Below are positions 1 through 64,000 of a stretch of 64,000 bases of DNA, piece by piece. The notes beneath the pieces are model-generated. The model searched no databases and had not been told where the DNA came from. It worked only from the letters and a program-made list of their open reading frames with translations. Numbering within the stretch: the first letter of the stretch is position 1; each line of letters starts with the position of its first letter. Where the stretch lies: positions 22,763-86,762 of the IMG/VR virus record IMGVR_UViG_3300033066_001904; one strand, given 5' to 3'. Origin of the DNA: a virus (taxonomy: Duplodnaviria; Caudoviricetes). The translations under genes were made by a program, and so were the position numbers.

Positions 1-746
1 AGAACAAATCTTGTTCTTTCATGAAAGTCTTTTTGATCATCTAAGCCAGGCATACAAACTACTTTACTTAAAGGTATTGAAAATTTTGTGATAAAGGAAT
101 CAAAAATTTCCTTAATATCATCTTCTGTTGATATAACAAATTTGAATTGATAATTTGGGTGTTCCATTATACGTTGTATGGCGAATGGAATTATACGTTT
201 ACTTTCAGGCATTCCCGAATTAGAAAGTTTAGGAGAACAGTTGATTTGATTAATAAAATTCTCAAATAATGGATATTCAATATAACACGTTCCATTAGTT
301 TCAATTTCTTTAAAAGAAAAAATGGGTTCATCTTCATTTTCAAACCAATATTTGAAAAAATTATAGATAGATTCTTGATGCTTAGGTAGAGTAGGTTCTC
401 CACCTGTCCACACAATATGGATTAAACCAGACATTATATCATTATATATTCCTTGTTCTTTCCACCTATCTATAAGATATTGAAAATCACGTTCTGTACC
501 TTTAGCCCATACGGGAATAGTATCACATGTCCAGGTTGCATCTCCTTTAGCATGGAGATCCCCTCTAAAAGTTCCTGGGTCGAAATCCACTTCATCTTTT
601 TTGAATTTATTTACAAATGCAGGAGTTGCCCCACACGATAAATTACAATTAGCAAGACGCACAAAATATGAAGGTACCCCACTTGAGATTCCTTCACATT
701 GAACTGAGTAAAAATCCTCAGATATTAATAGTTTGTTCGGGTTCAT
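1..746 (-). CDS. queE: 7-carboxy-7-deazaguanine synthase QueE (radical SAM), C-terminus runs off the window
   Basis: Translated by hand (absent from ORF track): MNPNKLLISEDFYSVQCEGISSGVPSYFVRLANCNLSC...WTCDT...IVWTGGEPTL...EIETNGT...INCSPKLSNSG...FKFVI; these are QueE hallmark motifs; no stop before position 1. Confidence 0.92.
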   Translation of the reverse strand, partial: MNPNKLLISEDFYSVQCEGISSGVPSYFVRLANCNLSCGATPAFVNKFKKDEVDFDPGTFRGDLHAKGDATWTCDTIPVWAKGTERDFQYLIDRWKEQGIYNDIMSGLIHIVWTGGEPTLPKHQESIYNFFKYWFENEDEPIFSFKEIETNGTCYIEYPLFENFINQINCSPKLSNSGMPESKRIIPFAIQRIMEHPNYQFKFVISTEDDIKEIFDSFITKFSIPLSKVVCMPGLDDQKDFHERTRFV

Positions 747-993
747 TTATTTTAAATTTTTCTATTTCTTCAGAATCATCTGGTATTTCTAGAAATGCTT
801 CTGAGTGATGTATACCTTCTATTTCTAGAAGTTCGTACCATGTACCTTCCATAAACGTAACACCTGGATGTTTAATATTTGTCCAAGGTTGGGAAAAAGT
901 TTCTGCTTTAGTTACATGGTATACTTTTCCTTTTTCTACAGAAATATATTTAGTAGGATACCAGTATTTGGTTTCAATACAAATAACTCTCAT
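718..993 (-). CDS. hypothetical protein
   Basis: 91-aa ORF in operon context; its 3' end overlaps the QueE start. Confidence 0.6.
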   Translation of the reverse strand: MRVICIETKYWYPTKYISVEKGKVYHVTKAETFSQPWTNIKHPGVTFMEGTWYELLEIEGIHHSEAFLEIPDDSEEIEKFKINEPEQTINI

Positions 994-996
994 AAC

Positions 997-1197
997 CTAT
1001 GATTTTTTCTTTTTCTGGTAAGACTTTTTAGTTTCTTTTTCTACTTTAGGTTCCTCTTCCTTAAGTTCTAATACAGGACGTGTATTTATTTTCCACTCTG
1101 ATTTAGAGACATATTTAAAACCTTTATGCTTTACAGCATTTTCAGCTACTTCATCGGGTACTCTTTCGTACTCTCCATTTTTGAATATTGTTTTCAT
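997..1197 (-). CDS. small Lys/Glu-rich hypothetical protein
   Basis: 66-aa ORF with A-rich leader. Confidence 0.65.
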   Translation of the reverse strand: MKTIFKNGEYERVPDEVAENAVKHKGFKYVSKSEWKINTRPVLELKEEEPKVEKETKKSYQKKKKS

Positions 1198-1219
1198 AAA
1201 TTTTATTTTTCAACTACGA

Positions 1220-1247
1220 AAGCCCCCATCTTGCAAAATGGGAGCTT
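1220..1247 (-). terminator. GC-rich hairpin, probable terminator after the vWA gene
   Basis: Minus strand AAGCTCCCATTTTGCAAGATGGGGGCTT stem-loop; weak U tract. Confidence 0.5.
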
Positions 1248-1278
1248 AAGTTTAAGTAATAGCAAAACCGGTCACGTT

Positions 1279-2406
1279 TTACTTATGATCTAGTTCATAT
1301 AGAAATTTAGTATTTGGATCTAATTTTCTATTATATGAAGTTGATTGTATGAATATATCATACTTTTTAGCACAGTCAAGTGTTTTAGGATTAACACGAC
1401 CTCTTGTTCCTAAAGGAACACCAATTTGTTTTCTACACCATACTGTATCTGATTTAGTTTCTCCTGTAGCCTTATCAACCATTAAAACTTCTTTATTTTC
1501 TTGAATAGTTTCAGTTAAAATAAATTGATAAAATCCACGTCCTTTCTTAAATGTAGCCCCATTATCTTCTACGAATTCTTTTATTACTCGAGGTGAGGTT
1601 CCTACTTCTAGTACCTGGAATCTAGATTCAATATCTATTGTAGCTGTTCCATCTCCAGAACCATAATCTTTAGTAGATCTAGTTCTAGATGTTCTACCCC
1701 CAGAGTAATATTCTTCTTCATCCTCTTCAAATTCTTCAGATACAATAATTCCCTTAAGACGAGAAAACATTCTTTTTAGGGAATTGTTTGTTTTAAATTC
1801 TTCACTAGAAGATTCATATTCTTCTAGTTTTCCTCCCTCTTGATAAGCAATTGCCGTTATATATTGTGTAATATGGGCAAATTGCATTAAATCTAATTTA
1901 GGGGTTCCACACATTTTAGCTATTCCATTATAAAAGAAACTTCCTTTGTAATAGTGGAGAGCTTGAACTGGGTAGACTTTGATTCCATTTTCCATACACT
2001 TGGAAACTTCCTCTTTCCAATTTAACTTGTTTGTAAAGCTTCCGTATTTGTATCCTACTTGGTGTGGGTGGCAATCTCCAATTAAAATTGCTACTTTATT
2101 TTCTCCTTCAGTCCATGAAAATTTAGAGTGCATATAGTTAATTGCTAACTCATAACACTCATCAGCATCACCTCCACCTGTTTGTCCACTCCAATTAATA
2201 AACTTTTCAATTATTTTTCGGTCATTGGTAAGATCAATGTGTTGGATTGTATCCCTATCACAATAATCTCCGTGAATAATAATTCCTATCCTTGTTGCAG
2301 GATCTAATTTAAAAAGTTCATCAACTAATTCTTTGATACTTCTACGTACCTGTGCTCTACATGATGACATTGAACCTGTGTCATCAAATGATATTACTAT
2401 TTCCAT
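1279..2406 (-). CDS. von Willebrand factor A domain protein with additional C-terminal domain
   Basis: N-terminal ISFDDTGSMS MIDAS-like motif, TGGGD..ECYE, AILIGD. Confidence 0.8.
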   Translation of the reverse strand: MEIVISFDDTGSMSSCRAQVRRSIKELVDELFKLDPATRIGIIIHGDYCDRDTIQHIDLTNDRKIIEKFINWSGQTGGGDADECYELAINYMHSKFSWTEGENKVAILIGDCHPHQVGYKYGSFTNKLNWKEEVSKCMENGIKVYPVQALHYYKGSFFYNGIAKMCGTPKLDLMQFAHITQYITAIAYQEGGKLEEYESSSEEFKTNNSLKRMFSRLKGIIVSEEFEEDEEEYYSGGRTSRTRSTKDYGSGDGTATIDIESRFQVLEVGTSPRVIKEFVEDNGATFKKGRGFYQFILTETIQENKEVLMVDKATGETKSDTVWCRKQIGVPLGTRGRVNPKTLDCAKKYDIFIQSTSYNRKLDPNTKFLYELDHK

Positions 2407-2426
2407 AATTTAAATGTTTTTGAGGA

Positions 2427-2783
2427 TTAAGATATTTTTTCTAACTTTTTACGTTTAGAAAGTTCACTAAATAAATCTACTACAACAGAATCTTCTCCTA
2501 GGGAGACAAATTCTTTTGTGAAGCTCTCATTAGAGAGACTTCGATGTTTGCTTGATAAAGTTTCGTAAAATGTCTTACTTCTTTTTAGTAAAGCATTTCG
2601 AATATGCATATCAGGCATACCCTTAATCTCAATTAAACCATTTTTTTCGGATAAGTAATACCCTCTTGGAATTTCTCCTTCCAATTTTGTTAAATCGACT
2701 GTTTCACCTAGAGACTTTGCGATTGCTAGGATTTGTTCGGCGGAGCCTTCAACGCATGCGCCTGTTTTGAATTTGTATTTCAT
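2427..2783 (-). CDS. hypothetical protein (likely start MKYKFK at 2783; the 2810 ATG lies in a terminator)
   Basis: ORF 2427..2810; the upstream extension overlaps a hairpin. Confidence 0.6.
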   Translation of the reverse strand: MKYKFKTGACVEGSAEQILAIAKSLGETVDLTKLEGEIPRGYYLSEKNGLIEIKGMPDMHIRNALLKRSKTFYETLSSKHRSLSNESFTKEFVSLGEDSVVVDLFSELSKRKKLEKIS

Positions 2784-2805
2784 AATTAAAGTTTTAGAAA
2801 AGAAA

Positions 2806-2828
2806 AACATCCCCTTTTGGGGGATGTT
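2806..2828 (-). terminator. rho-independent terminator
   Basis: AACATCCCC/GGGGATGTT stem followed on the minus strand by TTTTCTTTT. Confidence 0.75.
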
Positions 2829-2848
2829 ATATTTTGGAAAAAGAACAT

Positions 2849-3067
2849 TTAGGCAGAATAGTATTTCACTATTTCTGTATTTTTTGCTCTGTTTCTTGAG
2901 ATACGATACATTGCACTAGCAATAGGATCGTTTACGTTTCTACGTCCAGAAAGAATATTGCAGATGTGAGACTTTGAATAATTAGTCATTTCCGATAATC
3001 TATCCAAATCACCTTTTCTTGTTCTTGCTTGATAGAACGTTAGTTTGGCTGTTTTGTTTAACTTCAT
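2849..3067 (-). CDS. small XRE-like helix-turn-helix protein
   Basis: LDRLSEMTNYSKSHICNILSGRRN fits an HTH pattern. Confidence 0.7.
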   Translation of the reverse strand: MKLNKTAKLTFYQARTRKGDLDRLSEMTNYSKSHICNILSGRRNVNDPIASAMYRISRNRAKNTEIVKYYSA

Positions 3068-3086
3068 AAAATTTAAAGTTGTATAT

Positions 3087-3110
3087 TAAAGATAAGAAAA
3101 AAATTTTGAA
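3087..3110 (-). promoter_or_regulatory. putative host-RNAP (Bacteroidota-type) promoter
   Basis: Minus strand TTCAAAA-N9-TATCTTTA; same arrangement at 6123, 13308, 54794. Confidence 0.5.
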
Positions 3111-3124
3111 AAAAAAAGAATTTT

Positions 3125-4021
3125 TTAAACGACATGTTCAGCTAGTACATGTTCAACATGCGCTTTAGCTACTTCCCAAGATACGGGGCCTGTTTCATCA
3201 GCATAAGCTACAGGATCAGGGCGTCCTAATTTTAGGAATGCTTCTATTCTTTCTACAGATGAAGCTGATTTGTAGTCAGAAAACCAGGCTGAGTATCCCA
3301 TTGTTTCTCCGGTTAGAGATTTAGCTGGTAGATTTTGTATCAAAATTGGTTTATAACTTGTATTAGTACGTTTGTATACTTCATCAAAGTCTAATCCTAA
3401 TTCATCACAGCATCTAATACCATCATATAGAATACCGTATTTGTTTACATAAAGATAAGGAGTATACATACTAACATATTCTGAATCCCAGTTGCCTATT
3501 TGAAATGCTGTAAAATCAGCGTCTCTGAAATCTTGGCGGCAATCAGGATATATTGCATGATCACCAGCGTGAATCCCCATTGCTATTATACATTTGGTTT
3601 TATTTTTAGTTGCTAACGATAAAGCGACCGCTTGTATCAGTGAGGAAAATATTTTATTTCTGTTGGGAACAACAGTTTCTTTCATATTTTCTTTTTCATA
3701 GTGACCTTCAGGCACATCTTGTCCACCTTCTACTAGTGATGAATTTAATAATTCGGTAATTCCATCAATTTTAATTATTTGATGTCTAACTAGATTGTTT
3801 TTACACCATTCATCAAAATTCTCTAATCTAACCCCTGATACTTTGAATAAGGTTTTATTAATATAATCAACTAATTCTTTAGCTCTTTCTAATTCTAGTC
3901 GATGTTTTTGACCATAATCGAAAGATAAAGCTGTTACTTGATATCCTTCTGCTAGTAAATGTAGTAATAATGTTGATGAATCCATCCCACCACTTAGTGA
4001 GAGTACTGCTTGTTTTTTCAT
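3125..4021 (-). CDS. queC: 7-cyano-7-deazaguanine synthase QueC
   Basis: SLSGGMDSST PP-loop, SFDYGQKH, TVVPNRN, GIHAGDHAIYPDCR. Confidence 0.95.
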   Translation of the reverse strand: MKKQAVLSLSGGMDSSTLLLHLLAEGYQVTALSFDYGQKHRLELERAKELVDYINKTLFKVSGVRLENFDEWCKNNLVRHQIIKIDGITELLNSSLVEGGQDVPEGHYEKENMKETVVPNRNKIFSSLIQAVALSLATKNKTKCIIAMGIHAGDHAIYPDCRQDFRDADFTAFQIGNWDSEYVSMYTPYLYVNKYGILYDGIRCCDELGLDFDEVYKRTNTSYKPILIQNLPAKSLTGETMGYSAWFSDYKSASSVERIEAFLKLGRPDPVAYADETGPVSWEVAKAHVEHVLAEHVV

Positions 4022-4187
4022 AAATTAATTTTATTAAAGGTTTAGGCAGTATTATTTTAGTTAAACGATTAGCCCTAATAACCGTTGCATTACAATATGC
4101 GTAATAACATTTATTATTAAATAAGGTATGATAACCACATAAAGGACATTTTTTTCCTGTTGAATTAAAGGTATGTAATGCAATCAT
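3879..4187 (-). CDS. possible small Cys-rich (zinc-ribbon-like) protein
   Basis: CPLC...CYYAYC near the N-terminus; start coupled to upstream stop (TAATG); 3' part overlaps queC out of frame. Confidence 0.35.
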   Translation of the reverse strand: MIALHTFNSTGKKCPLCGYHTLFNNKCYYAYCNATVIRANRLTKIILPKPLIKLIYEKTSSTLTKWWDGFINIITTFTSRRISSNSFIFRLWSKTSTRIRKS

Positions 4188-4978
4188 TATTGTATAAATT
4201 TTGCAAATTTTCTTATATTAAAGATAATAAAATCTTTTATGACTTCAAATTTAGATTTATCTTTTAGCTCAAAAAATTCTTTTAGTTTTTCTGTAGGTTT
4301 GGAAAATAAACCATTGTATGGGTATGTTGTTTCTAAACAACCTAAAATTACTGGGTTTGCTGTGTCAATTGAATTGATTGTTATTTCTTCGTAATATGCA
4401 AATTCTTGTGGTAATGAACATCCTAATAGGTGGATATAATCTCCATCTTTTATAATTCCCTTCTTTTTAAGTTGAGATACCAACCATATTCTTCCCATCA
4501 TTTGATTTACTAATGGATTAGGATGAGCCATAATATTTTGATATTGCTTTGAAGAATGATTAAATGCAAAGTGATCGTATCCAATAGCTTTACATTCTAA
4601 ATACAGATTTGCAATATCAGCATAAAATTCTCCTTGCATAACCACCATTAGTTTAGTTCTTTCAGGAAGTGCTACATTTTGTACCCAATATTTAGCAATT
4701 TTATATGTTGTTTCGGCATCATTCCATGTATCGGGAACAATAAAAATATCTGGTTCTACATCCCAAATTATGTTTAATAATTCATCTAAGGTAAATATAT
4801 CACCTTCAAATAACCCATTATCCATTATTATAAATCTTCCATCTTTTCTAGCCTTTAGAAAATGATTTTTATATTCTTCATCAGAATAAAATGATGGAAG
4901 TAAATATTCATAATCGTTTACTTCATAACTGTACGAAAGCATCCATTTTGGAAGTTCGTGGCTTTTTTGTAATATCAT
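4187..4978 (-). CDS. TGT-fold transglycosylase, DpdA-like (candidate DNA 7-deazaguanine insertase)
   Basis: FIIMDNGLF, IHLLG and SIDT motifs resemble TGT/DpdA TIM-barrel motifs; lies between queD and queC. Confidence 0.7.
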   Translation of the reverse strand: MILQKSHELPKWMLSYSYEVNDYEYLLPSFYSDEEYKNHFLKARKDGRFIIMDNGLFEGDIFTLDELLNIIWDVEPDIFIVPDTWNDAETTYKIAKYWVQNVALPERTKLMVVMQGEFYADIANLYLECKAIGYDHFAFNHSSKQYQNIMAHPNPLVNQMMGRIWLVSQLKKKGIIKDGDYIHLLGCSLPQEFAYYEEITINSIDTANPVILGCLETTYPYNGLFSKPTEKLKEFFELKDKSKFEVIKDFIIFNIRKFAKFIQ

Positions 4979-5226
4979 ATAATTATATTTTTTATAAGTA
5001 CATCCGGAATTATTTCATTGAATATGAAATTTACAAATTCAATTTCATTAATTGTCCAAGTTTCTTTATTATTTAATTCACCAGCAAATTGTACTAATGC
5101 TTCTTTTAACCCAGGTTGGGTAATATTATTATGGATAACTTCATAAATAAAATCTTTTGAATCATTTAAATATGAATAAGATGATATTGTATCTCTTAAT
5201 ATATTAATTAAATCTATATTTTCCAT
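4975..5226 (-). CDS. hypothetical protein
   Basis: 83-aa ORF coupled to neighbours. Confidence 0.55.
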   Translation of the reverse strand: MENIDLINILRDTISSYSYLNDSKDFIYEVIHNNITQPGLKEALVQFAGELNNKETWTINEIEFVNFIFNEIIPDVLIKNIII

Positions 5227-5417
5227 TGTTTACCATATTCTCTTTTAAAGAAAAACCAAATTTTTAAACAGTTTAATTCATATTTAAAATGAATATCTTC
5301 ACTTTCAAAATTATCAATTATGTCTAATGCCATTTGGTGGTTATCAGTATCTGATGATTCTAGCATTTCTTTTAGAAAATCATACATTTCTTTATTTTTT
5401 CCTGTCATCATATTCAA
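5214..5417 (-). CDS. hypothetical protein
   Basis: 67-aa ORF overlapping neighbours. Confidence 0.5.
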   Translation of the reverse strand: MNMMTGKNKEMYDFLKEMLESSDTDNHQMALDIIDNFESEDIHFKYELNCLKIWFFFKREYGKQWKI

Positions 5418-5958
5418 TTATTCCTTTATCTAAGGCATATTGAAATACTTGTTCATAATTAGCATTCATCCAATTATTTGCTTCTATGTCGGAAATTGAC
5501 TCCTTAGTACATTTTGTGTAGCAATTGGGAGTTTCATATAAGATAATCTGACTTATTCTTAGATGTTGATATCTAGAGAACAGAACCATCATTGCTAAAA
5601 ATAGCTCTTTAGCTATATTTTCTACTGAAGGATTACAGTATTCATTGCTGCCATTCAGTGACATTAACCATAATTTACTACTTGTATCGTTAGTAGCTTT
5701 TATAACTATTTCATCTTTAGGATTAAGAATCATCCCGTGATCTAATTTATCGTCTATCCATTGACAACCAACTCTCTTAATTTCTTTAAAATCAATAGCA
5801 TAACCAATTTCAGCCATTTCTTCAAATTCAAATTCTAGTTCGTAGAGATAAGTATGACCATGCATGTTAAAACATTTCATTTTTTCATTCATAACTCTAT
5901 GACCGGAGTCAAAAGTGCCTTTTCGTACAATATGTTGTATTTTATTCTTTGCGGCCAT
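5392..5958 (-). CDS. queD: 6-carboxytetrahydropterin synthase QueD
   Basis: FDSGHRV...CFNMHGHTY, IDFKEIK, LDHG, PSVENIA, LYETPN. Confidence 0.93.
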   Translation of the reverse strand: MAAKNKIQHIVRKGTFDSGHRVMNEKMKCFNMHGHTYLYELEFEFEEMAEIGYAIDFKEIKRVGCQWIDDKLDHGMILNPKDEIVIKATNDTSSKLWLMSLNGSNEYCNPSVENIAKELFLAMMVLFSRYQHLRISQIILYETPNCYTKCTKESISDIEANNWMNANYEQVFQYALDKGIIEYDDRKK

Positions 5959-6313
5959 TATCTATTATAGTGTTTTTTAAAAGTTCTAATGCTCTATCAA
6001 AAGATTCCGACAATTTTTTGAGATAATTAGGGTCGGAAATTAAATTAGGGTTTAATTCTAATTCTTTATTAATATTTTCTATTTCTGTTTTTATTTGTTC
6101 TAAGTCCATAACTAAATTATAGTAAATGTAAAAAAATTTCTTTGACAAAAAAAATTCCTTAGCTATATTCGTATTATTTTTTTTATATTTGGGATCAAAA
6201 GGACAATGTCGACATCCATTTCCGCAACACTGTCCTCTTTTTATATGAAAAAGATGTGTAAATATTATTCTATCATTATCTTCATAATAATCTATATTTT
6301 TTATAAGACCCAT
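5942..6313 (-). CDS. DUF5522-like Cys-rich domain fused to a helical C-terminal part
   Basis: HIKRGQCCGNGCRHCPF motif; internal ATG at 6109 (MDLEQIK). Confidence 0.65.
   Translation of the reverse strand: MGLIKNIDYYEDNDRIIFTHLFHIKRGQCCGNGCRHCPFDPKYKKNNTNIAKEFFLSKKFFYIYYNLVMDLEQIKTEIENINKELELNPNLISDPNYLKKLSESFDRALELLKNTIIDNGRKE
6123..6146 (-). promoter_or_regulatory. putative host-RNAP promoter inside ORF 5942..6313
   Basis: Minus strand GTCAAAG-N9-TACATTTA just upstream of the ATG at 6109. Confidence 0.45.
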
Positions 6314-6315
6314 TT

Positions 6316-8172
6316 CTAAACTATTTCACACATTCCTCCAAAACATGCTAAATTATCTTGTAAAGATGTATTATCATCTATTTCTATCACTTTAGATAAA
6401 TCTATTTCGTGTAAATGCTTACTGTATTTATTGTATTCTTCTTCTGTAATAGTTTCATAAGGAGCTTGAATATATGTACCTAAATCTTCTGGTAAGAATG
6501 ATAATGCTGTAAAAAATGATTTATTAGTCCATATCCATTCTCCTACTCCTTCCCACTCGTGAGGTTTAATATTAACTGTAGCACTAACATTATTTGTATT
6601 GCTACCTTTTCTATGACTAGGTTTTATCCATTCTTTATTAAAACGTTTAATTCGTTCTAGTAAATCTATAGCATTTTCCTTTGTACGAATTATAGCATTA
6701 GTTGGGGCTTTTATAGGTACTGTAACTATAGCTTGAATGTTGGCTTTAAAGAAATCATCCTCTAATAATTCAGGTTGATATATTTGTAGGTATGTATAAA
6801 TAGCTTCGCTTTTACCAATTCTAATTCTTCTAAGGAAATATAAATCGTGCCAAGCATGAATTCCTGATGATGTCCCTAAAACTAAAGAAGATGTACCTTC
6901 TGGTTTAATGGTTCCAGATCTTGCAGCTTTATTAATTCCTATTAATTTAGCTACTCTTTCATTTTCTTCTAAAAGAACTCTAGAAGCTTCTTGTATATCT
7001 AGATTTAGAATATCTCCACTAGCAATTCCAGTCATGGAAACTCCAATAAGAGCTTCTTTTTCAGTTACCTTTTTCCAAACATCTCTTAAATAATGAAAAT
7101 CAGTATAAGAAGCTTGTAATGTACCTATAAAAGTTGCTGCTCTTACGCGTTCATTTAAATCTTCTTGAGATTCAAGATTAGCAGCATTGATCGTTGTTAA
7201 ATTACAAAACTGATTAGATTTTAAACTAATTTCAGCACATGGGTTGGTTCCCATGTCTTTATCATTTGTAAAAATAAACCCAGGTTCTCCACTATTAGAA
7301 TATTCTATTTTTTTCCACAAATCTAAAAATGATTCTTTATCTATTTCTGATCGTAGTAAAACTGCTGAATTATTTGCTCTTCCTCGTTGTGGATTTTCTT
7401 CCCACCAATTTCCAAATTTACAAGATAACATCTCTTCATCATCTAAATTAAATAGAGCTATTAAAGCTGCTCTTCTTATTCCTCCTGACAATACGGCGTC
7501 TGCTAAATGGCATATTATATCATGGCATTCTAATGAAGATAATTTATCTCCATCATTTTTATTATCTAATATAGATTGTATATGGACAAGACATATTTTT
7601 AGTGGTTCAGGTCCAGGTGCTTTTCCCCCAGCTGTTAATAATTGAGAACCTTTAGTTCTAATATCTCTAAAATCAAATAGAGGAACATATGATGACATTC
7701 CAAAATATGATTTCATTAACATTTTAACAGCGTCTGCCCATCCTTCTATTGAATCACCTATAAGGTATCTTTTAGATTTTAGGGGTTTTCTGATTTCTGG
7801 TAATTTTTCTATGTGGTGTGTTTGAACTGAGTATCCTACTCCACAACCTGCTAACAGTAGGAACATTATTTCTGAAAATGCCCTATAATCATCTATGGGT
7901 AGATAACTACAATTAAACATTCGAGCATTATTAATTTCTATTGGTTTACCTGCGAACTGTATCGATCGCATTGATGGTAGTACTTTTTTATCATAAACTA
8001 ATTGATATGCTTTATTAATTTCATCTTTTAATAAAGGAAATTTATTTAAATGCATATTTTTATTTCTAGTAACAATTTCTTCCCAAGTTTCTCTTCTTTC
8101 TTTCTTTGTTAAATACTTACTATATTTCATCCAAATAGTAAGATCACTCAATATTTTTTGATTAATATCCAT
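6316..8172 (-). CDS. nrdJ: class II (adenosylcobalamin-dependent) ribonucleotide reductase
   Basis: FNCSY, GGIRRAALI, TNPCAEI, IKPEGTSS, C-terminal CFGGMC. Confidence 0.92.
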   Translation of the reverse strand: MDINQKILSDLTIWMKYSKYLTKKERRETWEEIVTRNKNMHLNKFPLLKDEINKAYQLVYDKKVLPSMRSIQFAGKPIEINNARMFNCSYLPIDDYRAFSEIMFLLLAGCGVGYSVQTHHIEKLPEIRKPLKSKRYLIGDSIEGWADAVKMLMKSYFGMSSYVPLFDFRDIRTKGSQLLTAGGKAPGPEPLKICLVHIQSILDNKNDGDKLSSLECHDIICHLADAVLSGGIRRAALIALFNLDDEEMLSCKFGNWWEENPQRGRANNSAVLLRSEIDKESFLDLWKKIEYSNSGEPGFIFTNDKDMGTNPCAEISLKSNQFCNLTTINAANLESQEDLNERVRAATFIGTLQASYTDFHYLRDVWKKVTEKEALIGVSMTGIASGDILNLDIQEASRVLLEENERVAKLIGINKAARSGTIKPEGTSSLVLGTSSGIHAWHDLYFLRRIRIGKSEAIYTYLQIYQPELLEDDFFKANIQAIVTVPIKAPTNAIIRTKENAIDLLERIKRFNKEWIKPSHRKGSNTNNVSATVNIKPHEWEGVGEWIWTNKSFFTALSFLPEDLGTYIQAPYETITEEEYNKYSKHLHEIDLSKVIEIDDNTSLQDNLACFGGMCEIV

Positions 8173-8247
8173 TCTTGATTCAAATTTTTAATTATTAAAG
8201 TAATACATCATAACTTATAAGTTGTGTACATATAAATATTTATAATT

Positions 8248-9639
8248 TTACTTTAAAAATTTATTTTTTAAATATTCTCTATCTTCCTCGTTAATATTTG
8301 AATATGGGCTTACGGGAGCAGACATAGATTCGTCTTCATCATCATCCAATGGTTTGGCATAAATTTCAATATGTCCATTAGAAGTATCAATTTTAGACGC
8401 AAATGTCAAACCATCGGGTCCATATCTATTTCCCATTATGTGCCATCTTCCTGTTCCATTTATTCTATCTTTTCTTCCTCTAGCTAAGGATATCAATATA
8501 TCTGCAATCATAATTTTATCATATGAACCTGCAGCATGGCTACTTTCTAATATATTTTCTTTAGCTCCTGTTCTATTTGCCTGAGATGGCGAAATAATAG
8601 GTATTTCTAATTGTTTAGCTAATCTTTTAGCATGTACGTATACATCATCAATTTCTGATTTTCTATCAACTCTAGATCTGGTTTTTACATAATCTAAATA
8701 ATCAATAATAATTAAATCAGGTTTAAATTCATTTTGATGTTCAAGTTGTTGAAGATGACTTTCAATAGTATCAAAAGTAGCTGTTCGAGGAGGATATTCT
8801 TTAATAATAATTTTTCCTTTAATATTAGATACAACACTTTCAACTTTTTCTCTGTTTTCATCTAATTTATCAACAGGAATACCTGTAAAAATGGCATCAT
8901 ATCTTTTACCTACGTACCCAGCCCCTAATTCTAGGGAATAGTGCAATACATTATACCCCAACGTTGCAGCATATGCACCCATAGCAGCTACAGCCCATGA
9001 TTTACCTCCTTTAGGATTTCCAAATATTAAAACTAAATCTCCACTTCCATATCCACCTTGCGTTAAGGAATTAAAGACAGGCCATGGAAATGGTACTGCT
9101 TTTCTATCATCTTCTCTGTATCTAGATTCTATATCTTTATCATACTCATGTCCTATATTTTTTTCTTCACCCGCTTTTAAAGCGTTATTCATTAATTGCT
9201 TAATTCCATCGTAATCTCCTATTTCTAGTAAAGAAACAGAATTACTAATAGCTTTTTTAATTTGTTGATTTCTACAAAAGTTAGCAAATTCTCCCTCTAC
9301 CCACTTTAAATCACTAGCTTCTACTAGTGAATATGCCTCTCTTAAACATTCTGTTATAGAAAGTCTAAGAACTTCATTTTCAATTTTTTTAGTTTCAATT
9401 GAAAGTGTTTCAATAGTAGGATTTGTGTGCCATTTATTAAAATATGTTATTATATAATCTATTATCCATTTATGAGCCGAATTTTCGAAATATTCTGCGT
9501 CTAGTGAATCGAATATATTTAGTAAAAAAAGGCGCTGTGTTAAAAGAGCGCCTATTACTTTTATTTGAAATAAGTTGCCATATTTGGCAAGATTGTGTAA
9601 AGTTGTGATAAGTACCTCCTTTTCTACAAATATTTCCAT
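8248..9639 (-). CDS. replicative DnaB/gp41-like helicase
   Basis: Walker A GNPKGGKS, LHYSLE, LIIIDYLD, SPSQANR, MGNRYG. Confidence 0.9.
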   Translation of the reverse strand: MEIFVEKEVLITTLHNLAKYGNLFQIKVIGALLTQRLFLLNIFDSLDAEYFENSAHKWIIDYIITYFNKWHTNPTIETLSIETKKIENEVLRLSITECLREAYSLVEASDLKWVEGEFANFCRNQQIKKAISNSVSLLEIGDYDGIKQLMNNALKAGEEKNIGHEYDKDIESRYREDDRKAVPFPWPVFNSLTQGGYGSGDLVLIFGNPKGGKSWAVAAMGAYAATLGYNVLHYSLELGAGYVGKRYDAIFTGIPVDKLDENREKVESVVSNIKGKIIIKEYPPRTATFDTIESHLQQLEHQNEFKPDLIIIDYLDYVKTRSRVDRKSEIDDVYVHAKRLAKQLEIPIISPSQANRTGAKENILESSHAAGSYDKIMIADILISLARGRKDRINGTGRWHIMGNRYGPDGLTFASKIDTSNGHIEIYAKPLDDDEDESMSAPVSPYSNINEEDREYLKNKFLK

Positions 9640-10316
9640 ATATATCCACCAGATGTTTTTATAGAACCAACTAAAGCATCTTTAATCCCTTTTATACCAG
9701 TTAAATTTCTAGCTTCAGTAATAGAATTATAAATTTTAATTTGATTATTATTTTTATCTAGTTGAATTATAGGTTTAGATTTTGCTAAAATACAATTTTT
9801 TCTATTGTTTTTAATAGCTAAAATCCATATATCTGTTTTTTTTATTTTTTTAAGTTTATTTGAAATTTTTTTCTTATGTTCTTCTGTTAATTTTATACCT
9901 TTTTTAGCTTCAGATATTTTTTCTTTCCATTCATTAGTATACATTTTATGTCCTTTTCTAGAATTAGACATTTTTTGTTTTATTTCTTTAGAAAGTTTAG
10001 TTCCTTTTTTAGCTTTAGATATTTTTTCTTTTGTTGTATTAGATAAACCAGAATTACCAAAAGGTTTATTAGTTAAATTATAAAAATTTTCATTATTAGC
10101 AGCATCGTAATATTTTAACCAATATTCTTCTTGTTTTATTAAATCTTGTTGATTTTTACATTCCTCTAATATTTCTTTTTTAAAATTTTCGCGACCATAT
10201 TCTTTAATAGCTTTTTTAAGTAAAGTACCACTTCCTAAGTAGTTAGGATTATTATTTGAATCTTTACCTATGTATTTCTTTCCGTTTATTAAATTTTTTG
10301 TAACATATATTATCAT
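9624..10316 (-). CDS. GIY-YIG homing endonuclease with NUMOD3 repeats and NUMOD1 domain
   Basis: MIIY...KKYIG, YLGSG, repeated TKEKISKAKKG, C-terminal YNSITEA...GGYIWKY. Confidence 0.9.
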   Translation of the reverse strand: MIIYVTKNLINGKKYIGKDSNNNPNYLGSGTLLKKAIKEYGRENFKKEILEECKNQQDLIKQEEYWLKYYDAANNENFYNLTNKPFGNSGLSNTTKEKISKAKKGTKLSKEIKQKMSNSRKGHKMYTNEWKEKISEAKKGIKLTEEHKKKISNKLKKIKKTDIWILAIKNNRKNCILAKSKPIIQLDKNNNQIKIYNSITEARNLTGIKGIKDALVGSIKTSGGYIWKYL

Positions 10317-10346
10317 GATAATAAATATATGACAATACTAAAAAAA

Positions 10347-11387
10347 TTAGCTACTATGCTCGTAATCTTTATTAATTATCTCTAATGTATTAAATACAGT
10401 ATATATCCAATTATCAACATGAGGGATAGAATCCCCTAATAAATCGGAATTGTACATAGTATTAAATGCTGACTTGTTTAGTCCATTAGATTCTTGTATA
10501 TTGTTTTTTATAATTTGTAAATTTTCTAATGAAATTGAAGTTTCCTTTAAATTCATTAATCTATTATTAATTTGAAGCTGATTTGATAACTCATTAATTT
10601 TTGCAAATAAATCATTATCTTTTTCTTTACTTGATTTCTCAAGTATTTCATGTAAATGAAATTTAGCTTCATTTTTTAGTTCAGGAAACATTTTTAATAA
10701 TTTTTTATCACCTAAACCTTTTATACCGGGAATATTATCTGATTTATCTCCTAAAAGAACTTTATACGCAATAAAATTATTAGGATGAACATTATATTCA
10801 TCTATAACATCATTTTGTTTATAAACTTTCTTTTTACTAGGAGAATATATTTGAGTTTTTTCTGATACTAATTGCAAAAAATCTTTATCAGCTGACATTA
10901 CAGTAATATTATTAGTATTAATGTTATCCTCATAAGTTCCTACTATGTTTCCTATTATATCATCTGCTTCTAAACCATCTATACAAATAATAGACAGTGG
11001 TAAGCATTTTAAATAGTGAATTAAACGTACTATTTGACTATGTATCGCTTCATTCTCTTCTTCCTTTGTTTTAAAGGAATCATAGTTAGTAATTCGATTA
11101 GCATATCTATTTGATTTATAAGCAGGAAATAAATTTCGTTTAGAAGATGAACCTCCAACTCCATCAAATACGATTATAACCTTTGTAGGATCTAATATTT
11201 TAATAGCATAACCTATAGATTTTAAAAATCCTACTAGACCACCTATATGGTGGCCGTTCGGATTTATCATGTTAATAACTGAGAAACATCTCAGAAATGT
11301 ATTTAAGCCATCTATTATGAGAATATTATTATCTATATGCTGTTTTTCACTTGTAATTTTTTCAAAAATGTTTTTATATTTGTTCAT
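10347..11387 (-). CDS. 5'-3' exonuclease / RNase H (FEN-like)
   Basis: IIDGLN, IIVFDG, YKSNR, EADDII, DKDFLQL, GDKSDNIPGIKGLG. Confidence 0.92.
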   Translation of the reverse strand: MNKYKNIFEKITSEKQHIDNNILIIDGLNTFLRCFSVINMINPNGHHIGGLVGFLKSIGYAIKILDPTKVIIVFDGVGGSSSKRNLFPAYKSNRYANRITNYDSFKTKEEENEAIHSQIVRLIHYLKCLPLSIICIDGLEADDIIGNIVGTYEDNINTNNITVMSADKDFLQLVSEKTQIYSPSKKKVYKQNDVIDEYNVHPNNFIAYKVLLGDKSDNIPGIKGLGDKKLLKMFPELKNEAKFHLHEILEKSSKEKDNDLFAKINELSNQLQINNRLMNLKETSISLENLQIIKNNIQESNGLNKSAFNTMYNSDLLGDSIPHVDNWIYTVFNTLEIINKDYEHSS

Positions 11388-12471
11388 CCTCTATAGTTAT
11401 AGCTTCAATACTTTTATAATTTTCATCCCATTCTGATTTATCTTCAGTTATTTCAAAATCAGAAGATCCTAATACTGCTAACCATTCATTTTTATGTTCT
11501 TGTTTATATTGCTTAACTGATTTGTCGTCATCTTCAATAAAACCATGAACAGTCATAATTACTGATCCTTTAGTTTGGATACCGTTAATGTGGTTCTTAT
11601 CACATGCTACTTTAGTTCGTTTAGCAAATTCTACATCCTTACCATCTTTGGTTGCTTTTAATTTAGATGTTCCACTATTAGTGACATTACCAAATGTTAT
11701 TACAAGAGAAGCATCATAAAACATAGCATTACCACCTTTGTTGGTCATTTTAGGTTGAGCATATTGGTTTTCTGCAGGTTGAACTCCAGTTTTATTTACA
11801 CAAATAAGAGTATTAGTGTATTTGGAAGTTTCTTTTCTTGATAATGTAAATTTTTGATTAATAAAATTACCAAATTGATTAGCCATTGCTCCTGCATTCC
11901 ACATAGGGTTATTATTATTATTATCTACTGACATTCTACAAGGTATTGAACCTATTGAATCCCACATAAACAATAAATCATAAGGTAATTTACCTAACAT
12001 TTGTTCATTTAATAAATCAGCTATAAATGCTGACACATCTTCGATGGTTAAGAGCGATGATCTATCTACATATAGAAAAAATCCTTCATAATCTATGATC
12101 TTACCAGTTTCATCCTTAATCTCATTAATTTCGAATCCCATTTGCTTAGCATGTTCCCACGACCATTTCATTTCCGTTATTATGAATATAGGTAATATTC
12201 CCATTTTTTGAGCAGAAATAGCTGTTTCTAGCAATAAAGTTGTTTTACCTGTATCAGACTGACCTCTAAGAAGAGTTATGTGTCCCATAGGAGCACCTGG
12301 TAATGATACTATATTTTGGAATGCTTTTGAGAAAGGGATAAATTTTTCATCCTTAAATTTAACTGATTTATCAAGATATTTTGATTTTTTAAATGATTTT
12401 AAATCAAAACCACCTGATCCATTTAGGCTAGTTGAAATAGCTTCAGTTAATGATTTTGTTGTTCTAGCCAT
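11374..12471 (-). CDS. RecA/UvsX-like recombinase
   Basis: GQSDTGKTT P-loop, FMWDSIGS, KGGNAMFY. Confidence 0.85.
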   Translation of the reverse strand: MARTTKSLTEAISTSLNGSGGFDLKSFKKSKYLDKSVKFKDEKFIPFSKAFQNIVSLPGAPMGHITLLRGQSDTGKTTLLLETAISAQKMGILPIFIITEMKWSWEHAKQMGFEINEIKDETGKIIDYEGFFLYVDRSSLLTIEDVSAFIADLLNEQMLGKLPYDLLFMWDSIGSIPCRMSVDNNNNNPMWNAGAMANQFGNFINQKFTLSRKETSKYTNTLICVNKTGVQPAENQYAQPKMTNKGGNAMFYDASLVITFGNVTNSGTSKLKATKDGKDVEFAKRTKVACDKNHINGIQTKGSVIMTVHGFIEDDDKSVKQYKQEHKNEWLAVLGSSDFEITEDKSEWDENYKSIEAITIEDEQI

Positions 12472-12474
12472 ATT

Positions 12475-13281
12475 TTATTTTTTAGATGTTTCAAACATTT
12501 TGTCAAATTCATCAGTTACTGATTTTTTACTTTTTTCATACGCTGTTAGAGGAGGAGTATCAAATTCTGTAACAGGACCAGAAATAATTGATCCTTCTTC
12601 TGCTTTTGGTTCAGGATTTAAAAAGTTTTGTAAAACTTCTTTTAGATCATCAAATTTATATCTTCTATTTATTGCTAAGATATCTGTTTGATTATTAAGT
12701 AAAGACTCGATTTGAGAAGCATCTGTTGATATAGGTGATACTTTAGGTTTAATAGTTAAACTGATTTTATTAACAGATTTACCTGCAACAACATCTTTTA
12801 CTACAGTTGCTGTAAAATCTCTACCTTCATTAAGGTCAGTGTAATCTCCATAATCTTCATTATCGGCTAATTCTAGTAATTGTTGATAAATAATTTTACC
12901 AAATTCCCATAATTTAGCCCCTTCATTTTCTTGTCCTCTTACAACAACATTTGCAAAATATCTAGTTTTAGGTTCCAATTTAGAAGCTAAACCCCAATCT
13001 TCTTTATCTGAAGATTTACGTAATTCTTTACAAAATTCAACAATGGGATCTTTTTCTCCCCAATTAGTTAATGCCATAATAGGACCTTTAGCATAACCAT
13101 AGTGCATTTTAATTTCTCTAAAGGGATCTTTAGAATTTAATTTTGATGGAAGTATTCTTATTTGATACTTTCCGGGTACTGGTTTCCAAAATATTTTGGA
13201 AAAGTCAATTTTTTCGTACTTTTGATTTTGGCCTTTATTTTGAGCTTTAGCCAATTTCTCTTTCATTAATGTAATGTCCAT
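12475..13281 (-). CDS. gp32-like single-stranded DNA-binding protein
   Basis: FWKP...IRILP, LWEFG, DYTDLNEGRDF, acidic tail DEFDKMF. Confidence 0.8.
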   Translation of the reverse strand: MDITLMKEKLAKAQNKGQNQKYEKIDFSKIFWKPVPGKYQIRILPSKLNSKDPFREIKMHYGYAKGPIMALTNWGEKDPIVEFCKELRKSSDKEDWGLASKLEPKTRYFANVVVRGQENEGAKLWEFGKIIYQQLLELADNEDYGDYTDLNEGRDFTATVVKDVVAGKSVNKISLTIKPKVSPISTDASQIESLLNNQTDILAINRRYKFDDLKEVLQNFLNPEPKAEEGSIISGPVTEFDTPPLTAYEKSKKSVTDEFDKMFETSKK

Positions 13282-13307
13282 AACAAATTTTATTTAAAAT
13301 TTAGAAT

Positions 13308-13330
13308 TAAAGATAATAAAAATCTTTGAT
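13308..13330 (-). promoter_or_regulatory. putative host-RNAP promoter upstream of the SSB-RecA-exonuclease block
   Basis: Minus strand ATCAAAG-N8-TATCTTTA. Confidence 0.5.
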
Positions 13331-13346
13331 AAAACCAAAAATATTT

Positions 13347-13760
13347 TTAAAGGTTTACTATTTTATGTATAGTAGTGTCTAATTTTCTCACATCGGAACC
13401 ATTAGTTAGCAGAATACAATTTTTATAATTTTCCCAATTAATTTTATAATTGACATTAAGTACTCCTTCGTTTAAAGACTTTATTAAATTATTTAATGCA
13501 TTTATTGTATAGAGGGTATTATAATCTTTTTTACGATGTAATAAAATAGTATTATCTAATAAATTAGATACGTTACCTGTATCTATGTTGTAGGTGCAAA
13601 TATATTCATCACTTTGAGGTGAATTTAGGATAAATATTTTATTATAAAGTACTGTATATCTTTTATTTATAGTGTCTAGTGTTTGTTCTAAATTTTCTTT
13701 TTTGGAAAATGTACAAAATAATTTATTCAATTCTGATTTTTCATTTAAGTATTCATTCAT
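13347..13760 (-). CDS. hypothetical protein
   Basis: 137-aa ORF in the replication block. Confidence 0.7.
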   Translation of the reverse strand: MNEYLNEKSELNKLFCTFSKKENLEQTLDTINKRYTVLYNKIFILNSPQSDEYICTYNIDTGNVSNLLDNTILLHRKKDYNTLYTINALNNLIKSLNEGVLNVNYKINWENYKNCILLTNGSDVRKLDTTIHKIVNL

Positions 13761-13766
13761 ACATAT

Positions 13767-15035
13767 TTATATTTTTGTTAATTCATGATAATTTTTACCA
13801 TGCTTTATACTTACTGGGAAGCCCAATATTTTTACTATATTATTATATACTTCAGGTTCATCATTACTAAAATCAAATAAAAATGAATCATAAGTATAAA
13901 GTATAAGTTTTGTTTTTTTATTTTTTAATATTTCTAATATTTGTAGAATTATTTCTACATTTCTCTTTGTTTCTAAAGCCTGGATATAGTAGTTAAAATG
14001 TTTATATTTATTTTTTATGTTTAAAATTCGTAAAGGAGTTTCTTTGGGGAGAGAATGATTTACAAATTCATTAATATCATTAAAAAATGGAATATGTAAA
14101 TATTCCTTTCTAACCCCACCATAAATTTGTTGAAATACAAGTTCTTTTGCTTCTGATGGTGAATTATGCATTTCATGTGCTAAAACTTCATATACATTGT
14201 TCTTTTGAAAATAATCTTTACCTAAAAGGTGTTCAATTAATCTGGGATGATATGCATTGTAATCAATTTCTAGAAGAACATCATTTTCTGCTTTAAATGT
14301 TGCTCTTTCTCCATTTACTTTATTGAGTGCAGCAAAATTAATATTATTAAATGTATTTGACGGACGACCTGTTAACGTGTATAAGTTATACTGGGAGTAT
14401 ATTTTTCCATTTTTGATAGAAAATTTAGATTCACTTAATACAGAAGCAAAATAATGAATATAATTATTTTTATCAATAGAAATACCTTCTTGTTCAATCC
14501 TAAAGAATGCTGTAGTGAGTTCATTATTATTGAAGGAATAAATATTATCGTCATCGCGGTATGCTTTTATTGTGTCTTGTACCGCTATAAATATTTGTTC
14601 ACAATGTTCATAGTGCTTACTTATAGGAATTATTTTATTAATATTTAAATTATATTTAAATTTACTATAATAAATCTCAATGCACTTATTATACTCAGGT
14701 AATGTTTGTAAAAATGATATAAAATTTATGTCAAATAATTTGTCATACCACTCAATATAATGTAACGTCTCTTTTTTATCTACTGTAAATAATTTGTCTG
14801 TTTCTGTCCTCAGAAATGAGAATACCTTATCTAAGGGTAATCCTAAAGACTCATTATGGTCAATACATAAAATATAACCTTTATGAAAGTTTACTGGATG
14901 TAAATAAATTAAACTAATGTTTGTTTTTTGGATACATGGGTGACTGTAGTCATTACCTGGAATTACCTTTATAAAACAATTTCCTAAATCTCGTAGCCGT
15001 TCTAACTGCTCTACCTTCTCAACTACATAAAACAT
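13767..15035 (-). CDS. short, divergent family A DNA polymerase-like protein
   Basis: TLTGRPS, motif A LEIDYNAYHPR, motif B AKELVFQQIYGG, motif C YTYDSFLFD. Confidence 0.75.
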   Translation of the reverse strand: MFYVVEKVEQLERLRDLGNCFIKVIPGNDYSHPCIQKTNISLIYLHPVNFHKGYILCIDHNESLGLPLDKVFSFLRTETDKLFTVDKKETLHYIEWYDKLFDINFISFLQTLPEYNKCIEIYYSKFKYNLNINKIIPISKHYEHCEQIFIAVQDTIKAYRDDDNIYSFNNNELTTAFFRIEQEGISIDKNNYIHYFASVLSESKFSIKNGKIYSQYNLYTLTGRPSNTFNNINFAALNKVNGERATFKAENDVLLEIDYNAYHPRLIEHLLGKDYFQKNNVYEVLAHEMHNSPSEAKELVFQQIYGGVRKEYLHIPFFNDINEFVNHSLPKETPLRILNIKNKYKHFNYYIQALETKRNVEIILQILEILKNKKTKLILYTYDSFLFDFSNDEPEVYNNIVKILGFPVSIKHGKNYHELTKI

Positions 15036-15074
15036 AACTATTTTTTCTTTTTGTTTAAAAATAATGACTTTTAC

Positions 15075-15590
15075 TTAGACTTCCAAGAAAGTCTTTAAAC
15101 CAACCATTTTTTTATCGGCCATTTCTAATTCATTTTGATCAAAATGTCCTGATTCGGTGTCATTTTTTAAAAGGTAAAATTTTAACGAAATAGTTTGCCA
15201 TTCATTATCATTTTGTAATGAGTCGAAATCATTTCTTGATATTTCTTTTATTAAATATGGAATAGTATTGTTCTTTTTAGCAAAAAATCGAGTAGATATC
15301 AAAGTATCTGCTTCTTGTTGCGTTGGTTTCCAAATCACTGAACTAAAGTTTTTGGTTGAAGGTAAATTCTTTAATTTGGAATAAGCGAAAGTAAAAGCCT
15401 GTGAAAGAAATGAATTAGATTCTGTTATTTTTTGCAATTCAGGTGCATTTTGATCAAAGGTTTTACCTGCAAACGATTTTCCATTAATAGAATAATAATT
15501 ACCTTGATATTCTTTTTGAGTATCCTTTAAAATATATTCTTTACCAGAAGTATATTTATTTTGAGTTATTATATTTTTAGGTAATTTCAT
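15075..15590 (-). CDS. hypothetical protein, possibly baseplate-associated
   Basis: 171-aa ORF coupled to the hub gene. Confidence 0.65.
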   Translation of the reverse strand: MKLPKNIITQNKYTSGKEYILKDTQKEYQGNYYSINGKSFAGKTFDQNAPELQKITESNSFLSQAFTFAYSKLKNLPSTKNFSSVIWKPTQQEADTLISTRFFAKKNNTIPYLIKEISRNDFDSLQNDNEWQTISLKFYLLKNDTESGHFDQNELEMADKKMVGLKTFLEV

Positions 15591-15592
15591 TA

Positions 15593-18500
15593 TTAATTTA
15601 TAATACCTCTATCTTTCATACGTTTTAAAATAGCAGCTGCTCCTGGTTGTTGGCTAACAGCTTCAAAACTGAATACTTTATCTTTTACAAATTTACCAGC
15701 TTTATATTGATTTGTGTATGACCATAAATACGGAGAATTTACACCATATTGTCTATATCCTAAGCCATTATATTTTTCTAAAGCATACAATTGTTGATAG
15801 ATTGTACTAAAATCTGTTTTATCAAATTCGGCATCTTTTAAGGCTTGTACAGCGCTTTGCTCAAAAGTATAAGGAGGATTTATACCTACTAATTTTCCTG
15901 AAGGATATCTAATTGTTTTAAATTGTAAAGAATCTCCATTATATAAATGCTTACTGAAGTCTAAACTACATTCATTTTGATGTATAATAGCTACAATATA
16001 CCATGGTGTATTTACTTGTGAACCAATGTTTGTGTATCTATTCTTATTAGCAACCATTTGATTAATCAAAGTATCTAATTCTCCATACTTATCACTATTA
16101 ACAGTAGCTGAGTCCCACAATTGTTTAATATTTCCCACACTTGGTTGGCTATTAATATCACTTATATTTTTAGTTTTAAGAGTATTATTTTCAACAACTA
16201 CCAAATCTTCAAATTTTATAAATTGTCCTGAAGGATTATCTAATATGATTGTCTGAGCATCTATGCTAGTTGTCCAATCTTCATTAGCTACCTTCCCCCC
16301 AATTCCTGTAATTATGTATCCTATTCTCGATCCTACTTCACCGCCTTTATAACCTTTAGGTAGAATATCTGATGGAATTTTAAAAACATGTCCTATTACT
16401 AACCCACCAATACCATCCATTTCTAAAGATAATTTAGTAGGAATTATTGCTCTGTTCTTTATATCTGATTTAGTAATATTTTTAAAAAATACAATAATAT
16501 CTTTTAGAGCATTTTTATACTCAGAAGATTTATTTATATCATATTTAGCAGATGCTACATATCCTTGTTCTAGATTTCCAAAATATTCATATAATGAACT
16601 TAATTTAGTTTCTAAGTTATTAAGTTTGTTTTTAATTTCTTCTATTGTAGTTTTAGTATCTTTAGATGTGTTTAAAGGAGCATCTTTTTTAGGAATAATT
16701 CTATCTACAATTTTTTTATTAAAATCTACTAAAGTACTACTATCAACACCTAAAGCACCGCCACCAGTTTGAGCTCCAATAGCTACGATTGTTGCTTGTT
16801 CTTGGAATATTTGTGATTCTAATTTATAATTTCTTACAGTTGAACGTAAATTATGTACTTGTAATTCAAATGCTTTTTTATATATTTCATCTCTAGATAA
16901 ATTATCAACATAATTAATATCTATTATTCTTACCATACCATCTATGTGATCAACATGAATATCAAAATTACTCACATTACCAATTGCTTGAGAAACTTCA
17001 GACATGGTGTTTTTTAGATAATCATATAAAGATATTTCATTTTTTTCTTTTTTATCTTGAGAAGAAAGATTAATATTTAATGAAAGATTATATAAAAAAT
17101 CAACGTTTAAAAATATATTACCAATTATTCCTAATTCTTTATACGGATTATTGTCAACAAAATAAGGGAATTCTTTTAAAACATTTAAAAATTGAAGATT
17201 TTTATAAGCATCACTTTGTTTGTCATTAAAAGATTTTTTAGCATCATTTAAAGCTTTAGTTTCTTCTTGAATGGGGTTATTAACAGTAGCAACATAATTG
17301 AAATTTATTGTTCCTAAAGTTCCACGAACATCACCCACCGCTTCAATTATTTGACCTGTAGATAATCTATAAGCTAAAAAGTCTTTAAGAGAAGCATTTT
17401 GACCAATAACATCAGTTAGTTTTTTTCCACCAACAACAACTTCTAAATTATTTTTTTGTTGTTGAAATTGTTTATGAAATTCTTTAATTTCATTTGTATT
17501 TTGTCTAGTTTGAATTTTTATCTTAGTGATAATTTCTTGTTTATATGAATCTTTAAATGTAGTTATATAAAATTTATATAAAATATCATTAATTAAACTA
17601 GTATAATCTGTATTTGAAAATTGAATTAAATTATCCAAATTAGTATCGTCTACTGTAGATGTGGATACTTTAAATCCTTTCTGCCAAATAGGACTTGAAA
17701 TCAAACAAACAGATGGATCTGTAGATATTTGTAAAGGATGGGCTAAACATAATAAACTTTTATCATCTTGATTTACTTTATCATATTTTCTTTCTTTATC
17801 AGATAATGAAACAAAAGGAGAATTTCCTTTAACATCTTTTAATAAAACATACTTATTTAAAATTTTTAGAAATGATTCTAAAGTTATGTATACTTGCGTA
17901 TTTTTTGTATTTTTTTGACCTGTTACTTCTAAATTTTTAGCAAAAAAGTGATAGTAATCACCCCCATCATTTATAGTATATAATTGTTCTTTTCCTTTAG
18001 TACTACTATATACAATTTCTTTTAACTCATAACATATTCCTGCTAAAATATTTTTATTATATTCTGTAACTAAGTCTTGAGAATTTAAATTTATTTGAGA
18101 TAATCTACTAGCTAATATACCATTAGTTCCTATTGATGTGTTTAAATCAAAAGGAGCATAGTTAACTTTAAGAGATTCTATTACTTCCCCTAAAGAAATT
18201 ATATGAGTTTGACAATCATAACCACCATCTGGACGAGCTGACCAACTATAATTTTTAACATATCCGAAACAAGCATCGTAGTTACCCTTATATTCTTCTG
18301 TTGCTTTTACAAAAATTTCTTTAAATATTTGTTCTTTTGGTTTTTGTTGGTTAATAATATCATAATATTGTATATTAGTTTTATATGAACCATCAGAATC
18401 TAAGTAAGGAGCCCATCCCCATTCTACTAAAACAGTATAACCAGGACGCATATATAATAATTCTAAATCTTCTAATTGTCTAATATCCCACGCTACAAAA

Positions 18501-18895
18501 TTAACTGTTACTTCTCTTAAAGATCCATATGCTGATTTAGATGCAATAGAAATATCTGTAATACCAGGCATTGGTCTAATACCTAAGCGATAAGGTTGTC
18601 CTGAAGGACTCACGTTAGAGTAAACATCGCTTATATTTTTTCTAAGATTTCCGTCTTCTTTTAGTATTCCACCTTGTAAAATATATTTTTTAGCTAAAGC
18701 ACCACCATCATCTTTTACAGGTAATCCATTTTCATCTACTTCCGTAACTATATTAACTGCTGAGGTCATTCTAATCCATGAGTTGCGAGAATTTAGGTAT
18801 TGTAAATTTTGAGGAGTACGATTTACTAATGCATTTTGACGTGCATTTATAGAGGCACTAATTGCCGGAATAAATGTATCCTTAAATATGCTCAT
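15593..18895 (-). CDS. baseplate hub / tail-associated protein with C-terminal lysozyme-like domain
   Basis: N-terminal RPMPGIT...LYMRPGYTVLVEWGW hub-like region; C-terminal IHQNE...LEKYNGLGY...SPYLWS. Confidence 0.7.
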   Translation of the reverse strand: MSIFKDTFIPAISASINARQNALVNRTPQNLQYLNSRNSWIRMTSAVNIVTEVDENGLPVKDDGGALAKKYILQGGILKEDGNLRKNISDVYSNVSPSGQPYRLGIRPMPGITDISIASKSAYGSLREVTVNFVAWDIRQLEDLELLYMRPGYTVLVEWGWAPYLDSDGSYKTNIQYYDIINQQKPKEQIFKEIFVKATEEYKGNYDACFGYVKNYSWSARPDGGYDCQTHIISLGEVIESLKVNYAPFDLNTSIGTNGILASRLSQINLNSQDLVTEYNKNILAGICYELKEIVYSSTKGKEQLYTINDGGDYYHFFAKNLEVTGQKNTKNTQVYITLESFLKILNKYVLLKDVKGNSPFVSLSDKERKYDKVNQDDKSLLCLAHPLQISTDPSVCLISSPIWQKGFKVSTSTVDDTNLDNLIQFSNTDYTSLINDILYKFYITTFKDSYKQEIITKIKIQTRQNTNEIKEFHKQFQQQKNNLEVVVGGKKLTDVIGQNASLKDFLAYRLSTGQIIEAVGDVRGTLGTINFNYVATVNNPIQEETKALNDAKKSFNDKQSDAYKNLQFLNVLKEFPYFVDNNPYKELGIIGNIFLNVDFLYNLSLNINLSSQDKKEKNEISLYDYLKNTMSEVSQAIGNVSNFDIHVDHIDGMVRIIDINYVDNLSRDEIYKKAFELQVHNLRSTVRNYKLESQIFQEQATIVAIGAQTGGGALGVDSSTLVDFNKKIVDRIIPKKDAPLNTSKDTKTTIEEIKNKLNNLETKLSSLYEYFGNLEQGYVASAKYDINKSSEYKNALKDIIVFFKNITKSDIKNRAIIPTKLSLEMDGIGGLVIGHVFKIPSDILPKGYKGGEVGSRIGYIITGIGGKVANEDWTTSIDAQTIILDNPSGQFIKFEDLVVVENNTLKTKNISDINSQPSVGNIKQLWDSATVNSDKYGELDTLINQMVANKNRYTNIGSQVNTPWYIVAIIHQNECSLDFSKHLYNGDSLQFKTIRYPSGKLVGINPPYTFEQSAVQALKDAEFDKTDFSTIYQQLYALEKYNGLGYRQYGVNSPYLWSYTNQYKAGKFVKDKVFSFEAVSQQPGAAAILKRMKDRGIIN

Positions 18896-19229
18896 GTGTA
18901 TTTTCTATTTTAACCCTCTTTTTTAAAATACCCCATATATATGCATTATTACTATTCTGCCATTTTCCTAAATTTTCAAAACGAGAATCATTTATCATTT
19001 CATCATAAAATTTTTTATCCGTAATATCATTTCCATAATATTCTCCATCTCCATTTATTGGAAATATCCGACAATAATATTCTGGGAAATGTTCAGGACC
19101 TGGACCTTGACCTCCATCCCAAAAAAATGTATGAATTTTTAAAAAAACCCCGTCACTTACCTTATATGCCATAAGGAGATTAGGATTATTTATACCAATT
19201 TCGGCTAATATGTTTGAAAATTTAATCAT
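18882..19229 (-). CDS. EIGxNxP-tagged protein (putative capsid-internal cargo)
   Basis: Starts MIKFSNILAEIGINNP. Confidence 0.7.
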   Translation of the reverse strand: MIKFSNILAEIGINNPNLLMAYKVSDGVFLKIHTFFWDGGQGPGPEHFPEYYCRIFPINGDGEYYGNDITDKKFYDEMINDSRFENLGKWQNSNNAYIWGILKKRVKIENTHEHI

Positions 19230-19812
19230 CTAGCACTATTAAAATCGTTAAACAGTTTTAAAACAGCATTAAGATCAGTTGGAATTCTTAATTGCGTCCC
19301 TGGTTGAGGAAATAACGATCCTCTAGTAACATTATTATTAGCAGCCGAAATTATTCTCCACAAAGATGAATCTCCGTAATAATTATAAGCTAAATTATCT
19401 AATCGATCTCCAACAGATGTAATAATGTAAAAATCATTATTAGACAAAGGTATATTAGGATATAACTTACCTTGATAATAAGGTACTCCTTGATCTGTTT
19501 TTTTTATGTCTAGATTAGTATATAAGTTCATTTATTTTTCTCCCAATAATTTTCTAATGATGTTTTAGTCCACCAATCCCACCCACCTTGATTTTGGGGT
19601 AGATCTTTTTTTGGTAAATCTCGTGCACCAATCATTGTAAGTCCTTTATTATGGACAATTTGTTTTACTTTTTGAGGAGGATTAGTGTCATATAGAGAAA
19701 ATTCTAAGATATCTCCTTCTTGAATTCTTTCAAATTTTACTCCTGGTTTATCTAAGTTCCATGTCTGAGAAGGTTTATTAACACCAATTTCGGCTAATAT
19801 GTTTGAAAATTT
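19194..19812. repeat. 30-bp exact direct repeat (19194-19223 and 19783-19812) flanking the LysM gene
   Basis: accaatttcggctaatatgtttgaaaattt at both positions; encodes the tag KFSNILAEIG. Confidence 0.9.
19226..19531 (-). CDS. LysM-domain baseplate wedge protein (gp53/TailX-like)
   Basis: GDRLDNLAYNYYGDSSLWRIISAAN...GTQLRIP. Confidence 0.85.
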   Translation of the reverse strand: MNLYTNLDIKKTDQGVPYYQGKLYPNIPLSNNDFYIITSVGDRLDNLAYNYYGDSSLWRIISAANNNVTRGSLFPQPGTQLRIPTDLNAVLKLFNDFNSAR

Positions 19813-19818
19813 TATCAT
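19528..19818 (-). CDS. EIGxNxP-tagged protein (putative capsid-internal cargo)
   Basis: Starts MIKFSNILAEIGVNKP. Confidence 0.7.
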   Translation of the reverse strand: MIKFSNILAEIGVNKPSQTWNLDKPGVKFERIQEGDILEFSLYDTNPPQKVKQIVHNKGLTMIGARDLPKKDLPQNQGGWDWWTKTSLENYWEKNK

Positions 19819-21713
19819 TGTTTACCTTCGGGAAGTGGATTTTTAATTTCATCTAACCAAGGATTAGACCCTTTTGTTCCTTTATTAGCAATATAAGGAG
19901 AACTAGCATCTTTTTGTGGTAAATTATTGTGAAGAATTGTACAAGTTATTGAAACATCAATAATATGAGGCAATTCATACATTTGCACATCAGCTCCATT
20001 TTCTGGTTCATCTAAAGCTATCTCCCAAGGAGCATCATCAGCTATTGTATATGACAGTGAATTAATAATAGCTGTTTCTCTATATAGATAATTTCCTAAA
20101 GTTAGTCTGATCATAGGTCCTCTCATTAGATTATTATCATAATCAGGCATCGTATTACTAGCTAGAAAATTTAGTTTTTGATACATTGGTTTCATTTCTT
20201 CTTTTGATAGAGCTGCTACTTTAAATGTAAATGAAACTTGTCGATTAAAACCATTATATATGTTAAATTTTTCTCCTCTTCCTGCATATTTGATAGAACC
20301 CCATTCTGGTGAATAGTTATCTTGTATACTTTTTAAATAAGCTCTAAATATCATCCATACTGAATCTAAAGGATTATCTGTTCTTATTGCTTCTATTCTG
20401 AATTTTATTAAATCCCTAACATTGTGATATTGTCCGTTTATACTAACTCTAGTTCCGGGTGGTGTAGTGTCAGAAAATAAAGGAGTAAGATTTATTTTGT
20501 CTGTTTTTCCACTTCCTACACGTTGTTCTCGAGAAATTGAATTCCAACTTCCATTAGTTTTTAGTAAAATAACTTTATTATCGGAATTTACATATCCTAT
20601 ATTATCTTGAGGAGTAGAAACATAATTTCCTTGAGCATCTATTATTCCAAACTGATTTAATTCTGTACTTCCTGTTATATAATTTTTTTCTCTTAATTTT
20701 TTACTATTTATAATATTTTGTAAGGTTTGATAATTAGCAGGAAGTTTAATATCACTATAAACCTTTTTATCTCCAACTTTTATATTCTCAATATGAGTAT
20801 TATTGTAGGTAACATTATCTAGATCGTCAGGTTTTTTAGTAGGTCTATTAGGGTCAATATCTGGTACTGTAGTAAAATATTGTCTAGATACTCCTAATAA
20901 ATTATAATAGTTTATTTGTCCTTTTTCTGTTGGTTTATATTTGTTAGTAGCGTTATTTGTAAAATCATATCTTCTTATAGTAGTAGTACCAACACCGTAA
21001 ACAGAATCAGGTCCTCCTATATATTGATTTATATTTAATTGTTGGGGTTGAACAGCAGGAACACTAGTTCCAAATACTCCATTAACTATATTTAAGGCTG
21101 TATTAGCTACTCCTAAAGCTCCATTAAAAATATTTAAACCTGTCTGAGACTGAACAGGATTAATTAATCTAGTAGTTAGATTAACTAATCTATTTTGTCC
21201 TTGTTCATTATTATATTTAACTACGGCTTCGTATTTGGTATTTTCATCTTGTATAGGTAATAAACCGTGACGATTAAAATGACCTCCAAATGCATTAACT
21301 GGGATTTGAGCTAAAGTATTTAATCCTAAGTTATATATTCTTGTAGGACCTAAGGTATTACTTAAATCACTTAATGTATTTCCAATAAAACCTAATATAC
21401 CTTGTCCATTACCAATTTGAATTTTTTTAGTTTCAATAGCTGGATTAGATAATTGTAGTCCTACTTGTTTAGCTAAAAACAAAGGACCTCTAGGAAAATC
21501 TGTAAGGAATTTACTCACCCTTAAGGTATCTTCAAGAGAATGCCCTAAGGCACCTAAGGCGCCTCCTCTTATTAAACCATCGTCAAATACAGGTGGACGA
21601 TCCTCAGGTATAGCTTTTTGAATATATGGTTGCCCACTACTATCACCTCCAGGTTTATCATTTCCGTATTTAAGAGATTTAAGATTAGTCTTTAAATCTA
21701 ATATTCCAGGCAT
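19815..21713 (-). CDS. baseplate / tail-tube initiator-like protein
   Basis: C-terminal FRAYL...YAGRGEKF..YNGFNR...LQFL..., LPHIIDV; position after tape measure. Confidence 0.6.
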   Translation of the reverse strand: MPGILDLKTNLKSLKYGNDKPGGDSSGQPYIQKAIPEDRPPVFDDGLIRGGALGALGHSLEDTLRVSKFLTDFPRGPLFLAKQVGLQLSNPAIETKKIQIGNGQGILGFIGNTLSDLSNTLGPTRIYNLGLNTLAQIPVNAFGGHFNRHGLLPIQDENTKYEAVVKYNNEQGQNRLVNLTTRLINPVQSQTGLNIFNGALGVANTALNIVNGVFGTSVPAVQPQQLNINQYIGGPDSVYGVGTTTIRRYDFTNNATNKYKPTEKGQINYYNLLGVSRQYFTTVPDIDPNRPTKKPDDLDNVTYNNTHIENIKVGDKKVYSDIKLPANYQTLQNIINSKKLREKNYITGSTELNQFGIIDAQGNYVSTPQDNIGYVNSDNKVILLKTNGSWNSISREQRVGSGKTDKINLTPLFSDTTPPGTRVSINGQYHNVRDLIKFRIEAIRTDNPLDSVWMIFRAYLKSIQDNYSPEWGSIKYAGRGEKFNIYNGFNRQVSFTFKVAALSKEEMKPMYQKLNFLASNTMPDYDNNLMRGPMIRLTLGNYLYRETAIINSLSYTIADDAPWEIALDEPENGADVQMYELPHIIDVSITCTILHNNLPQKDASSPYIANKGTKGSNPWLDEIKNPLPEGKQ

Positions 21714-21716
21714 ATA

Positions 21717-22073
21717 TTAATATCTCCCTTCTTGAGGTCCTAAATCAGGATATTTTCTTCCGGGTAATGATTTATAAATAGTTGATACTACTGAACCTGG
21801 TAAACCTGCTTGGTAGTTATTAGGTGCAATAGGATCTGTTTCATCCAAATGAGATTCTTCTTTAACAGTTGTATTTCCGTTTTTATTAAAATCTACTAAT
21901 TTTACATTTGGAACTGAATTAATAGAGTAAGTATTTTGAAGCTTACTAGCTGCAGGATCTAAATTATTTGTAGAATCTACATATCCCCAATTTGATATAA
22001 ATTGTTGAGGATTAAATCCATTTCCTTGTAAACTTAATGTACTTTTTGTTAGTTGATCTAGTACTGATGCCAT
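21717..22073 (-). CDS. hypothetical virion protein
   Basis: 118-aa ORF with ATATTTAT motif upstream. Confidence 0.65.
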   Translation of the reverse strand: MASVLDQLTKSTLSLQGNGFNPQQFISNWGYVDSTNNLDPAASKLQNTYSINSVPNVKLVDFNKNGNTTVKEESHLDETDPIAPNNYQAGLPGSVVSTIYKSLPGRKYPDLGPQEGRY

Positions 22074-22105
22074 GGTTATTGTTATTTTATATAAATATTA
22101 AATTT

Positions 22106-24196
22106 TTATGCGGTTTTATAGGAACCTTGTGTTAATAGGGTACCTACTTTTCTACCATCAAGATTAATAGTAGTATCTTTTTGATATAATCTATCTACAG
22201 ATGCTTTTACGTCGTTTATTGCTTTTATCATTGGAGATAAATCTACACCTGATGAACTTCCTTTATCAAATAAATTAGTACCTGCCACCACTGTATCTTT
22301 ATTATTTAATGCTATTGCTCCTTCAGGTCCTAGTAGTGTACGATTTCCATATCCTGGAGAAACAACATCATCTCCTTTAGTTAAATTTTCAATTCCTGCT
22401 CCTATTAATCCAATAGCTAATAGTCCTCCTAAAGCTGCTACAGGATTTAAAAATACAGCTATTGCTCCAACTAATAATGCTATTGTTTTTAATACACCCG
22501 CTAATCCTGTAAATGTACCTGTTATAGTGTCAATTAATGAATTTAACCATGAAAATGGTTTAGTTATATACGTCACTAAAGATAATATATCCGTTAATAA
22601 ATCTAATAATTGACCAAATGGTCCTTCTACTAGAGTTCCTACTATATCTTGTAATTTTAAAATAGCATTATTAAATTTTTCTTGTATATTTTGACGCTCT
22701 AAAGCCTTTTTAGCATCTTCTTCATTTAATTGAGCTAAAGATTTACCCGCTTGTAAAGCTTCTTCTCTACGTCTAAGTTGTTCTGCTAATTGATCTGCTT
22801 GTAAGCCAAAAGATTCTGCTAATGCCTTTTGAGCAATAACATTCATTTGAGCAAATTTAAAAGCATCAATTCCTTGATTAGCTATTTCTTGTGCTACTCC
22901 GGCTATATCACCTCTCAAAGCTAATTCTCTAGCTCTTTCTAAGTTTAATTGTTTACCTATTAATAATTCAGCTTTTAATTCACTTCCTATTGAAGATTCA
23001 AAATCTAATAAATAACTAGAAGTAGATTTAGCTTCATCTAAAGATTGACCTAATGCTTTTATTTGAGCAACACTTTTAGCAATCAATTCGGGATTATATC
23101 CTAAGTTTGCTGTTAGTTGTCCTGATACTTTTGCAACTTCCGCTAGTGTAGCTTTTAAAGGTAACCCTACTTTATATTGATTTGAAATAGCTACAATTCC
23201 TTTAACATATGAATTATAAATAGCTTCTGACGATTTACCTGTTAAAATAGATAATCTGTAAAATTGAGCGGCTTCATCGCCAGCTAAACCTACTTGTTTA
23301 GTTAATTTAACCTGTGTATTTAATATATCTTCTGAGTACTCAGATGTGTAACCAGTCGTTTCACTTATTTGTTTAAACGCATCTACTAAATTAGTTGTAG
23401 TAATGTTAATATTAGTTGAATCACGAGCTATTTTTCCTATATTATATCTATAGTCGTCAGTATTGGAACCCAATGATTTCCCAATTTCTGTTGATTGAGC
23501 TATAAATTTACTTGCTTTATCAACAATAAAACCTAAAGCTAATGCAGCCCAATTTATGCCTTCTAAAAATCCTTTTATTCCGGCTCCCCATATTTTAAAA
23601 ACACCACCACCCTCTTTAGCCTTATCAGTCATTGCTTCCATGGCTTTATCAAGATTAAGAACATCTCCTATAATAGGAATTTTCTTTAATCCTTTAAATA
23701 TTCCAAAAAGAGGTTGTAACTTTTTAGCAAAAACATCAAATTGTTTTAATTCTTCTTTTTGTAATTTAATAATATCCTCAATTGTATCTTTTTGTTCTTT
23801 TAATAATTCATTAAGATTAGATAATTCTTTTTTTCTTTTAGAATTAGTTGTTAACTCAATTTCTTTTTGTATAGCAGATATTTGACCTTCTAACGCCTTA
23901 GATAAACCTTCTTCAAGTTTTTTAATTTCTTGAGTAATTTTTTTACGAGACAATTCACCTTTAATTGCTTTACCAATTATACCATTTGTTCTAAGATAAG
24001 CATCCTGGATTTCGTTTATGTGTTTTCTAACACTTTTTAAAGTTTCATCTGTTCTAGCTTTTATAGATGTATTAATATTCTTTAGTTTAGTCATAATATC
24101 ACTAGCTGCATCTCTGAAAATTGCAGTTAACGATGATAACTCATCTTTAATATCATCAATATCTTGTTTGGGATCTAGGTTAGGATTAATTGCCAT
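22106..24196 (-). CDS. tape measure protein
   Basis: Long Ala/Leu/Lys/Glu-rich helical protein with a hydrophobic stretch, downstream of tube and chaperone. Confidence 0.8.
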   Translation of the reverse strand: MAINPNLDPKQDIDDIKDELSSLTAIFRDAASDIMTKLKNINTSIKARTDETLKSVRKHINEIQDAYLRTNGIIGKAIKGELSRKKITQEIKKLEEGLSKALEGQISAIQKEIELTTNSKRKKELSNLNELLKEQKDTIEDIIKLQKEELKQFDVFAKKLQPLFGIFKGLKKIPIIGDVLNLDKAMEAMTDKAKEGGGVFKIWGAGIKGFLEGINWAALALGFIVDKASKFIAQSTEIGKSLGSNTDDYRYNIGKIARDSTNINITTTNLVDAFKQISETTGYTSEYSEDILNTQVKLTKQVGLAGDEAAQFYRLSILTGKSSEAIYNSYVKGIVAISNQYKVGLPLKATLAEVAKVSGQLTANLGYNPELIAKSVAQIKALGQSLDEAKSTSSYLLDFESSIGSELKAELLIGKQLNLERARELALRGDIAGVAQEIANQGIDAFKFAQMNVIAQKALAESFGLQADQLAEQLRRREEALQAGKSLAQLNEEDAKKALERQNIQEKFNNAILKLQDIVGTLVEGPFGQLLDLLTDILSLVTYITKPFSWLNSLIDTITGTFTGLAGVLKTIALLVGAIAVFLNPVAALGGLLAIGLIGAGIENLTKGDDVVSPGYGNRTLLGPEGAIALNNKDTVVAGTNLFDKGSSSGVDLSPMIKAINDVKASVDRLYQKDTTINLDGRKVGTLLTQGSYKTA

Positions 24197-24219
24197 ATGT
24201 GTATAAATATTTAAGACTC

Positions 24220-24495
24220 CTATTTTTTAGGAGCCTTAGCGACATAGTCTGGAGTTATATCTAGTTTATGCACGGGTTTTTTATTTATATTTAATTCTTG
24301 TTGTTGTTTTTTTACTTTTTCATTTTGTTCTTCGTAATGCTCTTTCAACATATTAAATGTGAATATTCTTAACCAAATAGGCATATTATATATAGTATCC
24401 CAATCATATCCTCCTTGTCCATTAAATACTATTTGATGAATAAGTCTAAATAAATTAAGTCTATATTCCTGCGTCAGGCCAAAAAAAGTTAACAT
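24220..24495 (-). CDS. tail assembly chaperone extension (probable frameshift product)
   Basis: Overlaps the upstream ORF across a T7 run; WDTIYNMPIWLR motif; lies just before tape measure. Confidence 0.7.
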   Translation of the reverse strand: MLTFFGLTQEYRLNLFRLIHQIVFNGQGGYDWDTIYNMPIWLRIFTFNMLKEHYEEQNEKVKKQQQELNINKKPVHKLDITPDYVAKAPKK

Positions 24496-25204
24496 CTATT
24501 GGGATATTTACACCCTCCCCTGTGTAATTTTCATCCTCTGGCATAAATTTAAGAATAATATCGGGTTGTATTTTTTTATAGTATTCTCTAAAAGCTCTAG
24601 AATCTTTTGCTATTAAGTAATTATCTATAAAATCTCTGATTGATTTTTGATCTCGCTTTCCCTCTACAGAAGTAATCATATATTTAAGACGAGTAGTTAA
24701 ATCAAATGAACCTTTAGGAAATGCTTTAGCTAATCCCTTTAATTCATCCTCTATTTTTTTCTCATCTCCATGAGTTAATAATTTAAATGTTATTTGATTA
24801 CCGGAGTTAGGTAATTCAAATTTAAATTCGTTCGTTCCTTTCGTAAATAAACTTTCATCTAACTCTTTAGTTTGTAAAGTTTGTAAATCTATTGTTACTT
24901 CTTCATCTTTATATGTGAAACTATAGTCTTTTCCATAACCTAATATACGAGCAGCTACTAAGATAGCATTTTTATCCCCCATAACTAAATCATCATAATT
25001 AATTTTAGAAACTATTAAAGATTGTAATAATTTATCAATAACTGTTCCGTTTTTTATAAAATTTGTATTGGTAAGAATATCTTCCTCGCGAGCCGTCATA
25101 TATTTCATAGATATAGAACCTGATGATAGCGGATTAGACTCGGGGTATACTAGACCTTTTGAGGGCAACATAACTATTTCTGTTGGTAATTTTAATTCAG
25201 CCAT
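24461..25204 (-). CDS. tail assembly chaperone / gp26-like hub assembly protein
   Basis: LPSKGLVYP, MTAREEDIL, DKNAILVAAR, ends VNFFWPDAGI. Confidence 0.7.
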   Translation of the reverse strand: MAELKLPTEIVMLPSKGLVYPESNPLSSGSISMKYMTAREEDILTNTNFIKNGTVIDKLLQSLIVSKINYDDLVMGDKNAILVAARILGYGKDYSFTYKDEEVTIDLQTLQTKELDESLFTKGTNEFKFELPNSGNQITFKLLTHGDEKKIEDELKGLAKAFPKGSFDLTTRLKYMITSVEGKRDQKSIRDFIDNYLIAKDSRAFREYYKKIQPDIILKFMPEDENYTGEGVNIPIDVNFFWPDAGI

Positions 25205-25230
25205 ATTATATCTTTTGATATAAATATATA

Positions 25231-25455
25231 CTATTCATCTTCTTCGTCCAAATTTATATCGAGTCTTTTAAGATCTGATGGACTTTTAGAAACTTCAAAA
25301 TCATAAACCTCATAAATATCCCCCATATATGACAGTCTTAATTTAAGATTTTTATTAGGTTCTAATACAAATCCTATAACGGTACATGATGTTTGGTCAG
25401 GATCATCTTTCATATATATTGATTGTCCATATTCAAAAGGGATAGTAACTTTCAT
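25231..25455 (-). CDS. hypothetical protein
   Basis: 74-aa ORF with ATATTTAT motif upstream. Confidence 0.6.
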   Translation of the reverse strand: MKVTIPFEYGQSIYMKDDPDQTSCTVIGFVLEPNKNLKLRLSYMGDIYEVYDFEVSKSPSDLKRLDINLDEEDE

Positions 25456-25489
25456 ATTAATTGTTTACAATAAATATTTTATAAAGTAA

Positions 25490-25514
25490 AAATGCTCGAA
25501 TAAATCGAGCATTT
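25490..25514 (-). terminator. rho-independent terminator after tail tube gene
   Basis: AAATGCTCGA/TCGAGCATTT stem with T tract on the minus strand. Confidence 0.8.
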
Positions 25515-25534
25515 CTTTTAAATTTAAAATTATT

Positions 25535-26020
25535 TTAGAAGTTTAATACAGCATAATCAATTGCAAGAGTTAATGCTAATGATATATAACTATCTGCGGC
25601 AAAGTCATAATCACCAAAAGTAGCAGTTTTTACATATGCTCCTTTAAGATGCCATTCTCCAACAACATCCCCTGGAGGTCCAATTATATCAAAAGTTATA
25701 TCTTTTTTATAAAAATCAGAATAACCGTCTCTACCTGTTACTGATTCGTGAGCTAAACGAGCCCATTCCATTACGGCTTGAGCACCTGAAGGTGTTATAG
25801 GATCATATAATTCAATATTAACATCATTCCATCTAACTTTACCTTTAACTTTACGATAAACGTTGATATGATCTAATACAATTTCTCCTGCGTCGAATCC
25901 TGGAGCTACAACCTTTTTTATCATATATGATGGAATACCATCAATATACATTATAAAGCGATTTTGAACTTTAGGCTCAAACGCTGTAAACATTATTTCA
26001 TTTGGGTTTAATACTGGCAT
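25535..26020 (-). CDS. tail tube protein (gp19-like)
   Basis: FEPKVQNRF, GKVRWND, VMEW, YKKDI. Confidence 0.9.
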   Translation of the reverse strand: MPVLNPNEIMFTAFEPKVQNRFIMYIDGIPSYMIKKVVAPGFDAGEIVLDHINVYRKVKGKVRWNDVNIELYDPITPSGAQAVMEWARLAHESVTGRDGYSDFYKKDITFDIIGPPGDVVGEWHLKGAYVKTATFGDYDFAADSYISLALTLAIDYAVLNF

Positions 26021-26063
26021 TTTTTAATTATTATTTCTATTAATAAATATTATTAATTATGAC

Positions 26064-27785
26064 TTATTGTGGAAAAGTTGCACCAGTAGGAAGAACATTA
26101 AAGTCTAATACTATAAATTCAGCTGTTTTAGTTGGTTGAATATATATTTGTCCTACTAATTGATTTCTATCAATTACATCTGCTGTATTATTAGAATCGT
26201 CCATTACCACTTTATAGGCATATAAACCTTGACGTTGAACTACTGAATCTAAATATGGGTTTACTTGTGATAGAAATCTATTACGAGTAACTGTTGTATT
26301 TTGTTCAAATACTAAATTACGAGCTACTTGTCCTATAAATCCTTTAAGATTAATTAATAAACGGCGAACTGAAACTCTATCAAGAGATGTTTGACGTTTT
26401 TGTAATGTCTTTTGACCCCATATAACAACTCCTTCACCAGGAAATGTTGCTAAAGGATTAATATTGGAATTATATAAAGTATCACGATCTGATTGTTGTA
26501 GTCTACGTTCAGCTTTTAATACTGATGGAATACCTCCACGATTAAGACCTGCTACTGCAAACCATTCTGCTCCTACTTGGTCATTAAATGCGTAAGCTCC
26601 TACTACTACTACTGAAGGGGGAACCCATACGGCTTTTCCTAGATTTGAACTAAATACTTGTACCCAAGGATAATATGCTGCTGCATAATTTGAGGATTGA
26701 GCTGATGAGTTATTTGCAGCTGTAGAAATTGCAACCCCATACACATCATCATCAACTATTGATATAGAATCACCTCTTCCCTCACAAGTAGAAATTAAAG
26801 TTGTCACAGCTCCATGAGTTAATCCTACACCAGGAGCTACTAATACATTAAATTGATATTCATCTTTATTACTTAATAAAGCAAAAGCTGCTTGATAGTC
26901 TGAAACTCCATATCCCTGAACATTATCAACTATTATATTTTCGTTCATTAATTGAGTTTGATCAGTTGGGGCTACTCCACCATTAAAAGAACCACCATAT
27001 GAACCACTTCCTACAGCTGGTAAAGATCCGCTATATTGAGTAGATTTATATGAACCATTATTATCAATAGAATCAATTTGAGGTGATACTGCTGAAACTC
27101 TAACATATTGTGAAGCATTACCGTATGAACCTGTATATGAAACATATGCTGAATCTGTTCCTGTAGCTGCTACATAGGTTGGTTTTTGATCTCCAATTAC
27201 GCGAGATATAAAATTAGATAAACTTGGATCTAATGATAAATTAGCCCATGTTTCTAACACATTTTTATTAGAATCATTATCATCTCCACGACGAATTACT
27301 AAATTAAAGGTTCCACTACCACTATTTATATTAGTTACTTCCCAACGAACATTTGTTGAAGTTCCACTTGATAAAGCCCCACTAACTAAACTACTTGTAT
27401 TATTCATTATATTACCCCATGAAAGAGTTTCTAATGAAAAAGCGCTTCCTGTCCCAGAAAGTGTAGGAATAGTAGCGTTTGCATAAGTATTAATATTATT
27501 AGAACCACTTATTATACGAGTTATTAATAATGTTTTACCACCAGATTGGAAGAATTCTTTTGCTGCTAGAGATGTAAAATATTCATAATAGTAACTTCCA
27601 CTTTTAAATGTAGAACCAAAAATAGAATCAAATTCACTATATGAAGTAACATATGTAGGAATAAGAGGACGCCCTTTTACAGTAGGTCCTACTATAGAAG
27701 TTGCGGTTCCTTGAATTCCTTTTTGTACTAAACTTTGATCTGACTCATTTAGGAATACACCAGGAGATATTATTTTTTCTGCCAT
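26064..27785 (-). CDS. tail sheath protein (gp18-like)
   Basis: SPGVFLNESD, YYPWV, VPPS, WFAVAGLNRG, WGQKTLQ, VRRLL, IQPTKTAEFIVLDF. Confidence 0.95.
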   Translation of the reverse strand: MAEKIISPGVFLNESDQSLVQKGIQGTATSIVGPTVKGRPLIPTYVTSYSEFDSIFGSTFKSGSYYYEYFTSLAAKEFFQSGGKTLLITRIISGSNNINTYANATIPTLSGTGSAFSLETLSWGNIMNNTSSLVSGALSSGTSTNVRWEVTNINSGSGTFNLVIRRGDDNDSNKNVLETWANLSLDPSLSNFISRVIGDQKPTYVAATGTDSAYVSYTGSYGNASQYVRVSAVSPQIDSIDNNGSYKSTQYSGSLPAVGSGSYGGSFNGGVAPTDQTQLMNENIIVDNVQGYGVSDYQAAFALLSNKDEYQFNVLVAPGVGLTHGAVTTLISTCEGRGDSISIVDDDVYGVAISTAANNSSAQSSNYAAAYYPWVQVFSSNLGKAVWVPPSVVVVGAYAFNDQVGAEWFAVAGLNRGGIPSVLKAERRLQQSDRDTLYNSNINPLATFPGEGVVIWGQKTLQKRQTSLDRVSVRRLLINLKGFIGQVARNLVFEQNTTVTRNRFLSQVNPYLDSVVQRQGLYAYKVVMDDSNNTADVIDRNQLVGQIYIQPTKTAEFIVLDFNVLPTGATFPQ

Positions 27786-27841
27786 TTTTTAATTAAATTT
27801 TATCTAATGATAAATATTAATAAATTAGCACAAAAACGTAA

Positions 27842-28012
27842 TTATTTTTGATCGTTAGTTACTTGCTTTGAGATTTCTTGCGCTATTACATTATAGGCAT
27901 TAGCCACATTCATAACATCATCAGCATTTTTAAATACGCCTTTTTTTATTGCTTTGTTGATAATATCCTTTATTACTAATAAAGAATTTTCTAAGTTTTG
28001 ATTTGGATTCAT
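27842..28012 (-). CDS. 56-aa hypothetical protein (below ORF-track cutoff)
   Basis: Hand translation MNPNQNLENSLLVIKDIINKAIKKGVFKNADDVMNVANAYNVIAQEISKQVTNDQK. Confidence 0.6.
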   Translation of the reverse strand: MNPNQNLENSLLVIKDIINKAIKKGVFKNADDVMNVANAYNVIAQEISKQVTNDQK

Positions 28013-28030
28013 AAATTTTATTTTAGAAAG

Positions 28031-28052
28031 TAAGGGGAATTAATTCCCCTTA
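28031..28052. terminator. perfect 22-bp palindrome, probable terminator
   Basis: taaggggaattaattcccctta just downstream of ORF 28061..28375. Confidence 0.6.
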
Positions 28053-28060
28053 AAAATTTT

Positions 28061-28375
28061 TTAGCTAGCCACTACAGTATATTCAATTCTATCTGCTGTT
28101 AAAGGTAGAGTTGAACTAAGAGGAATTTGGATAGAAATTATAGCTCCTAAAGAGTTATAAGCTGCTATCACAGCAGTTCCTGAACCTACTACTGTCATAG
28201 TAATGTCAGCTTTAGCTTGACCAGGTACTAAAGCTACAGAACAATTACTTTGACCCGCTACGTAAAAACCAGTAAGAGATTGTACAGAATTATCTACATT
28301 AGAATAACCTGTAAGACTTACTCTTTTTGTTACATTAGGATTTAAATCCAAAGTTGCACCTGTTGTTGTTGCCAT
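28061..28375 (-). CDS. small beta-rich virion protein
   Basis: Thr/Ser/Val-rich composition, structural module context. Confidence 0.6.
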   Translation of the reverse strand: MATTTGATLDLNPNVTKRVSLTGYSNVDNSVQSLTGFYVAGQSNCSVALVPGQAKADITMTVVGSGTAVIAAYNSLGAIISIQIPLSSTLPLTADRIEYTVVAS

Positions 28376-28404
28376 TTTTTTTTATTTTTAATTTGTAATA
28401 AATA

Positions 28405-30402
28405 TTAATCATTTGTAGTTTTAGCTGCTAAATAGTAAGTATTTCCATCAATTACTACTGTAATAGTTCTATTAGGACTTGTAGGAGAAATACTATTAAC
28501 AGAATTAGCTGAAATTATTGATTCTCTTACAGAGCCGGATCTTACAAAATATAAATTAGTACCATCATATTCCATTGAACCACTTGTTGGGGTGGTTTGT
28601 AAAGCTCCCGACGTAAATTTAAGGGGAGAGCAGTTACTTCCTGTAGCTCCTCCTTTAATATGAAGATATGCTGTAGGAGCTGTAACTCCAACTCCTAAAT
28701 TACCTGTACTATTACCTGTAGGAGGAGTTGTTCCATTTCCTAATTGTCCATTATCTGTAAGAGTAGTTTGTCCTATTGACCTAACGAAAATTGAACCTGT
28801 TGATGGGGTTCCTGCTGATCCTAATGTTCTGTAAACAGCATATTGATAACTTCCTGTACAAACAGTCCAGCTTAAAGTAATTGTATTAGAACCAGCTAAA
28901 GTAGCATTACCATTAGGAACAGTAATTTCATTACTAGCGGCATATCCTCCATTGGCTAATTTAGCTACTATAACATACTTATAAGCAGTTGACCCAGTAA
29001 CACCATTAACTACATAACTAGCTGAGGGAACTTGAGTAGCAGCTAAAACTAATCCATTAGCATACATATCTCCTTTAAATTGAGCCATATATCCTACGTC
29101 TCCTGTTCCAGTATTAGTTTCACCCCAAACCTGATGTCCATGACTATACATAGTTGATCCTAATCCTGACGCATTAGTAAAAGTTAGGGTAGTTGTATTT
29201 GAAGATGCATATGATATAGCTGCTAATCTATTAACATTAGATGTAAATACTGTATTCCATCTGAAACCATTTGCTCCATTATTATAAGTATTATCCGTAA
29301 ATGGAACTATACTTCCTTTAGTTATCATAGCACTCCAAAATCCTGAGGCACCTGTAGGAGAATCAATATACAATCCACAATAACGAGGGTTAGTAGCTCC
29401 AGGACCAGCATTAAATGTAGGATTTAGAAATAGAGCGGGCATTATATCATTTGTGAATGAACCAGATCTACCAGTTATTGTAGGTGCTATATATGCTGCA
29501 CTTTGAGATGTATTAGTTTGAGTATATGAACCTGTTACTACTAATGCATTACTTGAACTCCACTCTAAACCAATTTGGACGTCTCCATCAAATCTATTAG
29601 AACCCCCATCTACCCACACAGCATAGTTATTTCCACCGCTTCCTGTTACTATTGGAGATGCACTAGAAGATTCTACATATAATGTTGCTGTATTTAATAA
29701 AAATGAGCTTGTTGTACCTAAAGTTACAGCTGTCATAGGTCTAACAGCTAAATTAGCACATAAAGATGATGTTCCAACACCTATTGTAAAAGAACTTGCT
29801 CCTACTAGTGTACTAGCTCCTATTATTCCATTTGTTAATTGAGCTGTTACACTTGTATTTGCTCCTAAAAGTAATCTGAACCATGTACCTAGACCTTGGA
29901 TATTACCTGCTGTTACTCCACTATTAGTAGCTCCACTACCTGCAGGAATATATAAATTTGATGTAGATGTTACAGTTTGAATAAGATTATGTTGAGTAGT
30001 CATATTAAAGGTCATAAATCCTGTACCCCCACTATCACTAGCTACAGTCCAAGAAAGACCTCCATTTACATCTGATTTAATATATGTACCCCTAACATCT
30101 CCTACTTGCCCAATATATAATGCGGCAGTAGTAGTAGCATTATCTGGTTGTATTACTCTTAAACAACTATTTAAAGTATTTGTTGAAACTCCTGTGTTTA
30201 TAAAGGTTGGACGAATATCTACTGCTCCGTTATAAGTTCCTGCTCTTTGAGAAATTATAGTTGGTTCAAATGAAAAAGCTCTATTAAATGTATATTGCCC
30301 TGATGATGGCACAACAGCACTATTATAGAAAGTAGGTTTAAATACCGATACTTCATTCGATTGATGTACTTGAGGACTTGATATACCAAATGATGATTGC
30401 AT
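28405..30402 (-). CDS. tail fibre / receptor-binding-like protein
   Basis: Gly/Ser/Thr-rich beta repeats, FN3-like segment, GNLGVGVTAPTAYLHIKG. Confidence 0.65.
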   Translation of the reverse strand: MQSSFGISSPQVHQSNEVSVFKPTFYNSAVVPSSGQYTFNRAFSFEPTIISQRAGTYNGAVDIRPTFINTGVSTNTLNSCLRVIQPDNATTTAALYIGQVGDVRGTYIKSDVNGGLSWTVASDSGGTGFMTFNMTTQHNLIQTVTSTSNLYIPAGSGATNSGVTAGNIQGLGTWFRLLLGANTSVTAQLTNGIIGASTLVGASSFTIGVGTSSLCANLAVRPMTAVTLGTTSSFLLNTATLYVESSSASPIVTGSGGNNYAVWVDGGSNRFDGDVQIGLEWSSSNALVVTGSYTQTNTSQSAAYIAPTITGRSGSFTNDIMPALFLNPTFNAGPGATNPRYCGLYIDSPTGASGFWSAMITKGSIVPFTDNTYNNGANGFRWNTVFTSNVNRLAAISYASSNTTTLTFTNASGLGSTMYSHGHQVWGETNTGTGDVGYMAQFKGDMYANGLVLAATQVPSASYVVNGVTGSTAYKYVIVAKLANGGYAASNEITVPNGNATLAGSNTITLSWTVCTGSYQYAVYRTLGSAGTPSTGSIFVRSIGQTTLTDNGQLGNGTTPPTGNSTGNLGVGVTAPTAYLHIKGGATGSNCSPLKFTSGALQTTPTSGSMEYDGTNLYFVRSGSVRESIISANSVNSISPTSPNRTITVVIDGNTYYLAAKTTND

Positions 30403-30824
30403 TAATAATGTCCTCCTCTAACTATTACATCTGTTTGATCAGGAAACCCGGCATATACTGACTGTCCAGCTGACATTGTTACATTAGCGGCTATATTTAA
30501 ACCATATGGTGTAAAATCCATTGTAGCTGTAGCACCTATAGTTGTTACAGTAGTACTAATACCTGTAATAGCAGTTTCCTTAAGTAATCTAAAATTTGAA
30601 CCAGTTGTATCACTTAAAAATACTCTCCATACCATAGAAGACATACTACCTGTTCCCGAGTTTGTAAATGTTATAAAATCTACTCTACTTCCGTTTGCTC
30701 CTGCTATAAAAATGGGAGTTAGTGAACCTGATGTATTATCTCTAATAGTTTGAATTGAACTAGTTATTCTAGCTCCTGTTGATACAACCGTTCCTACAAA
30801 AATGGGTGTTGTATTTGTTGCCAT
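30402..30824 (-). CDS. virion structural protein
   Basis: Thr-rich, coupled to fibre genes. Confidence 0.6.
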   Translation of the reverse strand: MATNTTPIFVGTVVSTGARITSSIQTIRDNTSGSLTPIFIAGANGSRVDFITFTNSGTGSMSSMVWRVFLSDTTGSNFRLLKETAITGISTTVTTIGATATMDFTPYGLNIAANVTMSAGQSVYAGFPDQTDVIVRGGHY

Positions 30825-30827
30825 ATA

Positions 30828-33161
30828 TTAATAAAAATTTAAATTTGTAAAGATTTTAGATGGTATGTAAATATTGTTAATTCTTGTATCAAACGATGCT
30901 GAACTACTTACATAACTACCACTAAATATTGCTAAAGATGCACTATCTGTAGTGATTCTTAAAGCGAATGATGCTGAATCCGTTATATAACTAGCCGTAA
31001 ATATGTTAAATGACGATGTAGTTACATATGATCCGGAAATAGCTTTAATTCTTGCATCAAACGATGAAGAATTTGTAACATAGCTAGCTGAAAAAGTTGC
31101 TAAAGATGCACTATCTGTAGTAATTCTTGATGCAAATGACGCACTATCATTTTGATAACTTGATGTAAATGCGTTGAATGATGACGTTGTAACAAATGAA
31201 CCTGTATTAATGCTACCACCAGACCCAGATATAGAATTTATTCTTGCATCAAATGAAGCAGAATCTCCATAATATGATTGAGTAAATGCATAGTAAGATG
31301 CTGATATTTGACTTATTTGTGAATTCCAAGAAGCACTATCAATCTTATAACTTGAAGTAAATAAATTAAAACTTGAAGTTATATTATTAATTCTATTATC
31401 AAACGATGCCGACGTTGTTATAAAACTTGATGAAAATGTTGTAAATGATTGGCTATCTGTAGTTATTCTAGCCGCAAACGAAGCACTATCATTTTGATAA
31501 CTTGATGTAAAGGTATTGAATGATGAAGTTATATTATTAATTCTTGCATCGAAAGAAGCAGATGTTACTATGAAACTTGATGAAAAATTAACATAAGATG
31601 ATGATACTAATATAAATGAAGAACTTAAATTAGATAAGTTTGATAAAAATGATGCGCTATCTATTTTATAGCTTGAAGTAAAAGCATTAAACGAAGAAGT
31701 AGTAACAAATGAACCTGTGTTAATTAAACTTCCTGCACTTCCATTAGAAGCACTTGTTACTCTACCTTTACTATCTACAGTTACCGTAGCATTTGTGTAA
31801 GTTCCAGGTACTACTCCAGAGCTTGTTAGTGTAGTATTTATAGTTCCTGTTCCTGATCCTAAAACATCTCCTTGTAATACAATATTTTGAACTTGATTCG
31901 AAGAAGTTGTACTTAATAAAACAATATTATCTAAATAAAATCCAGGGAATGCTCCTGTATTATTGCCTGTTCTTCTTATTCTTAATCCATTAGCATTACT
32001 AATATTTCCAAATGCAGATAAAGGTATAGATATACTTTGATAACTAGATGAATTACTTGATACAAATCCATAAGTATTAGGTGATAATACTACTGTATTA
32101 CCGGCGGATGCCGTTCCTGTTAAAAATAGAAAAGTTATGGTTTTACTAGCAACCCAAGTTGTTTTACTTTTTATTTGAAAATTTAAAATGTTATAATTAG
32201 AAATATTAGGAGATACACTAGATTTTAAATCAATAAAATCATTAGCTAATGAATTACTTGCTTCTATTGCAAATGTTCCTTGATAAGGACTTGTTGTTGA
32301 ATTTAAAAAGAATCTAGTAGGAGTAGTAGCTGAACCAGACCATTCTGTAGCAGGATTATTTTCTCTATATATACTTTGAGTAACAATTCCTGGTGAAGTA
32401 CTATTTGCTAGTACTAAAGCAAATGATATTTCTAGTTCGGTATCTGTGTCAATATCTGGTTTATCTGGTGTACTAGATGGAGAACCTGATACAATAATAG
32501 CCATACTTGCTGTCGTTAAAGCAAATACATCAATTCTATCTAAAGTTGGATCACTAGGAGCTAAAGTAAGATTAGTTGATGGACTACTATAATATGTGTT
32601 ATTAATATAATAAGTAGCTGCGCTAACATTATAATTATAATCACTTAACCATGTTACTATTCCCCCATTTACTAGTCCGTTTTGTATAGTATTAATTGAA
32701 TAACTAGGATGAAAATTCCTTAATCCTCCAGAAGCAGAATCATATGCAAATAAATCTCCGTTTTGTAAAGAAGAAGTATAAACATCCTGTAAGTCAAAAA
32801 ATTTAGTTGCAGAAGACGCTGATATGTTATTAATTCTAAAATCAAATGATGATGATGCTACATAATAACTTGAAGTAAAAGCACCAAATGATGATGTAGT
32901 AACAAATGAACCCGTATTAATAGCCGAACTAGAAATAGCATTTATTCGTTGATCAAAAGATGCTGAGTCTCCATAATAACTTGATGTAAAATTATTAAAA
33001 GAAGATGTTAAAGTATAAAAGGGAGCATATGAAGCTGTACCTGCATAAGATGCACTTATTATATTAGTGATTCCTGTTCCATCTCCTTGAAAAGAACCAC
33101 TAAATGATCCACTTAGTGAAAGTGGCTGACTTAACTGTTTACCTTTTAATAAATCACTCAT
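30828..33161 (-). CDS. tail fibre-like protein with SASFxxRI repeats and a carbohydrate-binding-like domain
   Basis: About a dozen ~18-aa repeats; GTYTNATVTVDSKGRVTSAS fibre motif; central domain ending FYLDNIVL. Confidence 0.65.
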   Translation of the reverse strand: MSDLLKGKQLSQPLSLSGSFSGSFQGDGTGITNIISASYAGTASYAPFYTLTSSFNNFTSSYYGDSASFDQRINAISSSAINTGSFVTTSSFGAFTSSYYVASSSFDFRINNISASSATKFFDLQDVYTSSLQNGDLFAYDSASGGLRNFHPSYSINTIQNGLVNGGIVTWLSDYNYNVSAATYYINNTYYSSPSTNLTLAPSDPTLDRIDVFALTTASMAIIVSGSPSSTPDKPDIDTDTELEISFALVLANSTSPGIVTQSIYRENNPATEWSGSATTPTRFFLNSTTSPYQGTFAIEASNSLANDFIDLKSSVSPNISNYNILNFQIKSKTTWVASKTITFLFLTGTASAGNTVVLSPNTYGFVSSNSSSYQSISIPLSAFGNISNANGLRIRRTGNNTGAFPGFYLDNIVLLSTTSSNQVQNIVLQGDVLGSGTGTINTTLTSSGVVPGTYTNATVTVDSKGRVTSASNGSAGSLINTGSFVTTSSFNAFTSSYKIDSASFLSNLSNLSSSFILVSSSYVNFSSSFIVTSASFDARINNITSSFNTFTSSYQNDSASFAARITTDSQSFTTFSSSFITTSASFDNRINNITSSFNLFTSSYKIDSASWNSQISQISASYYAFTQSYYGDSASFDARINSISGSGGSINTGSFVTTSSFNAFTSSYQNDSASFASRITTDSASLATFSASYVTNSSSFDARIKAISGSYVTTSSFNIFTASYITDSASFALRITTDSASLAIFSGSYVSSSASFDTRINNIYIPSKIFTNLNFY

Positions 33162-34429
33162 TATACTAATATATATTTACCTACACTAGTTATTTCATCA
33201 CTAGTATCAATTGAATATCCTAATGCTCCTGTATTAAACATTACTCGAACATCACTTCCTATTTCTTGAAAATCAGAAATATATTGGTTTTCTACAAATT
33301 GACCATTAATAAAGAATGTAAAATTATTAAGACTCGAACTAGGTAAACCTGATCCACTAGGTGGTTGTGATATGTTTACTCCATTAAAGTAAGCAGTGTC
33401 ACTACCAGATACATTACTAGTTACTACAGGAATTGAATTGTTTAAGTATTGTAAACTTGAAGCCCATACTCCACTTCCACTATAATAATTTGTTATATTA
33501 TATGTATTATTTATATTAAGGCCATCTCCAATAAATGAAGTATTTTTAATAGTATTTCCTGTAGATAACTGAGAAGAAGCAACGTATGTTGTTTCAGCGT
33601 CACCTACACTCTCTAATCCAAAAACAACTTGAGATGTAGAATAATACATACTTTTACCAGCAATTTCTTTATTAACACTATCTGGGATAATATAACCATT
33701 AACTGTTAAATTAAAATTAGTTCTAACTGTTCTGTCTGATCCTTGTTCAATAATATTTGTAACTGAAAAATTGTCTATTTTTGATTTAAAATGAAAACGT
33801 TTAAAATCTCCCCAATAAGAATCTGATGCAAATTCTATGGATTCTATTAATTTATTATTTTGTTCTATGAAATCTGTAAAAACAATACAATTATATGATA
33901 TAGTAACGTAATCAGGTACTACACTAACATAAAATTGTTTATTGGGAACTCTATTATTTAATAAAGAAAATTTATCGTATTGATTTTTTGCGTTATAACG
34001 TGTTTCAAAAACTTGAAATAAATGACTTTTATTACCGTCTAATTTGTTACCTAAATTTCTATTTTTTTCAATAGAATCTCTTTTAAACATAATTAGAGGA
34101 GCCATTAATTTACCATTTTTATCCCTATAAAATCCATCATTTTGTACAGATTTCCAACGTTCAGGAGATCCATATATTATAGGTACATTAATTAAAGTAT
34201 TATTTTGAACAACTTGTGGTTTTATCGTATTTTCAAAATAAAACATAATAGCCTTATCTATATCCTCTAAACTAATTGATATATCTTGAATATTATCATT
34301 TTTTCTTGAAATATCTCTACCCCTATTGTCACTTATAGGAGGTTTTCCAACAGCCTTTTCATAAGGGACAAAATTTTCTTGTTGTACTTCAACAATGGTT
34401 TTAGGAATAGGTTTTAGTTTACGTGGCAT
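33161..34429 (-). CDS. tail terminator / sheath stabiliser (gp15-like) with C-terminal extension
   Basis: VPIIYGSPERW, APLIMFKR, VPDYVTISY. Confidence 0.7.
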   Translation of the reverse strand: MPRKLKPIPKTIVEVQQENFVPYEKAVGKPPISDNRGRDISRKNDNIQDISISLEDIDKAIMFYFENTIKPQVVQNNTLINVPIIYGSPERWKSVQNDGFYRDKNGKLMAPLIMFKRDSIEKNRNLGNKLDGNKSHLFQVFETRYNAKNQYDKFSLLNNRVPNKQFYVSVVPDYVTISYNCIVFTDFIEQNNKLIESIEFASDSYWGDFKRFHFKSKIDNFSVTNIIEQGSDRTVRTNFNLTVNGYIIPDSVNKEIAGKSMYYSTSQVVFGLESVGDAETTYVASSQLSTGNTIKNTSFIGDGLNINNTYNITNYYSGSGVWASSLQYLNNSIPVVTSNVSGSDTAYFNGVNISQPPSGSGLPSSSLNNFTFFINGQFVENQYISDFQEIGSDVRVMFNTGALGYSIDTSDEITSVGKYILV

Positions 34430-34779
34430 TATTTAAGATTTTGTTGACGTAATTTAACGTATTTATCTAAAGTATCTAAATCAGCTTTAGCTAAAGATAA
34501 TAATTTCATTATAGTTCCAGCTGTTTGTTTAATATTTTCATCATCGTGGAACATTTTATATGGAGCTAGTTCTGTTCTCATTTTAGACAATTGAGATTTC
34601 ATTCTACCAAAATTAGCTAAATTTTCAACTTTTTGAAATTCAGCTCCGGTACGGGGATCAGTCTCATTTGAACCTAATCTAAAGCCCTTGTCAATTAATT
34701 CCTGTTCGGAATCTTTTGCTTTGTATCCACGAGGCATTTGAGTATATACTTCTCTTACTATTTGTATTAATGTTTTCAT
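34429..34779 (-). CDS. hypothetical protein with tag-like N-terminus
   Basis: Starts MKTLIQIVRE. Confidence 0.6.
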   Translation of the reverse strand: MKTLIQIVREVYTQMPRGYKAKDSEQELIDKGFRLGSNETDPRTGAEFQKVENLANFGRMKSQLSKMRTELAPYKMFHDDENIKQTAGTIMKLLSLAKADLDTLDKYVKLRQQNLK

Positions 34780-35381
34780 TATATTTCTATTGTTTTAATA
34801 ATCTCTACATTTTGTTCAGGAATAACATATAAATATTCGTCTGACCCGTATGTATGTTTTTCTTTCTCTAATTTCATTAAAGGAAAATATTGTGATTTTT
34901 TTAATCTTTTTACATTAAATTCATCAAACCATTCATAATATATTTTATTTTTTTCATCATAATGAAAATAAAATTCATTATCTATTTGAATTACGTTTTC
35001 AGATTCCCACACACTAAGAATTTCTTTTGGATATAATACAGCTCTAATTTTATTAGGTATATTTACACCAATTTCATCTAATTTACCAACAATTTGAATT
35101 TGAGATTTAGGAATAATTAATAATATTCTATTACCATCCTGATATTTTTTAAACCATTTTTTTAAAATATTACTATCACCCTCATACTGATCATAAGTAT
35201 AATAATATCCTGGAATACAGTGGGCAGATATTGGTGTATTTCCATCAAAGCACAGAATATCAGTATCTTCGCCATAATCTTTTATAAGTATTGTACCGAG
35301 TAATTCATTACTTTCATATGCTTTTAACTTATGAGGATCGTTAATACCTATTTCACGTAATATATTTTTAAAAGTTATCAT
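34779..35381 (-). CDS. two-module EIGxNxP-tagged protein
   Basis: MITFKNILREIGINDP plus internal KLDEIGVNIP. Confidence 0.7.
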   Translation of the reverse strand: MITFKNILREIGINDPHKLKAYESNELLGTILIKDYGEDTDILCFDGNTPISAHCIPGYYYTYDQYEGDSNILKKWFKKYQDGNRILLIIPKSQIQIVGKLDEIGVNIPNKIRAVLYPKEILSVWESENVIQIDNEFYFHYDEKNKIYYEWFDEFNVKRLKKSQYFPLMKLEKEKHTYGSDEYLYVIPEQNVEIIKTIEI

Positions 35382-35917
35382 ATTCTTTGTATAGATAATC
35401 CTAGTTTTTCTGGTCTCATATAATGTGCTTCACAAATTATTGATAAAGAATTTCCAAAATTATCATTATTTTCTGAATAAGAATATTCTGGTACTTTACC
35501 AAAAATAAATTGATTTTCAATTACTCGGTCAACTTCATAATAATTTTCATTCCAAACAATCACATCTCCCATTTCAGGAACAACGTTATATGTAAACCCT
35601 TTTCCATCAGGTGATAATTCCACACTTAGTGAATTACCCGCTAAATCATCGCGTAAAAAGCGAAAATTAACGTTTTGAATAATGTCAGGACCTAAGTCAT
35701 CAGAAGTCACATTTGGATCAGGTCTATCAATTAAACAATTGATTAAAACAGGATCTGCGTATGTTTTTGTGCCACTTGCTTCACCATATACATTAGATGT
35801 TGTCTTATCTAAAATTATTTTATAATATCCAACTTTTTGTTCAATAATATTATTTAATAATTCTCGATTAATATGTCTAATTAATGAAATATCTCTTTGA
35901 TCTCCCCACAAACTCAT
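35378..35917 (-). CDS. neck / head-closure protein (gp14-like)
   Basis: NVYGEA, FRFLRDDL, PEMGDVIVWNENYYEVD. Confidence 0.75.
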   Translation of the reverse strand: MSLWGDQRDISLIRHINRELLNNIIEQKVGYYKIILDKTTSNVYGEASGTKTYADPVLINCLIDRPDPNVTSDDLGPDIIQNVNFRFLRDDLAGNSLSVELSPDGKGFTYNVVPEMGDVIVWNENYYEVDRVIENQFIFGKVPEYSYSENNDNFGNSLSIICEAHYMRPEKLGLSIQRI

Positions 35918-35923
35918 AATTTA

Positions 35924-36283
35924 TTATTTTATATTGTGTAATATTATTAAAGCATTATTATACCCTAATCCAAGAGTAATGCAATATTTATAAAGATATG
36001 GTAAATCAAATGCATCCTCAGCACTATCCTCTACTTCAAAGACATAAATATCTTTTATAGTAAAATTATCATAATATAATTTAGCATATTTATCATTTTC
36101 ACTAGGATTTTCTATACTATCTCCTAAATCCTTCATGTAATATTTATAATTATCATAAAGATATAAATTCTGAATTAAAGCATACCCATCTTGGTCAGAA
36201 GTTGTAATATAATCTAAAATTTCCTTTTTAGTTATTGGTTTATTTATACCAATTTCAGGTAATATGTTTTCAAATTTAATCAA
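35924..36283 (-). CDS. EIGxNxP-tagged protein
   Basis: Starts MIKFENILPEIGINKP. Confidence 0.7.
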   Translation of the reverse strand: MIKFENILPEIGINKPITKKEILDYITTSDQDGYALIQNLYLYDNYKYYMKDLGDSIENPSENDKYAKLYYDNFTIKDIYVFEVEDSAEDAFDLPYLYKYCITLGLGYNNALIILHNIK

Positions 36284-36611
36284 CTTCTATCTTTAATGTG
36301 TTTTTGGGAATTCTAATCCAACTATATTCATCACTATCATCATCATCAACTATTTTATATTTTATATTATGTTTTTTTACAATATTAATAAAATCATTAA
36401 TATCTTTTTGATAATTTTCATCACTTTTCTCAAATTCTATACTAACTGTATCTGGATTATAATCCTCATTCCACATTCCCGCATATGATTTATCCCCATA
36501 TGTTATTAAATATTGTTCTGAACCATCTCCTGCAAAGTCAACAATTGCATTAAAAATTTTATTTGGATTATTAATACCTATTTCACATAATATTTGTTTA
36601 AATGTTATCAT
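36276..36611 (-). CDS. EIGxNxP-tagged protein
   Basis: Starts MITFKQILCEIGINNP. Confidence 0.7.
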   Translation of the reverse strand: MITFKQILCEIGINNPNKIFNAIVDFAGDGSEQYLITYGDKSYAGMWNEDYNPDTVSIEFEKSDENYQKDINDFINIVKKHNIKYKIVDDDDSDEYSWIRIPKNTLKIEVD

Positions 36612-36928
36612 TACATTTCCTTCTTTAAAATAGTTTTATATCTTGGCATAAATTGCATTAATCCTTTAATAGGAATTGCTTTCTTTTTTATCAAGTCTAT
36701 CTCTTCTCGGGGAGTTGAACTTACAACATATTTTACGTGTAATAAAGCAAATTCCCATTGAGGTGTTTTTTTAGTGTCTAAAAATGAATTTTGTTCTACT
36801 TTTACAACTACAACACCTTCTATTGCTCTTAATAAATTATATATTTCTACCTTATTAAAACGAGTATCTGTTTTAATTAAAACTTCACATTCAAATAGGT
36901 TTAATGCTTCTTTTAATATACTAATCAT
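36611..36928 (-). CDS. hypothetical protein with tag-like N-terminus
   Basis: Starts MISILKE. Confidence 0.6.
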   Translation of the reverse strand: MISILKEALNLFECEVLIKTDTRFNKVEIYNLLRAIEGVVVVKVEQNSFLDTKKTPQWEFALLHVKYVVSSTPREEIDLIKKKAIPIKGLMQFMPRYKTILKKEM

Positions 36929-37629
36929 TTATATTTCCATTTAAAATTTTTAGCAGATTGTATTCTTCCTTTAAGAACTTGACAAAGATGACCATTATCT
37001 ATCCCTAAACACATTGAAGCTTTTTTAGCACTTTCCCATTCACATATAAAATTTCCATTTAAATCATATTGTAAAATAGGTTTTTTAATCCAAACATGAT
37101 TTTTAAGTTTAAAAGGATTTTCCTTTTTGATTTTAGAAATTTTTTCTTTTGTTATATGATATTTTTTACCTTTTTTAGCTTGAGATATTTTTTCTTTTTG
37201 TTCTTTGGTAAATTTATATCCTAACGCATACTTATTTCCTATTTTTGATTGACCTATTTTTTGTTTTCTTTCTTCAGAAAATTTTTTACCTTTATTAGCT
37301 TTAGATATTTTTTGTTTTGTTTCTTCACTTTTAGGACCACTTCCTCTATCATATATTTCTGTAAATAAAATATTACTTTTATTTACTTTTTCTAAAAAAA
37401 ATTTTTTCCAATATATTTCTTTTTCATTTAATTCTTCTTTTGAACATTTTTCTAAAATTTCAAATTGGTGATTTTTAGGGCCATGATTTTTTAAAGAATT
37501 ATATAATTTTGGACCTATACTAGTTTTATGTAATTTTATATAATTATTCCATCTACTTTCAATATTAATAGATTGTCCTATATAAACTTTTTCTGAAGGT
37601 GACGTTATTTTATAAATTCCTATACTCAT
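36925..37629 (-). CDS. GIY-YIG homing endonuclease with NUMOD3/NUMOD1 domains
   Basis: GIYKITSPSEKVYIGQS, ETKQKISKANKG repeats, ILQYDLNG...WESAKKAS. Confidence 0.92.
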   Translation of the reverse strand: MSIGIYKITSPSEKVYIGQSINIESRWNNYIKLHKTSIGPKLYNSLKNHGPKNHQFEILEKCSKEELNEKEIYWKKFFLEKVNKSNILFTEIYDRGSGPKSEETKQKISKANKGKKFSEERKQKIGQSKIGNKYALGYKFTKEQKEKISQAKKGKKYHITKEKISKIKKENPFKLKNHVWIKKPILQYDLNGNFICEWESAKKASMCLGIDNGHLCQVLKGRIQSAKNFKWKYK

Positions 37630-37654
37630 AATAATAAATATTTATAATTTTAAT

Positions 37655-38803
37655 CTAAAACACATAAATAGGAAGAGGAATTTGAGAAATAATCTGCTGA
37701 ACTGACTGTGCTTCAGAAACTTGATTTTCAAGTTGTGTTTTTCTAGACACCATATCTAATGTTGCTCTAAGTTGTTCAAGTAACTTAGCTTTTTCATCAC
37801 GAGCATCAGTTAATAAATCTTGTTGATTTAAAGAAACTTCAGCGCCAGGAATTGGGGTTGTTTGATATTTACCCCTTACATAAGCTAACATTTCCTTAAC
37901 CAACGCTAAAGCATATTGTCTAATCCATTGTTTACCAATTGCATTAAGTTGAGAAAATACTGGGTTTTCATATGGTACATTTCCTATATTTGTTATAAGA
38001 TCTGTACGTCCATTACTTGAAGCTACTACACTATTTCTTTCATCAATTAAAATGTAGTGAAATAACAACATTTTATCAATTTCTGGAATTGGAAATATTC
38101 TTAATTTATTATTGTGGATGTCAAATGAGAAAGCTGATTTACGAATTTGGTCATTTAGTTCGATGGATTGAATTTTTTGGACGTCAAAATATATAGGCAT
38201 TAGTAAAAAGTTAATGCCTGGTGAAAATTGCCCAAATCCAAATGATTCTAATAATGATTGAATTCCGGTTCCTGTACCTGCGTATGGATCAAAATATCTA
38301 ACAATAGCAGGTGGTTCTTCATAAAAAACTCTTTTAATTTCTGCTGACCCTGTTATTCCTTTTGCAGCTAATATAGCGTTCAAGTCATAATCTTGAACAG
38401 ATGCTGTTAGAGCAAAAGAACAAGTATAATAGTTTGTATAACCACCAGCACCGGCTTCTGAAGCATAAGTTTCAGATATTCTTATAACTGACCCTAAATT
38501 TGGAGTTACTAGTTGATTATTAAATGAAGAGCCTGTAGAATTACCTTCCATTGAAAGATAATTTTCTCTTACTTTATATTGATAAATTTCGTTACCATAA
38601 GTAGTAACAGCTTCTTCTAGAGCAGCATAAAAATTTATGTCTTGTAGTTCAATATTGACAATAGGGTACCCTAAACGCTCTGCAGCCCAGCGCGCAAATT
38701 GAGGTCCCTCTATTTGATATGAACTATCATTATCATAAAATCCAAAAGGTGTAGATCCTGATATAGGACCTGCACTACCCGACCATATTGGTATATTAGC
38801 CAT
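37655..38803 (-). CDS. neck protein (gp13-like head-tail adaptor)
   Basis: RLGYPIVNIELQD, WIRQYALALVKEML..VRGKY..IP. Confidence 0.8.
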   Translation of the reverse strand: MANIPIWSGSAGPISGSTPFGFYDNDSSYQIEGPQFARWAAERLGYPIVNIELQDINFYAALEEAVTTYGNEIYQYKVRENYLSMEGNSTGSSFNNQLVTPNLGSVIRISETYASEAGAGGYTNYYTCSFALTASVQDYDLNAILAAKGITGSAEIKRVFYEEPPAIVRYFDPYAGTGTGIQSLLESFGFGQFSPGINFLLMPIYFDVQKIQSIELNDQIRKSAFSFDIHNNKLRIFPIPEIDKMLLFHYILIDERNSVVASSNGRTDLITNIGNVPYENPVFSQLNAIGKQWIRQYALALVKEMLAYVRGKYQTTPIPGAEVSLNQQDLLTDARDEKAKLLEQLRATLDMVSRKTQLENQVSEAQSVQQIISQIPLPIYVF

Positions 38804-38828
38804 TAATTAACAGTATTTCGTATAAATA

Positions 38829-39500
38829 TTAAGAATCTCTATGATCTGAATATATATTTAAAATGTGTTCCACAATAGGATCTCTGTGATTTGTTTTAAG
38901 AGTTACAACTCCAAATCCTTCAACAGATGTTAAATTATTACATATGAAATTAAAACCAGACATTTTTCTATCTTTAAGATCAATTTGGGCTGTATCTCCA
39001 CAAATTATCATTCGAGATCCAGAGCATATTCTTCCTAGTAATAATTCCATTTGTCGATGAGTTATATTTTGACCTTCATCAACAACTACGCAACAATTAG
39101 ATAAATTTCTTCCACGCATGAATGCTAAAGGAATAACTTCTATATTACCATCCACAATTTCTTTATCAATTTTTTCTTTATTGTAGAGACGGTACATATT
39201 ATCGTATATTGCAGCCACATAAGGTGCTAATTTATCGTCTTTAGTACCTGGTAGATATCCTATTTCTTCACCAGATGTTACTGCTGGTCTTGTTAAAATT
39301 ATTTTTTCCACTTCACCTTTAAATAGTAAATCAAGAGCAACTTGGGCTGCAACCATAGATTTACCTGATCCTGCTGATCCTTTTAAAACTGTTATTTTAT
39401 TTTGGAAAATTACTGACTTAGCTTGTTTTTGTTCGTCATTAAGTTGTATTTGAAACCTAATTGGATTTTTCGGAGTGCGCTTATTTTTTTGCTCTTCCAT
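38829..39500 (-). CDS. phoH: PhoH-family ATPase
   Basis: GSAGSGKS, ILTRP, GYLPG, AFMRGR, VDEGQN, GDTAQID, NHRDP. Confidence 0.93.
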   Translation of the reverse strand: MEEQKNKRTPKNPIRFQIQLNDEQKQAKSVIFQNKITVLKGSAGSGKSMVAAQVALDLLFKGEVEKIILTRPAVTSGEEIGYLPGTKDDKLAPYVAAIYDNMYRLYNKEKIDKEIVDGNIEVIPLAFMRGRNLSNCCVVVDEGQNITHRQMELLLGRICSGSRMIICGDTAQIDLKDRKMSGFNFICNNLTSVEGFGVVTLKTNHRDPIVEHILNIYSDHRDS

Positions 39501-39517
39501 GTTTGTGGGGTTTTTAT

Positions 39518-40939
39518 TTATATATCTAGCATTTTTAAATTTCCTTTTGAATCATAACCAAAATTGTTATTGTGAACATCAATATATTTTTTATTTAAAT
39601 CTTTTAAAATATTGTGGATAAGAAGATATAATTTTTTATATTTTTCAAATAGTTCTGGGTTTTGTTGTGCAAATTCCTTAAATAGATCTTTGTAGTGAGA
39701 CTTCTCATAATCACCTGCATTGTACCATCCTCTTACTAAAGCATATGTCCATTCAGCTAAATCATGAGGACTTAAACTATAGTTTAATTTTTTTCTAATA
39801 AAATTAGAAATATTTAAAGCATCATCTTTAAAAGTTTCATCATCTAATTTTTCTAGAACAACATATTTGTCTGTTATTTTTTCAATTTTTGGAAAGTATT
39901 GAGGATATTTTTGAAATATGTTTATCCAATATGATGCATTATCTTTCGCTGCTTGATTTCTAAATGTTTTTATTACAAAATTTGGATTTTTTATAAATGG
40001 ATAAACTTCATGTTCTGAACCATTTTTAGAATTTTTACGTTGAATATCTAATTCATTTATATCTAAAAGATCTTTATCTTCATATTTTTCAACATGTTTT
40101 TGTAAATCTTGATATAAATTATAAACTTTTAATGACGACAAATACTTATCAACCCAATTAAATATGTTATCTTCGTTATATGGTTTATTAAAACCATATT
40201 TTCTTAATATATTAAAATATTCACGTGCTCCTGAGGCATCACATAATCCACTATGTATTTTATCTTTTATAAGTTGTTTTATTTTTTCATTTATATTAGG
40301 ATTATTTATACCTATTTCATCTAGTGAATCTTTAAATTTATTAAATCCTGTGAAATCTACATATTTAGCATCAAATATTATTTCATTTTCATTTATTACC
40401 TCGTAAGGTATATGATGCTTCTCTAAAAATTGTACAGCTGATTCAAAATATTTATCATTCCTAATATGAGTAACACTAAATTTAGAAGGTTTTCCCATAT
40501 TATAATAACCAAGATAAAAAAACTCTTGATAACCAAATTCATCCTCCGGATCTTTAAAATAAAAACATGATCTTTCCTGATTACGTGGTTTCAATATAAT
40601 GGGAGGTTTATTAACACCTATCTCTTTTAAATTATTAACGATCTGAACTCGATCTTTAGGAATACCATATGTAATATAATGTTCAGATTCTTCTAATATT
40701 TGACAGTATTTAAAATAGCGCCAATTTGTAAAATTAATAACATAATTAGGTTTAACAATGTGTTTACACCAATAACCATGAAATGGTTCACTCTTATTAT
40801 CTCCATCAAAAAAAAATTCATCATCTATTTTAATAAGTATACGATCATTATGATACCAATTATCTTTTTTTACAGCCTTTATTTTTCCTGGTGTATTTAC
40901 ACCTATTTCCTTTAAAATTTCTACAAATTTCAACTTCAT
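39518..40939 (-). CDS. multi-module EIGxNxP-tagged polyprotein with C-terminal kinase-like domain
   Basis: Three tags (EIGVNTP, EIGVNKP, EIGINNP); final module GSEHEVY...VIK...DVHNNNFG...MLD. Confidence 0.7.
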   Translation of the reverse strand: MKLKFVEILKEIGVNTPGKIKAVKKDNWYHNDRILIKIDDEFFFDGDNKSEPFHGYWCKHIVKPNYVINFTNWRYFKYCQILEESEHYITYGIPKDRVQIVNNLKEIGVNKPPIILKPRNQERSCFYFKDPEDEFGYQEFFYLGYYNMGKPSKFSVTHIRNDKYFESAVQFLEKHHIPYEVINENEIIFDAKYVDFTGFNKFKDSLDEIGINNPNINEKIKQLIKDKIHSGLCDASGAREYFNILRKYGFNKPYNEDNIFNWVDKYLSSLKVYNLYQDLQKHVEKYEDKDLLDINELDIQRKNSKNGSEHEVYPFIKNPNFVIKTFRNQAAKDNASYWINIFQKYPQYFPKIEKITDKYVVLEKLDDETFKDDALNISNFIRKKLNYSLSPHDLAEWTYALVRGWYNAGDYEKSHYKDLFKEFAQQNPELFEKYKKLYLLIHNILKDLNKKYIDVHNNNFGYDSKGNLKMLDI

Positions 40940-40961
40940 ATCAATAAATATAGATAAAGAA

Positions 40962-40983
40962 AGCCCAAGGTTACCCTTGAGCC
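40962..40983 (-). terminator. rho-independent terminator after major capsid gene
   Basis: GGCTCAAGG-GTAA-CCTTGGGCT followed by TTCTTT on the minus strand. Confidence 0.85.
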
Positions 40984-41006
40984 TCTTTTTATTGGTTTAA
41001 ATTAAA

Positions 41007-42629
41007 TTAAACTGTTTCTAATCCTGCAACATATATCTTTCCATAATAATCAGGACGAATCATCTTCTTAGCGTAACGAGTCATTAAACCTTTTCTTGGT
41101 GTGAAGGTTGAAGGATCGTAAAGAAGAGGAGTCATAATTAACGGAACATATGGTGCAAATACAGCTCCACATTCTAGGAATTGAGCTCCTTTATAACCCA
41201 TAAGAATTATATTCTCAGTCATATAAGGATTTTTGTATACCTTGTAACGACTATTTAGGCTACCAATTTTTTGCATACCAAAATTAAATTCCATTTTTTC
41301 ACCATCACCGTCTGAAGCAAATCCAGGGATTGATTCAAGAACAGTTGCTACTGTAGGTGAAGTTACTAAGAAATTAGCACCACCTCTTAAAGTTAACTGG
41401 TGGATTTTGTTTGATACTTTTTGTAGTTTAGTACCAATTGTTTGGAACCAACCACCTTGAGTATTGTAGAAACCACCTGTTGTAGCACTTGTTTGTGTGA
41501 ATGAACTACCATTCCATTGTTGGTTGTTTACTGCTGACCAGTAATCAACTGTAAATGCGTTCACAATTAACATGTCAAGTATTTCAAGATCAATTTCCAT
41601 TGAAATGTATTGAGATAAAATACCTGTTAATTCAGCTTCAGCATCAATGCTATGGTAAGCGTTAAGATCCTGAGCGAATTCTGGTGTCCATTGTGCCTTT
41701 AATTTACGTGTTTTGGCAGTAATAGATTCTGATTTTAACTGAACATTAATTTCAGCGATTGAAATAGGTTGTGCTTGTGAAATTTGTCCTGCACCTGCAC
41801 TTCCAAATGCATCTTCAAAGTCACCTCTTTGATCAGGAGCAGTTTGTTTATTATAGAATAAAGTAACTGAACCAGTTGGTGTAACTGAAGTAGCTGAAGT
41901 ACCACCTGCAATTAATATCAGGTTATTACCACTTTGAGAAGTAAATTGTTGTAAAATATCTGGAGATGTAACACCTGAACCAGATACTACAAATGATCTA
42001 ATATCAAATGTATCAAATGATGATGTAACTGCATTATAGTTAGTACCACTAACTGTAATTTTTACTAAGCTACCTGTATTGTAGTTAGTATCAAAATTAA
42101 TATCTGCCCAAGCAACTGAACTTGTAACATAAGTTACTGATGCAGTAGCATTGTTTAATGAATACGCAAATCTACCAGCTTCATAAAGAGAACCAGTTAT
42201 GATTGTAGTATTATTTGTGGCATTTGCTCCATAAAGTGAATCGCCTGATGCGAACGGAGCTCTGTTTGAACCATATTTGAAATCTAGATAGAATACTAGA
42301 CCAGAAGGTAGGTTCATGGGTTGAACTGAAACAAATTCTTTTGCTGCAATTTCTCCAAATACTCTACGTACAAGAGGAAGAGCTACACCTGCCCAGTTTT
42401 CTGAATTGTAACCTCCACCTGTCATAGATGTAGTACCACCGGTAATGTTACCTTCAGTGATTAATTGTTTAGCTTGGTTTTCAAGTAATACCGCTATTGT
42501 ATTACGCTCATTTTCAGTCTTTAAATTCTTTAAAAGACCTGATTTATCCCACTTAGAAGTAAGACGTTTTGCGTCGTCTGATACTTGCTTAAATTGGTTT
42601 GATGATTCTAATAATTGTTGAACATTCAT
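41007..42629 (-). CDS. major capsid protein (gp23-like)
   Basis: VSVQPMNLPSGLVFY, AKTRKLKAQWTPEFAQDL, FAPYVPL, TRYAK. Confidence 0.96.
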   Translation of the reverse strand: MNVQQLLESSNQFKQVSDDAKRLTSKWDKSGLLKNLKTENERNTIAVLLENQAKQLITEGNITGGTTSMTGGGYNSENWAGVALPLVRRVFGEIAAKEFVSVQPMNLPSGLVFYLDFKYGSNRAPFASGDSLYGANATNNTTIITGSLYEAGRFAYSLNNATASVTYVTSSVAWADINFDTNYNTGSLVKITVSGTNYNAVTSSFDTFDIRSFVVSGSGVTSPDILQQFTSQSGNNLILIAGGTSATSVTPTGSVTLFYNKQTAPDQRGDFEDAFGSAGAGQISQAQPISIAEINVQLKSESITAKTRKLKAQWTPEFAQDLNAYHSIDAEAELTGILSQYISMEIDLEILDMLIVNAFTVDYWSAVNNQQWNGSSFTQTSATTGGFYNTQGGWFQTIGTKLQKVSNKIHQLTLRGGANFLVTSPTVATVLESIPGFASDGDGEKMEFNFGMQKIGSLNSRYKVYKNPYMTENIILMGYKGAQFLECGAVFAPYVPLIMTPLLYDPSTFTPRKGLMTRYAKKMIRPDYYGKIYVAGLETV

Positions 42630-42661
42630 AATATTCGTTTTTTAGTTGTTTTGTTGTTGTT

Positions 42662-43831
42662 TTAGATAATGTTTGCTAGTTTTTGCATACGAGAAATAAC
42701 ATCATTAGACTCAACAATTTGTTTTCTAGGAGAAACTCCTAAAGCTTTTGAAGCAAATCCTAATGATTCTTTAACCATTTGTTTTTTATTATTTGCTTTT
42801 CCACCAATTGTTGTTTGAAGTGACTCATAAATTAATTTAGCTTCTTGAGTTGTTCTTGCTTTATCAAATGAAGCTAAAACTTTAACCTTTTGAGATTCAT
42901 TTAAATTTTGAGCTTTAAATATTTTATTTACATAAAGCATTTTAGCGTTAAATAAATTTACCTCATTTAGTTCAGAACGAAGAGTTTTGATTGTTTGAAT
43001 AGCTTTTGCTAATTCTTTTGATTCATTCATGTTTGTTTTTCCTACTTGTTTGTAACCTAATTTGCTTGTAGTAGCAATAGCTTTTTTACCAGCAGGCCAT
43101 TTTTGAATTTTTGCTTCTTCTAAATCTTCTTCTTCTTCATTTAAAGCGTCTAGTTCAGATAGTAATTCGTTAAGATCGAAATCATCTTCGTCTAAAGAAT
43201 CATCTTCTTCACCACCTATTGGAGGATTCATATCGTCACCGCCCATATCTGAACCGGCTCCCATATCGTCTCCACCCATGTCGTCCATTCCATCACCCAT
43301 ATCGTCGCCTCCTAGATCATCACCCATATCTGAAGCTCCCATTCCACCAGCTGATGCTATAACATCACTGATAAGATCTTTAAATTCTGCAACTGTTAAG
43401 CTGCTGATTTTTTCATCTTCTGGTGAAGATTCTTCTGAATGGCTTTGTTTTGGACTTGAATCCGATTTTGGTTTTGGTTTTGAATCTGATGAATCTTTCT
43501 TTTTAGGTGCTGAATCTTTCTTATCATCATCTTTAGCTTCGTCTAGTTCATCTTCATCATCTAGTTCAGCTAAGATAGAATTAAGATCGAAATCTTCTTC
43601 TAAACCTTCATCTCCATATGATGCATTATCATCCATCATTTCATCTAAGTTTTCATCTTGATTTTCATCAAGTTCTTCTTCTTCTTGTTCTCTAAGTTTT
43701 GCTGAGATCATTGATTGAATTTTTGGTGTTAATGCTTCTTCTAGAGCTGCTTTAGCGTTAAGTAAAGCTGCCTCACGAACTGCTTTTGCATCTGCAATAG
43801 CTTGTTCAAATAAACTTTTGTTTTTTGACAT
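42662..43831 (-). CDS. prohead core scaffold protein (gp22-like)
   Basis: Highly acidic middle with many L-x-E sites, LNEVNLFNAKMLY, ends RMQKLANII; directly upstream of capsid gene. Confidence 0.8.
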   Translation of the reverse strand: MSKNKSLFEQAIADAKAVREAALLNAKAALEEALTPKIQSMISAKLREQEEEELDENQDENLDEMMDDNASYGDEGLEEDFDLNSILAELDDEDELDEAKDDDKKDSAPKKKDSSDSKPKPKSDSSPKQSHSEESSPEDEKISSLTVAEFKDLISDVIASAGGMGASDMGDDLGGDDMGDGMDDMGGDDMGAGSDMGGDDMNPPIGGEEDDSLDEDDFDLNELLSELDALNEEEEDLEEAKIQKWPAGKKAIATTSKLGYKQVGKTNMNESKELAKAIQTIKTLRSELNEVNLFNAKMLYVNKIFKAQNLNESQKVKVLASFDKARTTQEAKLIYESLQTTIGGKANNKKQMVKESLGFASKALGVSPRKQIVESNDVISRMQKLANII

Positions 43832-43960
43832 AAATAGTTTTCTCCTTAAATTTTAATTTCGGAAATAAGATTATTAGGAATCTTAATGGTAGGTTGTTTT
43901 GTAATAAATGCCGTGTTATATAAGATGTAATAACACATTAGAGGGCGGACATAAATATAT
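43832..43960 (-). promoter_or_regulatory. long 5' leader of scaffold/capsid operon with two hairpins
   Basis: ATATTTAT motif at 43951-43958; stems GTGTTAT/ATAACAC (43913-43936) and TAAGATT/AATCTTA (43866-43885). Confidence 0.45.
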
Positions 43961-43978
43961 GGAAAGGATTAAAAACGA

Positions 43979-44251
43979 CTAGGAATTTAGAGAATTTAAT
44001 AATTTTAGCAAATCATTATATATTAGTTGTAAAGTTTTAGGAGATAGTTTGTCTAACTGATATTGAAAATCGCTATAGTCTAAATTATATTTGTTAATTA
44101 TATCTGAAACACTAGTATATTCATCAGGTAGCCAAAAATTATAATATTTAGGATGTCTTTGAATTTTGTGCTCTAAATCTTTAATTTTTTCTGGAGTTAC
44201 GCTAGGAATATTTACTCCTATTTCGGCTAATATTTTGCGAAATTTAATCAT
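43979..44251 (-). CDS. EIGxNxP-tagged protein (helical module)
   Basis: Starts MIKFRKILAEIGVNIP. Confidence 0.7.
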   Translation of the reverse strand: MIKFRKILAEIGVNIPSVTPEKIKDLEHKIQRHPKYYNFWLPDEYTSVSDIINKYNLDYSDFQYQLDKLSPKTLQLIYNDLLKLLNSLNS

Positions 44252-44882
44252 TTTTATCCGGGCATAGAGGACATATGCCTGTCATGTTACATATGATCTC
44301 GGTAATTAAAGTATGAACTTTTTGATATTTGTTATAACCATTATTATATATTTTACCTTCTTTTAAAGAATTTCCTGCTCTTCTCATAAAGGCGTTTGGG
44401 GTAGATGGAACGGACACTAAATCCCAACATAGTAGATCAAAATCATCTTGAACTTCTACAGCTTCTCCCATTTGTTGGACAGATCCCATACCTCTTGAAG
44501 ATATTCCCAATGGAATACCTGCTAATACTAACTCTTGTGCTATTTTACCTGACGGTGTATTTAATAATAGTAATTCTCCCATAAGATCATTACCTTCCCA
44601 CCATATTTCTGTAATAAGATGTGATACATTTGATAAATTTATTATAGTAGCATCAGGGTGGTCTAGTTCTCCCATAGAATTTTTATTAGCTATGGGTCCT
44701 TTTACATATTTTTCTGCTTCTCTAGCTAAAACATCACGAGGGTATACACGACCATTTCCATTTTTTTGTTCTGCTTCTTGTAATTTACCTCTAAGACGTA
44801 TTCTTCCATCATTTCCTCTTCCTTCAGAAAGAACTAATTTAGCGTCACTATGGTATGTATAATCTACTAGTAATTGTTTCAT
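44244..44882 (-). CDS. prohead protease (gp21-like)
   Basis: NGNGRVYP, GELDHP, GISSRGMGS, WDLVSVPS. Confidence 0.93.
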   Translation of the reverse strand: MKQLLVDYTYHSDAKLVLSEGRGNDGRIRLRGKLQEAEQKNGNGRVYPRDVLAREAEKYVKGPIANKNSMGELDHPDATIINLSNVSHLITEIWWEGNDLMGELLLLNTPSGKIAQELVLAGIPLGISSRGMGSVQQMGEAVEVQDDFDLLCWDLVSVPSTPNAFMRRAGNSLKEGKIYNNGYNKYQKVHTLITEIICNMTGICPLCPDKND

Positions 44883-44889
44883 TTTATTA

Positions 44890-46365
44890 TTAATCGTTTA
44901 AATCGTCATTTGGGTCTAAATAAAAATGATCTGTTTTTCCTTTTGCATTAGAAACAGTTATTTTAACATCTGCTCCTTCTCTTTTTATTTGATCAATTGT
45001 AACTTGTTCTCCAGATTTAAATTTTCCTAAGTCGGATTGTAAAGTAATAGTTTGACCTTGTTTAAGGCTCTTTACTTTCATTTCTTCATTTAGAGGATAG
45101 TCATCTTCATCTTCTTCATACGCTACTAAATTATCTCTACCATCAAATGTTTCTTCTACTTTTTTTTTTGACAAAACTTCATTTAGTTCTTGTCTAATTA
45201 TTTCTTCTAGTTGAGATTTAAATTTATCAAATGATTTACCTAAATCTACTTTACCGTAGTCTCTATTTTTTGAAGATACTTCAATAGCTGCTGGATTTTC
45301 TTGTGATGGATTAACTGAATATGTTCCTTCTAATTTACTTTTAATATCATCAGATACTCTTGGTTCATTTTTACATGTAATTAATACTTTATCACCATTG
45401 TCTTGTACTTGATATTCTTTTCCTGGCGCTTCTCTTTTAAGAAATGTAGTTACACCTTTAGCTAAAGGTGAAGATTCCATGTTTGGTAACGGATATATAT
45501 CTGCATTTTCCTTTAATTTCATTTTTTTCATCTTTTCACCAGTAGCATCCATTTTTTTAACTCCTCTAACACTCTTAGGAACTAATGACATAAGTTGAAT
45601 TCCCTTTACTTGATGAGGAGCTTCTTTTTTAGCCTTATTAGCATTTGCCTTTTCTTTAGCATATCCTTTTACAGGCTTCATTTCATTCGACTTATCTTTT
45701 GTGTTAGAGCACTTTTTATCTACCTCAATTGGAACATCTGAACGTTTCTTTTTAGAAACTTTCTTAGGTTTATTTTCATCATCTAAACCCATCCAATATA
45801 GTTTAGTATAGTATGCTGGGTCTTCTGCTAGGTGATCTAAAGCTATTTCTTGAGCTTTTTCGGGATCCTTAGTATGTTCCATTTCTACTCTAATTCCTCT
45901 GTATAGTTCACGTTGGTCTACTCTATCTGGTGTTAATTTATCACCCTTTCCGCCTTTTATCTTATTTGTTGACTTAATTTCTTGTAGGGGATCAACGTTT
46001 GTACCAAATTGGTAATTATTATGATCATGTTCACCTTGAATTTCCATCCACTCATCTTCTGTTATCCCTTTAGAATTTAACCAATGAGACACAGCTTGAT
46101 TATAATCTTCTTCACTTTGACCTTCGTGTTCTAAATTATCATATTCATTTTTCATTTGATTTATTTCTTCATCAGAAAAACGTTTATGATTTGGATCTAG
46201 ATTTTCAGTTAAAATACTTTTATTCTTTAATATTTTTACAGCATCTTTAAAAGATGTAACATTTGTCACATATTGTGGTAATGACATACGTAAACTTCTC
46301 ATAAAGTTGTACTGAGATATTTTACCTTCTAATAAATCTATGTATTGATTTTGAATACTTTTCAT
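44890..46365 (-). CDS. head-associated multi-segment protein with DUF5661-like domain
   Basis: GIRVEMEHT...IALDHLAEDPAYYTKL; many L-x-E sites. Confidence 0.6.
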   Translation of the reverse strand: MKSIQNQYIDLLEGKISQYNFMRSLRMSLPQYVTNVTSFKDAVKILKNKSILTENLDPNHKRFSDEEINQMKNEYDNLEHEGQSEEDYNQAVSHWLNSKGITEDEWMEIQGEHDHNNYQFGTNVDPLQEIKSTNKIKGGKGDKLTPDRVDQRELYRGIRVEMEHTKDPEKAQEIALDHLAEDPAYYTKLYWMGLDDENKPKKVSKKKRSDVPIEVDKKCSNTKDKSNEMKPVKGYAKEKANANKAKKEAPHQVKGIQLMSLVPKSVRGVKKMDATGEKMKKMKLKENADIYPLPNMESSPLAKGVTTFLKREAPGKEYQVQDNGDKVLITCKNEPRVSDDIKSKLEGTYSVNPSQENPAAIEVSSKNRDYGKVDLGKSFDKFKSQLEEIIRQELNEVLSKKKVEETFDGRDNLVAYEEDEDDYPLNEEMKVKSLKQGQTITLQSDLGKFKSGEQVTIDQIKREGADVKITVSNAKGKTDHFYLDPNDDLND

Positions 46366-46367
46366 TT

Positions 46368-47597
46368 TTATTTTCCTTTTAAAGTGGCTAAACTTTTATC
46401 TTTATAGCTACTAATATTTTTTACTCTACCTTGAACAACTTCTAAAGTCCAATTATGAACTTGATCTATTCCTGCATTTTGTAAAACTAACACATCACCT
46501 TGTTTACCTGTATTATCTCTAACAAATACATCATATGTTCCATTAGGTTTAGCGTGAAGAACTACAAATCCTGTAATTTCATTGTTAACTATCATTTGAC
46601 GGAATAAACCATATTCATTTACATAGTAAACATCTTTAAAGTCAGGTGAAGTTTGTAAAATTTTCCAACCTTCTTTTCTCATTTGGTCTCCCATATTTTT
46701 TAAAGGAGAATATATGGTATCTACTATGGTAGGTACTTTATATAAAGTGTCTTTTTCTGCTTTAGATAACTTTGGAGATAATATTAAAGCAGCTATAATA
46801 GATGCTGTTAATAAACCTTTTTTAGAATATTCTTTAATTTTAGTTAAAACACGTTTAAAATCAACAGATTCTTGTAAATTTCCCAATATATCGTCCACAA
46901 TAGCTTGTTCTTGATTGCTGTCTTCTTGTAAAGATTTCATCTTTTCATTTAAAGAAGCCATCATTTCTGAAATTTGTCCAACAAATTGTTGGGTTTCTTT
47001 CCAATATTTAATACCATCACCTTCTGATAGTTCTTGTTTCATTTTAGAAGTATATTCAACTATACTGTCAATTTCTTGAAGTCTTTTTTTAACTTGTTTA
47101 ATTGCTCTATTTAATTGTTCATTTTTTGAACGATATGATATACTTTGTTTAAATTGTTTAAATGAATTTTCTTTTAACAATTCACTTTTAATAATTTCGT
47201 ATATTTTATCGTGTTGACATGAACATTTTTCTTTTCCTTTGAATGCTTTAGGAGTAGAATAGGCTCCTACATCACCTGATGTTGAACCTTCATCTTCTTC
47301 TAAATTAGGATTAAGTTTATTCCAAGTTTTTACTAAATCATTATAAAGTTTATTTAATTTAATGGAATCCAAAGCGGAAAGCCATTCATCATAATCGTCA
47401 TCAGGATCGTAACCATATGACATAGCTATTTTATCTACGCTTATATCATTTTCTTCATCATTCAAAACAGTATATGATATTTTTTTTGATAATTCATATA
47501 CTTTTTCTGGAGTTATAGAAGGACTATTTACTCCTATTTCTTTAAGGATAAATTTATTAATATATTCTTTTAAACTATTTGGCATATTTAACTTCAT
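46368..47597 (-). CDS. head-associated protein with N-terminal EIGxNxP module
   Basis: FILKEIGVNSP, later STSGDVGAYSTPKAF and several L-x-E sites. Confidence 0.6.
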   Translation of the reverse strand: MKLNMPNSLKEYINKFILKEIGVNSPSITPEKVYELSKKISYTVLNDEENDISVDKIAMSYGYDPDDDYDEWLSALDSIKLNKLYNDLVKTWNKLNPNLEEDEGSTSGDVGAYSTPKAFKGKEKCSCQHDKIYEIIKSELLKENSFKQFKQSISYRSKNEQLNRAIKQVKKRLQEIDSIVEYTSKMKQELSEGDGIKYWKETQQFVGQISEMMASLNEKMKSLQEDSNQEQAIVDDILGNLQESVDFKRVLTKIKEYSKKGLLTASIIAALILSPKLSKAEKDTLYKVPTIVDTIYSPLKNMGDQMRKEGWKILQTSPDFKDVYYVNEYGLFRQMIVNNEITGFVVLHAKPNGTYDVFVRDNTGKQGDVLVLQNAGIDQVHNWTLEVVQGRVKNISSYKDKSLATLKGK

Positions 47598-48432
47598 TAA
47601 TTAATTGATGGTATTGAAGTAACGAAACTAAATTTTCATCTTTTACACTTTGATTTTTATCCAAAGGTTTAATTAAACTTATAACTTCATTCAATTTAAT
47701 TTTAACTGTCTGATCTTCAACCTCAGGTAATAATTTCTTTAAACTTAATTTAACTTTTACATAACTATTATTAATGAATTCTCTTAATTTCACAGTATCT
47801 GAAATATTGTTAATATATTCTTTTAAAATTAATTTTTGATCAAAAGATAAATTAGTATATTTACTATTAAATTTCTCTAATAAAATTTTATAGGTTAAAA
47901 TTCTATCACTTTTATCCATTTTTAAATATTCAGATAAAACTTGATTTTCAACATCATTTTTATTAACTTCCTTGCGGGTAATATGTTCTAGTAATGTAAC
48001 CTTATTATTAACAATTTGAGAAGGATCTATAAACTCTTTAGATGATTTTGATTCTATTAAATTATAAATAGCAGCGTATTGTGCATAATTATTAATTTTA
48101 GATTTAATAAATTCATCAATATTATAGTTATCTTTAATTTCTTTAATTAAATTATATTTTTCCTTACGAAGATTAGACTTATTCAATTTAGATGAAATAT
48201 CTAATGTAGCATTAATTAGAGATTCAGCATTATTTTCGTTCAATGTTTTTGAAGATATTAATGCCTGATATAATTTATGTTCTTTACCAAGTTCTGACTT
48301 GGAAAAGTACTTTTTAACTAAATCTACCGCTTTAGAATCATTCCCCGATATAGTATCAGAGGCTATTTGTCTAACCAATAATTCAAATAGTATTCCTGTA
48401 TTACGCAGCTTACTATGTTTTGTTTTAATCAT
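47575..48432 (-). CDS. hypothetical head-module protein
   Basis: 285-aa ORF downstream of portal, starts KHSKLRNTGILFELL. Confidence 0.7.
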   Translation of the reverse strand: MIKTKHSKLRNTGILFELLVRQIASDTISGNDSKAVDLVKKYFSKSELGKEHKLYQALISSKTLNENNAESLINATLDISSKLNKSNLRKEKYNLIKEIKDNYNIDEFIKSKINNYAQYAAIYNLIESKSSKEFIDPSQIVNNKVTLLEHITRKEVNKNDVENQVLSEYLKMDKSDRILTYKILLEKFNSKYTNLSFDQKLILKEYINNISDTVKLREFINNSYVKVKLSLKKLLPEVEDQTVKIKLNEVISLIKPLDKNQSVKDENLVSLLQYHQLINEVKYAK

Positions 48433-48472
48433 ATATTTTAGATAGTACGTACTAATTATAAATATGTAATAT

Positions 48473-50371
48473 TTATATGTTCTTAATATTTTTTTCGTCT
48501 AATATATCGCCCTCTTTTTCAAAGACCATTTCCTTTTTGCTAAAATCTATGGATTCTAATAATTTTTTGTTTTTCATATATTCTGCTAAAGCTAGTGGGG
48601 AACCTCCTTTAGGAACACCATTTTCGTCACCTTTTCTCATTAAATTTTGATTAGCTGTACGAGAATTCTCTTTACTTCCTAGTCTATCTTTACCTAAAGG
48701 ATCTTGTTGTGTATTAATTATAGACGATTTTTCAACAGGTCTACCTAAAGTTTTCTTTTCATCATATCCCGGAGGAGTAACTCCATTGTCGTTAGCACCG
48801 GATCTACCTAGACCTGACATTTGGGCTAAATCATGAGGAGTACCATAAGATTTACCAGATTTTGCAGGATCATTACCTTCATTTTCAATTTGATTATGTC
48901 TAAATACTCGTTTTTTATCTTCTAAAACTAGATCTCTATATTCATCATATTGATCCTCAGAAAACTGAAATACTTTATCATATATCCAATCCGATGGTAA
49001 TAAGCCTGTATCTTGAATACTTCTAGCTAGATCTACTTTTTCTTTCCATAAAGCCACTTTTTCTTGTTCATATACAACTGATGGAGTTGTTAGAGATAAT
49101 TCAAAATTAGATAATGATTCTCCGTCATATCCCTGAACATATAAATGCACTAATGCTATTTTGTATAGTTCTGATAGAACAATACGTTGTATACGTTCTA
49201 CAGTACGAGCAAATCTAATATCTTCTGCGGCTAATGTAGCTTTACCTTGTAAATCTTTTTCAAATCCAAAAAATGCTTTAGGTACTTTTAGAGCAGCTAA
49301 CATTTCATCACGTAAAAAATTAACGTCTTCTATGGCATTATATTGTAGACCAGGCATGTTTTCTATTCTTGTAGTAGCATCATTACCTCTCATTGGAATG
49401 TAGAAATCTTCTAATACGTTTTGTACGTTATATTTTAAGTTATATTCACCTGTTTGTTGATCAATGTAAGGAGTTTTCTTCATTTTTTGCATAACTTTTT
49501 GCATATAAGCATCTACCTCATGAGGGGGTATATTTCCTACATTTATATAAAATGCTCTTTTATCTGCTGCTCTTGTAATACGATGTAGTAACATCGCATC
49601 CTTCATTAAAGTATATTGTTTATACGTTTTTCTAGCTGGCTCTATAAATGCTCTTCCATAAGGTAAATAGTTGGCATCTGTTAATAATCTAAAGTGAGCT
49701 ACTTCATAGTTTTCAAACTTAATTTTACCATCTCTATCTCTAGAACGAGAATTTATTCCACCCGCAGAAATAACCATAGGGTCTATTTTAAAAGAAACAT
49801 AATTAGGATTATTAGGATCCATCCCTTCTTCTCTAATCATATCATAAACTGATAAAGGAGTTACATTGTATACTCCGAATTTTTCTGCTATTTCCATGTG
49901 TAGATAAAAATCTCCATATTTACACATATTTCTTATCCACAACCAAAGATTAAATTCTATATTTAAAATATCATAAAATAAATTATATAATATTTTTTGA
50001 ATACTTTCATCAGCACTTCTAATTTGTAATACTTCTTGAGCTTCATTTTTTAATGTAGATTCATCTGCAATAATATCTAAAGAAGAAGCTATTATAGATT
50101 CTGTATCCATAGCCTCATAATCCGTATACAATTGAATTCTAAGTGTTTGATAATTCATTGTAGGATTATACGGCATATTAGCTCCGTATCTATGTAACTT
50201 AGTAAATCTATCTATTAATGAATTGGTTTTTACATTACCATAAGATTGTATTCTATCAACGTCAGTTACTTTTAATTGATTTCCTCCTACATTTCTTATA
50301 ATTACATCAGTACTAAATAATCTTTTTAATTTTGTAAAAAGACCATCATTTTGATTATTATTTTCTGCCAT
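48473..50371 (-). CDS. portal protein (gp20-like)
   Basis: YGRAFIEPARK, RAFYINVGN, EDFYIPMRG, LKVPKAF. Confidence 0.95.
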   Translation of the reverse strand: MAENNNQNDGLFTKLKRLFSTDVIIRNVGGNQLKVTDVDRIQSYGNVKTNSLIDRFTKLHRYGANMPYNPTMNYQTLRIQLYTDYEAMDTESIIASSLDIIADESTLKNEAQEVLQIRSADESIQKILYNLFYDILNIEFNLWLWIRNMCKYGDFYLHMEIAEKFGVYNVTPLSVYDMIREEGMDPNNPNYVSFKIDPMVISAGGINSRSRDRDGKIKFENYEVAHFRLLTDANYLPYGRAFIEPARKTYKQYTLMKDAMLLHRITRAADKRAFYINVGNIPPHEVDAYMQKVMQKMKKTPYIDQQTGEYNLKYNVQNVLEDFYIPMRGNDATTRIENMPGLQYNAIEDVNFLRDEMLAALKVPKAFFGFEKDLQGKATLAAEDIRFARTVERIQRIVLSELYKIALVHLYVQGYDGESLSNFELSLTTPSVVYEQEKVALWKEKVDLARSIQDTGLLPSDWIYDKVFQFSEDQYDEYRDLVLEDKKRVFRHNQIENEGNDPAKSGKSYGTPHDLAQMSGLGRSGANDNGVTPPGYDEKKTLGRPVEKSSIINTQQDPLGKDRLGSKENSRTANQNLMRKGDENGVPKGGSPLALAEYMKNKKLLESIDFSKKEMVFEKEGDILDEKNIKNI

Positions 50372-50397
50372 TTGTTTATTTTATGTGTATAAATATT

Positions 50398-51984
50398 TTA
50401 TAGAACCCATGATACGTCAGTATATCCACCTTTACCATCAGGAATTCTATAGGGATTAATAACCCCATTAGGTATTGTGGGGTACATATCCTTATAAGGA
50501 TTTTCTGTTTTACCCATTCCTAGCATAGCTGCTTTTGTTAATTCCATCCCTTGTTGTAAGAATTTCATTGCTGTATCTCTTACAAAGAGCCCAATACCCA
50601 AACTCATTACTAAATCGTCATTATATCCTTGTTGAGCTTGTGCTTTTCCATTATGCCATATGAATACTCTTAATTCTTCCAATAATCTTTTTGATTTAAT
50701 AATTATTGCTTTTTCACGAATATATGCTTCCATTTTAGATATTACTAAAGGTCGTGTCTTAGGAGAAGTAGTAAATCCTGGAATAGTTTGTTCTGAATCC
50801 ATTTTATATAAAAATTTATCCATGTGCATATCTCCATATGATCTAGGTGAATAATACATATTATTGTATCCTCTTTCTAAGATAGTATTGACTACGTCCC
50901 ATCCTACCCCGGCATTTTCTACAACTAACATTGCATTATTATATTCTGTAGCTACAGATACTAACATATTTCCATATTCTCTTGTTCCTATTTGGGATTT
51001 ATATTCTGCTACTTGTATACAATCTGTCATATTAATTACATGAAAAGATGAATAGTCCATTCCATCTCCTCTTGCCACGTCAGCACATATAATATATTGT
51101 TTCGAGTAATCTACGTATTCCCAAATCCAAAAATCTCCTCCCATGAATCTACGCTCAATTGGTTCGACAACCCAATTTTCTTCATAGAAAGTTAGTATTT
51201 CATTTTCTACTACTGAGTTACCTGATCCTAAAAAGTCGCAATCATATTCTTGAGCAAATTCTCGAGCAGACATGTTAGCCTTTTCAGTATTATACCATTC
51301 CTGATCACGTTCAGGATGTAAATCCCATTTTAATTCTATAGGTTTAAATTCATTTTGATGTGTAACAGCTTCGATATAGGTTTTATGAAACCAGTTTCCT
51401 ATTCCATTTGGTGAAGATAATGCTATCATGGATCCTCCCGTAGCAATGGTGGGTTTAATACCTGTGTATATTTTATCTATATCCTCAATAAAGGCGGCCT
51501 CATCAACTATTAGTAAAGATATAGAGTATCTTCTACCTGCATCCGGTGCAGCTGATGATGCTATAATTTCTGAATTATTTGGTAATTTAAGAGATAGTTT
51601 ACTTTCTATTAGAGGTTTTTGGTTTCCTCTAAGCCATTTAGGTAAGTTATTGTACATAAATTGTACTTTTTCAACCATACCTTTAGCTGTTTCCTGTTTA
51701 GTTGCAACGCATAATACAACTTTATTAGGATTAAATAACATTAACCAAAGAGCATATCCGGCAGCTAAGGTAGAGAGACCTAGCTGTCTAGATTTATTAA
51801 CTATTACAAATCTGTTTTCTCTAAAATTGGATAAAACTTCTTCTTGGAAATCAAAAAGGTGAAATAAAATTCTACCTTTTATAGGGTGGGAAATATAACA
51901 ATATTTTCTAAAAAAATGGACCGGATTTAAACAACATTTAATGTATTCTTGTTTTATTATTTCCTTTATATTTACATCACTCAT
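50398..51984 (-). CDS. terminase large subunit (gp17-like)
   Basis: KSRQLGLST, LIVDEAAF, SSPNG, QEYDCDF, ADVARGDG.DYS, DDLVMS. Confidence 0.95.
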   Translation of the reverse strand: MSDVNIKEIIKQEYIKCCLNPVHFFRKYCYISHPIKGRILFHLFDFQEEVLSNFRENRFVIVNKSRQLGLSTLAAGYALWLMLFNPNKVVLCVATKQETAKGMVEKVQFMYNNLPKWLRGNQKPLIESKLSLKLPNNSEIIASSAAPDAGRRYSISLLIVDEAAFIEDIDKIYTGIKPTIATGGSMIALSSPNGIGNWFHKTYIEAVTHQNEFKPIELKWDLHPERDQEWYNTEKANMSAREFAQEYDCDFLGSGNSVVENEILTFYEENWVVEPIERRFMGGDFWIWEYVDYSKQYIICADVARGDGMDYSSFHVINMTDCIQVAEYKSQIGTREYGNMLVSVATEYNNAMLVVENAGVGWDVVNTILERGYNNMYYSPRSYGDMHMDKFLYKMDSEQTIPGFTTSPKTRPLVISKMEAYIREKAIIIKSKRLLEELRVFIWHNGKAQAQQGYNDDLVMSLGIGLFVRDTAMKFLQQGMELTKAAMLGMGKTENPYKDMYPTIPNGVINPYRIPDGKGGYTDVSWVL

Positions 51985-52029
51985 AAATTAGTTATTGTGT
52001 GTATATAAATATATAGAAAGGATAAAAAA

Positions 52030-52056
52030 ACCCCGCTAGGAAGAATCCTACGGGGT
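52030..52056 (-). terminator. rho-independent terminator
   Basis: ACCCCGTAGG...CCTAGCGGGGT followed by a T run on the minus strand. Confidence 0.8.
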
Positions 52057-52093
52057 GATTGATTACAAGCTAAAATAAAACAAAGACTTTATC

Positions 52094-52519
52094 TTATTTG
52101 GATATGTAGAGAAATAATAAGCCGCTTATTACTAAGCCATATATTACTTTATTAATCGTTTTTTTAGATTTTTCTTTTTTTACCTGCTTTTCAAGTGATT
52201 TTGAATATTTTTCTAAAGTTGAAATTTGTTGATACTGATTTTGTGTATACAAAACATAATCCATTTCCTTTTTTTGGAATGTTTTAATTATACTATCTTG
52301 TATAGAACTTTTTTGACTTAGTATACTATAAAACTGTTTCGTATTATTTAATTCAGCTTCTAACGAATCTTTTCTAACTAAATCTTTTGCTACTTTAATA
52401 GCGGTTGATTTTGAAAGTATAACTACCGAATCTTTATTGAGAGTATCTTTTTGAGAAAAAACTGTCAAGGTCAGAAACATTATACTTATCAATAGTAATA
52501 ATTTTTTCATGATATACAT
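52094..52519 (-). CDS. exported coiled-coil protein with C-terminal TM helix (likely start 52510)
   Basis: MKKLLLLISIMFLTLTVFS|Q signal peptide; C-terminal VIYGLVISGLLFLYI. Confidence 0.6.
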   Translation of the reverse strand: MYIMKKLLLLISIMFLTLTVFSQKDTLNKDSVVILSKSTAIKVAKDLVRKDSLEAELNNTKQFYSILSQKSSIQDSIIKTFQKKEMDYVLYTQNQYQQISTLEKYSKSLEKQVKKEKSKKTINKVIYGLVISGLLFLYISK

Positions 52520-52772
52520 GTTTTATAACGGTGTTATCTTTGGATAGTTGCTCCATTTGACTATTTAACCTAGTAATTGAATCAAAATACTTCACATTAA
52601 CACTATCCAATTTTCTTATTACCTTATTTAAGGTAATGTTTTGTTGTTGTAAAGAATCAAATCTTCTTTGGTCCTCTTTTGGCATATGAGGTTTAGGAAC
52701 AAAAATATCTATGGATATTAGTATAATTAATAATACTCCTCCAACGATTTCAGCCAATTTTAAGTTGTTCAT
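52434..52772 (-). CDS. N-terminally anchored coiled-coil membrane protein (i-spanin-like)
   Basis: IVGGVLLIILISIDIFV TM followed by heptads; overlaps the next gene. Confidence 0.5.
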   Translation of the reverse strand: MNNLKLAEIVGGVLLIILISIDIFVPKPHMPKEDQRRFDSLQQQNITLNKVIRKLDSVNVKYFDSITRLNSQMEQLSKDNTVIKHVYHEKIITIDKYNVSDLDSFFSKRYSQ

Positions 52773-52778
52773 AACAAT

Positions 52779-53738
52779 TTATTTTATATTTGCTAATTTT
52801 TGAAATCTGTCAATCATTACTTCCTTGACAATATTTCCTTGATCATCTGTTTGTTTTTTAATAGCCAAATTTGGATGATTTGTTTCTAATTCTTTTACTT
52901 TATTTTCAAATTTATGTTTCAACGTATACAAGTTATATACCTTTCTAATAATATTTCCTTCAGATTCAAATTCACCAGCATATTTTTTATTTACCCTATC
53001 GATTTCTTTTTTATCAATAAGATTTCCTTTCATTATTTGCTGAACATAAATTCTTGCTTCTTTAGGATAATTATTAATTTGTAACTTTAATCTGTTTACT
53101 CTTTCAATAGAATCTAAATAATCCATCAACGGATCAGCATCTTCACTAGATATTTCCTGTCCTGATGGTTCTCTTTTAGGAAGTCTATCAAAATTTGGTT
53201 CTCTTTCTGATGGATCCTCTTTAGGTTCATCACTACCCCATGTAAACATTTCATCGTCACCAGGAGTATATGGTACATCAGCTTGTGATGATGGTTCTGT
53301 TGCATATTCTGCTCCTCCTGTACGTTCTATTACTCCTGAATCTCTTAAAAGGTTAAAATAAGGATTAATAGCTTGTTGACGTAATTGTAAATCATTTGCA
53401 ATTTTTATAATGTTTATAGGTTGTGTTTCTTTTATTTTTGAAATAATTGTGTTGATCCAATACATTTTCTTTTTTGAATCCAAAATTTCTTTTGGAAGAG
53501 ATTTCAATTTTTCTTCATAATCAGAAGAGAGGCTATATAAAACGGGGTTTCTCGCCATTTCTTTTAGTTTTTTGCCGGACGTGGTCGTAGCAGATTTAAC
53601 ATTCAAATCCTTAGATAGTGTGGGATCTTCATTTGAAACATAGGTTGTTTTGCCTAAGCGATCAGTAACATATGTTCCTTCGCTTAATATTTTTTTTGTT
53701 GTTTCTTTAATAATCCCGTATAATGTGCTGGTTTTCAT
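52779..53738 (-). CDS. hypothetical protein with winged-HTH-like segment
   Basis: LKEMAR...IIKIANDLQLRQQAINPYFNLLRDSGVI; ends RFQKLANIK like the scaffold. Confidence 0.55.
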   Translation of the reverse strand: MKTSTLYGIIKETTKKILSEGTYVTDRLGKTTYVSNEDPTLSKDLNVKSATTTSGKKLKEMARNPVLYSLSSDYEEKLKSLPKEILDSKKKMYWINTIISKIKETQPINIIKIANDLQLRQQAINPYFNLLRDSGVIERTGGAEYATEPSSQADVPYTPGDDEMFTWGSDEPKEDPSEREPNFDRLPKREPSGQEISSEDADPLMDYLDSIERVNRLKLQINNYPKEARIYVQQIMKGNLIDKKEIDRVNKKYAGEFESEGNIIRKVYNLYTLKHKFENKVKELETNHPNLAIKKQTDDQGNIVKEVMIDRFQKLANIK

Positions 53739-53760
53739 AGTGTGTAATATACAATAAATA

Positions 53761-54282
53761 TTATGTTATGTGCGAAAGTATAGTATTTATTCGCTCAACG
53801 GTCGGGCCTTTAACTTTAATTAACTTTTTGGGCGGAAACTCCGCAAGGGATAAATTTATGGTCATGTCAATCTTTTTTCTATATTCTTCGTTAGTGGTTC
53901 TAACCCCATTATCCTCAATCACCGTCCCTTCAGGGTCAATATATACTACTAGGTCGTATTGGTTAATCATTAATAATCCTGCTTCTACTAATTTCCTTTT
54001 TTCATATTCAGAAATACTTAGTGAACTAAGTGTAAAAGCACACACATCCCATATGGTTCTGTCAGTTAATAAATTTTCATTTAATAACTCACTAGCTCTT
54101 TCAGCCATAAAAACAAACTGTCCTAATATGGATGAATCGTTGTTCAGAGGGATACCTAATTCTTTTAGGTATTTAGATCGTTCTGTCGAGATATAGTAAT
54201 CTTTAAATTGGGGTAAGGTTGACATTTCTTTTACTAATGATGATTTACCCACACTCATGGTGCCGCAAATTCCTATTTTCAT
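53761..54282 (-). CDS. P-loop nucleotide kinase (AAA_28/NadR-like)
   Basis: ICGTMSVGKSS, LLTDRTIWD, IEDNGVR. Confidence 0.75.
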   Translation of the reverse strand: MKIGICGTMSVGKSSLVKEMSTLPQFKDYYISTERSKYLKELGIPLNNDSSILGQFVFMAERASELLNENLLTDRTIWDVCAFTLSSLSISEYEKRKLVEAGLLMINQYDLVVYIDPEGTVIEDNGVRTTNEEYRKKIDMTINLSLAEFPPKKLIKVKGPTVERINTILSHIT

Positions 54283-54464
54283 ATTTTTCTTCTATTTTTT
54301 TTAAGGGCTAAATATAATTTATAGTTTTTTAATTTAATTTTAGTGAATAAATAAGTACTTTTAAGTGCTAACTTATTTCCCACATGATAGTATTTTGCAT
54401 ACCAATAATCTAAATACTTTTTATTTACTGACTTATTGGGACTAATACGTAAAGTACATTTCAT
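54279..54464 (-). CDS. small basic hypothetical protein
   Basis: 61-aa ORF with ATGA coupling on both sides. Confidence 0.4.
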   Translation of the reverse strand: MKCTLRISPNKSVNKKYLDYWYAKYYHVGNKLALKSTYLFTKIKLKNYKLYLALKKNRRKI

Positions 54465-54757
54465 TTAATCAATTTTAAAGCTTTAGCTCGTTGATATGAT
54501 ACCCATTTACCTGTTTCTGCGTTGAAAAAACGTTGTTTAGATACAGGTAATTTTTTATTTTTCTCGTTTTGAATTTGAATTGGAGTTTTATAATTTTTAG
54601 GTAGATGAATTATAACTTCATATGGACCATTAGGGTTTTTATTTAAGTTAAATTTCCATGTTGACTTAACTCCATCATCATCAATATAATTCCTTTCAAA
54701 AATTTTAGGTGGTTCTTCTCGAGTTGCCATTAAAATAACATCTATTTGTGAATTCAT
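54461..54757 (-). CDS. hypothetical protein
   Basis: 98-aa ORF downstream of a promoter-like motif. Confidence 0.6.
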   Translation of the reverse strand: MNSQIDVILMATREEPPKIFERNYIDDDGVKSTWKFNLNKNPNGPYEVIIHLPKNYKTPIQIQNEKNKKLPVSKQRFFNAETGKWVSYQRAKALKLIK

Positions 54758-54793
54758 TGCATAACTATTAATTTGAGAAAGACAAATTTTGAT

Positions 54794-54817
54794 TAAATAT
54801 AAAAATGGAACTTTGAC
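54794..54817 (-). promoter_or_regulatory. putative host-RNAP promoter
   Basis: Minus strand GTCAAAG-N9-TATATTTA. Confidence 0.5.
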
Positions 54818-54833
54818 AAAAAAAAGAAAAAAA

Positions 54834-55244
54834 TTAAAAACTAGTTAAAGACATGTAGTGGTTAATATCAGCATTGTTTTTAATACAGTCTGGATTTTTT
54901 AATTGATATTTAAATTTCCACTGGAGGATTTCTTCCACAGGTGATATTTTAATAATATTTTCTTCAAATGGATATTCTATATATTGTGCATTTGGATTGA
55001 AAAATAATTCAAATCTTTTTTCCTCATAGCTATAGTGTTTTATTAATCCTTTTCGAGGTCTATCTTTTATTTCAAATAAGTCATAAATATGGATTCTATC
55101 TGAACATACTAAATCCACATCTTTTGGTTCGCGATAAGGAATAGCTCCTTGTAATAAAAGAGCTACACTTCCCCCCAAATATATATTAGGGTATTTTTCT
55201 TGCAATTCTATAATTTTATCTGTATAACATTTTTTTAACACCAT
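54834..55244 (-). CDS. minimal nucleotidyltransferase-fold protein
   Basis: YLGGSVALLLQG...PKDVDL (GS + DxD Pol-beta-type motif). Confidence 0.65.
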   Translation of the reverse strand: MVLKKCYTDKIIELQEKYPNIYLGGSVALLLQGAIPYREPKDVDLVCSDRIHIYDLFEIKDRPRKGLIKHYSYEEKRFELFFNPNAQYIEYPFEENIIKISPVEEILQWKFKYQLKNPDCIKNNADINHYMSLTSF

Positions 55245-55606
55245 ATTGTATCGTAATATATTGGCTTTCCTTGAAAGGTAATATTTGGAACTAATCTAAA
55301 ACTGGTTCCCGAACCGCGTTCATGCCATTCTTCTGGAGATCTTAGCGAGATTAAAATACCACTACAATCATTTATTTGATTTCTATTTTGAGTTATAGAA
55401 ATAGTATCAAATACTCCTTCGTCGAAAAGAGCTTCTTCTTCACAGAATGCATTTGCTATATCATATATAGATGTGTTCTCTTCTAAATCACTTTCTATAC
55501 CTTCTAAAATTTTAAATATTTCAATTTTCTTATTTTCTACGAAAGATAGAAAATTATTTGGGATATTTACACCAATTTCATCAATAATATCAGAAAATTT
55601 TATCAT
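55235..55606 (-). CDS. EIGxNxP-tagged protein
   Basis: Starts MIKFSDIIDEIGVNIP. Confidence 0.7.
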   Translation of the reverse strand: MIKFSDIIDEIGVNIPNNFLSFVENKKIEIFKILEGIESDLEENTSIYDIANAFCEEEALFDEGVFDTISITQNRNQINDCSGILISLRSPEEWHERGSGTSFRLVPNITFQGKPIYYDTIWC

Positions 55607-56067
55607 GCTATTTTTACTCCATTTTCGTCATAATGAACAACATCACCAATATATTCTCCACTTGGTTCAAACCAACCAACAAACTCAGTACCCTCCTCAT
55701 CGTTATAGGGTATTTCTATTGTAATTTCATGAGGAGGATGTATACTAATTTTTATATCAAAACAGTCAGATGGTTTATAAGGACTAGTAAATCCCCAATA
55801 AAAATCATTTATTAAGTAAAATCTATCAAGTTTACCATACTTTTGAATTAGTTTAATAAATGCTTCTTTTCTTTCTTTGTCCCCGGCCCATGATGAATTA
55901 AAAGAATGTATTGTATAATCTTCTCTCATTGGTTCAAGTGATTCAAATCCACTATTACCGTCTCCAAAATATTGGAGTAATACTTTAACTGATTTCATAT
56001 CTTCCTTAGTGAAGGATTTAGGTACATTTACACCTATTTCTTGTAGTATTTTGCTAAATTTTATCAT
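55603..56067 (-). CDS. EIGxNxP-tagged protein
   Basis: Starts MIKFSKILQEIGVNVP. Confidence 0.7.
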   Translation of the reverse strand: MIKFSKILQEIGVNVPKSFTKEDMKSVKVLLQYFGDGNSGFESLEPMREDYTIHSFNSSWAGDKERKEAFIKLIQKYGKLDRFYLINDFYWGFTSPYKPSDCFDIKISIHPPHEITIEIPYNDEEGTEFVGWFEPSGEYIGDVVHYDENGVKIA

Positions 56068-58076
56068 TTTATTATACCTGCTCTTAACATAAATTTATAT
56101 TTATCCCAATCATCGTATATTGATTCTTTTAAAATAAATGGTTTATCATCTACTTTTAAATCTTTAAGAGAAAATATTCTTCTTTGCTCCTGATTTGGAT
56201 AACCATTTAAAATTTGATCATCACCTAAAGTTATATTTTCGCTATTTATGCGTTTTATAATTTTATCTGTATTTGGATCTAACAAAACCCATTTATAGTA
56301 AAAATTATCACTTTTTTCTTCTGGTAAGAGAAGATACTTATCCACCATGAACGGAACAGCATAAAAATGTACTATATTAGGATCATTTGGATCGTTGCTT
56401 TTTGGAGCTTTAGCTCTTTTTGTTAATTCTAAAATAGCTTCTTGTTCTTCTCTACTTAAACTTATCCATTGTTTGTAAAAAATAGGAACAGGAGTAACAT
56501 TCTGCTTTGGCATCTCAGTTCTTTCATTTAGAACCTTAAGGTTATTTGTTCCTGAGTCATATTCCCAATTTTCTAACAGTTTAAAATATATAGTGTATAA
56601 TTTTTTTAATTTATCGTTCGATATGTATTGAATATATTTTTCTGGGATATACCATAATCTTTTAGCATCATTATCTACATAATCTTGTAATAATTCCTTG
56701 TTAAGGAACATATCAATAAATTCTACAGTAAGTGAAGATGGAATGTCTTTGTATTTATCATAATATCTTTTTTTAGATTCCTCTTTTAGATATGGTACAA
56801 ATATAATGGGTAAATCTTCATTGGGATATCTACTAGATCTGTATTCAGCATAACGTCTTAGTAATTGTTTACTATCTTTTAATTCATCAAAATTGAATTT
56901 ACGGTCATAGTTAATAAGTTCATTTCTACTTACTTCACCATCTGGAGGAATTGATTTAACTATTTCTGATGTAACAATATTTCTATCTGTAGCGTTTGCT
57001 CTTAACCAGTCTCTTTTATCTTCATTATCCATGTCGATAAATTCTTCTAAGGTTTTTCTTGCTCCTCTAAAACCAAGGCGACGTTGTTCATCTTTATTAG
57101 GAGGGATAAATTTAAATAATGATTCAAGATTTTTTATCTTATTCCATAATCTTATACCCGAAGGTGAATTAGAAAATAATTTTTTACCCATCTCATCCCA
57201 ATCCATTGGTTGGGTTTCATCTCCGTTAACAGCTGTTGTACGGGTATAACCTCCACCTGCAAAGGCGTGTAACACTACAGCATGGTATTTATCATCTCTA
57301 GGTAAAGATCTGTCAAAAATGAAATAAAACATTCTATTAAGCTTGGCATTGCTTTGCATGTATCTATAACTAGGATACATGGTATTACCTATACACCATC
57401 CGTAAGAACCTTTATATTTTTTACCGTAATATACACATTTATGTTCTTCATCTCCTTTAAAAATTTCTATATCATCTTTATCATACACTAAATCACCTTG
57501 AGCATGAGCATCATTACTTTCTCCTCCTTCTCCTTCTAAAGGGAATAAGGTATCTAACATATTTTCTAGTGTATGGAAATTTCTCCAATTTAAAATATTC
57601 TTATATGCATCTTTATGTAATAGTTCTTTAGGAACTACAGCTAAAGCGTTTTCATTTTTAGCTTCCACAGCTTGTTGAAGTGCTGCTAAATTTTGTTTAA
57701 AACGAGCAACGTAATTTCCTATAACTTGTGGATTAGCGTATTGATCTTGTTTTTTATACATTTCAATAGCTTGTTTATATACATCTACTGACTTAGTATC
57801 AGCCGCTTTTAATACTTTAACTAAAGTAGCATAATCTTTATATTGTGTGATGTCTCTAAACTTATTATTAGCTTTTAAGTCATCGGGAATAGATGCTACT
57901 ATTAGAGGATTTTGGTCTGCTAATTTTTTAGCTATTGCTCCTGTAAGTTGTTCAAATCTTTTAATGTTTGCTTTAATTTGTTCCTCGGGGTCTTCCGTTT
58001 GAGGTTGATATAAAGCTACCATTTGATTTATAACTTTATCTGTGTATTCTTGTAGTATTTTTTTAAATGTTATCAT
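56064..58076 (-). CDS. large hypothetical protein carrying only the first half of the tag
   Basis: Starts MITFKKILQE|YTDK; two N-terminal helical repeats; CVYYG...WCIG segment. Confidence 0.65.
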   Translation of the reverse strand: MITFKKILQEYTDKVINQMVALYQPQTEDPEEQIKANIKRFEQLTGAIAKKLADQNPLIVASIPDDLKANNKFRDITQYKDYATLVKVLKAADTKSVDVYKQAIEMYKKQDQYANPQVIGNYVARFKQNLAALQQAVEAKNENALAVVPKELLHKDAYKNILNWRNFHTLENMLDTLFPLEGEGGESNDAHAQGDLVYDKDDIEIFKGDEEHKCVYYGKKYKGSYGWCIGNTMYPSYRYMQSNAKLNRMFYFIFDRSLPRDDKYHAVVLHAFAGGGYTRTTAVNGDETQPMDWDEMGKKLFSNSPSGIRLWNKIKNLESLFKFIPPNKDEQRRLGFRGARKTLEEFIDMDNEDKRDWLRANATDRNIVTSEIVKSIPPDGEVSRNELINYDRKFNFDELKDSKQLLRRYAEYRSSRYPNEDLPIIFVPYLKEESKKRYYDKYKDIPSSLTVEFIDMFLNKELLQDYVDNDAKRLWYIPEKYIQYISNDKLKKLYTIYFKLLENWEYDSGTNNLKVLNERTEMPKQNVTPVPIFYKQWISLSREEQEAILELTKRAKAPKSNDPNDPNIVHFYAVPFMVDKYLLLPEEKSDNFYYKWVLLDPNTDKIIKRINSENITLGDDQILNGYPNQEQRRIFSLKDLKVDDKPFILKESIYDDWDKYKFMLRAGIIK

Positions 58077-58611
58077 TATATCCTGGTATTTTTAACAATG
58101 CTAATATATTATTTTTAGAATTATGAATATAAAACATATTTTTTGCTTTTCGTCTTTCACTTTCACGTTTATTAGGGCTTAAATTTTGTGGTAAAGTTTT
58201 AAGAAAATCTATATATTTTTCCCAATCTGTGTGTCCCATTATATTATGTAATTGAATTTTTGCATATCTTGAATATACTAATGTTTGACCAGCCATTGGA
58301 GATTGTGTTTCTCTTCTAGAGAGCATAATTGGCTCTCCATCTACTTTAGCAGTAATATAATATGAATTACGAGCTCTTTCAGAATGCTCTACTATTACTC
58401 TTTCAGGTTTAACACCTAAAATTCCAAAAAATTGCTCAGCATTTCTTTTAGTTATACTAGATAATATCTTTTTTTGTAAAGCATTATCCCAACTAAATAC
58501 CTCAGCTTGACCCTTTGTACTCTTATTAATATGTTTAAATTTACCTAACTGTAGGTTAAAAGCAGGTTTATTTATACCAATTTCGCATAATATTTGCTTA
58601 AAAGTCATCAT
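58063..58611 (-). CDS. EIGxNxP-tagged protein
   Basis: Starts MMTFKQILCEIGINKP. Confidence 0.7.
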   Translation of the reverse strand: MMTFKQILCEIGINKPAFNLQLGKFKHINKSTKGQAEVFSWDNALQKKILSSITKRNAEQFFGILGVKPERVIVEHSERARNSYYITAKVDGEPIMLSRRETQSPMAGQTLVYSRYAKIQLHNIMGHTDWEKYIDFLKTLPQNLSPNKRESERRKAKNMFYIHNSKNNILALLKIPGYNDNI

Positions 58612-59605
58612 CTATTTCTACTCCTGCATCATCTGCTTTTAGATCTGATTCAATATCTCTCATAGATTGTTCTACCCAATGTTTTTGTTGAGAAGTTAAT
58701 CTATTATTAAGCATATTTTCAATAAATATTAAAAATTCGTGATCATCCAATTTATATATTTCTGTAAATAGTAGTTCTCTTATACGAGGATCATCATAGT
58801 TACTATTTACAAATAAATTATTAATAGCATCGTATATAAACTTGCCATAACGAGTGTCTTCAGGTTCATTGTCTAGTCGATCAACATGTTGAACAATTTG
58901 TTTATTTTTTTCTTTGTCAGCTCCAAATCCTTGTAATGAAACTATTTCATATAATCCTTTTACTATTTCATGGACTAAATAAGGAAAACACAATGCACGT
59001 GCTGTTATAGTTAAGACCCCAGTTTCAGCGTCAAAATCAGCATCTGATGATCCACCTTCTTGTTTCATCCCATTAGCTAACATGGCTAACATCATAGCAA
59101 TGGCATTATCATCATCAAATACTCCAAAAGTAACATTCAATAATTCTCTATATTTTTCTAACAGACTAGGATCAATAGCATCTAGGTATTCTCTAAACAG
59201 TAAAAAAGTATATGCTCCTCTTACAGACGCTCCTTGTGTAATACCGTTAATTATGCGACGTTTAAAATTTTCAGGCATTTCATCTCCACCTTCAATTTTT
59301 TCTCCGCCATCCATATCAAGATTTATTTCTCCTTGATCTACAATTTTAGCATCAATTTCTATACCGGTATAGTCTATTATGGGAAAATTATCTTTAACAA
59401 TTTGAACTGCTATCATTTCTAACTCATCTCTATATTCATATTCGAATTCTACAAGTTGCTCCAAAAGTTGCATATTAGTTACCAATGCTTGTCGCAATGT
59501 TTTATTACCCCACATTTGACGTAAAGATTCACCAGATTTACCTTTAAGTGAGGCTATGGTTTCTGGTGAAAATATTTTATCGTATTGAACTTCTTTTAAA
59601 TTCAT
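58598..59605 (-). CDS. acidic hypothetical protein
   Basis: 335-aa ORF; KRRIINGITQG, FPYLVHEIVKG. Confidence 0.7.
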   Translation of the reverse strand: MNLKEVQYDKIFSPETIASLKGKSGESLRQMWGNKTLRQALVTNMQLLEQLVEFEYEYRDELEMIAVQIVKDNFPIIDYTGIEIDAKIVDQGEINLDMDGGEKIEGGDEMPENFKRRIINGITQGASVRGAYTFLLFREYLDAIDPSLLEKYRELLNVTFGVFDDDNAIAMMLAMLANGMKQEGGSSDADFDAETGVLTITARALCFPYLVHEIVKGLYEIVSLQGFGADKEKNKQIVQHVDRLDNEPEDTRYGKFIYDAINNLFVNSNYDDPRIRELLFTEIYKLDDHEFLIFIENMLNNRLTSQQKHWVEQSMRDIESDLKADDAGVEIDDDF

Positions 59606-59838
59606 TTTCCTTTTAATTTTTGATAGCGTTTAGTAATAGCATTAACAATATCTGCTTCTTTTAACCCAGCTTTAGGTCTAGTTTTGGGAGCATCATGAGG
59701 TGGTGTTAAAGGGCGTCTTACTGGTGGATTTTTGGGTTTTGTTCCCGGAGTAACTTTAGGTTTTGGTTTTGTTGTCGGTTCAGCCATTAACTCGTTAATC
59801 GCTTTACGTACTAATTGGCGTAATTCTTGTATATTCAT
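59602..59838 (-). CDS. small Pro/Lys-rich protein
   Basis: MNIQELRQLVRKAINE then a PTTKPKPK low-complexity stretch. Confidence 0.65.
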   Translation of the reverse strand: MNIQELRQLVRKAINELMAEPTTKPKPKVTPGTKPKNPPVRRPLTPPHDAPKTRPKAGLKEADIVNAITKRYQKLKGK

Positions 59839-59873
59839 AATTATTTTAGTTCATGTATATAAATATCGAAAAA

Positions 59874-59898
59874 AATGGACTCCTAAGTGAAGTCCATT
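59874..59898 (-). terminator. rho-independent terminator
   Basis: AATGGACTTC...GGAGTCCATT followed by a T run on the minus strand. Confidence 0.75.
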
Positions 59899-59919
59899 AA
59901 TACATTAATATTATTATTA

Positions 59920-60477
59920 TTATGATTCTAGATCATCATCTGATAATGATGCTAATCTTGCTTGAATATCTGGAGATATGCTTCTACCTCTTTTTAGAGT
60001 ACCTAAAGCTCTACCTTTTATTTGTTCTAATTCTTCAGGTTCAAATAATGCAACTTGTTCAGGTGAAGGTTGGAAATTAGGATCTGTTTTATACCCATTA
60101 TAAATTTCTTCTGCAGCAATTGCTTTAGCACTTTTAGGGCGACCTTTAATACCTGATGTTGGTGGTTTTTCTTTTTTAGGAACTACCGTTTCTCCTCTAG
60201 TTATTACACCAGCTGCTAACAATTTACCAAATGGTGGATTTATGTGGGCTACTTGTGAATATCCATAAAAATTTGCTATATCCTCAATAGTTGAATTTGG
60301 ATGTTTTTGCAAATATTTAATAATCATTTGTGTTTTAGATGAGTTTTGCCATTGTGCTTCAACTTTTTCTAAATTTTCTAGATTCCCAATAGAATATCTT
60401 GATGCAATACGAGCCATTTCTTGCATTCTAGCCTGAACTGTCTCTTTTATTAATTCTCTAAGTTGTGAACGAGTCAT
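59920..60477 (-). CDS. winged-HTH-like protein with AT-hook-like motif
   Basis: MQEMAR...IEDIANFYGYSQVAHINPPFGKLLAAGVI; KGRPKS. Confidence 0.55.
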   Translation of the reverse strand: MTRSQLRELIKETVQARMQEMARIASRYSIGNLENLEKVEAQWQNSSKTQMIIKYLQKHPNSTIEDIANFYGYSQVAHINPPFGKLLAAGVITRGETVVPKKEKPPTSGIKGRPKSAKAIAAEEIYNGYKTDPNFQPSPEQVALFEPEELEQIKGRALGTLKRGRSISPDIQARLASLSDDDLES

Positions 60478-60526
60478 GTAGTATATACTTTATCAATAAA
60501 TATTGATTCTTTTGAAAAGAAATCAA

Positions 60527-61945
60527 TTATTTGGCTTTAATTTGAGATGGATCTGTATATGTTATAATACGAGGTGTTGAAATAGTGGAAATTTTTATAC
60601 TTGGGTCAAACTTTCTTTTTAAAAACGATTCTAATTTTTTTACACTTTCCGCATCTGATAAAAATAATTTTGTTAATTTGTAAGATTTAATTGAATAACC
60701 ACCGTTTTTTAATTCATCTGTAAAATTTATATAAAAATTATCAGCTATCCAAGATCGTAAAGATTGTCCGGGGGTTGGTTGATAAATTTTAGCTGTAGTT
60801 TTACCTTTAGGTGAAGGATAATATATTAAAATTTTACTAAAAGTGTCAATTTTATTTGGTTTTGAAGTGATTGTTGCTTTTGGAAATATGCTTTTTATGT
60901 ATAAAGAATATTTTTCTAGAACTTTTTTATTAGTTGAATCTATTACTGAACGTCTGTAACTTAATAAGTTTTGATTAATATCTGAATGGATATATAATTT
61001 CATTTTGTCATAAATAGATATAAGATTAGCCACGTTGATTTCATAAAGTGTTCCTTTATCGGAAATTTTATGCTTTGGAGTTATAAGTTTACGATAAGAT
61101 AAATCATTAGTCTCTAGCACCCATGAATTAAACGTCATTCCTCTGTGGTATGGAGAAAAAACACGCTCCGGAGATTTGATGTCAATATGGTATAATTTAT
61201 GATAGTCGGTTGGAATGTTTATACCTATTTCATCTAGTTGAAACTTTTCATAGTGAAATAAATTATTAGCTGGTTTACCGATCCAAATTGCTCCACTATC
61301 TTCTATTACAAATAACCTATCTCCATCTTTCTGTGCTTGTCCTAATTCTTCGTTGTATGTTAACAACATTCCTATATCAAATAGATTTTGACTAATAGTA
61401 TTATCAATTACAGAGTATGAATGTAATTTTCCGGTAGGATCTGGTACAAAATCATATTTTCCTAAATTATTTTTAGCCATAGTTCCTGCTCTAAGAGCTG
61501 ATGTCCATCCTAATCCTGATACATATGTAATATATTTATAATGTTCTTTTCTCATTATAGGGATAATATTATTTATATTTTCCTGTATGAGAGGATAATA
61601 TTCTTGTGGTAAGTTTCCTTTGCCTGGTAAAATCACACCAATTTCATTTAGAGAAAATTTATTTCTGGCTAAAACATGTCCATCATTTACAATATCAATA
61701 ATATCTTGTGGTGTAAGATTATTACCTGATGGTCCTTTTAGCAGATCATATTTAGCTAAACGCATTAATATTTTTATCTGTAGAGATAAATTAAGATCAT
61801 CTATATCATGGAAAACTATATTAATATCTATACCATCTGGATATTCATGTATAACTTCTCCAACATATTTGTCACTAGATCCATCATCTTCTGGAGTTGA
61901 AGATGGTTCTTCAATGGATTTTATTAAAAAGTCGGTATAGTTCAT
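60527..61945 (-). CDS. polyprotein-like ORF with two internal EIG tags
   Basis: SLNEIGVILP and QLDEIGINIP. Confidence 0.65.
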   Translation of the reverse strand: MNYTDFLIKSIEEPSSTPEDDGSSDKYVGEVIHEYPDGIDINIVFHDIDDLNLSLQIKILMRLAKYDLLKGPSGNNLTPQDIIDIVNDGHVLARNKFSLNEIGVILPGKGNLPQEYYPLIQENINNIIPIMRKEHYKYITYVSGLGWTSALRAGTMAKNNLGKYDFVPDPTGKLHSYSVIDNTISQNLFDIGMLLTYNEELGQAQKDGDRLFVIEDSGAIWIGKPANNLFHYEKFQLDEIGINIPTDYHKLYHIDIKSPERVFSPYHRGMTFNSWVLETNDLSYRKLITPKHKISDKGTLYEINVANLISIYDKMKLYIHSDINQNLLSYRRSVIDSTNKKVLEKYSLYIKSIFPKATITSKPNKIDTFSKILIYYPSPKGKTTAKIYQPTPGQSLRSWIADNFYINFTDELKNGGYSIKSYKLTKLFLSDAESVKKLESFLKRKFDPSIKISTISTPRIITYTDPSQIKAK

Positions 61946-62379
61946 GGAATCATTTTAAATTCACCCGCTTTTACGGGTATTATTAGGCGTATTCTGTCTT
62001 GTACAGATACTTTTACTCTACCTGGACCACATACTTTATCAAAGTATGATTGAATTTTTTGTTTTACAATTTTACGTATAGACTGTACAGGTTTGATATA
62101 AGTAGATTTAAAATTAGGATCTCTTCTTCGACTAAATTTATCTCTATAATATTCATTCCATCCTAGTCCTATTTTTCTATACCCTAAACCATAAAATTTA
62201 TATGAATACCCACCTATTACTTTATCAGTATATGCTAAGTTCAGCTGATTTTTTTCATACCATGTTTTCATAGTATCATTTTCATCAGGATCTATAAATG
62301 TTTCAGGATATATTTTATATAAAAATTTATTAGGATCATTAATACCTATTTCTTGTAAAATTTGTTCAAACATTATCAT
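61942..62379 (-). CDS. EIGxNxP-tagged protein
   Basis: Starts MIMFEQILQEIGINDP. Confidence 0.7.
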   Translation of the reverse strand: MIMFEQILQEIGINDPNKFLYKIYPETFIDPDENDTMKTWYEKNQLNLAYTDKVIGGYSYKFYGLGYRKIGLGWNEYYRDKFSRRRDPNFKSTYIKPVQSIRKIVKQKIQSYFDKVCGPGRVKVSVQDRIRLIIPVKAGEFKMIP

Positions 62380-63665
62380 GATAATAAATATTCTGCAACA
62401 TATATTCCTTGTGCACCACTTATTGTAATACCTCTAGCACTTAGAGCATCTCCAACAAAATGAACATTAGGGTATTGTTTTAGAGCTAAATTTTGATAAT
62501 CAACTAAAGGTTCTGGGGAAAGATACTTGACCTCGGGTATATAAATGCCCCAATCGTTTTCAAATTCAAAAACTTTATTCATATCTGAAATGAAATTAAT
62601 AATATAGTCTGCATACTTACGACCAAATATGTCATAAACATGAAAAACATCTATTAATTGATAAGCTTTTACAGGTATACCCTCAGATGTTTGTGATGGA
62701 TATCGAGTAACATTAGGTGAATAGTAAAAACCCTTTTCACCTGCTTGGGATTTTTTAACAATTTCTCGAGAGAATTCGAATGGATTATCAATTCCTTTAA
62801 TTTCCATTAAAATTCCAAAATTAGTCATATCATTACGCTTGGATTCATCTTTAAGAGCATGACCGTTATATGAAACGTTACCATATGTTTCTTCTACTGC
62901 CACATAAGCAGCATTGTTATTAGTACAAAAAGTACGTAATGATACATCTTCAAATTTTTGGTATAATTTAAAATCATATGAAATATCTATTAAACGTTGA
63001 AAATATTTTTGTGGAGCTTCGAAACGAACACCAATCTGAACAGATTTTGGTTCGGTTTCTAGCGAATAGTCTTTTATTAATTTTTGGGAAAAATCGATTC
63101 CTGATTTTCCTGTTGCATAAATGAGATGGTCATATGGTAATTGAAATGCGTCAAAATATATTTTTTGTTTATTAAAATCTATACTTTTAACCTCAGTTTC
63201 CCATTCAAAATTCACTCCCTTTTCAATTAAGTAGTCGTACCAATTTTTTCCTATTTGTACTAGATAATCACTTCCTATATGATATACTGGAAATAATCTT
63301 AAATTAAAGTGCGGTTTAATAAAATCTGGTTCTGCTTTTGGGTCAGATTTCAGTATTGAAGATGGATTTGGGTGAAATCTAGTTACCATTTGTATAACTT
63401 GATCCATCAATTGGTATGCTTTTTCTTCTCCGCAATATTTTGATAATTGACCACCAATTGCTGTGTGATATGTTAGTTTACCGTCTGAGAAAAGACCAGC
63501 TCCAAATCCTCCACACATTACTTCTTCTGGAAGTCTATTATATGGGTCTTTTCCTTTATCTAAAACTGTAATTAGATCCCCGGGGTAATTATTATCTATA
63601 AGTTTAGTAACTAAACACATTCCTGCTACTCCACCTCCTATTATAGTTATTTTTGATTTTTTCAT
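62376..63665 (-). CDS. FAD-dependent oxidoreductase (HI0933/YhiN-like); likely start MKKSK at 63665
   Basis: IIGGGVAG Rossmann motif, GGFGAGLFSDGKL, ATGKSG, FVGDALSARGI. Confidence 0.85.
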   Translation of the reverse strand: MKKSKITIIGGGVAGMCLVTKLIDNNYPGDLITVLDKGKDPYNRLPEEVMCGGFGAGLFSDGKLTYHTAIGGQLSKYCGEEKAYQLMDQVIQMVTRFHPNPSSILKSDPKAEPDFIKPHFNLRLFPVYHIGSDYLVQIGKNWYDYLIEKGVNFEWETEVKSIDFNKQKIYFDAFQLPYDHLIYATGKSGIDFSQKLIKDYSLETEPKSVQIGVRFEAPQKYFQRLIDISYDFKLYQKFEDVSLRTFCTNNNAAYVAVEETYGNVSYNGHALKDESKRNDMTNFGILMEIKGIDNPFEFSREIVKKSQAGEKGFYYSPNVTRYPSQTSEGIPVKAYQLIDVFHVYDIFGRKYADYIINFISDMNKVFEFENDWGIYIPEVKYLSPEPLVDYQNLALKQYPNVHFVGDALSARGITISGAQGIYVAEYLLS

Positions 63666-63669
63666 TTTT

Positions 63670-64000
63670 TTATCTATATTTAAATTTAAATCCATGGCAT
63701 GTTTTTTGGCGACCATTACAACAATCCTTAATTTGTTTATCTACATTTTTTGAAATTAACGGATTTTTTTCTAAAAGAAAATTTTTAGCTTCTCTCAAAC
63801 AAGGGAAAGATTCAATAAAATTATTATATAAATCAAAACATTCAACTATTTTTCCTTTAGATTCTAAATTTGCTTTAGAAATATTTTTAATATGTTCTTT
63901 AGTAAATAGTTTGATCTTACCTTTATTTCCTTTACTTATTTTATCTTTAATTTCTTTAGTATAATATTTTGAATGATCATTTTTATTTAAAGAGTTTTTT
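63670..64000 (-). CDS. C-terminal NUMOD3/NUMOD1 part of a third homing endonuclease (partial)
   Basis: Hand translation: TKEIKDKISKGNKG...VECFDLYNNFIESFPCLREAK...IKDCCNGRQKTCHGFKFKYR*. Confidence 0.8.
   Translation of the reverse strand, partial: KNSLNKNDHSKYYTKEIKDKISKGNKGKIKLFTKEHIKNISKANLESKGKIVECFDLYNNFIESFPCLREAKNFLLEKNPLISKNVDKQIKDCCNGRQKTCHGFKFKYR

Follow-up and report, generated by a model that had tools for sequence, protein, structure and literature searches.

The window analysed here, a 64,000-nucleotide stretch of a viral contig, carries one short peptide in 13 ORFs, alongside genes for T4-type head assembly (Table 1). A six-frame regular-expression scan for E-I-G-[VIL] returned 17 matches, 17 of 17 on the minus strand; 16 read E-I-G-(V/I)-N-x-P, and the remaining copy, at 61645, reads E-I-G-V-I-L-P. 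A preliminary description of this DNA had given 17 copies in 13 ORFs, and the scan agrees; its positions for the E-I-G codons, from 19194 to 62344, were exact, with the triplet ending at the given coordinate in all 17 cases. The glutamate is residue 10 of the N-terminus in ten of the 13 tagged ORFs, one of which (35924–36283) has a TTG start, residue 11 in 39518–40939 and residue 20 in 46368–47597. The ORF at 60527–61945 is the only one with internal copies alone, and internal copies number five across all ORFs. The tagged genes are dispersed, lying among baseplate, neck and head genes and in a region with nucleotide-metabolism genes; 19528–19818, for instance, adjoins a LysM-like baseplate gene (19226–19531) and shares 4-nt overlaps with both neighbours.

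Table 1. Tagged, leader-bearing and head-assembly genes of the window.
Position	Strand	Feature	Remarks
18882..19229	-	Tagged ORF, 115 aa	Leader + joint at residues 1-16; payload family-A-like by eye and alignment
19528..19818	-	Tagged ORF, 96 aa	Leader + joint; singleton payload
34429..34779	-	Leader-only ORF, 116 aa	Leader M-K-T-L-I-Q-I-V-R-E
34779..35381	-	Tagged ORF, 200 aa	Joints after E10, E103; tandem pair of family-A-type modules
35924..36283	-	Tagged ORF, 119 aa	Complete leader implies TTG start; singleton payload
36276..36611	-	Tagged ORF, 111 aa	Acidic singleton payload
36611..36928	-	Conserved protein, 105 aa	Short leader ending I-L-K-E↓A
39518..40939	-	Polyprotein, 473 aa	Joints after E11, E106, E208; immediately downstream of major capsid gene
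41007..42629	-	Major capsid protein, Gp23 family	Predicted propeptide cut L-I-T-E↓G-N at ~residue 59
42662..43831	-	Scaffold-like protein, acidic	gp22 position, many L-x-E sites; assigned by position and composition only
43979..44251	-	Tagged ORF, 90 aa	Helical family B; 8-nt overlap with end of protease gene
44244..44882	-	Prohead protease, T4 gp21 family	Pfam Peptidase_S77 (PF03420), E 8.6e-26; PHROG_207, E 1e-51
46368..47597	-	Head-module protein, 409 aa	Between portal and protease genes; leader-like propeptide ends E20
48473..50371	-	Portal protein, T4 gp20 family	Anchors head module
55235..55606	-	Tagged ORF, 123 aa	Payload weakly related to last module of 60527-61945
55603..56067	-	Tagged ORF, 154 aa	Singleton payload
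56064..58076	-	Leader-only ORF, 670 aa	M-I-T-F-K-K-I-L-Q-E, no I-G-(V/I)-N-x-P behind
58063..58611	-	Tagged ORF, 182 aa	Basic, pI 10
60527..61945	-	472-aa protein	Internal joints after E101 (E-I-G-V-I-L-P variant), E239; no canonical N-terminal tag
61942..62379	-	Tagged ORF, 145 aa	Basic singleton payload

Residue composition predicts 0.002 copies for the long ORFs of the minus strand and 0.015 over all six frames, and a shuffling control gave a mean of 0.003 copies over 2000 shuffles. The 16-residue unit is composed of two separable parts. The first is an N-terminal leader of 10 residues, M-I-(K/T)-F-x-x-I-L-x-E, in which Phe4 is present in all 11 N-terminal tags, together with Ile7, Leu8 and Glu10. 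The second is a joint, L-x-E↓I-G-(V/I)-N-x-P (the arrow marks the predicted cut), which is also found inside proteins, between independently folding modules. At the joint, Glu (P1), Ile (P1'), Gly (P2') and Pro (P6') are invariant, P3 is Leu in 16 of 17 copies and Ile in the other, P4' is Asn in 16 of 17, and P3' is Val or Ile. That the leader and the P' motif can be separated follows from 56064–58076, which has the former without the latter. Genome-wide, 15 of 111 ORFs carry a hydrophobic-hydrophobic-x-E sequence ending at residue 9–13, where 2.9 are expected.

Two payload families recur straight behind the tag, and the tagged genes look inserted among conserved ones. Both facts would suit a motif with no function as a peptide signal, that is, one marking the start of a single fold, or a repeated stretch of DNA that a mobile cassette or a site of recombination left behind. 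This explanation is largely refuted, and we find it scarcely credible. As DNA, the tags share a pairwise mean identity of only 63%, and their codons track genome-wide usage (ATT 7 and ATA 10; CCT 11 and CCA 6; TTA, CTA and CTT), the exception being a bias to GGT. It is thus the peptide that is conserved, as had been claimed earlier, and a DNA repeat is excluded; on reading of the ORFs, neither inverted repeats nor transposase genes were noticed at the tagged genes. Regarding a common fold, more than ten unrelated payloads follow the tag. To this extent the earlier view of the payloads as largely unrelated stands, but about 8 of the 18 window modules belong to the two recurrent families, namely a beta-rich family A of ~90 aa and a helical family B of ~75 aa. 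AlphaFold models of the two, built with family alignments, have pLDDT values of 81 and 80.6, whereas residues 1–15 and the trailing joint fall below 50, and residues 4–11 are predicted to form a short helix. Since both modelled folds begin at about residue 17–20, with the tag outside them and below pLDDT 50, the tag as first strand of one conserved domain was rejected. In the models, I-G-(V/I)-N-x-P appears as a flexible linker; that it might be a second signal, for ejection or docking, is speculation.

What the payloads do can be read from few leads. No payload matched known anti-defence families in the payload family searches, and the product of 18882–19229 had no match in Pfam or PHROG searches. 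Enzyme leads are limited to a kinase-like module in this phage, and to SET and GNAT domains in relatives. The former, in 39518–40939, shows ESM Atlas similarity and a weak BLASTP match to T7 gp0.7 (E 0.077); the latter two reach the Pfam threshold only in the adjoining contig or in relatives. The observed/expected ratio of L/I-x-E is 0.84 within payload modules versus 1.25 in other ORFs, a relative depletion that speaks for protease-cut cargo but could just mirror the composition of the beta-rich family A.

The preliminary description had also noted a gp21-like protease, and the Peptidase_S77 match of 44244–44882 (91 bits, with a cut-off of 27 bits) bears this out. We propose this protease as the candidate enzyme that cuts the joints, and the scaffold-like protein of 42662–43831, for which family searches returned no match, as the putative docking partner of the leaders. 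The predicted capsid propeptide site is kept across the clade as (I/V)-x-E without I-G-V-N-x-P, and I-G-(V/I)-N-x-P is also absent from the sites predicted in the scaffold and for self-cleavage of the protease. The protease should therefore not need this motif, whose near-invariance counts against the proposed cutting.

That the predicted capsid site does without conserved P' residues also fits a different reading, in which the unit is never cut and nothing is packaged into the head. It would then serve for docking or as a flexible linker, bringing many proteins to one shared partner, for example a chaperone, a membrane site or a component of the baseplate or tail, and simply connecting the domains within long proteins. 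In line with this reading, the models predict disorder or a linker-like state for the tag, and many tagged genes sit among baseplate and neck genes; their dispersal counts against head cargo. We nevertheless regard a mere docking or linker role as rather unlikely. The exact L-x-E, the invariant Glu, the fixed 10-residue spacing and the T4-like positions 4, 7, 8 and 10 are required of a signal for loading and cutting, but not of a generic linker. Moreover, homology between orthologues starts directly past the Glu-containing junction; for example, 34429–34779 has a 117-aa orthologue in relatives that also bears a leader, and the homology begins past the leader. As for gene position, the T4 ADP-ribosyltransferase Alt is packaged in the head, undergoes gp21 cleavage at its termini and is injected, yet it is encoded among late baseplate genes (PMC5512222 and excerpts of PMC9026906), which provides a precedent for tagged genes in baseplate clusters. 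No ADP-ribosyltransferase and no homology to Alt was found here.

On balance, we think it reasonably probable that the tagged proteins are head-loaded cargo, and polyproteins, cut by the prohead protease. The earlier comparison to the capsid-targeting sequence of T4 is borne out at each of positions 4, 7, 8 and 10. In T4, residues 4 and 7 serve targeting and residues 8 and 10 processing, and T4-type N-terminal propeptides range from 10 to 19 residues (excerpts of PMC9026906); in the T4 record, the ipII and ipIII leaders have 10 residues with Y4, F7, I8 and E10, ending I-A-E↓A. Here the corresponding sequence pattern is F4, I7, L8 and E10, and propeptide lengths set by the Glu are comparable, at 10 (10 of 13 ORFs), 11 (one) and 20 (one). 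Shared with T4 IPI, IPII and IPIII are therefore a 10-residue leader with an aromatic residue at 4, a hydrophobic one at 7, an aliphatic one at 8 and Glu at 10, and a constant leader before highly variable payloads (PMC3012670). Also shared with T4 are the L/I-x-E cut rule and the presence of a gp21-family protease, a Gp23 capsid protein and a gp20 portal in one genome. In addition, two tagged genes adjoin a denV homologue (E 3e-23), just as ipIII and ipII adjoin denV in T4.

Several differences were found between the two phages. First, there are at least 36 copies of the tag here, as opposed to three in T4. Second, six nearly invariant residues, I-G-(V/I)-N-x-P, lie past the cut here and none in T4. 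Third, the joint is also internal here, stringing up to 15 modules into polyproteins. Fourth, the mature modules (80–389 aa) span pI 4.3–10.0 and about half are acidic, unlike the small, basic internal proteins of T4, to which no payload has sequence homology. Basic character describes the T4 internal proteins but is no part of how they are targeted.

The extent of the system became apparent from an adjoining contig, which matches the end of the window at 99.8% identity, extends the genome sequence and adds 19 joints; it encodes a 2192-aa ORF with 14 joints, as well as a tagged paralogue of 58063–58611 (L101:1220-1876). The earlier figure of 17 copies thus stands for the window but undercounts the system, which includes polyproteins and at least 19 further joints just outside. 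Both the 2192-aa protein and the 473-aa polyprotein, with its 3–4 joints, hold unrelated modules; those of the latter are a family-A module, a singleton, a family-B-like module and, last, the kinase-like module, with a degenerate I-N-E↓L joint near residue 296. A second related phage has 11 joints across six ORFs, and relatives show the leader alone or the variant joints E↓L-G-I-N-x-P and E↓L-E-I-N-x-P. The leader pattern occurs 2–7 times per genome in five near-complete relatives, and a reversed-pattern control had no matches.

Comparison across these phages also substantiates the swappable repertoire suggested earlier, the same payloads being found behind a leader or an internal joint in different phages. 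The kinase-like end module, which follows the internal I-N-E↓L joint here, has the N-terminal clade leader in its stand-alone homologues (P0022 and P0023), and the domain of 36611–36928 is the last polyprotein module in a relative (L054), straight after a K-L-N-E↓ joint. In 46368–47597, E20 is followed by the joint, a family-B module of ~80 aa and a core common to relatives; the module is inserted exactly between propeptide and core, flanked by L-K-E↓ and L-E-E↓. These cases show leader and joint replacing one another in the course of evolution.

A 17-residue leader of non-canonical type heads the 2192-aa polyprotein, one module of which contains an H-E-x-x-H motif, possibly from a protease of its own. 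The joints might accordingly be cut by this peptidase or by a host enzyme, in the cytoplasm or after delivery, with a leader that does not target the head. Polyvalent phage proteins do carry embedded metallopeptidases (PMC5512222), and the six conserved P' residues suggest an enzyme more specific than T4 gp21, which has few determinants according to excerpts of PMC9026906. We judge cleavage by such another protease unlikely. The H-E-x-x-H module has no family support in Pfam, PDB-sequence or Atlas comparisons; a sister-lineage protein, P0021, has two such joints, yet SET is its only Pfam match, with no recognisable peptidase domain; and Leu at P3 with Glu at P1 is the T4-type S77 rule in a phage that encodes an S77 protease. 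We consider it very unlikely that a single phage enzyme recognises or modifies the shared peptide, as happens with RiPP leaders. A nearly invariant 9-residue core with Asn and Pro is typical of enzyme recognition, but Radical_SAM was not found on the 86.8-kb contig (~52% complete), no candidate partner enzyme is consistently adjacent, and internal copies between folded modules, along with the L-x-E rule, suit a protease better.

The proposed prohead cleavage of the joints can be set beside other known systems. Polyvalent proteins of phages and conjugative elements combine 2–15 unrelated domains, typically with kinase, GNAT and metallopeptidase domains, and are predicted to be packaged with the DNA, to accompany it into the recipient and then be processed by peptidases (Iyer, Burroughs, Anand, de Souza and Aravind 2017; PMC5512222). 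The likeness lies in several unrelated domains per polypeptide, and the kinase-like, GNAT and H-E-x-x-H modules of this phage and its relatives may be comparable. Pfam, however, finds no domain in the 2192-aa protein, and hence none of the polyvalent hallmarks (zincin-like MPTase, ArdC-N, ART, kinase, GNAT and others). Unlike polyvalent proteins, moreover, the modules here are bounded by one fixed joint that fits a prohead protease, and the joint peptide also heads many single-module genes. In phiKZ, 201phi2-1 and SPN3US, a gp21-like prohead protease related to that of T4 processes numerous inner-body and ejection proteins of the head at multiple sites, cleaving after Glu in an S/A-x-E motif without other determinants, and the excerpted text of PMC9026906 describes no shared N-terminal leader for them. 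Here, P3 is not Ser or Ala but Leu (16 of 17) or Ile and the P' side is fixed; no homology to the phiKZ-type inner-body proteins was detected. In contractile injection systems (PVC/eCIS), a short N-terminal peptide suffices to load diverse payloads into a phage-tail-like particle, although those leaders have ~50 residues, serve tail-tube loading and are not known to be linked to an L-x-E protease site.

We therefore picture the 16-residue unit as a portable ‘load-and-cut’ module of T4-type head assembly. The leader, a predicted short helix and counterpart of the T4 targeting sequence, would attach the protein to the scaffolding core during prohead assembly, and the gp21-type (S77) prohead protease would then cut after the joint Glu. 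Such cuts would remove the leader at N-termini, free independently folding modules within polyproteins and leave an identical N-terminus on every mature module. I-G-(V/I)-N-x-P would most simply be a flexible, helix-breaking spacer that presents the scissile bond and insulates it from the payload. The mature modules would remain in the head beside the DNA and probably enter the host together with it. Head cargo with a leader removed by the prohead protease is a principle already known from T4; the present uncultured, T4-like phage probably loads its heads with a large and exchangeable set of proteins of this kind, separates them by cleavage and injects them, and once ejected they may act as effectors or in counter-defence.

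A scan of the window recovered all 17 motif copies in 13 ORFs that the preliminary description had listed, each where it had been placed, against 0.002–0.015 expected by chance. The invariant core reads L(P3)-x-E(P1)↓I-G-(V/I)-N-x-P, where the arrow marks the predicted cut, and in 10 ORFs the start lies exactly ten residues ahead of I-G, giving a leader with the consensus M-I-(K/T)-F-x-x-I-L-x-E. The tagged ORFs sit inside operons, either overlapping their neighbours by 1–23 nt or separated from them by a gap of a few nt. One could regard the tag as a DNA repeat or mobile cassette. As DNA, however, the tags are only 63% identical, and the synonymous sites of the invariant residues match the codon usage of the genome. 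These two facts rule out the repeat and show, as originally claimed, that selection acts on the peptide.

The tag could otherwise be an element of a fold, such as the first strand of a single domain. We clustered 54 distinct modules (the stretches between joints) from the window and related contigs. Two recurrent families emerged: family A, beta-rich and about 90 aa long, with 20 members and a conserved strand that ends just ahead of the next L-x-E; and family B, helical and about 75 aa long, with 9–10 members. Many of the remaining modules are singletons. AlphaFold models built with the family alignments are confident for the domains (mean pLDDT 81.3 and 80.6), while residues 1–15 and the trailing joint fall below pLDDT 50 in both. 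The prediction places a short helix at residues 4–11 and the start of the domain at about residue 17–20. The tag is therefore outside both modelled folds; the family A and B models rule it out as the domain's first strand, the outcome that the preliminary description had named as refuting its reading, and place it as a joint.

The window (29% G+C, all genes on the minus strand) takes up the right-hand 64 kb of an IMG/VR virus record that is 86.8 kb long and has an estimated completeness of about 52%, and the window carries the genes of a T4-type head module (see table). Among cultured phages the closest relative is Flavobacterium phage vB_FspM_immuto, with about 72% nucleotide identity across the capsid and protease genes, and the host is accordingly probably a member of Bacteroidota. 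The predicted propeptide site of the capsid protein is L-I-T-E↓G-N, near residue 59, and its (I/V)-x-E is kept across relatives. A GIY-YIG/HNH-type homing endonuclease gene (36925-37629; PHROG_314, E 2e-25) lies between a head-tail adaptor-like gene and a conserved 105-aa gene, and is absent there in relatives.

Head genes of the window
Feature	Position	Strand	Remark
Large terminase	50398-51984	minus	T4-type head module
Portal	48473-50371	minus	Pfam Portal_T4
Prohead protease	44244-44882	minus	Pfam Peptidase_S77, E 8.6e-26
Acidic scaffold-like protein	42662-43831	minus	
Major capsid protein	41007-42629	minus	Pfam Gp23

Head loading as a principle is well documented in T4, and has been anticipated in phages related to it. 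According to a review (PMC9026906), the ten residues of the T4 capsid-targeting sequence (CTS) are enough for encapsidation, with residues 4 and 7 mainly determining targeting and residues 8 and 10 processing, and the CTS is suggested as a possible general route by which T4-like phages load varied proteins. The internal proteins of T-even phages are diverse defence proteins with the CTS alone in common (PMC3012670). In the T4 record, ipII and ipIII carry a 10-residue leader with Tyr4, Phe7, Ile8 and Glu10, followed by Ala; the tag has F4, I7, L8 and E10, so the parallel with T4 capsid targeting drawn in the preliminary description is positional and complete. Gene order is also alike. On L090, an adjoining contig of the same phage, the immediate upstream neighbours of a denV (endonuclease V) homologue (37% identity, E 3e-23) are two tagged genes (L090:7049-8434; 218 and 100 aa), about 2–3.5 kb past the right end of the window, mirroring ipIII-ipII-denV of T4.

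The adjoining contigs came from a DNA-pattern scan of IMG/VR, in which multi-hit contigs were from two samples only (IMG 3300033066 and 3300033067) and single-hit loci encoded apparently unrelated proteins. One of these contigs shares 99.8% identity with the final 5.4 kb of the window and extends past the end of the window's contig; its twin from the other sample is a near-exact match. With the 19 joints that these same-phage contigs contribute, the count for the phage reaches at least 36, spread over at least 19 ORFs. One ORF on them (L101:6597-13175, minus strand; gene also partly on L110:4219-6903 and L090:1-2325) encodes 2192 aa with 14 joints that delimit modules of about 80–370 aa; several of these belong to family A or B, three have a common repeated motif and one contains H-E-x-x-H. 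In a second related phage (L082), six ORFs among its baseplate genes contain 11 joints between them.

Comparison within and between genomes indicates that leader and joint are separable parts, and also that they are interchangeable in evolution. First, each occurs without the other. In 56064-58076, of 670 aa, and 34429-34779, of 116 aa, the leader stands without I-G-(V/I)-N-x-P, and internal copies retain L-x-E plus I-G-(V/I)-N-x-P and nothing else of the tag. N-termini with hydrophobic-hydrophobic-x-E ending at residue 9–13 occur in 15 of the genome's 111 ORFs (2.9 expected), 14 of them in the late part of the window. Second, a clade-wide leader, M-I-K-(L/F)-x-x-(I/L)-L-x-E, is present 2–7 times in each of five near-complete relatives (155–183 kb), always on the coding strand and with no match to a reversed-pattern control; the full joint was not found in these five. 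Phage immuto (MW353175.1) has a distinct leader ending F-L-(V/T)-E↓N in four genes (1812, 103818, 117643 and 118641), and sister lineages have variant joints, E↓L-G-I-N-x-P (L054-L056) and E↓L-E-I-N-x-P (L245). Third, the same module is found in different settings. The kinase-like last module of 39518-40939 lies behind an internal I-N-E↓L junction, and its stand-alone homologues (P0022 and P0023; 36–37% identity, about 199 aa) have the clade leader at the N-terminus. In L054, the conserved 105-aa protein 36611-36928 is found as the final module of a polyprotein, immediately behind K-L-N-E↓ (E 1e-29). The 409-aa head protein 46368-47597 has, compared with its orthologues, an extra 80-residue family-B module placed exactly between propeptide and conserved core and bounded by L-K-E↓ and L-E-E↓.

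Other N-termini were seen in passing. Relatives L003, L006, L055 and L056 have a second, longer leader family (e.g., L006:10639-11565 and L056:65-697) with a consensus of about I-N-E-I-K-R-M-Q-Q-L-A-G-(I/L)-x-x-E, which shares the (I/L)-x-E ending. L054 carries this leader fused ahead of an E↓L-G-I-N-x-P joint within tandem 150-aa repeats. In the window, 59602-59838, 59920-60477 and 52779-53738 have N-termini ending hydrophobic-x-E within 12–20 residues (M-K/T...I-I-K-E type). Similar ones are present in relatives and immuto, and they may form a third leader class.

A tag HMM run on the whole records of nine relatives found no clear full tag in eight of them, where it gave one weak leader-only match (G008, E 0.04). 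When the tag profile was used in a word-based search of proteins, it matched this lineage only, and an exhaustive search with the family-A profile gave 14 matches among 1.84 billion representative proteins, all from this lineage save one sister-lineage protein. Among 50,697 records of cultured phages, tblastn with a tag query of 24 residues gave no genuine match, and a metagenome DNA-pattern scan was uninformative, with single chance matches among the matches listed.

As for the payloads, Pfam and PHROGs gave no match for any of the 13 tagged ORFs or the 2192-aa protein, nor did PDB sequence searches of the payloads or, at E <= 0.001, Foldseek searches of the PDB with the family A and B models. 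For family A, VIA-align wide was uninformative, with a best Z of only 3.4. An ESM Atlas search returned viral hypothetical clusters only, save one kinase-annotated cluster in which 42% of members have Phage_T7_kinase and to which the kinase-like module scores 0.96. The resemblance to T7 gp0.7 is suggestive only, the BLASTP E-value of 0.077 making it a lead. The module (39518-40051, the end of a 473-aa protein) contains V-I-K, a D-x-H-type motif and a loop rich in Gly. P0021, a 272-aa sister-lineage protein (L245:2608-3426), is a candidate for a protein methyltransferase loaded into the head; it is made up of the clade leader, a SET domain (Pfam, 26.8 bits, above the cut-off), a joint (L-N-E↓L-E-I-N-x-P), family A, another joint and family B. 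On an adjoining contig of the same phage as the window, a GNAT acetyltransferase domain precedes a joint, behind which lies another module (L093:3108-3812, minus strand; also L110:2-490). We infer an effector function for the payloads, with the kinase-like module and the SET and GNAT domains as leads.

The best-supported scheme is that leaders would dock the cargo onto the scaffolding core, the S77 protease would cut after the Glu of each joint, and the released modules would stay in the head and probably exit with the DNA. The tag might instead be a docking peptide or linker that is never cleaved. L/I-x-E has an observed/expected ratio of 0.84 within payload modules versus 1.25 in other ORFs, a scarcity that lends weak support to cutting at the joints; the beta-rich composition of family A may contribute to the difference. 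The scheme does not account for the near-invariant I-G-(V/I)-N-x-P, because the sites predicted in capsid and scaffold, and the predicted self-site of the protease, are without it. We favour a flexible, helix-breaking spacer that would make the cut payload-independent; the stretch may instead serve extended protease recognition, and a rival has the joints cut by a different protease in the manner of polyvalent proteins (PMC5512222). Were the tag instead recognised by a dedicated enzyme, a partner might be sought nearby; against this, there is no Radical_SAM Pfam match at E <= 0.01 anywhere on the 86.8-kb contig, itself about half a genome. We consider it rather unlikely that the code has two parts, the leader for prohead loading and the I-G-(V/I)-N-x-P neo-N-terminus of every cut module as a second signal. 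Such a signal might order or thread modules as they leave through portal and tail; alternatively, recognition in the host might serve their stability, localisation or activation.

In the literature searched, we found no paper describing leader families or protease-jointed cargo polyproteins of environmental T4-like phages. Specific to the present case are the fixed 9-residue joint with its six conserved residues past the cut, and the copy number. As a cleavable linker that is compact and portable, the joint is a candidate tool for loading phage heads with foreign proteins, and immuto, being cultured, offers a tractable system in which head loading by its own leader could be examined. If the second-signal reading were true, any protein could join the injected arsenal by splicing behind one 16-residue cassette. 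If head loading is true, the head cargo of this lineage would be legible from sequence alone, each joint-preceded module being a candidate injected protein, and dozens of small uncharacterised domains, together with the kinase-like, SET and GNAT enzymes, would become candidates for host take-over or counter-defence. T4 capsid targeting, a matter of three proteins in T-even phages, would then also cover protease-jointed polyproteins and large repertoires that shuffle, in T4-like phages from the environment whose hosts are probably Bacteroidota.

Follow-up and report, generated by a model that had tools for sequence, protein, structure and literature searches.

Why would a short peptide head a whole set of otherwise unrelated phage proteins and also recur inside some of them, at the borders between their domains? 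The question is raised here by a 473-aa ORF in the head module of a T4-like phage, which the initial annotation, made from the letters alone, had read as a head-packaged polyprotein cut by the prohead protease into separate cargo proteins. Having followed this idea through the tags, the modules between them and their relatives, we put the probability that the target is a head-loaded chain cut at its tags into separate cargo proteins at roughly 0.6.

The window analyzed here is a stretch of 64,000 nt, corresponding to bases 22763-86762 of an IMG/VR record of 86.7 kb that is ~52% complete and has a G+C content of 29%. Nearly all window genes lie on the minus strand, and the target ORF is part of a T4-type head module whose members are listed in Table 1 together with the parts of the target itself. 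The closest cultured relative is the Flavobacterium phage vB_FspM_immuto, with a capsid-protein identity of 55.6%, and the phages that carry the tag are uncultured T4-like phages, probably of Bacteroidota, with Flavobacteriia as likely hosts.

Table 1. Features of the head module, the target ORF and further multi-tag ORFs, in positions of the window; arrows mark predicted cut sites.
Feature	Position	Strand	Evidence or remark
Large terminase	50398-51984		T4-type head module
Portal	48473-50371		T4-type head module
gp21-type prohead protease, predicted processing enzyme	44244..44882	-	phrog_207, E 1e-51; T4 gp21 structure 5JBL, E 5e-16
Stand-alone tagged 90-aa protein, module-3 family	43979..44251	-	Between protease and scaffold genes
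Acidic scaffold-like protein	42662-43831		T4-type head module
Gp23-family major capsid protein	41007..42629	-	PF07068, E 1e-77
Terminator-like hairpin, 11-pair stem	40960..40985	-	Between capsid gene and target
ATATTTAT, late-promoter-like motif	40944..40951	-	Common with structural genes; 12 nt before target ATG
Target ORF	39518-40939	-	In T4-type head module
N-terminal leader MKLKFVEILKE (residues 1-11)	40907..40939	-	Predicted targeting signal; first predicted cut after E11
Module 1 (residues 12-106)	40622..40906	-	Starts IGVNTP; beta-rich family ending YGIPKxxVQIV
Junction 1/2, VQIVNNLKE106↓IGVNKP	40604..40651	-	
Module 2 (residues 107-208)	40316..40621	-	Stand-alone homologues
Junction 2/3, FNKFKDSLDE208↓IGINNP	40298..40345	-	
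Module 3 (residues 209-296), helical family	40052..40315	-	Motifs (T)PEKI, KYG(Y/F), W(L/V), LYxDL
Junction 3/4, DLLDINE296↓LDIQ, degenerate tag of a different 'dialect'	40040..40072	-	Aligns with kinase-like leaders
Module 4 (residues 297-473), truncated protein-kinase-like domain	39521..40051	-	K324, D454, N459, D472
PhoH-like ORF	38829-39500		By eye and from the annotation of its counterpart in phage immuto
Head-tail adaptor-like protein	37655-38803		T4-type head module
Second multi-tag ORF, 200 aa	34779..35381	-	Tags at E10 and E103; two module-1 copies
Third multi-tag ORF, 472 aa	60527..61945	-	FSLNE↓IGVILP near residue 103; FQLDE239↓IGINIP

The target comprises four tagged modules of 95, 102, 88 and 177 aa, close to the 95, 100, 85 and 175 aa first estimated. 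Its junctions, ILKE11↓IGVNTP, NLKE106↓IGVNKP, SLDE208↓IGINNP and a degenerate DINE296↓LDIQ, fall at the four positions that the initial annotation had given, and each of them indeed keeps an (L/I)-x-E site (ILKE, NLKE, SLDE and DINE). The degenerate fourth junction aligns with the N-termini of stand-alone kinase-like proteins such as P0004 (MKLLDILRE↓LDIK), with its Glu at least 90% conserved across 62 sequences; by this alignment, it is a true homologue of a leader.

In the 86.7-kb record, the core of the tag, E[ILV]G[ILV]N, has 16 copies, compared with a mean of 0.42 and a maximum of 2 in 50 shuffles, and all 16 copies lie on the coding strand and inside the window. Eleven copies in the window follow a 10-residue leader at the start of an ORF; the first tag of the target sits behind an 11-residue leader, and ORF 46368-47597 carries its tag at residue 20. 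Internal copies are found in the target (two), in ORF 34779-35381 (one) and in ORF 60527-61945 (one). The window holds 13 strictly tagged ORFs, and at least 11 window ORFs start with M-I-K/T-F-x-x-I-L-x-E and then continue into unrelated bodies. Inside the tags, codons vary synonymously (ATT/ATA, GGT/GGA, CCT/CCA, TTA/CTA/CTT) and the DNA upstream is unconserved; conservation is therefore at the protein level and not that of a DNA repeat, and on this codon pattern the tag is selected as a peptide. Three other candidate explanations of the tag were rejected along the way: internal translation starts, as no ATG, GTG or TTG stands at the head of the internal tags; a DNA repeat or recombination site, given the synonymous variation; and a double-glycine bacteriocin leader, as GG, GA and GS are all missing from the tag and the presumed 'cores' are folded domains of ~100 aa.

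What such a peptide might do is best seen from how its conservation depends on its place in the protein. Our tag set combined the distinct tags found in the window with those of four related IMG/VR fragments. Among 20 distinct N-terminal tags the consensus is M1 I2 K/T3 F4 x x I7 L8 x E10↓I G I/V N x P, with I2, F4, I7, L8 and E10 invariant or nearly so (L8 in 19/20, E10 in 20/20). In the 32 non-N-terminal contexts, [LI] is present at -2 in 32/32 and Glu and IGVNxP are kept, and positions 2, 4 and 7 are unconserved; because the tags had been picked by EIGVNxP, it is the upstream columns that count as independent evidence. These contexts include the 11-residue leader of the target, the tag that ORF 46368-47597 carries at residue 20 and some six single-match contexts from unrelated contigs, and true internal junctions make up about two dozen of them. 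Tags that lack IGVNxP also retain [LI]-x-E↓[IL], as in EINE↓ISD, PLNE↓IGE, KLEE↓ISD and DINE↓LDI. In phage T4, where the 10-residue targeting sequence of IPIII has been dissected by suppression, residues 4 and 7 were assigned to targeting and residues 8 and 10 to processing (PMC9026906). If an N-terminal tag needs both targeting and processing and an internal tag only processing, then [LI]-x-E alone should be kept upstream of the internal sites, and this is the pattern that the data follow.

The likeness to T4 extends further. T4 IPI to IPIII and Alt carry a capsid targeting sequence (CTS) and are processed by gp21 (Mullaney and Black 1996, as cited in PMC9026906 and PMC3012670); in the T4 record, the gp21 substrates read MKTYQEFIAE↓A for ipII/ipIII, MAKINELLRE↓S for gp24, MELITE↓L for Alt and FLTE↓AEIGG for gp23. 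As with these proteins, a 10-residue N-terminal leader is common to otherwise unrelated small accessory proteins, with position 4 aromatic, positions 7 and 8 hydrophobic and a Glu in position 10. The propeptide is thus short and shared, within the 10-19 aa of T4-type CTS-bearing proteins, it ends in the gp21 motif (L/I)-x-E, and it occurs together with a gp21-family protease, a Gp23 capsid protein that has its own predicted (L/I)-x-E cut site, and a hypervariable set of cargo. Differences from T4 are equally clear, however. Neither leader nor cargo shows sequence homology to the T4 internal proteins, the leader being common in layout only; six conserved residues, IGVNxP, follow the predicted cut site; and the signal is reused inside proteins as a linker between cassettes.

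The protease encoded in the window carries the motifs GELDHP and SSRGMGS, which align with the His and Ser motifs GELNHP and SSRGLGS of T4 gp21. The capsid protein contains QLITE59↓GN aligned with the T4 gp23 cut site FLTE65↓AE. Since [LI]-x-E is common in any protein, a match to the cleavage motif would carry little weight by itself. In addition, IGVNxP is absent at the predicted cut site of the capsid protein (ITE↓GNITGG), so that it is not simply a requirement of the protease; its role may be a different one, and cleavage of the tag does not necessarily follow. We know of no requirement of gp21-type proteases for a conserved P' side such as IGVNxP.

The surroundings of the target resemble those of a late gene. 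Both elements described at the outset, a putative terminator behind the capsid gene and a ATATTTAT motif belonging to the target itself, could be located (Table 1). The coding strand has 33 copies of the motif and the other strand 15, with ~20 copies situated 12-33 nt before ORF starts, mostly those of structural genes, and this suggests that the target may be co-expressed late with the structural genes. Taken together, the layout of the tag, the split between its N-terminal and internal conservation, the presence of a gp21-type protease, the conserved [LI]-x-E site of the capsid protein and the late-gene context strongly suggest that the tag would act as a capsid-targeting and cleavage signal of the T4 type.

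We then asked where the modules come from. For the target as a whole, no counterpart turned up: a word-indexed search of 5.8 billion proteins recovered only the target itself at similar length, with just three matches among shorter proteins, tblastn against 50,697 phage records gave no match, and a search for loci related to the whole target found none. Pfam and PHROGs likewise yielded no match for it. Its parts, on the other hand, do occur as separate proteins. An exhaustive phmmer search against 1.8 billion representative proteins returned 171 matches, most of which cover only residues ~294-473 and are stand-alone proteins of 170-210 aa. Module 1 corresponds to the full length of the stand-alone proteins P0017 (102 aa) and P0099 (100 aa) and has paralogues in the window in ORFs 34779-35381 (two copies) and 18882-19229. 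Stand-alone homologues of module 2, namely P0028 (112 aa), P0057 (109 aa), P0033 and P0131, match target residues 98-204 over almost their own whole length. For module 3, the homologues are the N-terminal part of ORF 46368-47597, the 90-aa ORF 43979-44251 and three modules of P0002, a 2192-aa ORF with 17 junctions and 18 modules, in which Pfam found no match and an HExxH string was seen by eye.

In the alignments, the stand-alone homologues start with their own leaders, and their ends coincide with the next tag of the target. The modules also occur in other combinations: module 1 followed by module 1 (ORF 34779-35381, P0020), module 1 followed by module 3 (P0021, P0068) and module 1 followed by two copies of module 3 (P0012). 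With leader-bearing stand-alone homologues for each module and different arrangements in relatives, the proposed in-frame accretion stands: judged from these homologies, the target was built from independently tagged cassettes. The module bodies are merely 25-47% identical and the tag cores are fixed, which implies that the fusions are old and that the linkers are under purifying selection.

Structure prediction was informative mainly for the C-terminal module. A single-sequence AF2 model of the whole target reached a pLDDT of 38.6, without a confident fold for modules 1 to 3, so the accessibility of the linkers at junctions 1 to 3 is judged from homologue boundaries only; in the ESM Atlas, there was no usable match for modules 1 and 2. 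For module 4, by contrast, a 62-sequence alignment gave an AF2 model with a pLDDT of 90.7 and a pTM of 0.85. The first 20 residues of this model, including the junction, have a pLDDT of 61-68 and lie outside the fold, in line with the initial view of the internal tags as protease linkers.

Foldseek matched the model to APH(2'') enzymes at E 1e-5, and all of the best 50 VIA-align matches (50/50) had a kinase fold, with Z up to 8.6 and with the minimal kinases NleH1, OspG, Ark1, Bud32 and RIO among them. A profile search of PDB sequences placed NleH1 and NleH2 on top (E 0.002-0.01), and Pfam had no family that covers module 4 and no match in the fused kinases. The model shows a two-lobed kinase fold with a Gly-rich loop, a VAIK-type Lys, a catalytic Asp and Asn and a metal-binding Asp; the 62-sequence alignment shows no variation at K324, D454 and D472, nor does a 12-sequence subset at N459. 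Module 4 thus has the kinase-like fold and the Lys, Asp, Asn and Asp set in common with the minimal effector kinases NleH and OspG, the Ark1 RNA kinases, RIO, Bud32 and APH(2''), but differs from all of these in being without a Pfam family and in a chain that stops one residue past the DFG-like Asp. On the strength of the predicted model, it is a C-terminally truncated protein-kinase-like domain with intact catalytic residues. Among ten large viral records with this kinase family, a clear Gp23 capsid gene is present in seven, and the four records of 97-100% completeness all belong to these seven.

From these observations, we infer packaging, cleavage at the junctions, injection and the existence of kinase targets. 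The target would be expressed late as a cargo polyprotein of a T4-like phage. Its leader, of the form M-x-K-F-x-x-I-L-x-E and acting like the T4 targeting sequence, would bring the whole chain into the core of the assembling prohead, where each [LI]-x-E↓I-G-(V/I)-N-x-P linker would be cut behind its Glu by the gp21-type prohead protease. These cuts would release four proteins inside the head, that is, two small domains, one helical domain and a protein kinase truncated at its C-terminus, all of which would exit with the DNA at infection.

One step of this scheme that can be challenged is cleavage. The target might be an uncleaved multi-domain 'polyvalent' protein in which the tag serves to target or bind, with the scaffold core as one candidate partner, and is repeated for avidity or as a flexible linker, the chain either staying intact in the head or undergoing some other processing at a later stage. 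IGVNxP matches [LI]-x-E in conservation and is at the same time dispensable at the cut site of the capsid protein; known polyvalent proteins, with 2-15 domains, need not be cut by a head protease (PMC5512222); and T4 cargo with Asp in position 10 is still packaged, with no processing (PMC9026906). We nevertheless consider it unlikely that the chain stays uncut, as the internal loss of F4 and I7 combined with a strict [LI]-x-E fits cleavage better than targeting, tags devoid of IGVNxP keep [LI]-x-E all the same, and it seems doubtful that an intact P0002 chain could pass the tail at ejection. It is also conceivable that the tag addresses machinery outside the head, such as a chaperone of the phage, the assembly of tail or baseplate, an export pathway or regulated degradation, and that its likeness to T4 is a coincidence. 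Tagged genes 18882-19229 and 19528-19818 do lie between large ORFs that are candidate tail or baseplate genes by size and position, and no tagged window ORF searched matched a curated family (Pfam, PHROGs). Against this speaks the position of several tagged genes within the head module, among them the 90-aa one between the protease and scaffold genes, and the company of the kinase family with Gp23 capsid genes. Moreover, in many of 79 relatives, MIKLxxILxE leaders without IGVNxP head two conserved families of ~112 aa near the adaptor gene. A function away from the head therefore strikes us as improbable.

Separation of the modules without any protease, by 2A-like ribosome skipping or by Asn-based autocleavage at the N-x-P of the tag, is suggested only by a superficial likeness of E-I-G-V-N-x-P to the 2A motif. 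The motif of eukaryotic viruses is D(V/I)ExNPGP, however, the tag has no NPGP, and to our knowledge 2A does not work on bacterial ribosomes. Since the tag also stands at residue 10 of at least 11 window ORFs, where skipping makes no sense, we give this route hardly any credence. As for the idea that the motif arose by chance, from a chimeric assembly or as a repeat of the DNA without a role in the protein, it is refuted by the excess of copies over the shuffled expectation, by the synonymous codon variation within tags and by independent contigs with the same architecture.

How, then, does the predicted head-loaded and cut chain relate to systems already described? The T4 targeting sequence and its hypervariable internal proteins are known (PMC3012670, PMC9026906, PMC12373910; for Ip functions, see PMC12373910), and so are polyvalent proteins of phages and conjugative elements, including a truncated kinase (Iyer, Burroughs, Anand, de Souza, Aravind 2017; PMC5512222). 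The latter study reported a Bacteroidetes-phage kinase without its C-terminal subdomain, also in stand-alone versions, drew an analogy to viral polyproteins and proposed release via embedded peptidase domains (MPTase, assemblin-like). Like polyvalent proteins, for which packaging into capsids was predicted, the target combines several unrelated effector-type domains in one polypeptide, and these also occur alone or shuffled (four modules here; P0012, P0020, P0021, P0068 and P0002 elsewhere). Module 4 resembles the truncated kinase of that study in fold and invariant residues. Pfam and PHROGs found no embedded peptidase in the target. What sets it apart from polyvalent proteins is the same short motif at every junction, doubling as the N-terminal leader of stand-alone cassettes; the main text of PMC5512222 does not use the word 'linker', and we found no conserved inter-domain linker described there.

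The phiKZ-like giants 201phi2-1, phiKZ and SPN3US have a protease related to gp21 that cleaves a large number of head proteins behind Glu (PMC5694885, PMC9026906). Their inner-body and ejection proteins resemble the tagged proteins in short Glu motifs, propeptides with several cut sites and N-termini common to paralogues, but the motif is S/A-x-E, and the cuts strip long propeptides of about 80 to >250 residues and do not separate cargo cassettes. Polyproteins of eukaryotic RNA viruses follow the same logic, by analogy only, in that a single protease acts on a single translated chain at a short motif repeated at its junctions; they have another protease and other domains, and they serve another purpose than the loading of cargo into a DNA phage head that is proposed in the present case. 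In the T4-type phage literature searched, we did not find a targeting and cleavage tag described as a universal joint between cassettes, nor did the literature searched describe a conserved IGVNxP after a predicted cut site.

With the proteins that are packaged in its head and injected, a phage makes its first attack on a new cell, and by sequence such cargo has so far been recognizable almost only in close relatives of T4. The tag offers a sequence rule for candidate cargo in uncultured T4-like phages, probably of Bacteroidota. Should the junctions be cut, this would amount to polyprotein logic in a phage, with one targeting signal loading many effectors in fixed proportions, and to a natural design by which T4-type capsids could be filled with several proteins. 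From the recurrence of the tagged kinase, it further seems that phages of this group may often phosphorylate host targets at the moment of injection. As a broader and more tentative reading, possible rather than probable, the tag could be a portable cargo-loading code: any cassette bearing [LI]-x-E↓IGVNxP could be used alone or joined in frame to another, one signal would load 2-18 effectors in chains of up to 2192 aa, the prohead protease would dice the chain in the capsid, the residual IGVNxP would provide a second signal, for example for DNA retention or ejection, and dialects of the tag would be kept as cassettes pass between phage lineages, which seems to have happened with the kinase module.

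The locus and the dialects vary across relatives. The four tag-rich IMG/VR fragments of the closest clade yielded no capsid gene, and the comparison of the locus between capsid gene and PhoH covers the 79 relatives found via the capsid protein (55-77% identity). Here, PhoH usually follows directly after the capsid gene, which marks the target as an insertion between these two genes at a variable spot. Among T4-like contigs that combine a Gp23 capsid gene with multi-tag proteins, L039 uses the dialect NE↓LGINxPG, with three tags in a 458-aa ORF and with a protease-like ORF on the same contig, and L099 uses E↓[IV]K[VI]NxP, with four internal tags in a 643-aa ORF. A further dialect, INE↓LE[VI]xxP, is found in P0011. 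The fourth junction of the target is of this last type, suggesting that the kinase cassette kept its original tag.

In a relative of the phage, the multi-tag protein P0002 is divided by 17 tag junctions (full form of the tag [LI]-x-E|IG(V/I)NxP, the bar marking the predicted cut) into 18 modules, among which modules 1 and 3 of the four-module ORF recur in five and three copies, respectively. P0002 also contains an HExxH string, LAHELVHRK, which Pfam did not recognise. A smaller arrangement is given by two neighbouring tagged ORFs in the window, the downstream one of which (35924-36283) lacks an ATG. It starts with TTG in a different frame from its upstream neighbour, and there is an 8-nt overlap between this start and the neighbour's stop. 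Possibly these are paired cassettes in a split or coupled state, or in one that a single frameshift would turn into a fusion. Leader and post-cut motif are separable, since the 670-aa ORF, for which no family match was obtained, carries a tag-type leader that runs into YTDK with no IGVNxP after it.

Other T4-like phages have shared leaders of their own, ending in [LI]-x-E. In locus L039, NE|LGINxPG repeats are internal to two ORFs (458 and 442 aa), a 643-aa ORF of L099 holds four internal copies of E|[IV]K[VI]NxP, and four ORFs of L124 start with MKIILSEEQLxxxIxE. Similarly, two adjacent ORFs of Flavobacterium phage immuto share the leader NF(N/D)L(R/K)xFLxE|NKLT.

Features discussed in the text
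Feature	Position	Strand	Remark
Neighbouring tagged ORFs	35924-36283 and 36276-36611	minus	
234-aa ORF	36925-37629	minus	between adaptor gene and conserved 105-aa leader-bearing gene
670-aa ORF	56064-58076	minus	N-terminus MITFKKILQE, then YTDK
ATATTTAT examples	52005-52012, 50389-50396, 40944-40951, 38822-38829, 22091-28405	minus	
2192-aa ORF	L013:6600-13187	minus	same protein as P0002
T4-like phages with own shared leaders	L039:11131-13849; L099; L124; L115:2736-4036		

Across related loci L036-L114, the gap between the capsid and PhoH genes, just downstream of the former, is a hot spot. Empty in most of these relatives, it holds in others a second capsid-protein paralogue, small ORFs with tail-fibre-gene-like starts, or small CxxC-rich ORFs of ∼185 aa that are possibly homing endonucleases. 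The 234-aa ORF inserted next to the adaptor gene, with its IYKITSP...YIGQS pattern, looks by eye like a homing endonuclease of the GIY-YIG type.

Many structural-gene starts on the minus strand of the window are preceded, at 12 to 33 nt, by a recurring ATATTTAT, which occurs 33 times on the coding strand of the 86.7-kb record versus 15 times on the other. It is a candidate element of late promoters and would play a part like that of TATAAATA in T4. Near its C-terminus, the prohead protease (44244-44882, minus strand) carries SLKE|G and LITE|I. Both are possible autoprocessing sites, in keeping with reports that gp21-type proteases are processed at the C-terminus.

Follow-up and report, generated by a model that had tools for sequence, protein, structure and literature searches.

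The P0001 gene and its surroundings

The open reading frame P0001 lies at 39518..40939 on the minus strand of the 64,000-nucleotide stretch of phage DNA analysed here (the window) and encodes a protein of 473 amino acids, with the gene for a T4-type major capsid protein located directly upstream. As a whole, the protein has no Pfam or PHROG family. Comparison of P0001 with the Pfam and PHROG models gave no meaningful match, and this included the models of the T7 kinase type (PHROG 2828 and 15752). No match was obtained by tblastn against GenBank phages, and a word-indexed homologue search among proteins of near-equal length returned P0001 itself as the sole match. P0001 consists of four modules with tags of the form L-x-E|IG[VI]NxP between them. 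The last module is a truncated protein-kinase-like domain of 178 amino acids (residues 296–473; 39521..40054, minus strand), recognised by its family, an AF2 model, structural matches and hhalign, and no paralogues of it were found in the phage record. A preliminary description of this region had listed five kinase-like motifs in a module at 39518–40055. The motifs are real and all lie on the minus strand within residues 296–473 of P0001, and only the boundary needs a trivial shift, as the in-frame start is 40054 and not 40055. A plus-strand translation of the same interval was rejected, being packed with stop codons. The AF2 model of the full-length protein had a pTM of 0.46 and low confidence for residues 1–295, and it does not show how the modules pack.

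The N-terminal tag of P0001 (MKLKFVEILKE|IGVNTP; 40889..40939, minus strand; predicted helix at residues 2–11) resembles a capsid-targeting sequence, with 11 residues instead of 10. Two internal tags on the same strand were recognised from the sequence, LKE106|IGVNKP between modules 1 and 2 (40604..40630) and LDE208|IGINNP between modules 2 and 3 (40298..40324). The kinase-like domain itself is preceded by a degenerate junction, INE296|LDIQRK (40034..40060, minus strand), which is equivalent to the place where the leader ends in stand-alone relatives (ILKE|LNIKPK), and further [LIVM]-x-E sites are present inside the domain. Thirteen tagged open reading frames were counted in the window, with the glutamate exactly at residue 10 in ten of them and mostly unrelated sequences downstream. 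The leader of P0001 is shifted by one against a 10-residue layout which ten other open reading frames of the window fit exactly. In P0151–P0154, the same modules occur in differing number and order and are always joined at the tag. A small tagged open reading frame was also noted between the protease and scaffold genes.

The gap between the capsid gene and P0001 contains a terminator-like hairpin with a U-rich run behind it (40956..40988, minus strand; dG −18 kcal/mol, z −4.0, none of 200 shuffles as stable). The capsid gene (41007..42629, minus strand) encodes gp23 (Pfam Gp23, 1.4e-77) with a candidate propeptide site LITE|GN, and this probable site in the N-terminal part of gp23 is likewise of the I-x-E type. 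Further upstream, a gp21-type prohead serine protease of the Peptidase_S77 family is encoded at 44244..44882 on the minus strand (Pfam 8.6e-26; phrog_207 9.6e-52). The T4 late-promoter consensus TATAAATA showed no enrichment in the window (35 occurrences vs 25.8 expected).

A truncated kinase-like domain and its family

Conservation was counted in an alignment of 97 family sequences which are only 25–40% identical. All motifs lie on the minus strand. The equivalent of the Gly-rich loop is KNGSEHEVY (residues 305–313; 40001..40027), in which G307 is conserved in 95/97 and aligns with G76 of the T7 gp0.7 kinase (T7K). Position 305, the first loop glycine, is lysine in P0001 and glycine in 68 of the 97 members. 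The equivalent of the ATP-binding beta3 lysine is K324 (39968..39970), the end of the FVIK motif at residues 321–324, which is lysine in 95 members and arginine in two and aligns with K93 of T7K. The hinge motif of the preliminary description, PKIEKITDKYVVLEKL, corresponds to residues 350–365, and the beta5/hinge segment reads YVVLEKLD (residues 359–366; 39842..39865; strand 64–68 of the model), with E363 and L365 each conserved in 91/97. The catalytic loop D454-V-H456-N-N-N459, of the form D-x-H-x-x-N (39563..39580), lies within IDVHNNNFG (residues 453–461) and aligns with D195-M-H-S-G-N200 of T7K. D454 is present in 97/97 and H456 in 79/97, position 459 is asparagine in 73 and glutamine in 24 members, and G461 is conserved in at least 90%. 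The beta7–beta8 hairpin FGYDSKGNLKMLDI (39521..39562) carries K469 (92/97) and, as the penultimate residue of the protein and 18 residues after D454, the metal-binding D472 (97/97), the equivalent of the DFG or DPV aspartate. The stop codon at 39518–39520 follows directly on KMLDI (residues 469–473). At the other end of the domain, E296 (91/93) and K302 (87/94) are conserved in the family alignment.

Other features common in kinases are missing. The helix at residues 329–344 contains no conserved acidic column that could represent the alphaC glutamate, the best being a glutamate in 26/97, and the canonical Lys-Glu pair is therefore not evident. A histidine two residues before D454 is absent from the 97-sequence alignment, where position 452 is Y, F or S. 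The domain has neither an activation segment nor the alphaF–alphaI core of the C-lobe, and nothing extends beyond the residue that follows the Mg-binding aspartate. This D-x-COOH ending is a hallmark of the family, as it was observed in 143/149 representatives. To our knowledge, catalytic activity has been demonstrated only for longer kinases.

With the family alignment as input, the AF2 model of the domain reached a pLDDT of 91.3 and a pTM of 0.87. Foldseek against the PDB gave APH(2''), MKK4 and MLKL as top matches (down to E 5e-5), and all PDB matches listed were kinases of the protein-kinase-like fold. In a comparison with 48,161 chains by VIA-align, protein-kinase-like enzymes accounted for 49 of the 50 best matches (Z 6.9–8.7), among them the minimal kinases NleH1, OspG, HopBF1, Bud32, Rio and ArkI, and in a second VIA-align comparison CDKL1 was best (Z 9.8). 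The structural alignments stop at the DFG phenylalanine, as seen for CDK2 (146), PLK4 (155), LCK (383) and Mps1 (665) and also for ULK1. A sequence-profile search of the PDB was marginal, with NleH1 at E 0.015 (Gly-loop and lysine) and phosphorylase kinase at E 0.25. According to the model, residues 296–473 thus form a minimal protein-kinase-like fold that comprises the N-lobe, the hinge, a stretch of four helices and the catalytic loop and ends at the Mg-binding aspartate. Measured against the superfamily (Pfam clan CL0016), the N-lobe sheet with alphaC, the hinge and the architecture of the catalytic loop are present; the alphaC glutamate, the activation segment and the alphaF–alphaI core are missing. 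The structural comparison proposed in the preliminary description (here by Foldseek and VIA-align) returned protein-kinase-like matches, and its reading of a kinase-like fold held, with the glycine, the lysine, the hinge, the catalytic Asp/His/Asn and the metal-binding aspartate in the expected places. The residues that it had picked are also the conserved ones (D454 and D472 invariant; G307, K324, E363, L365, G461 and K469 at least 90%), and the claim that the sequence stops immediately behind the equivalent of DFG was borne out.

Searches with the 178-amino-acid domain identified 190 representative proteins at E<=1e-3, of which 25 also passed the stricter threshold of E<=1e-10. Because so many representatives were found and the motif residues are conserved among them, the motif pattern is far beyond chance. 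The relatives are unnamed proteins known from metagenomes only, the majority of them stand-alone proteins of about 190 amino acids. A search with a closer 11-sequence alignment found 15 viral loci with a homologue and, among 185,579 species genomes, 0 loci. The kinase-like domain belongs to a large family found in AT-rich T4-like phages. Neither Pfam nor PHROGs nor isolate genomes contain this family, which leaves a gap in the annotation of T4-like phages from marine and environmental samples. All three large records with a homologue encode gp23 and the S77 protease, whereas the contig of one homologue measured only 1.8 kb and offered no gene context. A distance of 25–30 kb separates the homologue from the head genes in two complete T4-like genomes, and in other phages homologues have replication-type or tail-type genes as neighbours. 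Fusions of the domain to ART-PolyVal and ParB_N, which are typical domains of packaged polyvalent proteins (PMC5512222), occur in other proteins from metagenomes.

YrbL-PhoP_reg (PF10707) gave weak matches in 11/97 members (best 5.1e-5), with one member at 16.4 bits against a cut-off of 31.5 bits. Against Escherichia coli YrbL, hhalign gave a probability of 4% over 29 columns of the Gly-loop.

Relationship to the T7 kinase and other known systems

The preliminary description had pointed to T7 gp0.7, and this comparison turned out to be more than an analogy, as kinship is detectable between profiles. By hhalign, the family matched a single T7 gp0.7 sequence with a probability of 90% and an alignment of six T7K sequences with 93.5% in local mode; further comparisons with the six-sequence alignment gave 94.5–95% (E 7.5e-8 to 8.7e-9) and aligned domain residues 7–178 with T7K 71–214. 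These alignments pair G307 with G76, K324 with K93 and the D454-x-H-x-x-N loop with D195–N200, and D472 falls on D213, the aspartate of the DPV motif. The T7-kinase family phrog_15752 was matched by only 2/97 members (at 7e-4). In the Atlas, Phage_T7_kinase was found in 17% of the members of a neighbour cluster, and matches in BFVD include T7-like phage kinases. Judged from these profile comparisons, the family and the T7 gp0.7 kinase are distantly related, in the sense of kinship and not of membership by family model.

Experiments have established T7K as a promiscuous anti-defence kinase, in which Asp213 of the DPV motif is the DFG equivalent and the exchange G76F abolishes catalysis (PMC13645617). 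In both proteins, the two aspartates are 18 residues apart and a helical insert precedes the catalytic loop, and both represent phage-only families without a canonical C-lobe or activation loop. They differ in that T7K has about 60 more residues at the N-terminus, a C-terminal DNA-binding shut-off domain and, after DPV, about 30 further residues with autophosphorylation sites (PMC13645617), whereas the P0001 family has no shut-off domain and P0001 terminates in L-D-I-COOH. Moreover, T7K is an early gene of Autographiviridae, whereas the region of the T4-like phage that contains P0001 is structural and of late type.

Another possible relative was Kinase-PolyVal, a group of phage kinases of the Ser/Thr/Tyr superfamily which have lost the C-terminal subdomain, have kept the active-site residues and occur both stand-alone and within multidomain proteins for which packaging is predicted (Iyer et al. 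2017, PMC5512222). The P0001 family has likewise lost the C-terminal subdomain and retained active-site residues. [quoted passage not shown] Reports of Kinase-PolyVal come from phages and prophages of Verrucomicrobia-Chlamydia and Bacteroidetes and do not include T4-like phages (PMC5512222). The Kinase-PolyVal model (PF18762) matched nothing in the record of this phage at E<=10 and was not among the families matched by at least two of the 97 members.

Small kinase folds without an activation loop are also known from NleH1/2, OspG and HopBF1, which comprise 160–200 amino acids, are delivered into the target cell and were matched structurally with Z 7.1–7.8. They differ in being type III secretion effectors that act on eukaryotic hosts and in having at least 30 residues after the Mg-binding aspartate, and the sequence similarity of the P0001 domain to effectors of this type is marginal. 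Like the internal head proteins and Alt of T4, the tagged proteins of the window have a short N-terminal leader on unrelated payloads, hydrophobic at positions 4 and 7 and with L/I-x-E at 8–10 (shifted by one in P0001), and homologues of gp21, gp22 and gp23 are encoded here as well. Unlike in T4, the tag recurs inside open reading frames between modules and is followed by a conserved IG[VI]NxP after the glutamate, features known here from sequence.

Possible function and delivery with the virion

The preliminary description had suggested that a kinase brought in with the virion could phosphorylate defence or transcription proteins of the host ahead of phage gene expression. A virion delivery was proposed because the tags resemble the capsid-targeting sequence of T4 and a gp21-type protease is encoded in the window; by this analogy, the kinase-like domain may be carried in the virion. 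Alt of T4 provides a precedent for a host-modifying enzyme delivered by means of the capsid-targeting sequence. We know of no kinase among the packaged cargo of T4, and none of the papers covered by a literature search showed experimentally that a phage kinase is packaged in the virion. The first 10 residues of T4 targeting sequences are enough for loading into the head, with residues 4 and 7 responsible for targeting and 8 and 10 directing processing (PMC9026906). The reading that we put at about even chances is that of a minimal phosphotransferase which, as the last of four tagged modules, is packaged, cut out and ejected to act on host proteins. The tags would copy the T4 layout of targeting sequence and gp21 site (hydrophobic residues, then L-x-E), and the precursor would enter the prohead core and might be cut by the S77 protease after E11, E106, E208 and E296. 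A kinase of about 20 kDa would then be ejected together with the DNA and modify host proteins before phage gene expression. The domain is expected to bind Mg-ATP and to transfer phosphate, most likely to proteins, and because it lacks an activation segment and a regulatory C-lobe, it might be constitutively active and loosely specific, as is T7K.

If this were true, kinases could be added to the few phage enzymes that are injected, one of which is T4 Alt. The T7 kinase must first be transcribed; a kinase that arrives ready-made in the virion would be at work when the infection is most vulnerable. T7K disarms many bacterial defences through mass phosphorylation (PMC13645617). The far-reaching version, in which this family represents the shortest catalytically active protein-kinase fold yet and is loaded by T4-like phages into the capsid by means of the tag, excised from a precursor of several modules by the prohead protease and injected as a broad, constitutive anti-defence kinase that works before phage gene expression, is speculative and, in our view, rather unlikely. 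Catalysis is called into question by the missing alphaC glutamate, the lysine in place of the first loop glycine and the extreme truncation. With about 190 sequence clusters that retain all catalytic residues but nothing beyond the DFG aspartate, the family offers a natural test case for the minimum of the fold required for catalysis.

Points in favour of delivery are the tags with a glutamate exactly at residue 10, the presence of gp23 and S77 in the window and the fusions of relatives to ART-PolyVal and ParB_N. The interpretation is weakened because about 14% of the stand-alone relatives are almost leaderless (13/91, with the conserved glutamate at residues 2–5 and no leader of targeting length) and because the homologues in complete genomes are far from the head genes. 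For P0001 in particular, it is weaker because the leader has 11 and not 10 residues, the junction before the kinase is a degenerate I-N-E and the domain itself contains other [LIVM]-x-E sites. The same leaderless relatives, together with the homologues among replication-type or tail-type genes elsewhere and the terminator-like hairpin that parts P0001 from gp23, would fit an active kinase that works unpackaged and late inside the infected cell, the tag being a helical linker or a recombination junction for modules. Recombination at a conserved junction would also account for the shuffling of modules at the tag in P0151–P0154. We consider this explanation unlikely, as the tag is found at the exact N-terminus, with Glu 10 in ten of 13 open reading frames, and such a signal at the protein level fits better than a DNA junction. 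In addition, the layout of the tag agrees with that of the T4 capsid-targeting sequence at each position, and the small tagged open reading frame is placed between the genes for the protease and the scaffold.

The substrate of the phosphotransferase might also be a small molecule, lipid, sugar or nucleic acid, as known for enzymes of the APH/choline-kinase type and for the archaeal tRNA kinase ArkI. APH(2'') enzymes were the best PDB matches in Foldseek, a genuine similarity of fold, and ArkI RNA kinases matched with the lowest rmsd (Z 8.0, 2.3 Å, 108 residues). The distance from the lysine to the catalytic aspartate is 130 residues, which is nearer to APH than to PKA (146 in APH(3')-IIIa, 94 in PKA), and D-x-H-x-x-N with its histidine is the typical form of APH/choline-kinase-type enzymes. 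However, the C-terminal helical subdomain with which APH-type enzymes bind their substrate is missing because the protein stops at the Mg-binding aspartate, and the APH-type pattern H-x-D-x-x-x-x-N is not found, with no histidine two residues before D454. T7K, the sole family with a significant profile match, is a protein kinase, K-x-x-D before the final aspartate agrees with the consensus of eukaryotic-type protein kinases, and in VIA-align protein kinases scored equal to or above APH. A non-protein substrate is thus decidedly unlikely, and a transfer to proteins continues to be the preferred reading. A pseudokinase, that is, an ATP-binding or structural module without catalysis such as a component of the prohead core, would fit the unconserved alphaC glutamate, the extreme truncation and the presence of MLKL and ULK4 among the best structural matches, but is highly improbable, as pseudokinases usually lose catalytic residues, whereas D454 and D472 are invariant across the 97 divergent sequences and the lysine, the histidine and the Asn/Gln are also kept.

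Kinase-like fold of the last P0001 module

The preliminary description had placed a minimal kinase domain at 39518-40055. On the plus strand this interval contains only stops, and the placement holds on the minus strand, where it corresponds to the final 178 codons of the 473-residue protein P0001 (39518-40939). All five claimed kinase motifs were recovered from the minus-strand translation, namely KNGSEHEVY (residues 305-313), FVIK (321-324), PKIEKITDKYVVLEKL (350-365), IDVHNNNFG (453-461) and KMLDI-stop (469-473). For whole P0001, the homologue search found no relative of near length, and there was no GenBank phage match.

From a 97-sequence alignment of the domain (A1, members 25-40% identical to the query), AlphaFold2 predicted five strands and a helix in the N-lobe, followed by four helices and a short terminal beta hairpin (pLDDT 91.3, pTM 0.87). 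A Foldseek search of the PDB, proposed beforehand as a check, returned the kinase folds of APH(2''), MKK4 and MLKL (best E 5e-5). In VIA-align against 48,161 representative chains, protein-kinase-like enzymes occupied 49 of the top 50 rows, among them the minimal kinases NleH1, OspG, HopBF1, Bud32, Rio1/2 and ArkI; the Z values (6.9-8.7) are middling on the tool's own scale, and the weight of this model-based comparison is in the uniformity of the matches and the alignment end points. A second structural comparison (best Z 9.8, CDKL1) aligned model residue 178 with CDK2 146, PLK4 155, LCK 383, ULK1 166 and Mps1 665, each of which is the Phe of DFG, and D472 thus sits on the DFG Asp. Sequence-profile searches of the PDB gave weak matches to NleH1 in the region of the Gly-loop and Lys (E 0.015) and to phosphorylase kinase from the catalytic loop to domain residue 168 (E 0.25). 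Residues 296-473 almost certainly adopt a protein-kinase-like fold.

Family of the domain and kinship with T7K

The 178-residue domain alone matched 190 representative proteins (E<=1e-3) in a library of 1.84 billion, mostly stand-alone proteins with a median length of 192 residues. All members are of metagenomic origin, and a search of 185,579 species genomes found none. They lack Pfam domains and, where named at all, are called 'hypothetical'. The terminus is D-x-COOH in 143 of 149 representatives and [KR]-x-x-D-x in 139, and the abrupt stop past the DFG equivalent, already noticed in P0001, is therefore a family rule and not a truncation of this protein alone. Within A1, D454 and D472 are invariant, G307, K324, P346, F349, E363, L365, G461 and K469 are conserved in at least 90%, H456 is kept in 79 of 97 sequences, and residue 459 is Asn (73) or Gln (24); the alphaC helix has no conserved acidic residue in these sequences. 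On two IMG/VR contigs of 21-22% GC (L015, 9902-11103, and L017), two family genes occur in tandem, and the L017 copies are apparently split into shorter ORFs.

Pfam scans of the 97 members gave weak kinase-clan matches (YrbL-PhoP_reg 11, PIP49_C 6, ABC1 2), and PHROGs gave two matches each to 'kinase' and to T7-type protein kinase. The comparison with the T7 gp0.7 kinase (T7K), suggested in the preliminary description, is stronger. By hhalign, A1 matched gp0.7 with 90% probability and six Autographiviridae kinases (A3) with 93.5% over the N-lobe; a lower alignment threshold or global mode raised this to 94.5-95% (E 7.5e-8 and 8.7e-9), covering domain residues 7-178 and T7K 71-214. The catalytic residues are in register: G307 pairs with G76, K324 with K93, D454-V-H-N-N-N with D195-M-H-S-G-N, and D472 with D213 of the DPV motif. 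In T7K, the G76F mutant is catalytically dead and D213 was identified as the DFG equivalent in a 2026 study (PMC13645617). T7-like phage kinases were also among the BFVD matches, and in a protein atlas the domain sits among unnamed viral clusters, one with Phage_T7_kinase in 17% of its members. E. coli YrbL reached a probability of only 4% by hhalign.

In 2017, Iyer et al. (PMC5512222) described 'polyvalent protein' kinases of phages in which the C-terminal subdomain is missing altogether. The corresponding Pfam model, PF18762, had no match in the phage record, and the diagnostic residues of those kinases (PMC5512222) are unlike those of the P0001 family. On these grounds the family is treated as separate and unnamed, sharing the same principle and related to T7K. 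Kinases of phages, truncated forms of them and capsid targeting of the T4 type were all known before; what appears to be new is that a large unnamed family ends at the Mg-binding Asp, that this family is kin to T7K, and that it occurs together with capsid-targeting-like tags in T4-like phages.

Tags, and possible packaging and activity

The window has 17 copies of the motif [LIVM]-x-[ED]-[ILV]-G-[ILV], spread over 13 minus-strand ORFs between 18882 and 62379. The 16-residue tag M-[IT]-K-F-x-x-I-L-x-E-I-G-[VI]-N-x-P starts on this strand near 62358, 61651, 61237, 58590, 56046, 55585, 47546, 44230, 40915, 40630, 40324, 36590, 36262, 35360, 35081, 19797 and 19208. In 10 of the 13 ORFs the tag Glu is exactly residue 10 (M-I-K-F-x-x-I-L-x-E/IG[VI]NxP), and the payloads behind the tags are mostly unrelated. 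This layout matches the leader of T4 IPIII, whose first 10 residues are enough for head loading, with residues 4 and 7 serving targeting and 8 and 10 gp21 processing (PMC9026906). The probable gp23 propeptide site of the window phage is also I-T-E. In four tags with E-I-G-I-N (40298-40324, 19187-19194, 36241-36248 and 58569-58576, minus strand), the codons GGT ATA AAT AAx read as the T4 late-promoter consensus TATAAATA within coding sequence; this consensus is not enriched overall in the window, and the codons may therefore reflect AT-rich codon use.

P0001 carries an 11-residue N-terminal tag, two internal tags (after E106 and E208) and a degenerate I-N-E296 before the kinase. Its full-length model is confident for the kinase only (pLDDT 85-98), with helices predicted over the leader segments. 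Module 1 (residues 12-106, 40604-40906), ending in YGIPKxQVxIV, shares 29% identity with the second module (residues 104-200) of the tagged ORF at 34779-35381, and is repeated or combined with others in P0151-P0154, relatives of the N-terminal modules with the same tag-separated layout, shuffled at the tag. Stand-alone kinase relatives start with a similar leader, for example MIKLVDILKE/LNIKPK, its Glu peaking at residue 10 (21 of 91) and lying at residues 2-5 in 13. In four metagenomic relatives (P0141, P0126, P0149, P0110), the kinase is fused after other domains, namely an ART-PolyVal ADP-ribosyltransferase, ParB_N, a HExxH-motif domain and a CxxC zinc-ribbon-like segment. In another phage lineage (L003/L004, 7457-12657), a different leader, MKIILSEEQLKxxIxE, is found on a kinase homologue and on five or more of its neighbours, so that leader families seem to differ between phage groups.

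Packaging and cleavage of P0001 can reasonably be inferred. The full route, in which the kinase would be loaded into the capsid, excised by the prohead protease and injected, is tentative, somewhat short of an even chance. All three large records with a kinase homologue encode gp23 and the S77 protease, and two of them, at 160 and 172 kb, are complete genomes; there, however, the kinase gene lies away from the head genes. A live rival is that the kinase is not packaged and acts late within the cell. There is about an even chance that the substrates are proteins, with loosely specific, unregulated action as in T7K, and a substrate of another kind stays in contention. The domain is probably an active Mg-ATP phosphotransferase, since the catalytic set is invariant, but a pseudokinase remains an alternative because the alphaC Glu is missing and, to our knowledge, kinase activity has no precedent at such a short length.

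Genomic surroundings

The window (29% GC) comes from an 86.8 kb IMG/VR contig of 52% estimated completeness and contains a long series of T4-like structural genes, all on the minus strand. These include the major capsid protein (41007-42629; Pfam Gp23, 1.4e-77), an acidic scaffold-like protein (42662-43831) and the prohead protease (44244-44882; Peptidase_S77, 8.6e-26), and P0001 has a PhoH gene as its immediate downstream neighbour. The capsid gene is followed directly by a terminator-like hairpin (40956-40988, minus strand; dG -18 kcal/mol, z -4.0) that has a U-rich tail, stands ahead of P0001 and would make the genes beyond it less strongly expressed than the capsid protein. Also within the series of structural genes is one for a GIY-YIG/NUMOD homing endonuclease (36925-37629, minus strand). 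The interval between the protease and scaffold genes, in approximately the position of the small core proteins of T4, holds a tagged 90-residue ORF (43979-44251, minus strand); it shares 34% identity with the N-terminal, tagged portion of the upstream 409-residue ORF (46368-47597, minus strand).
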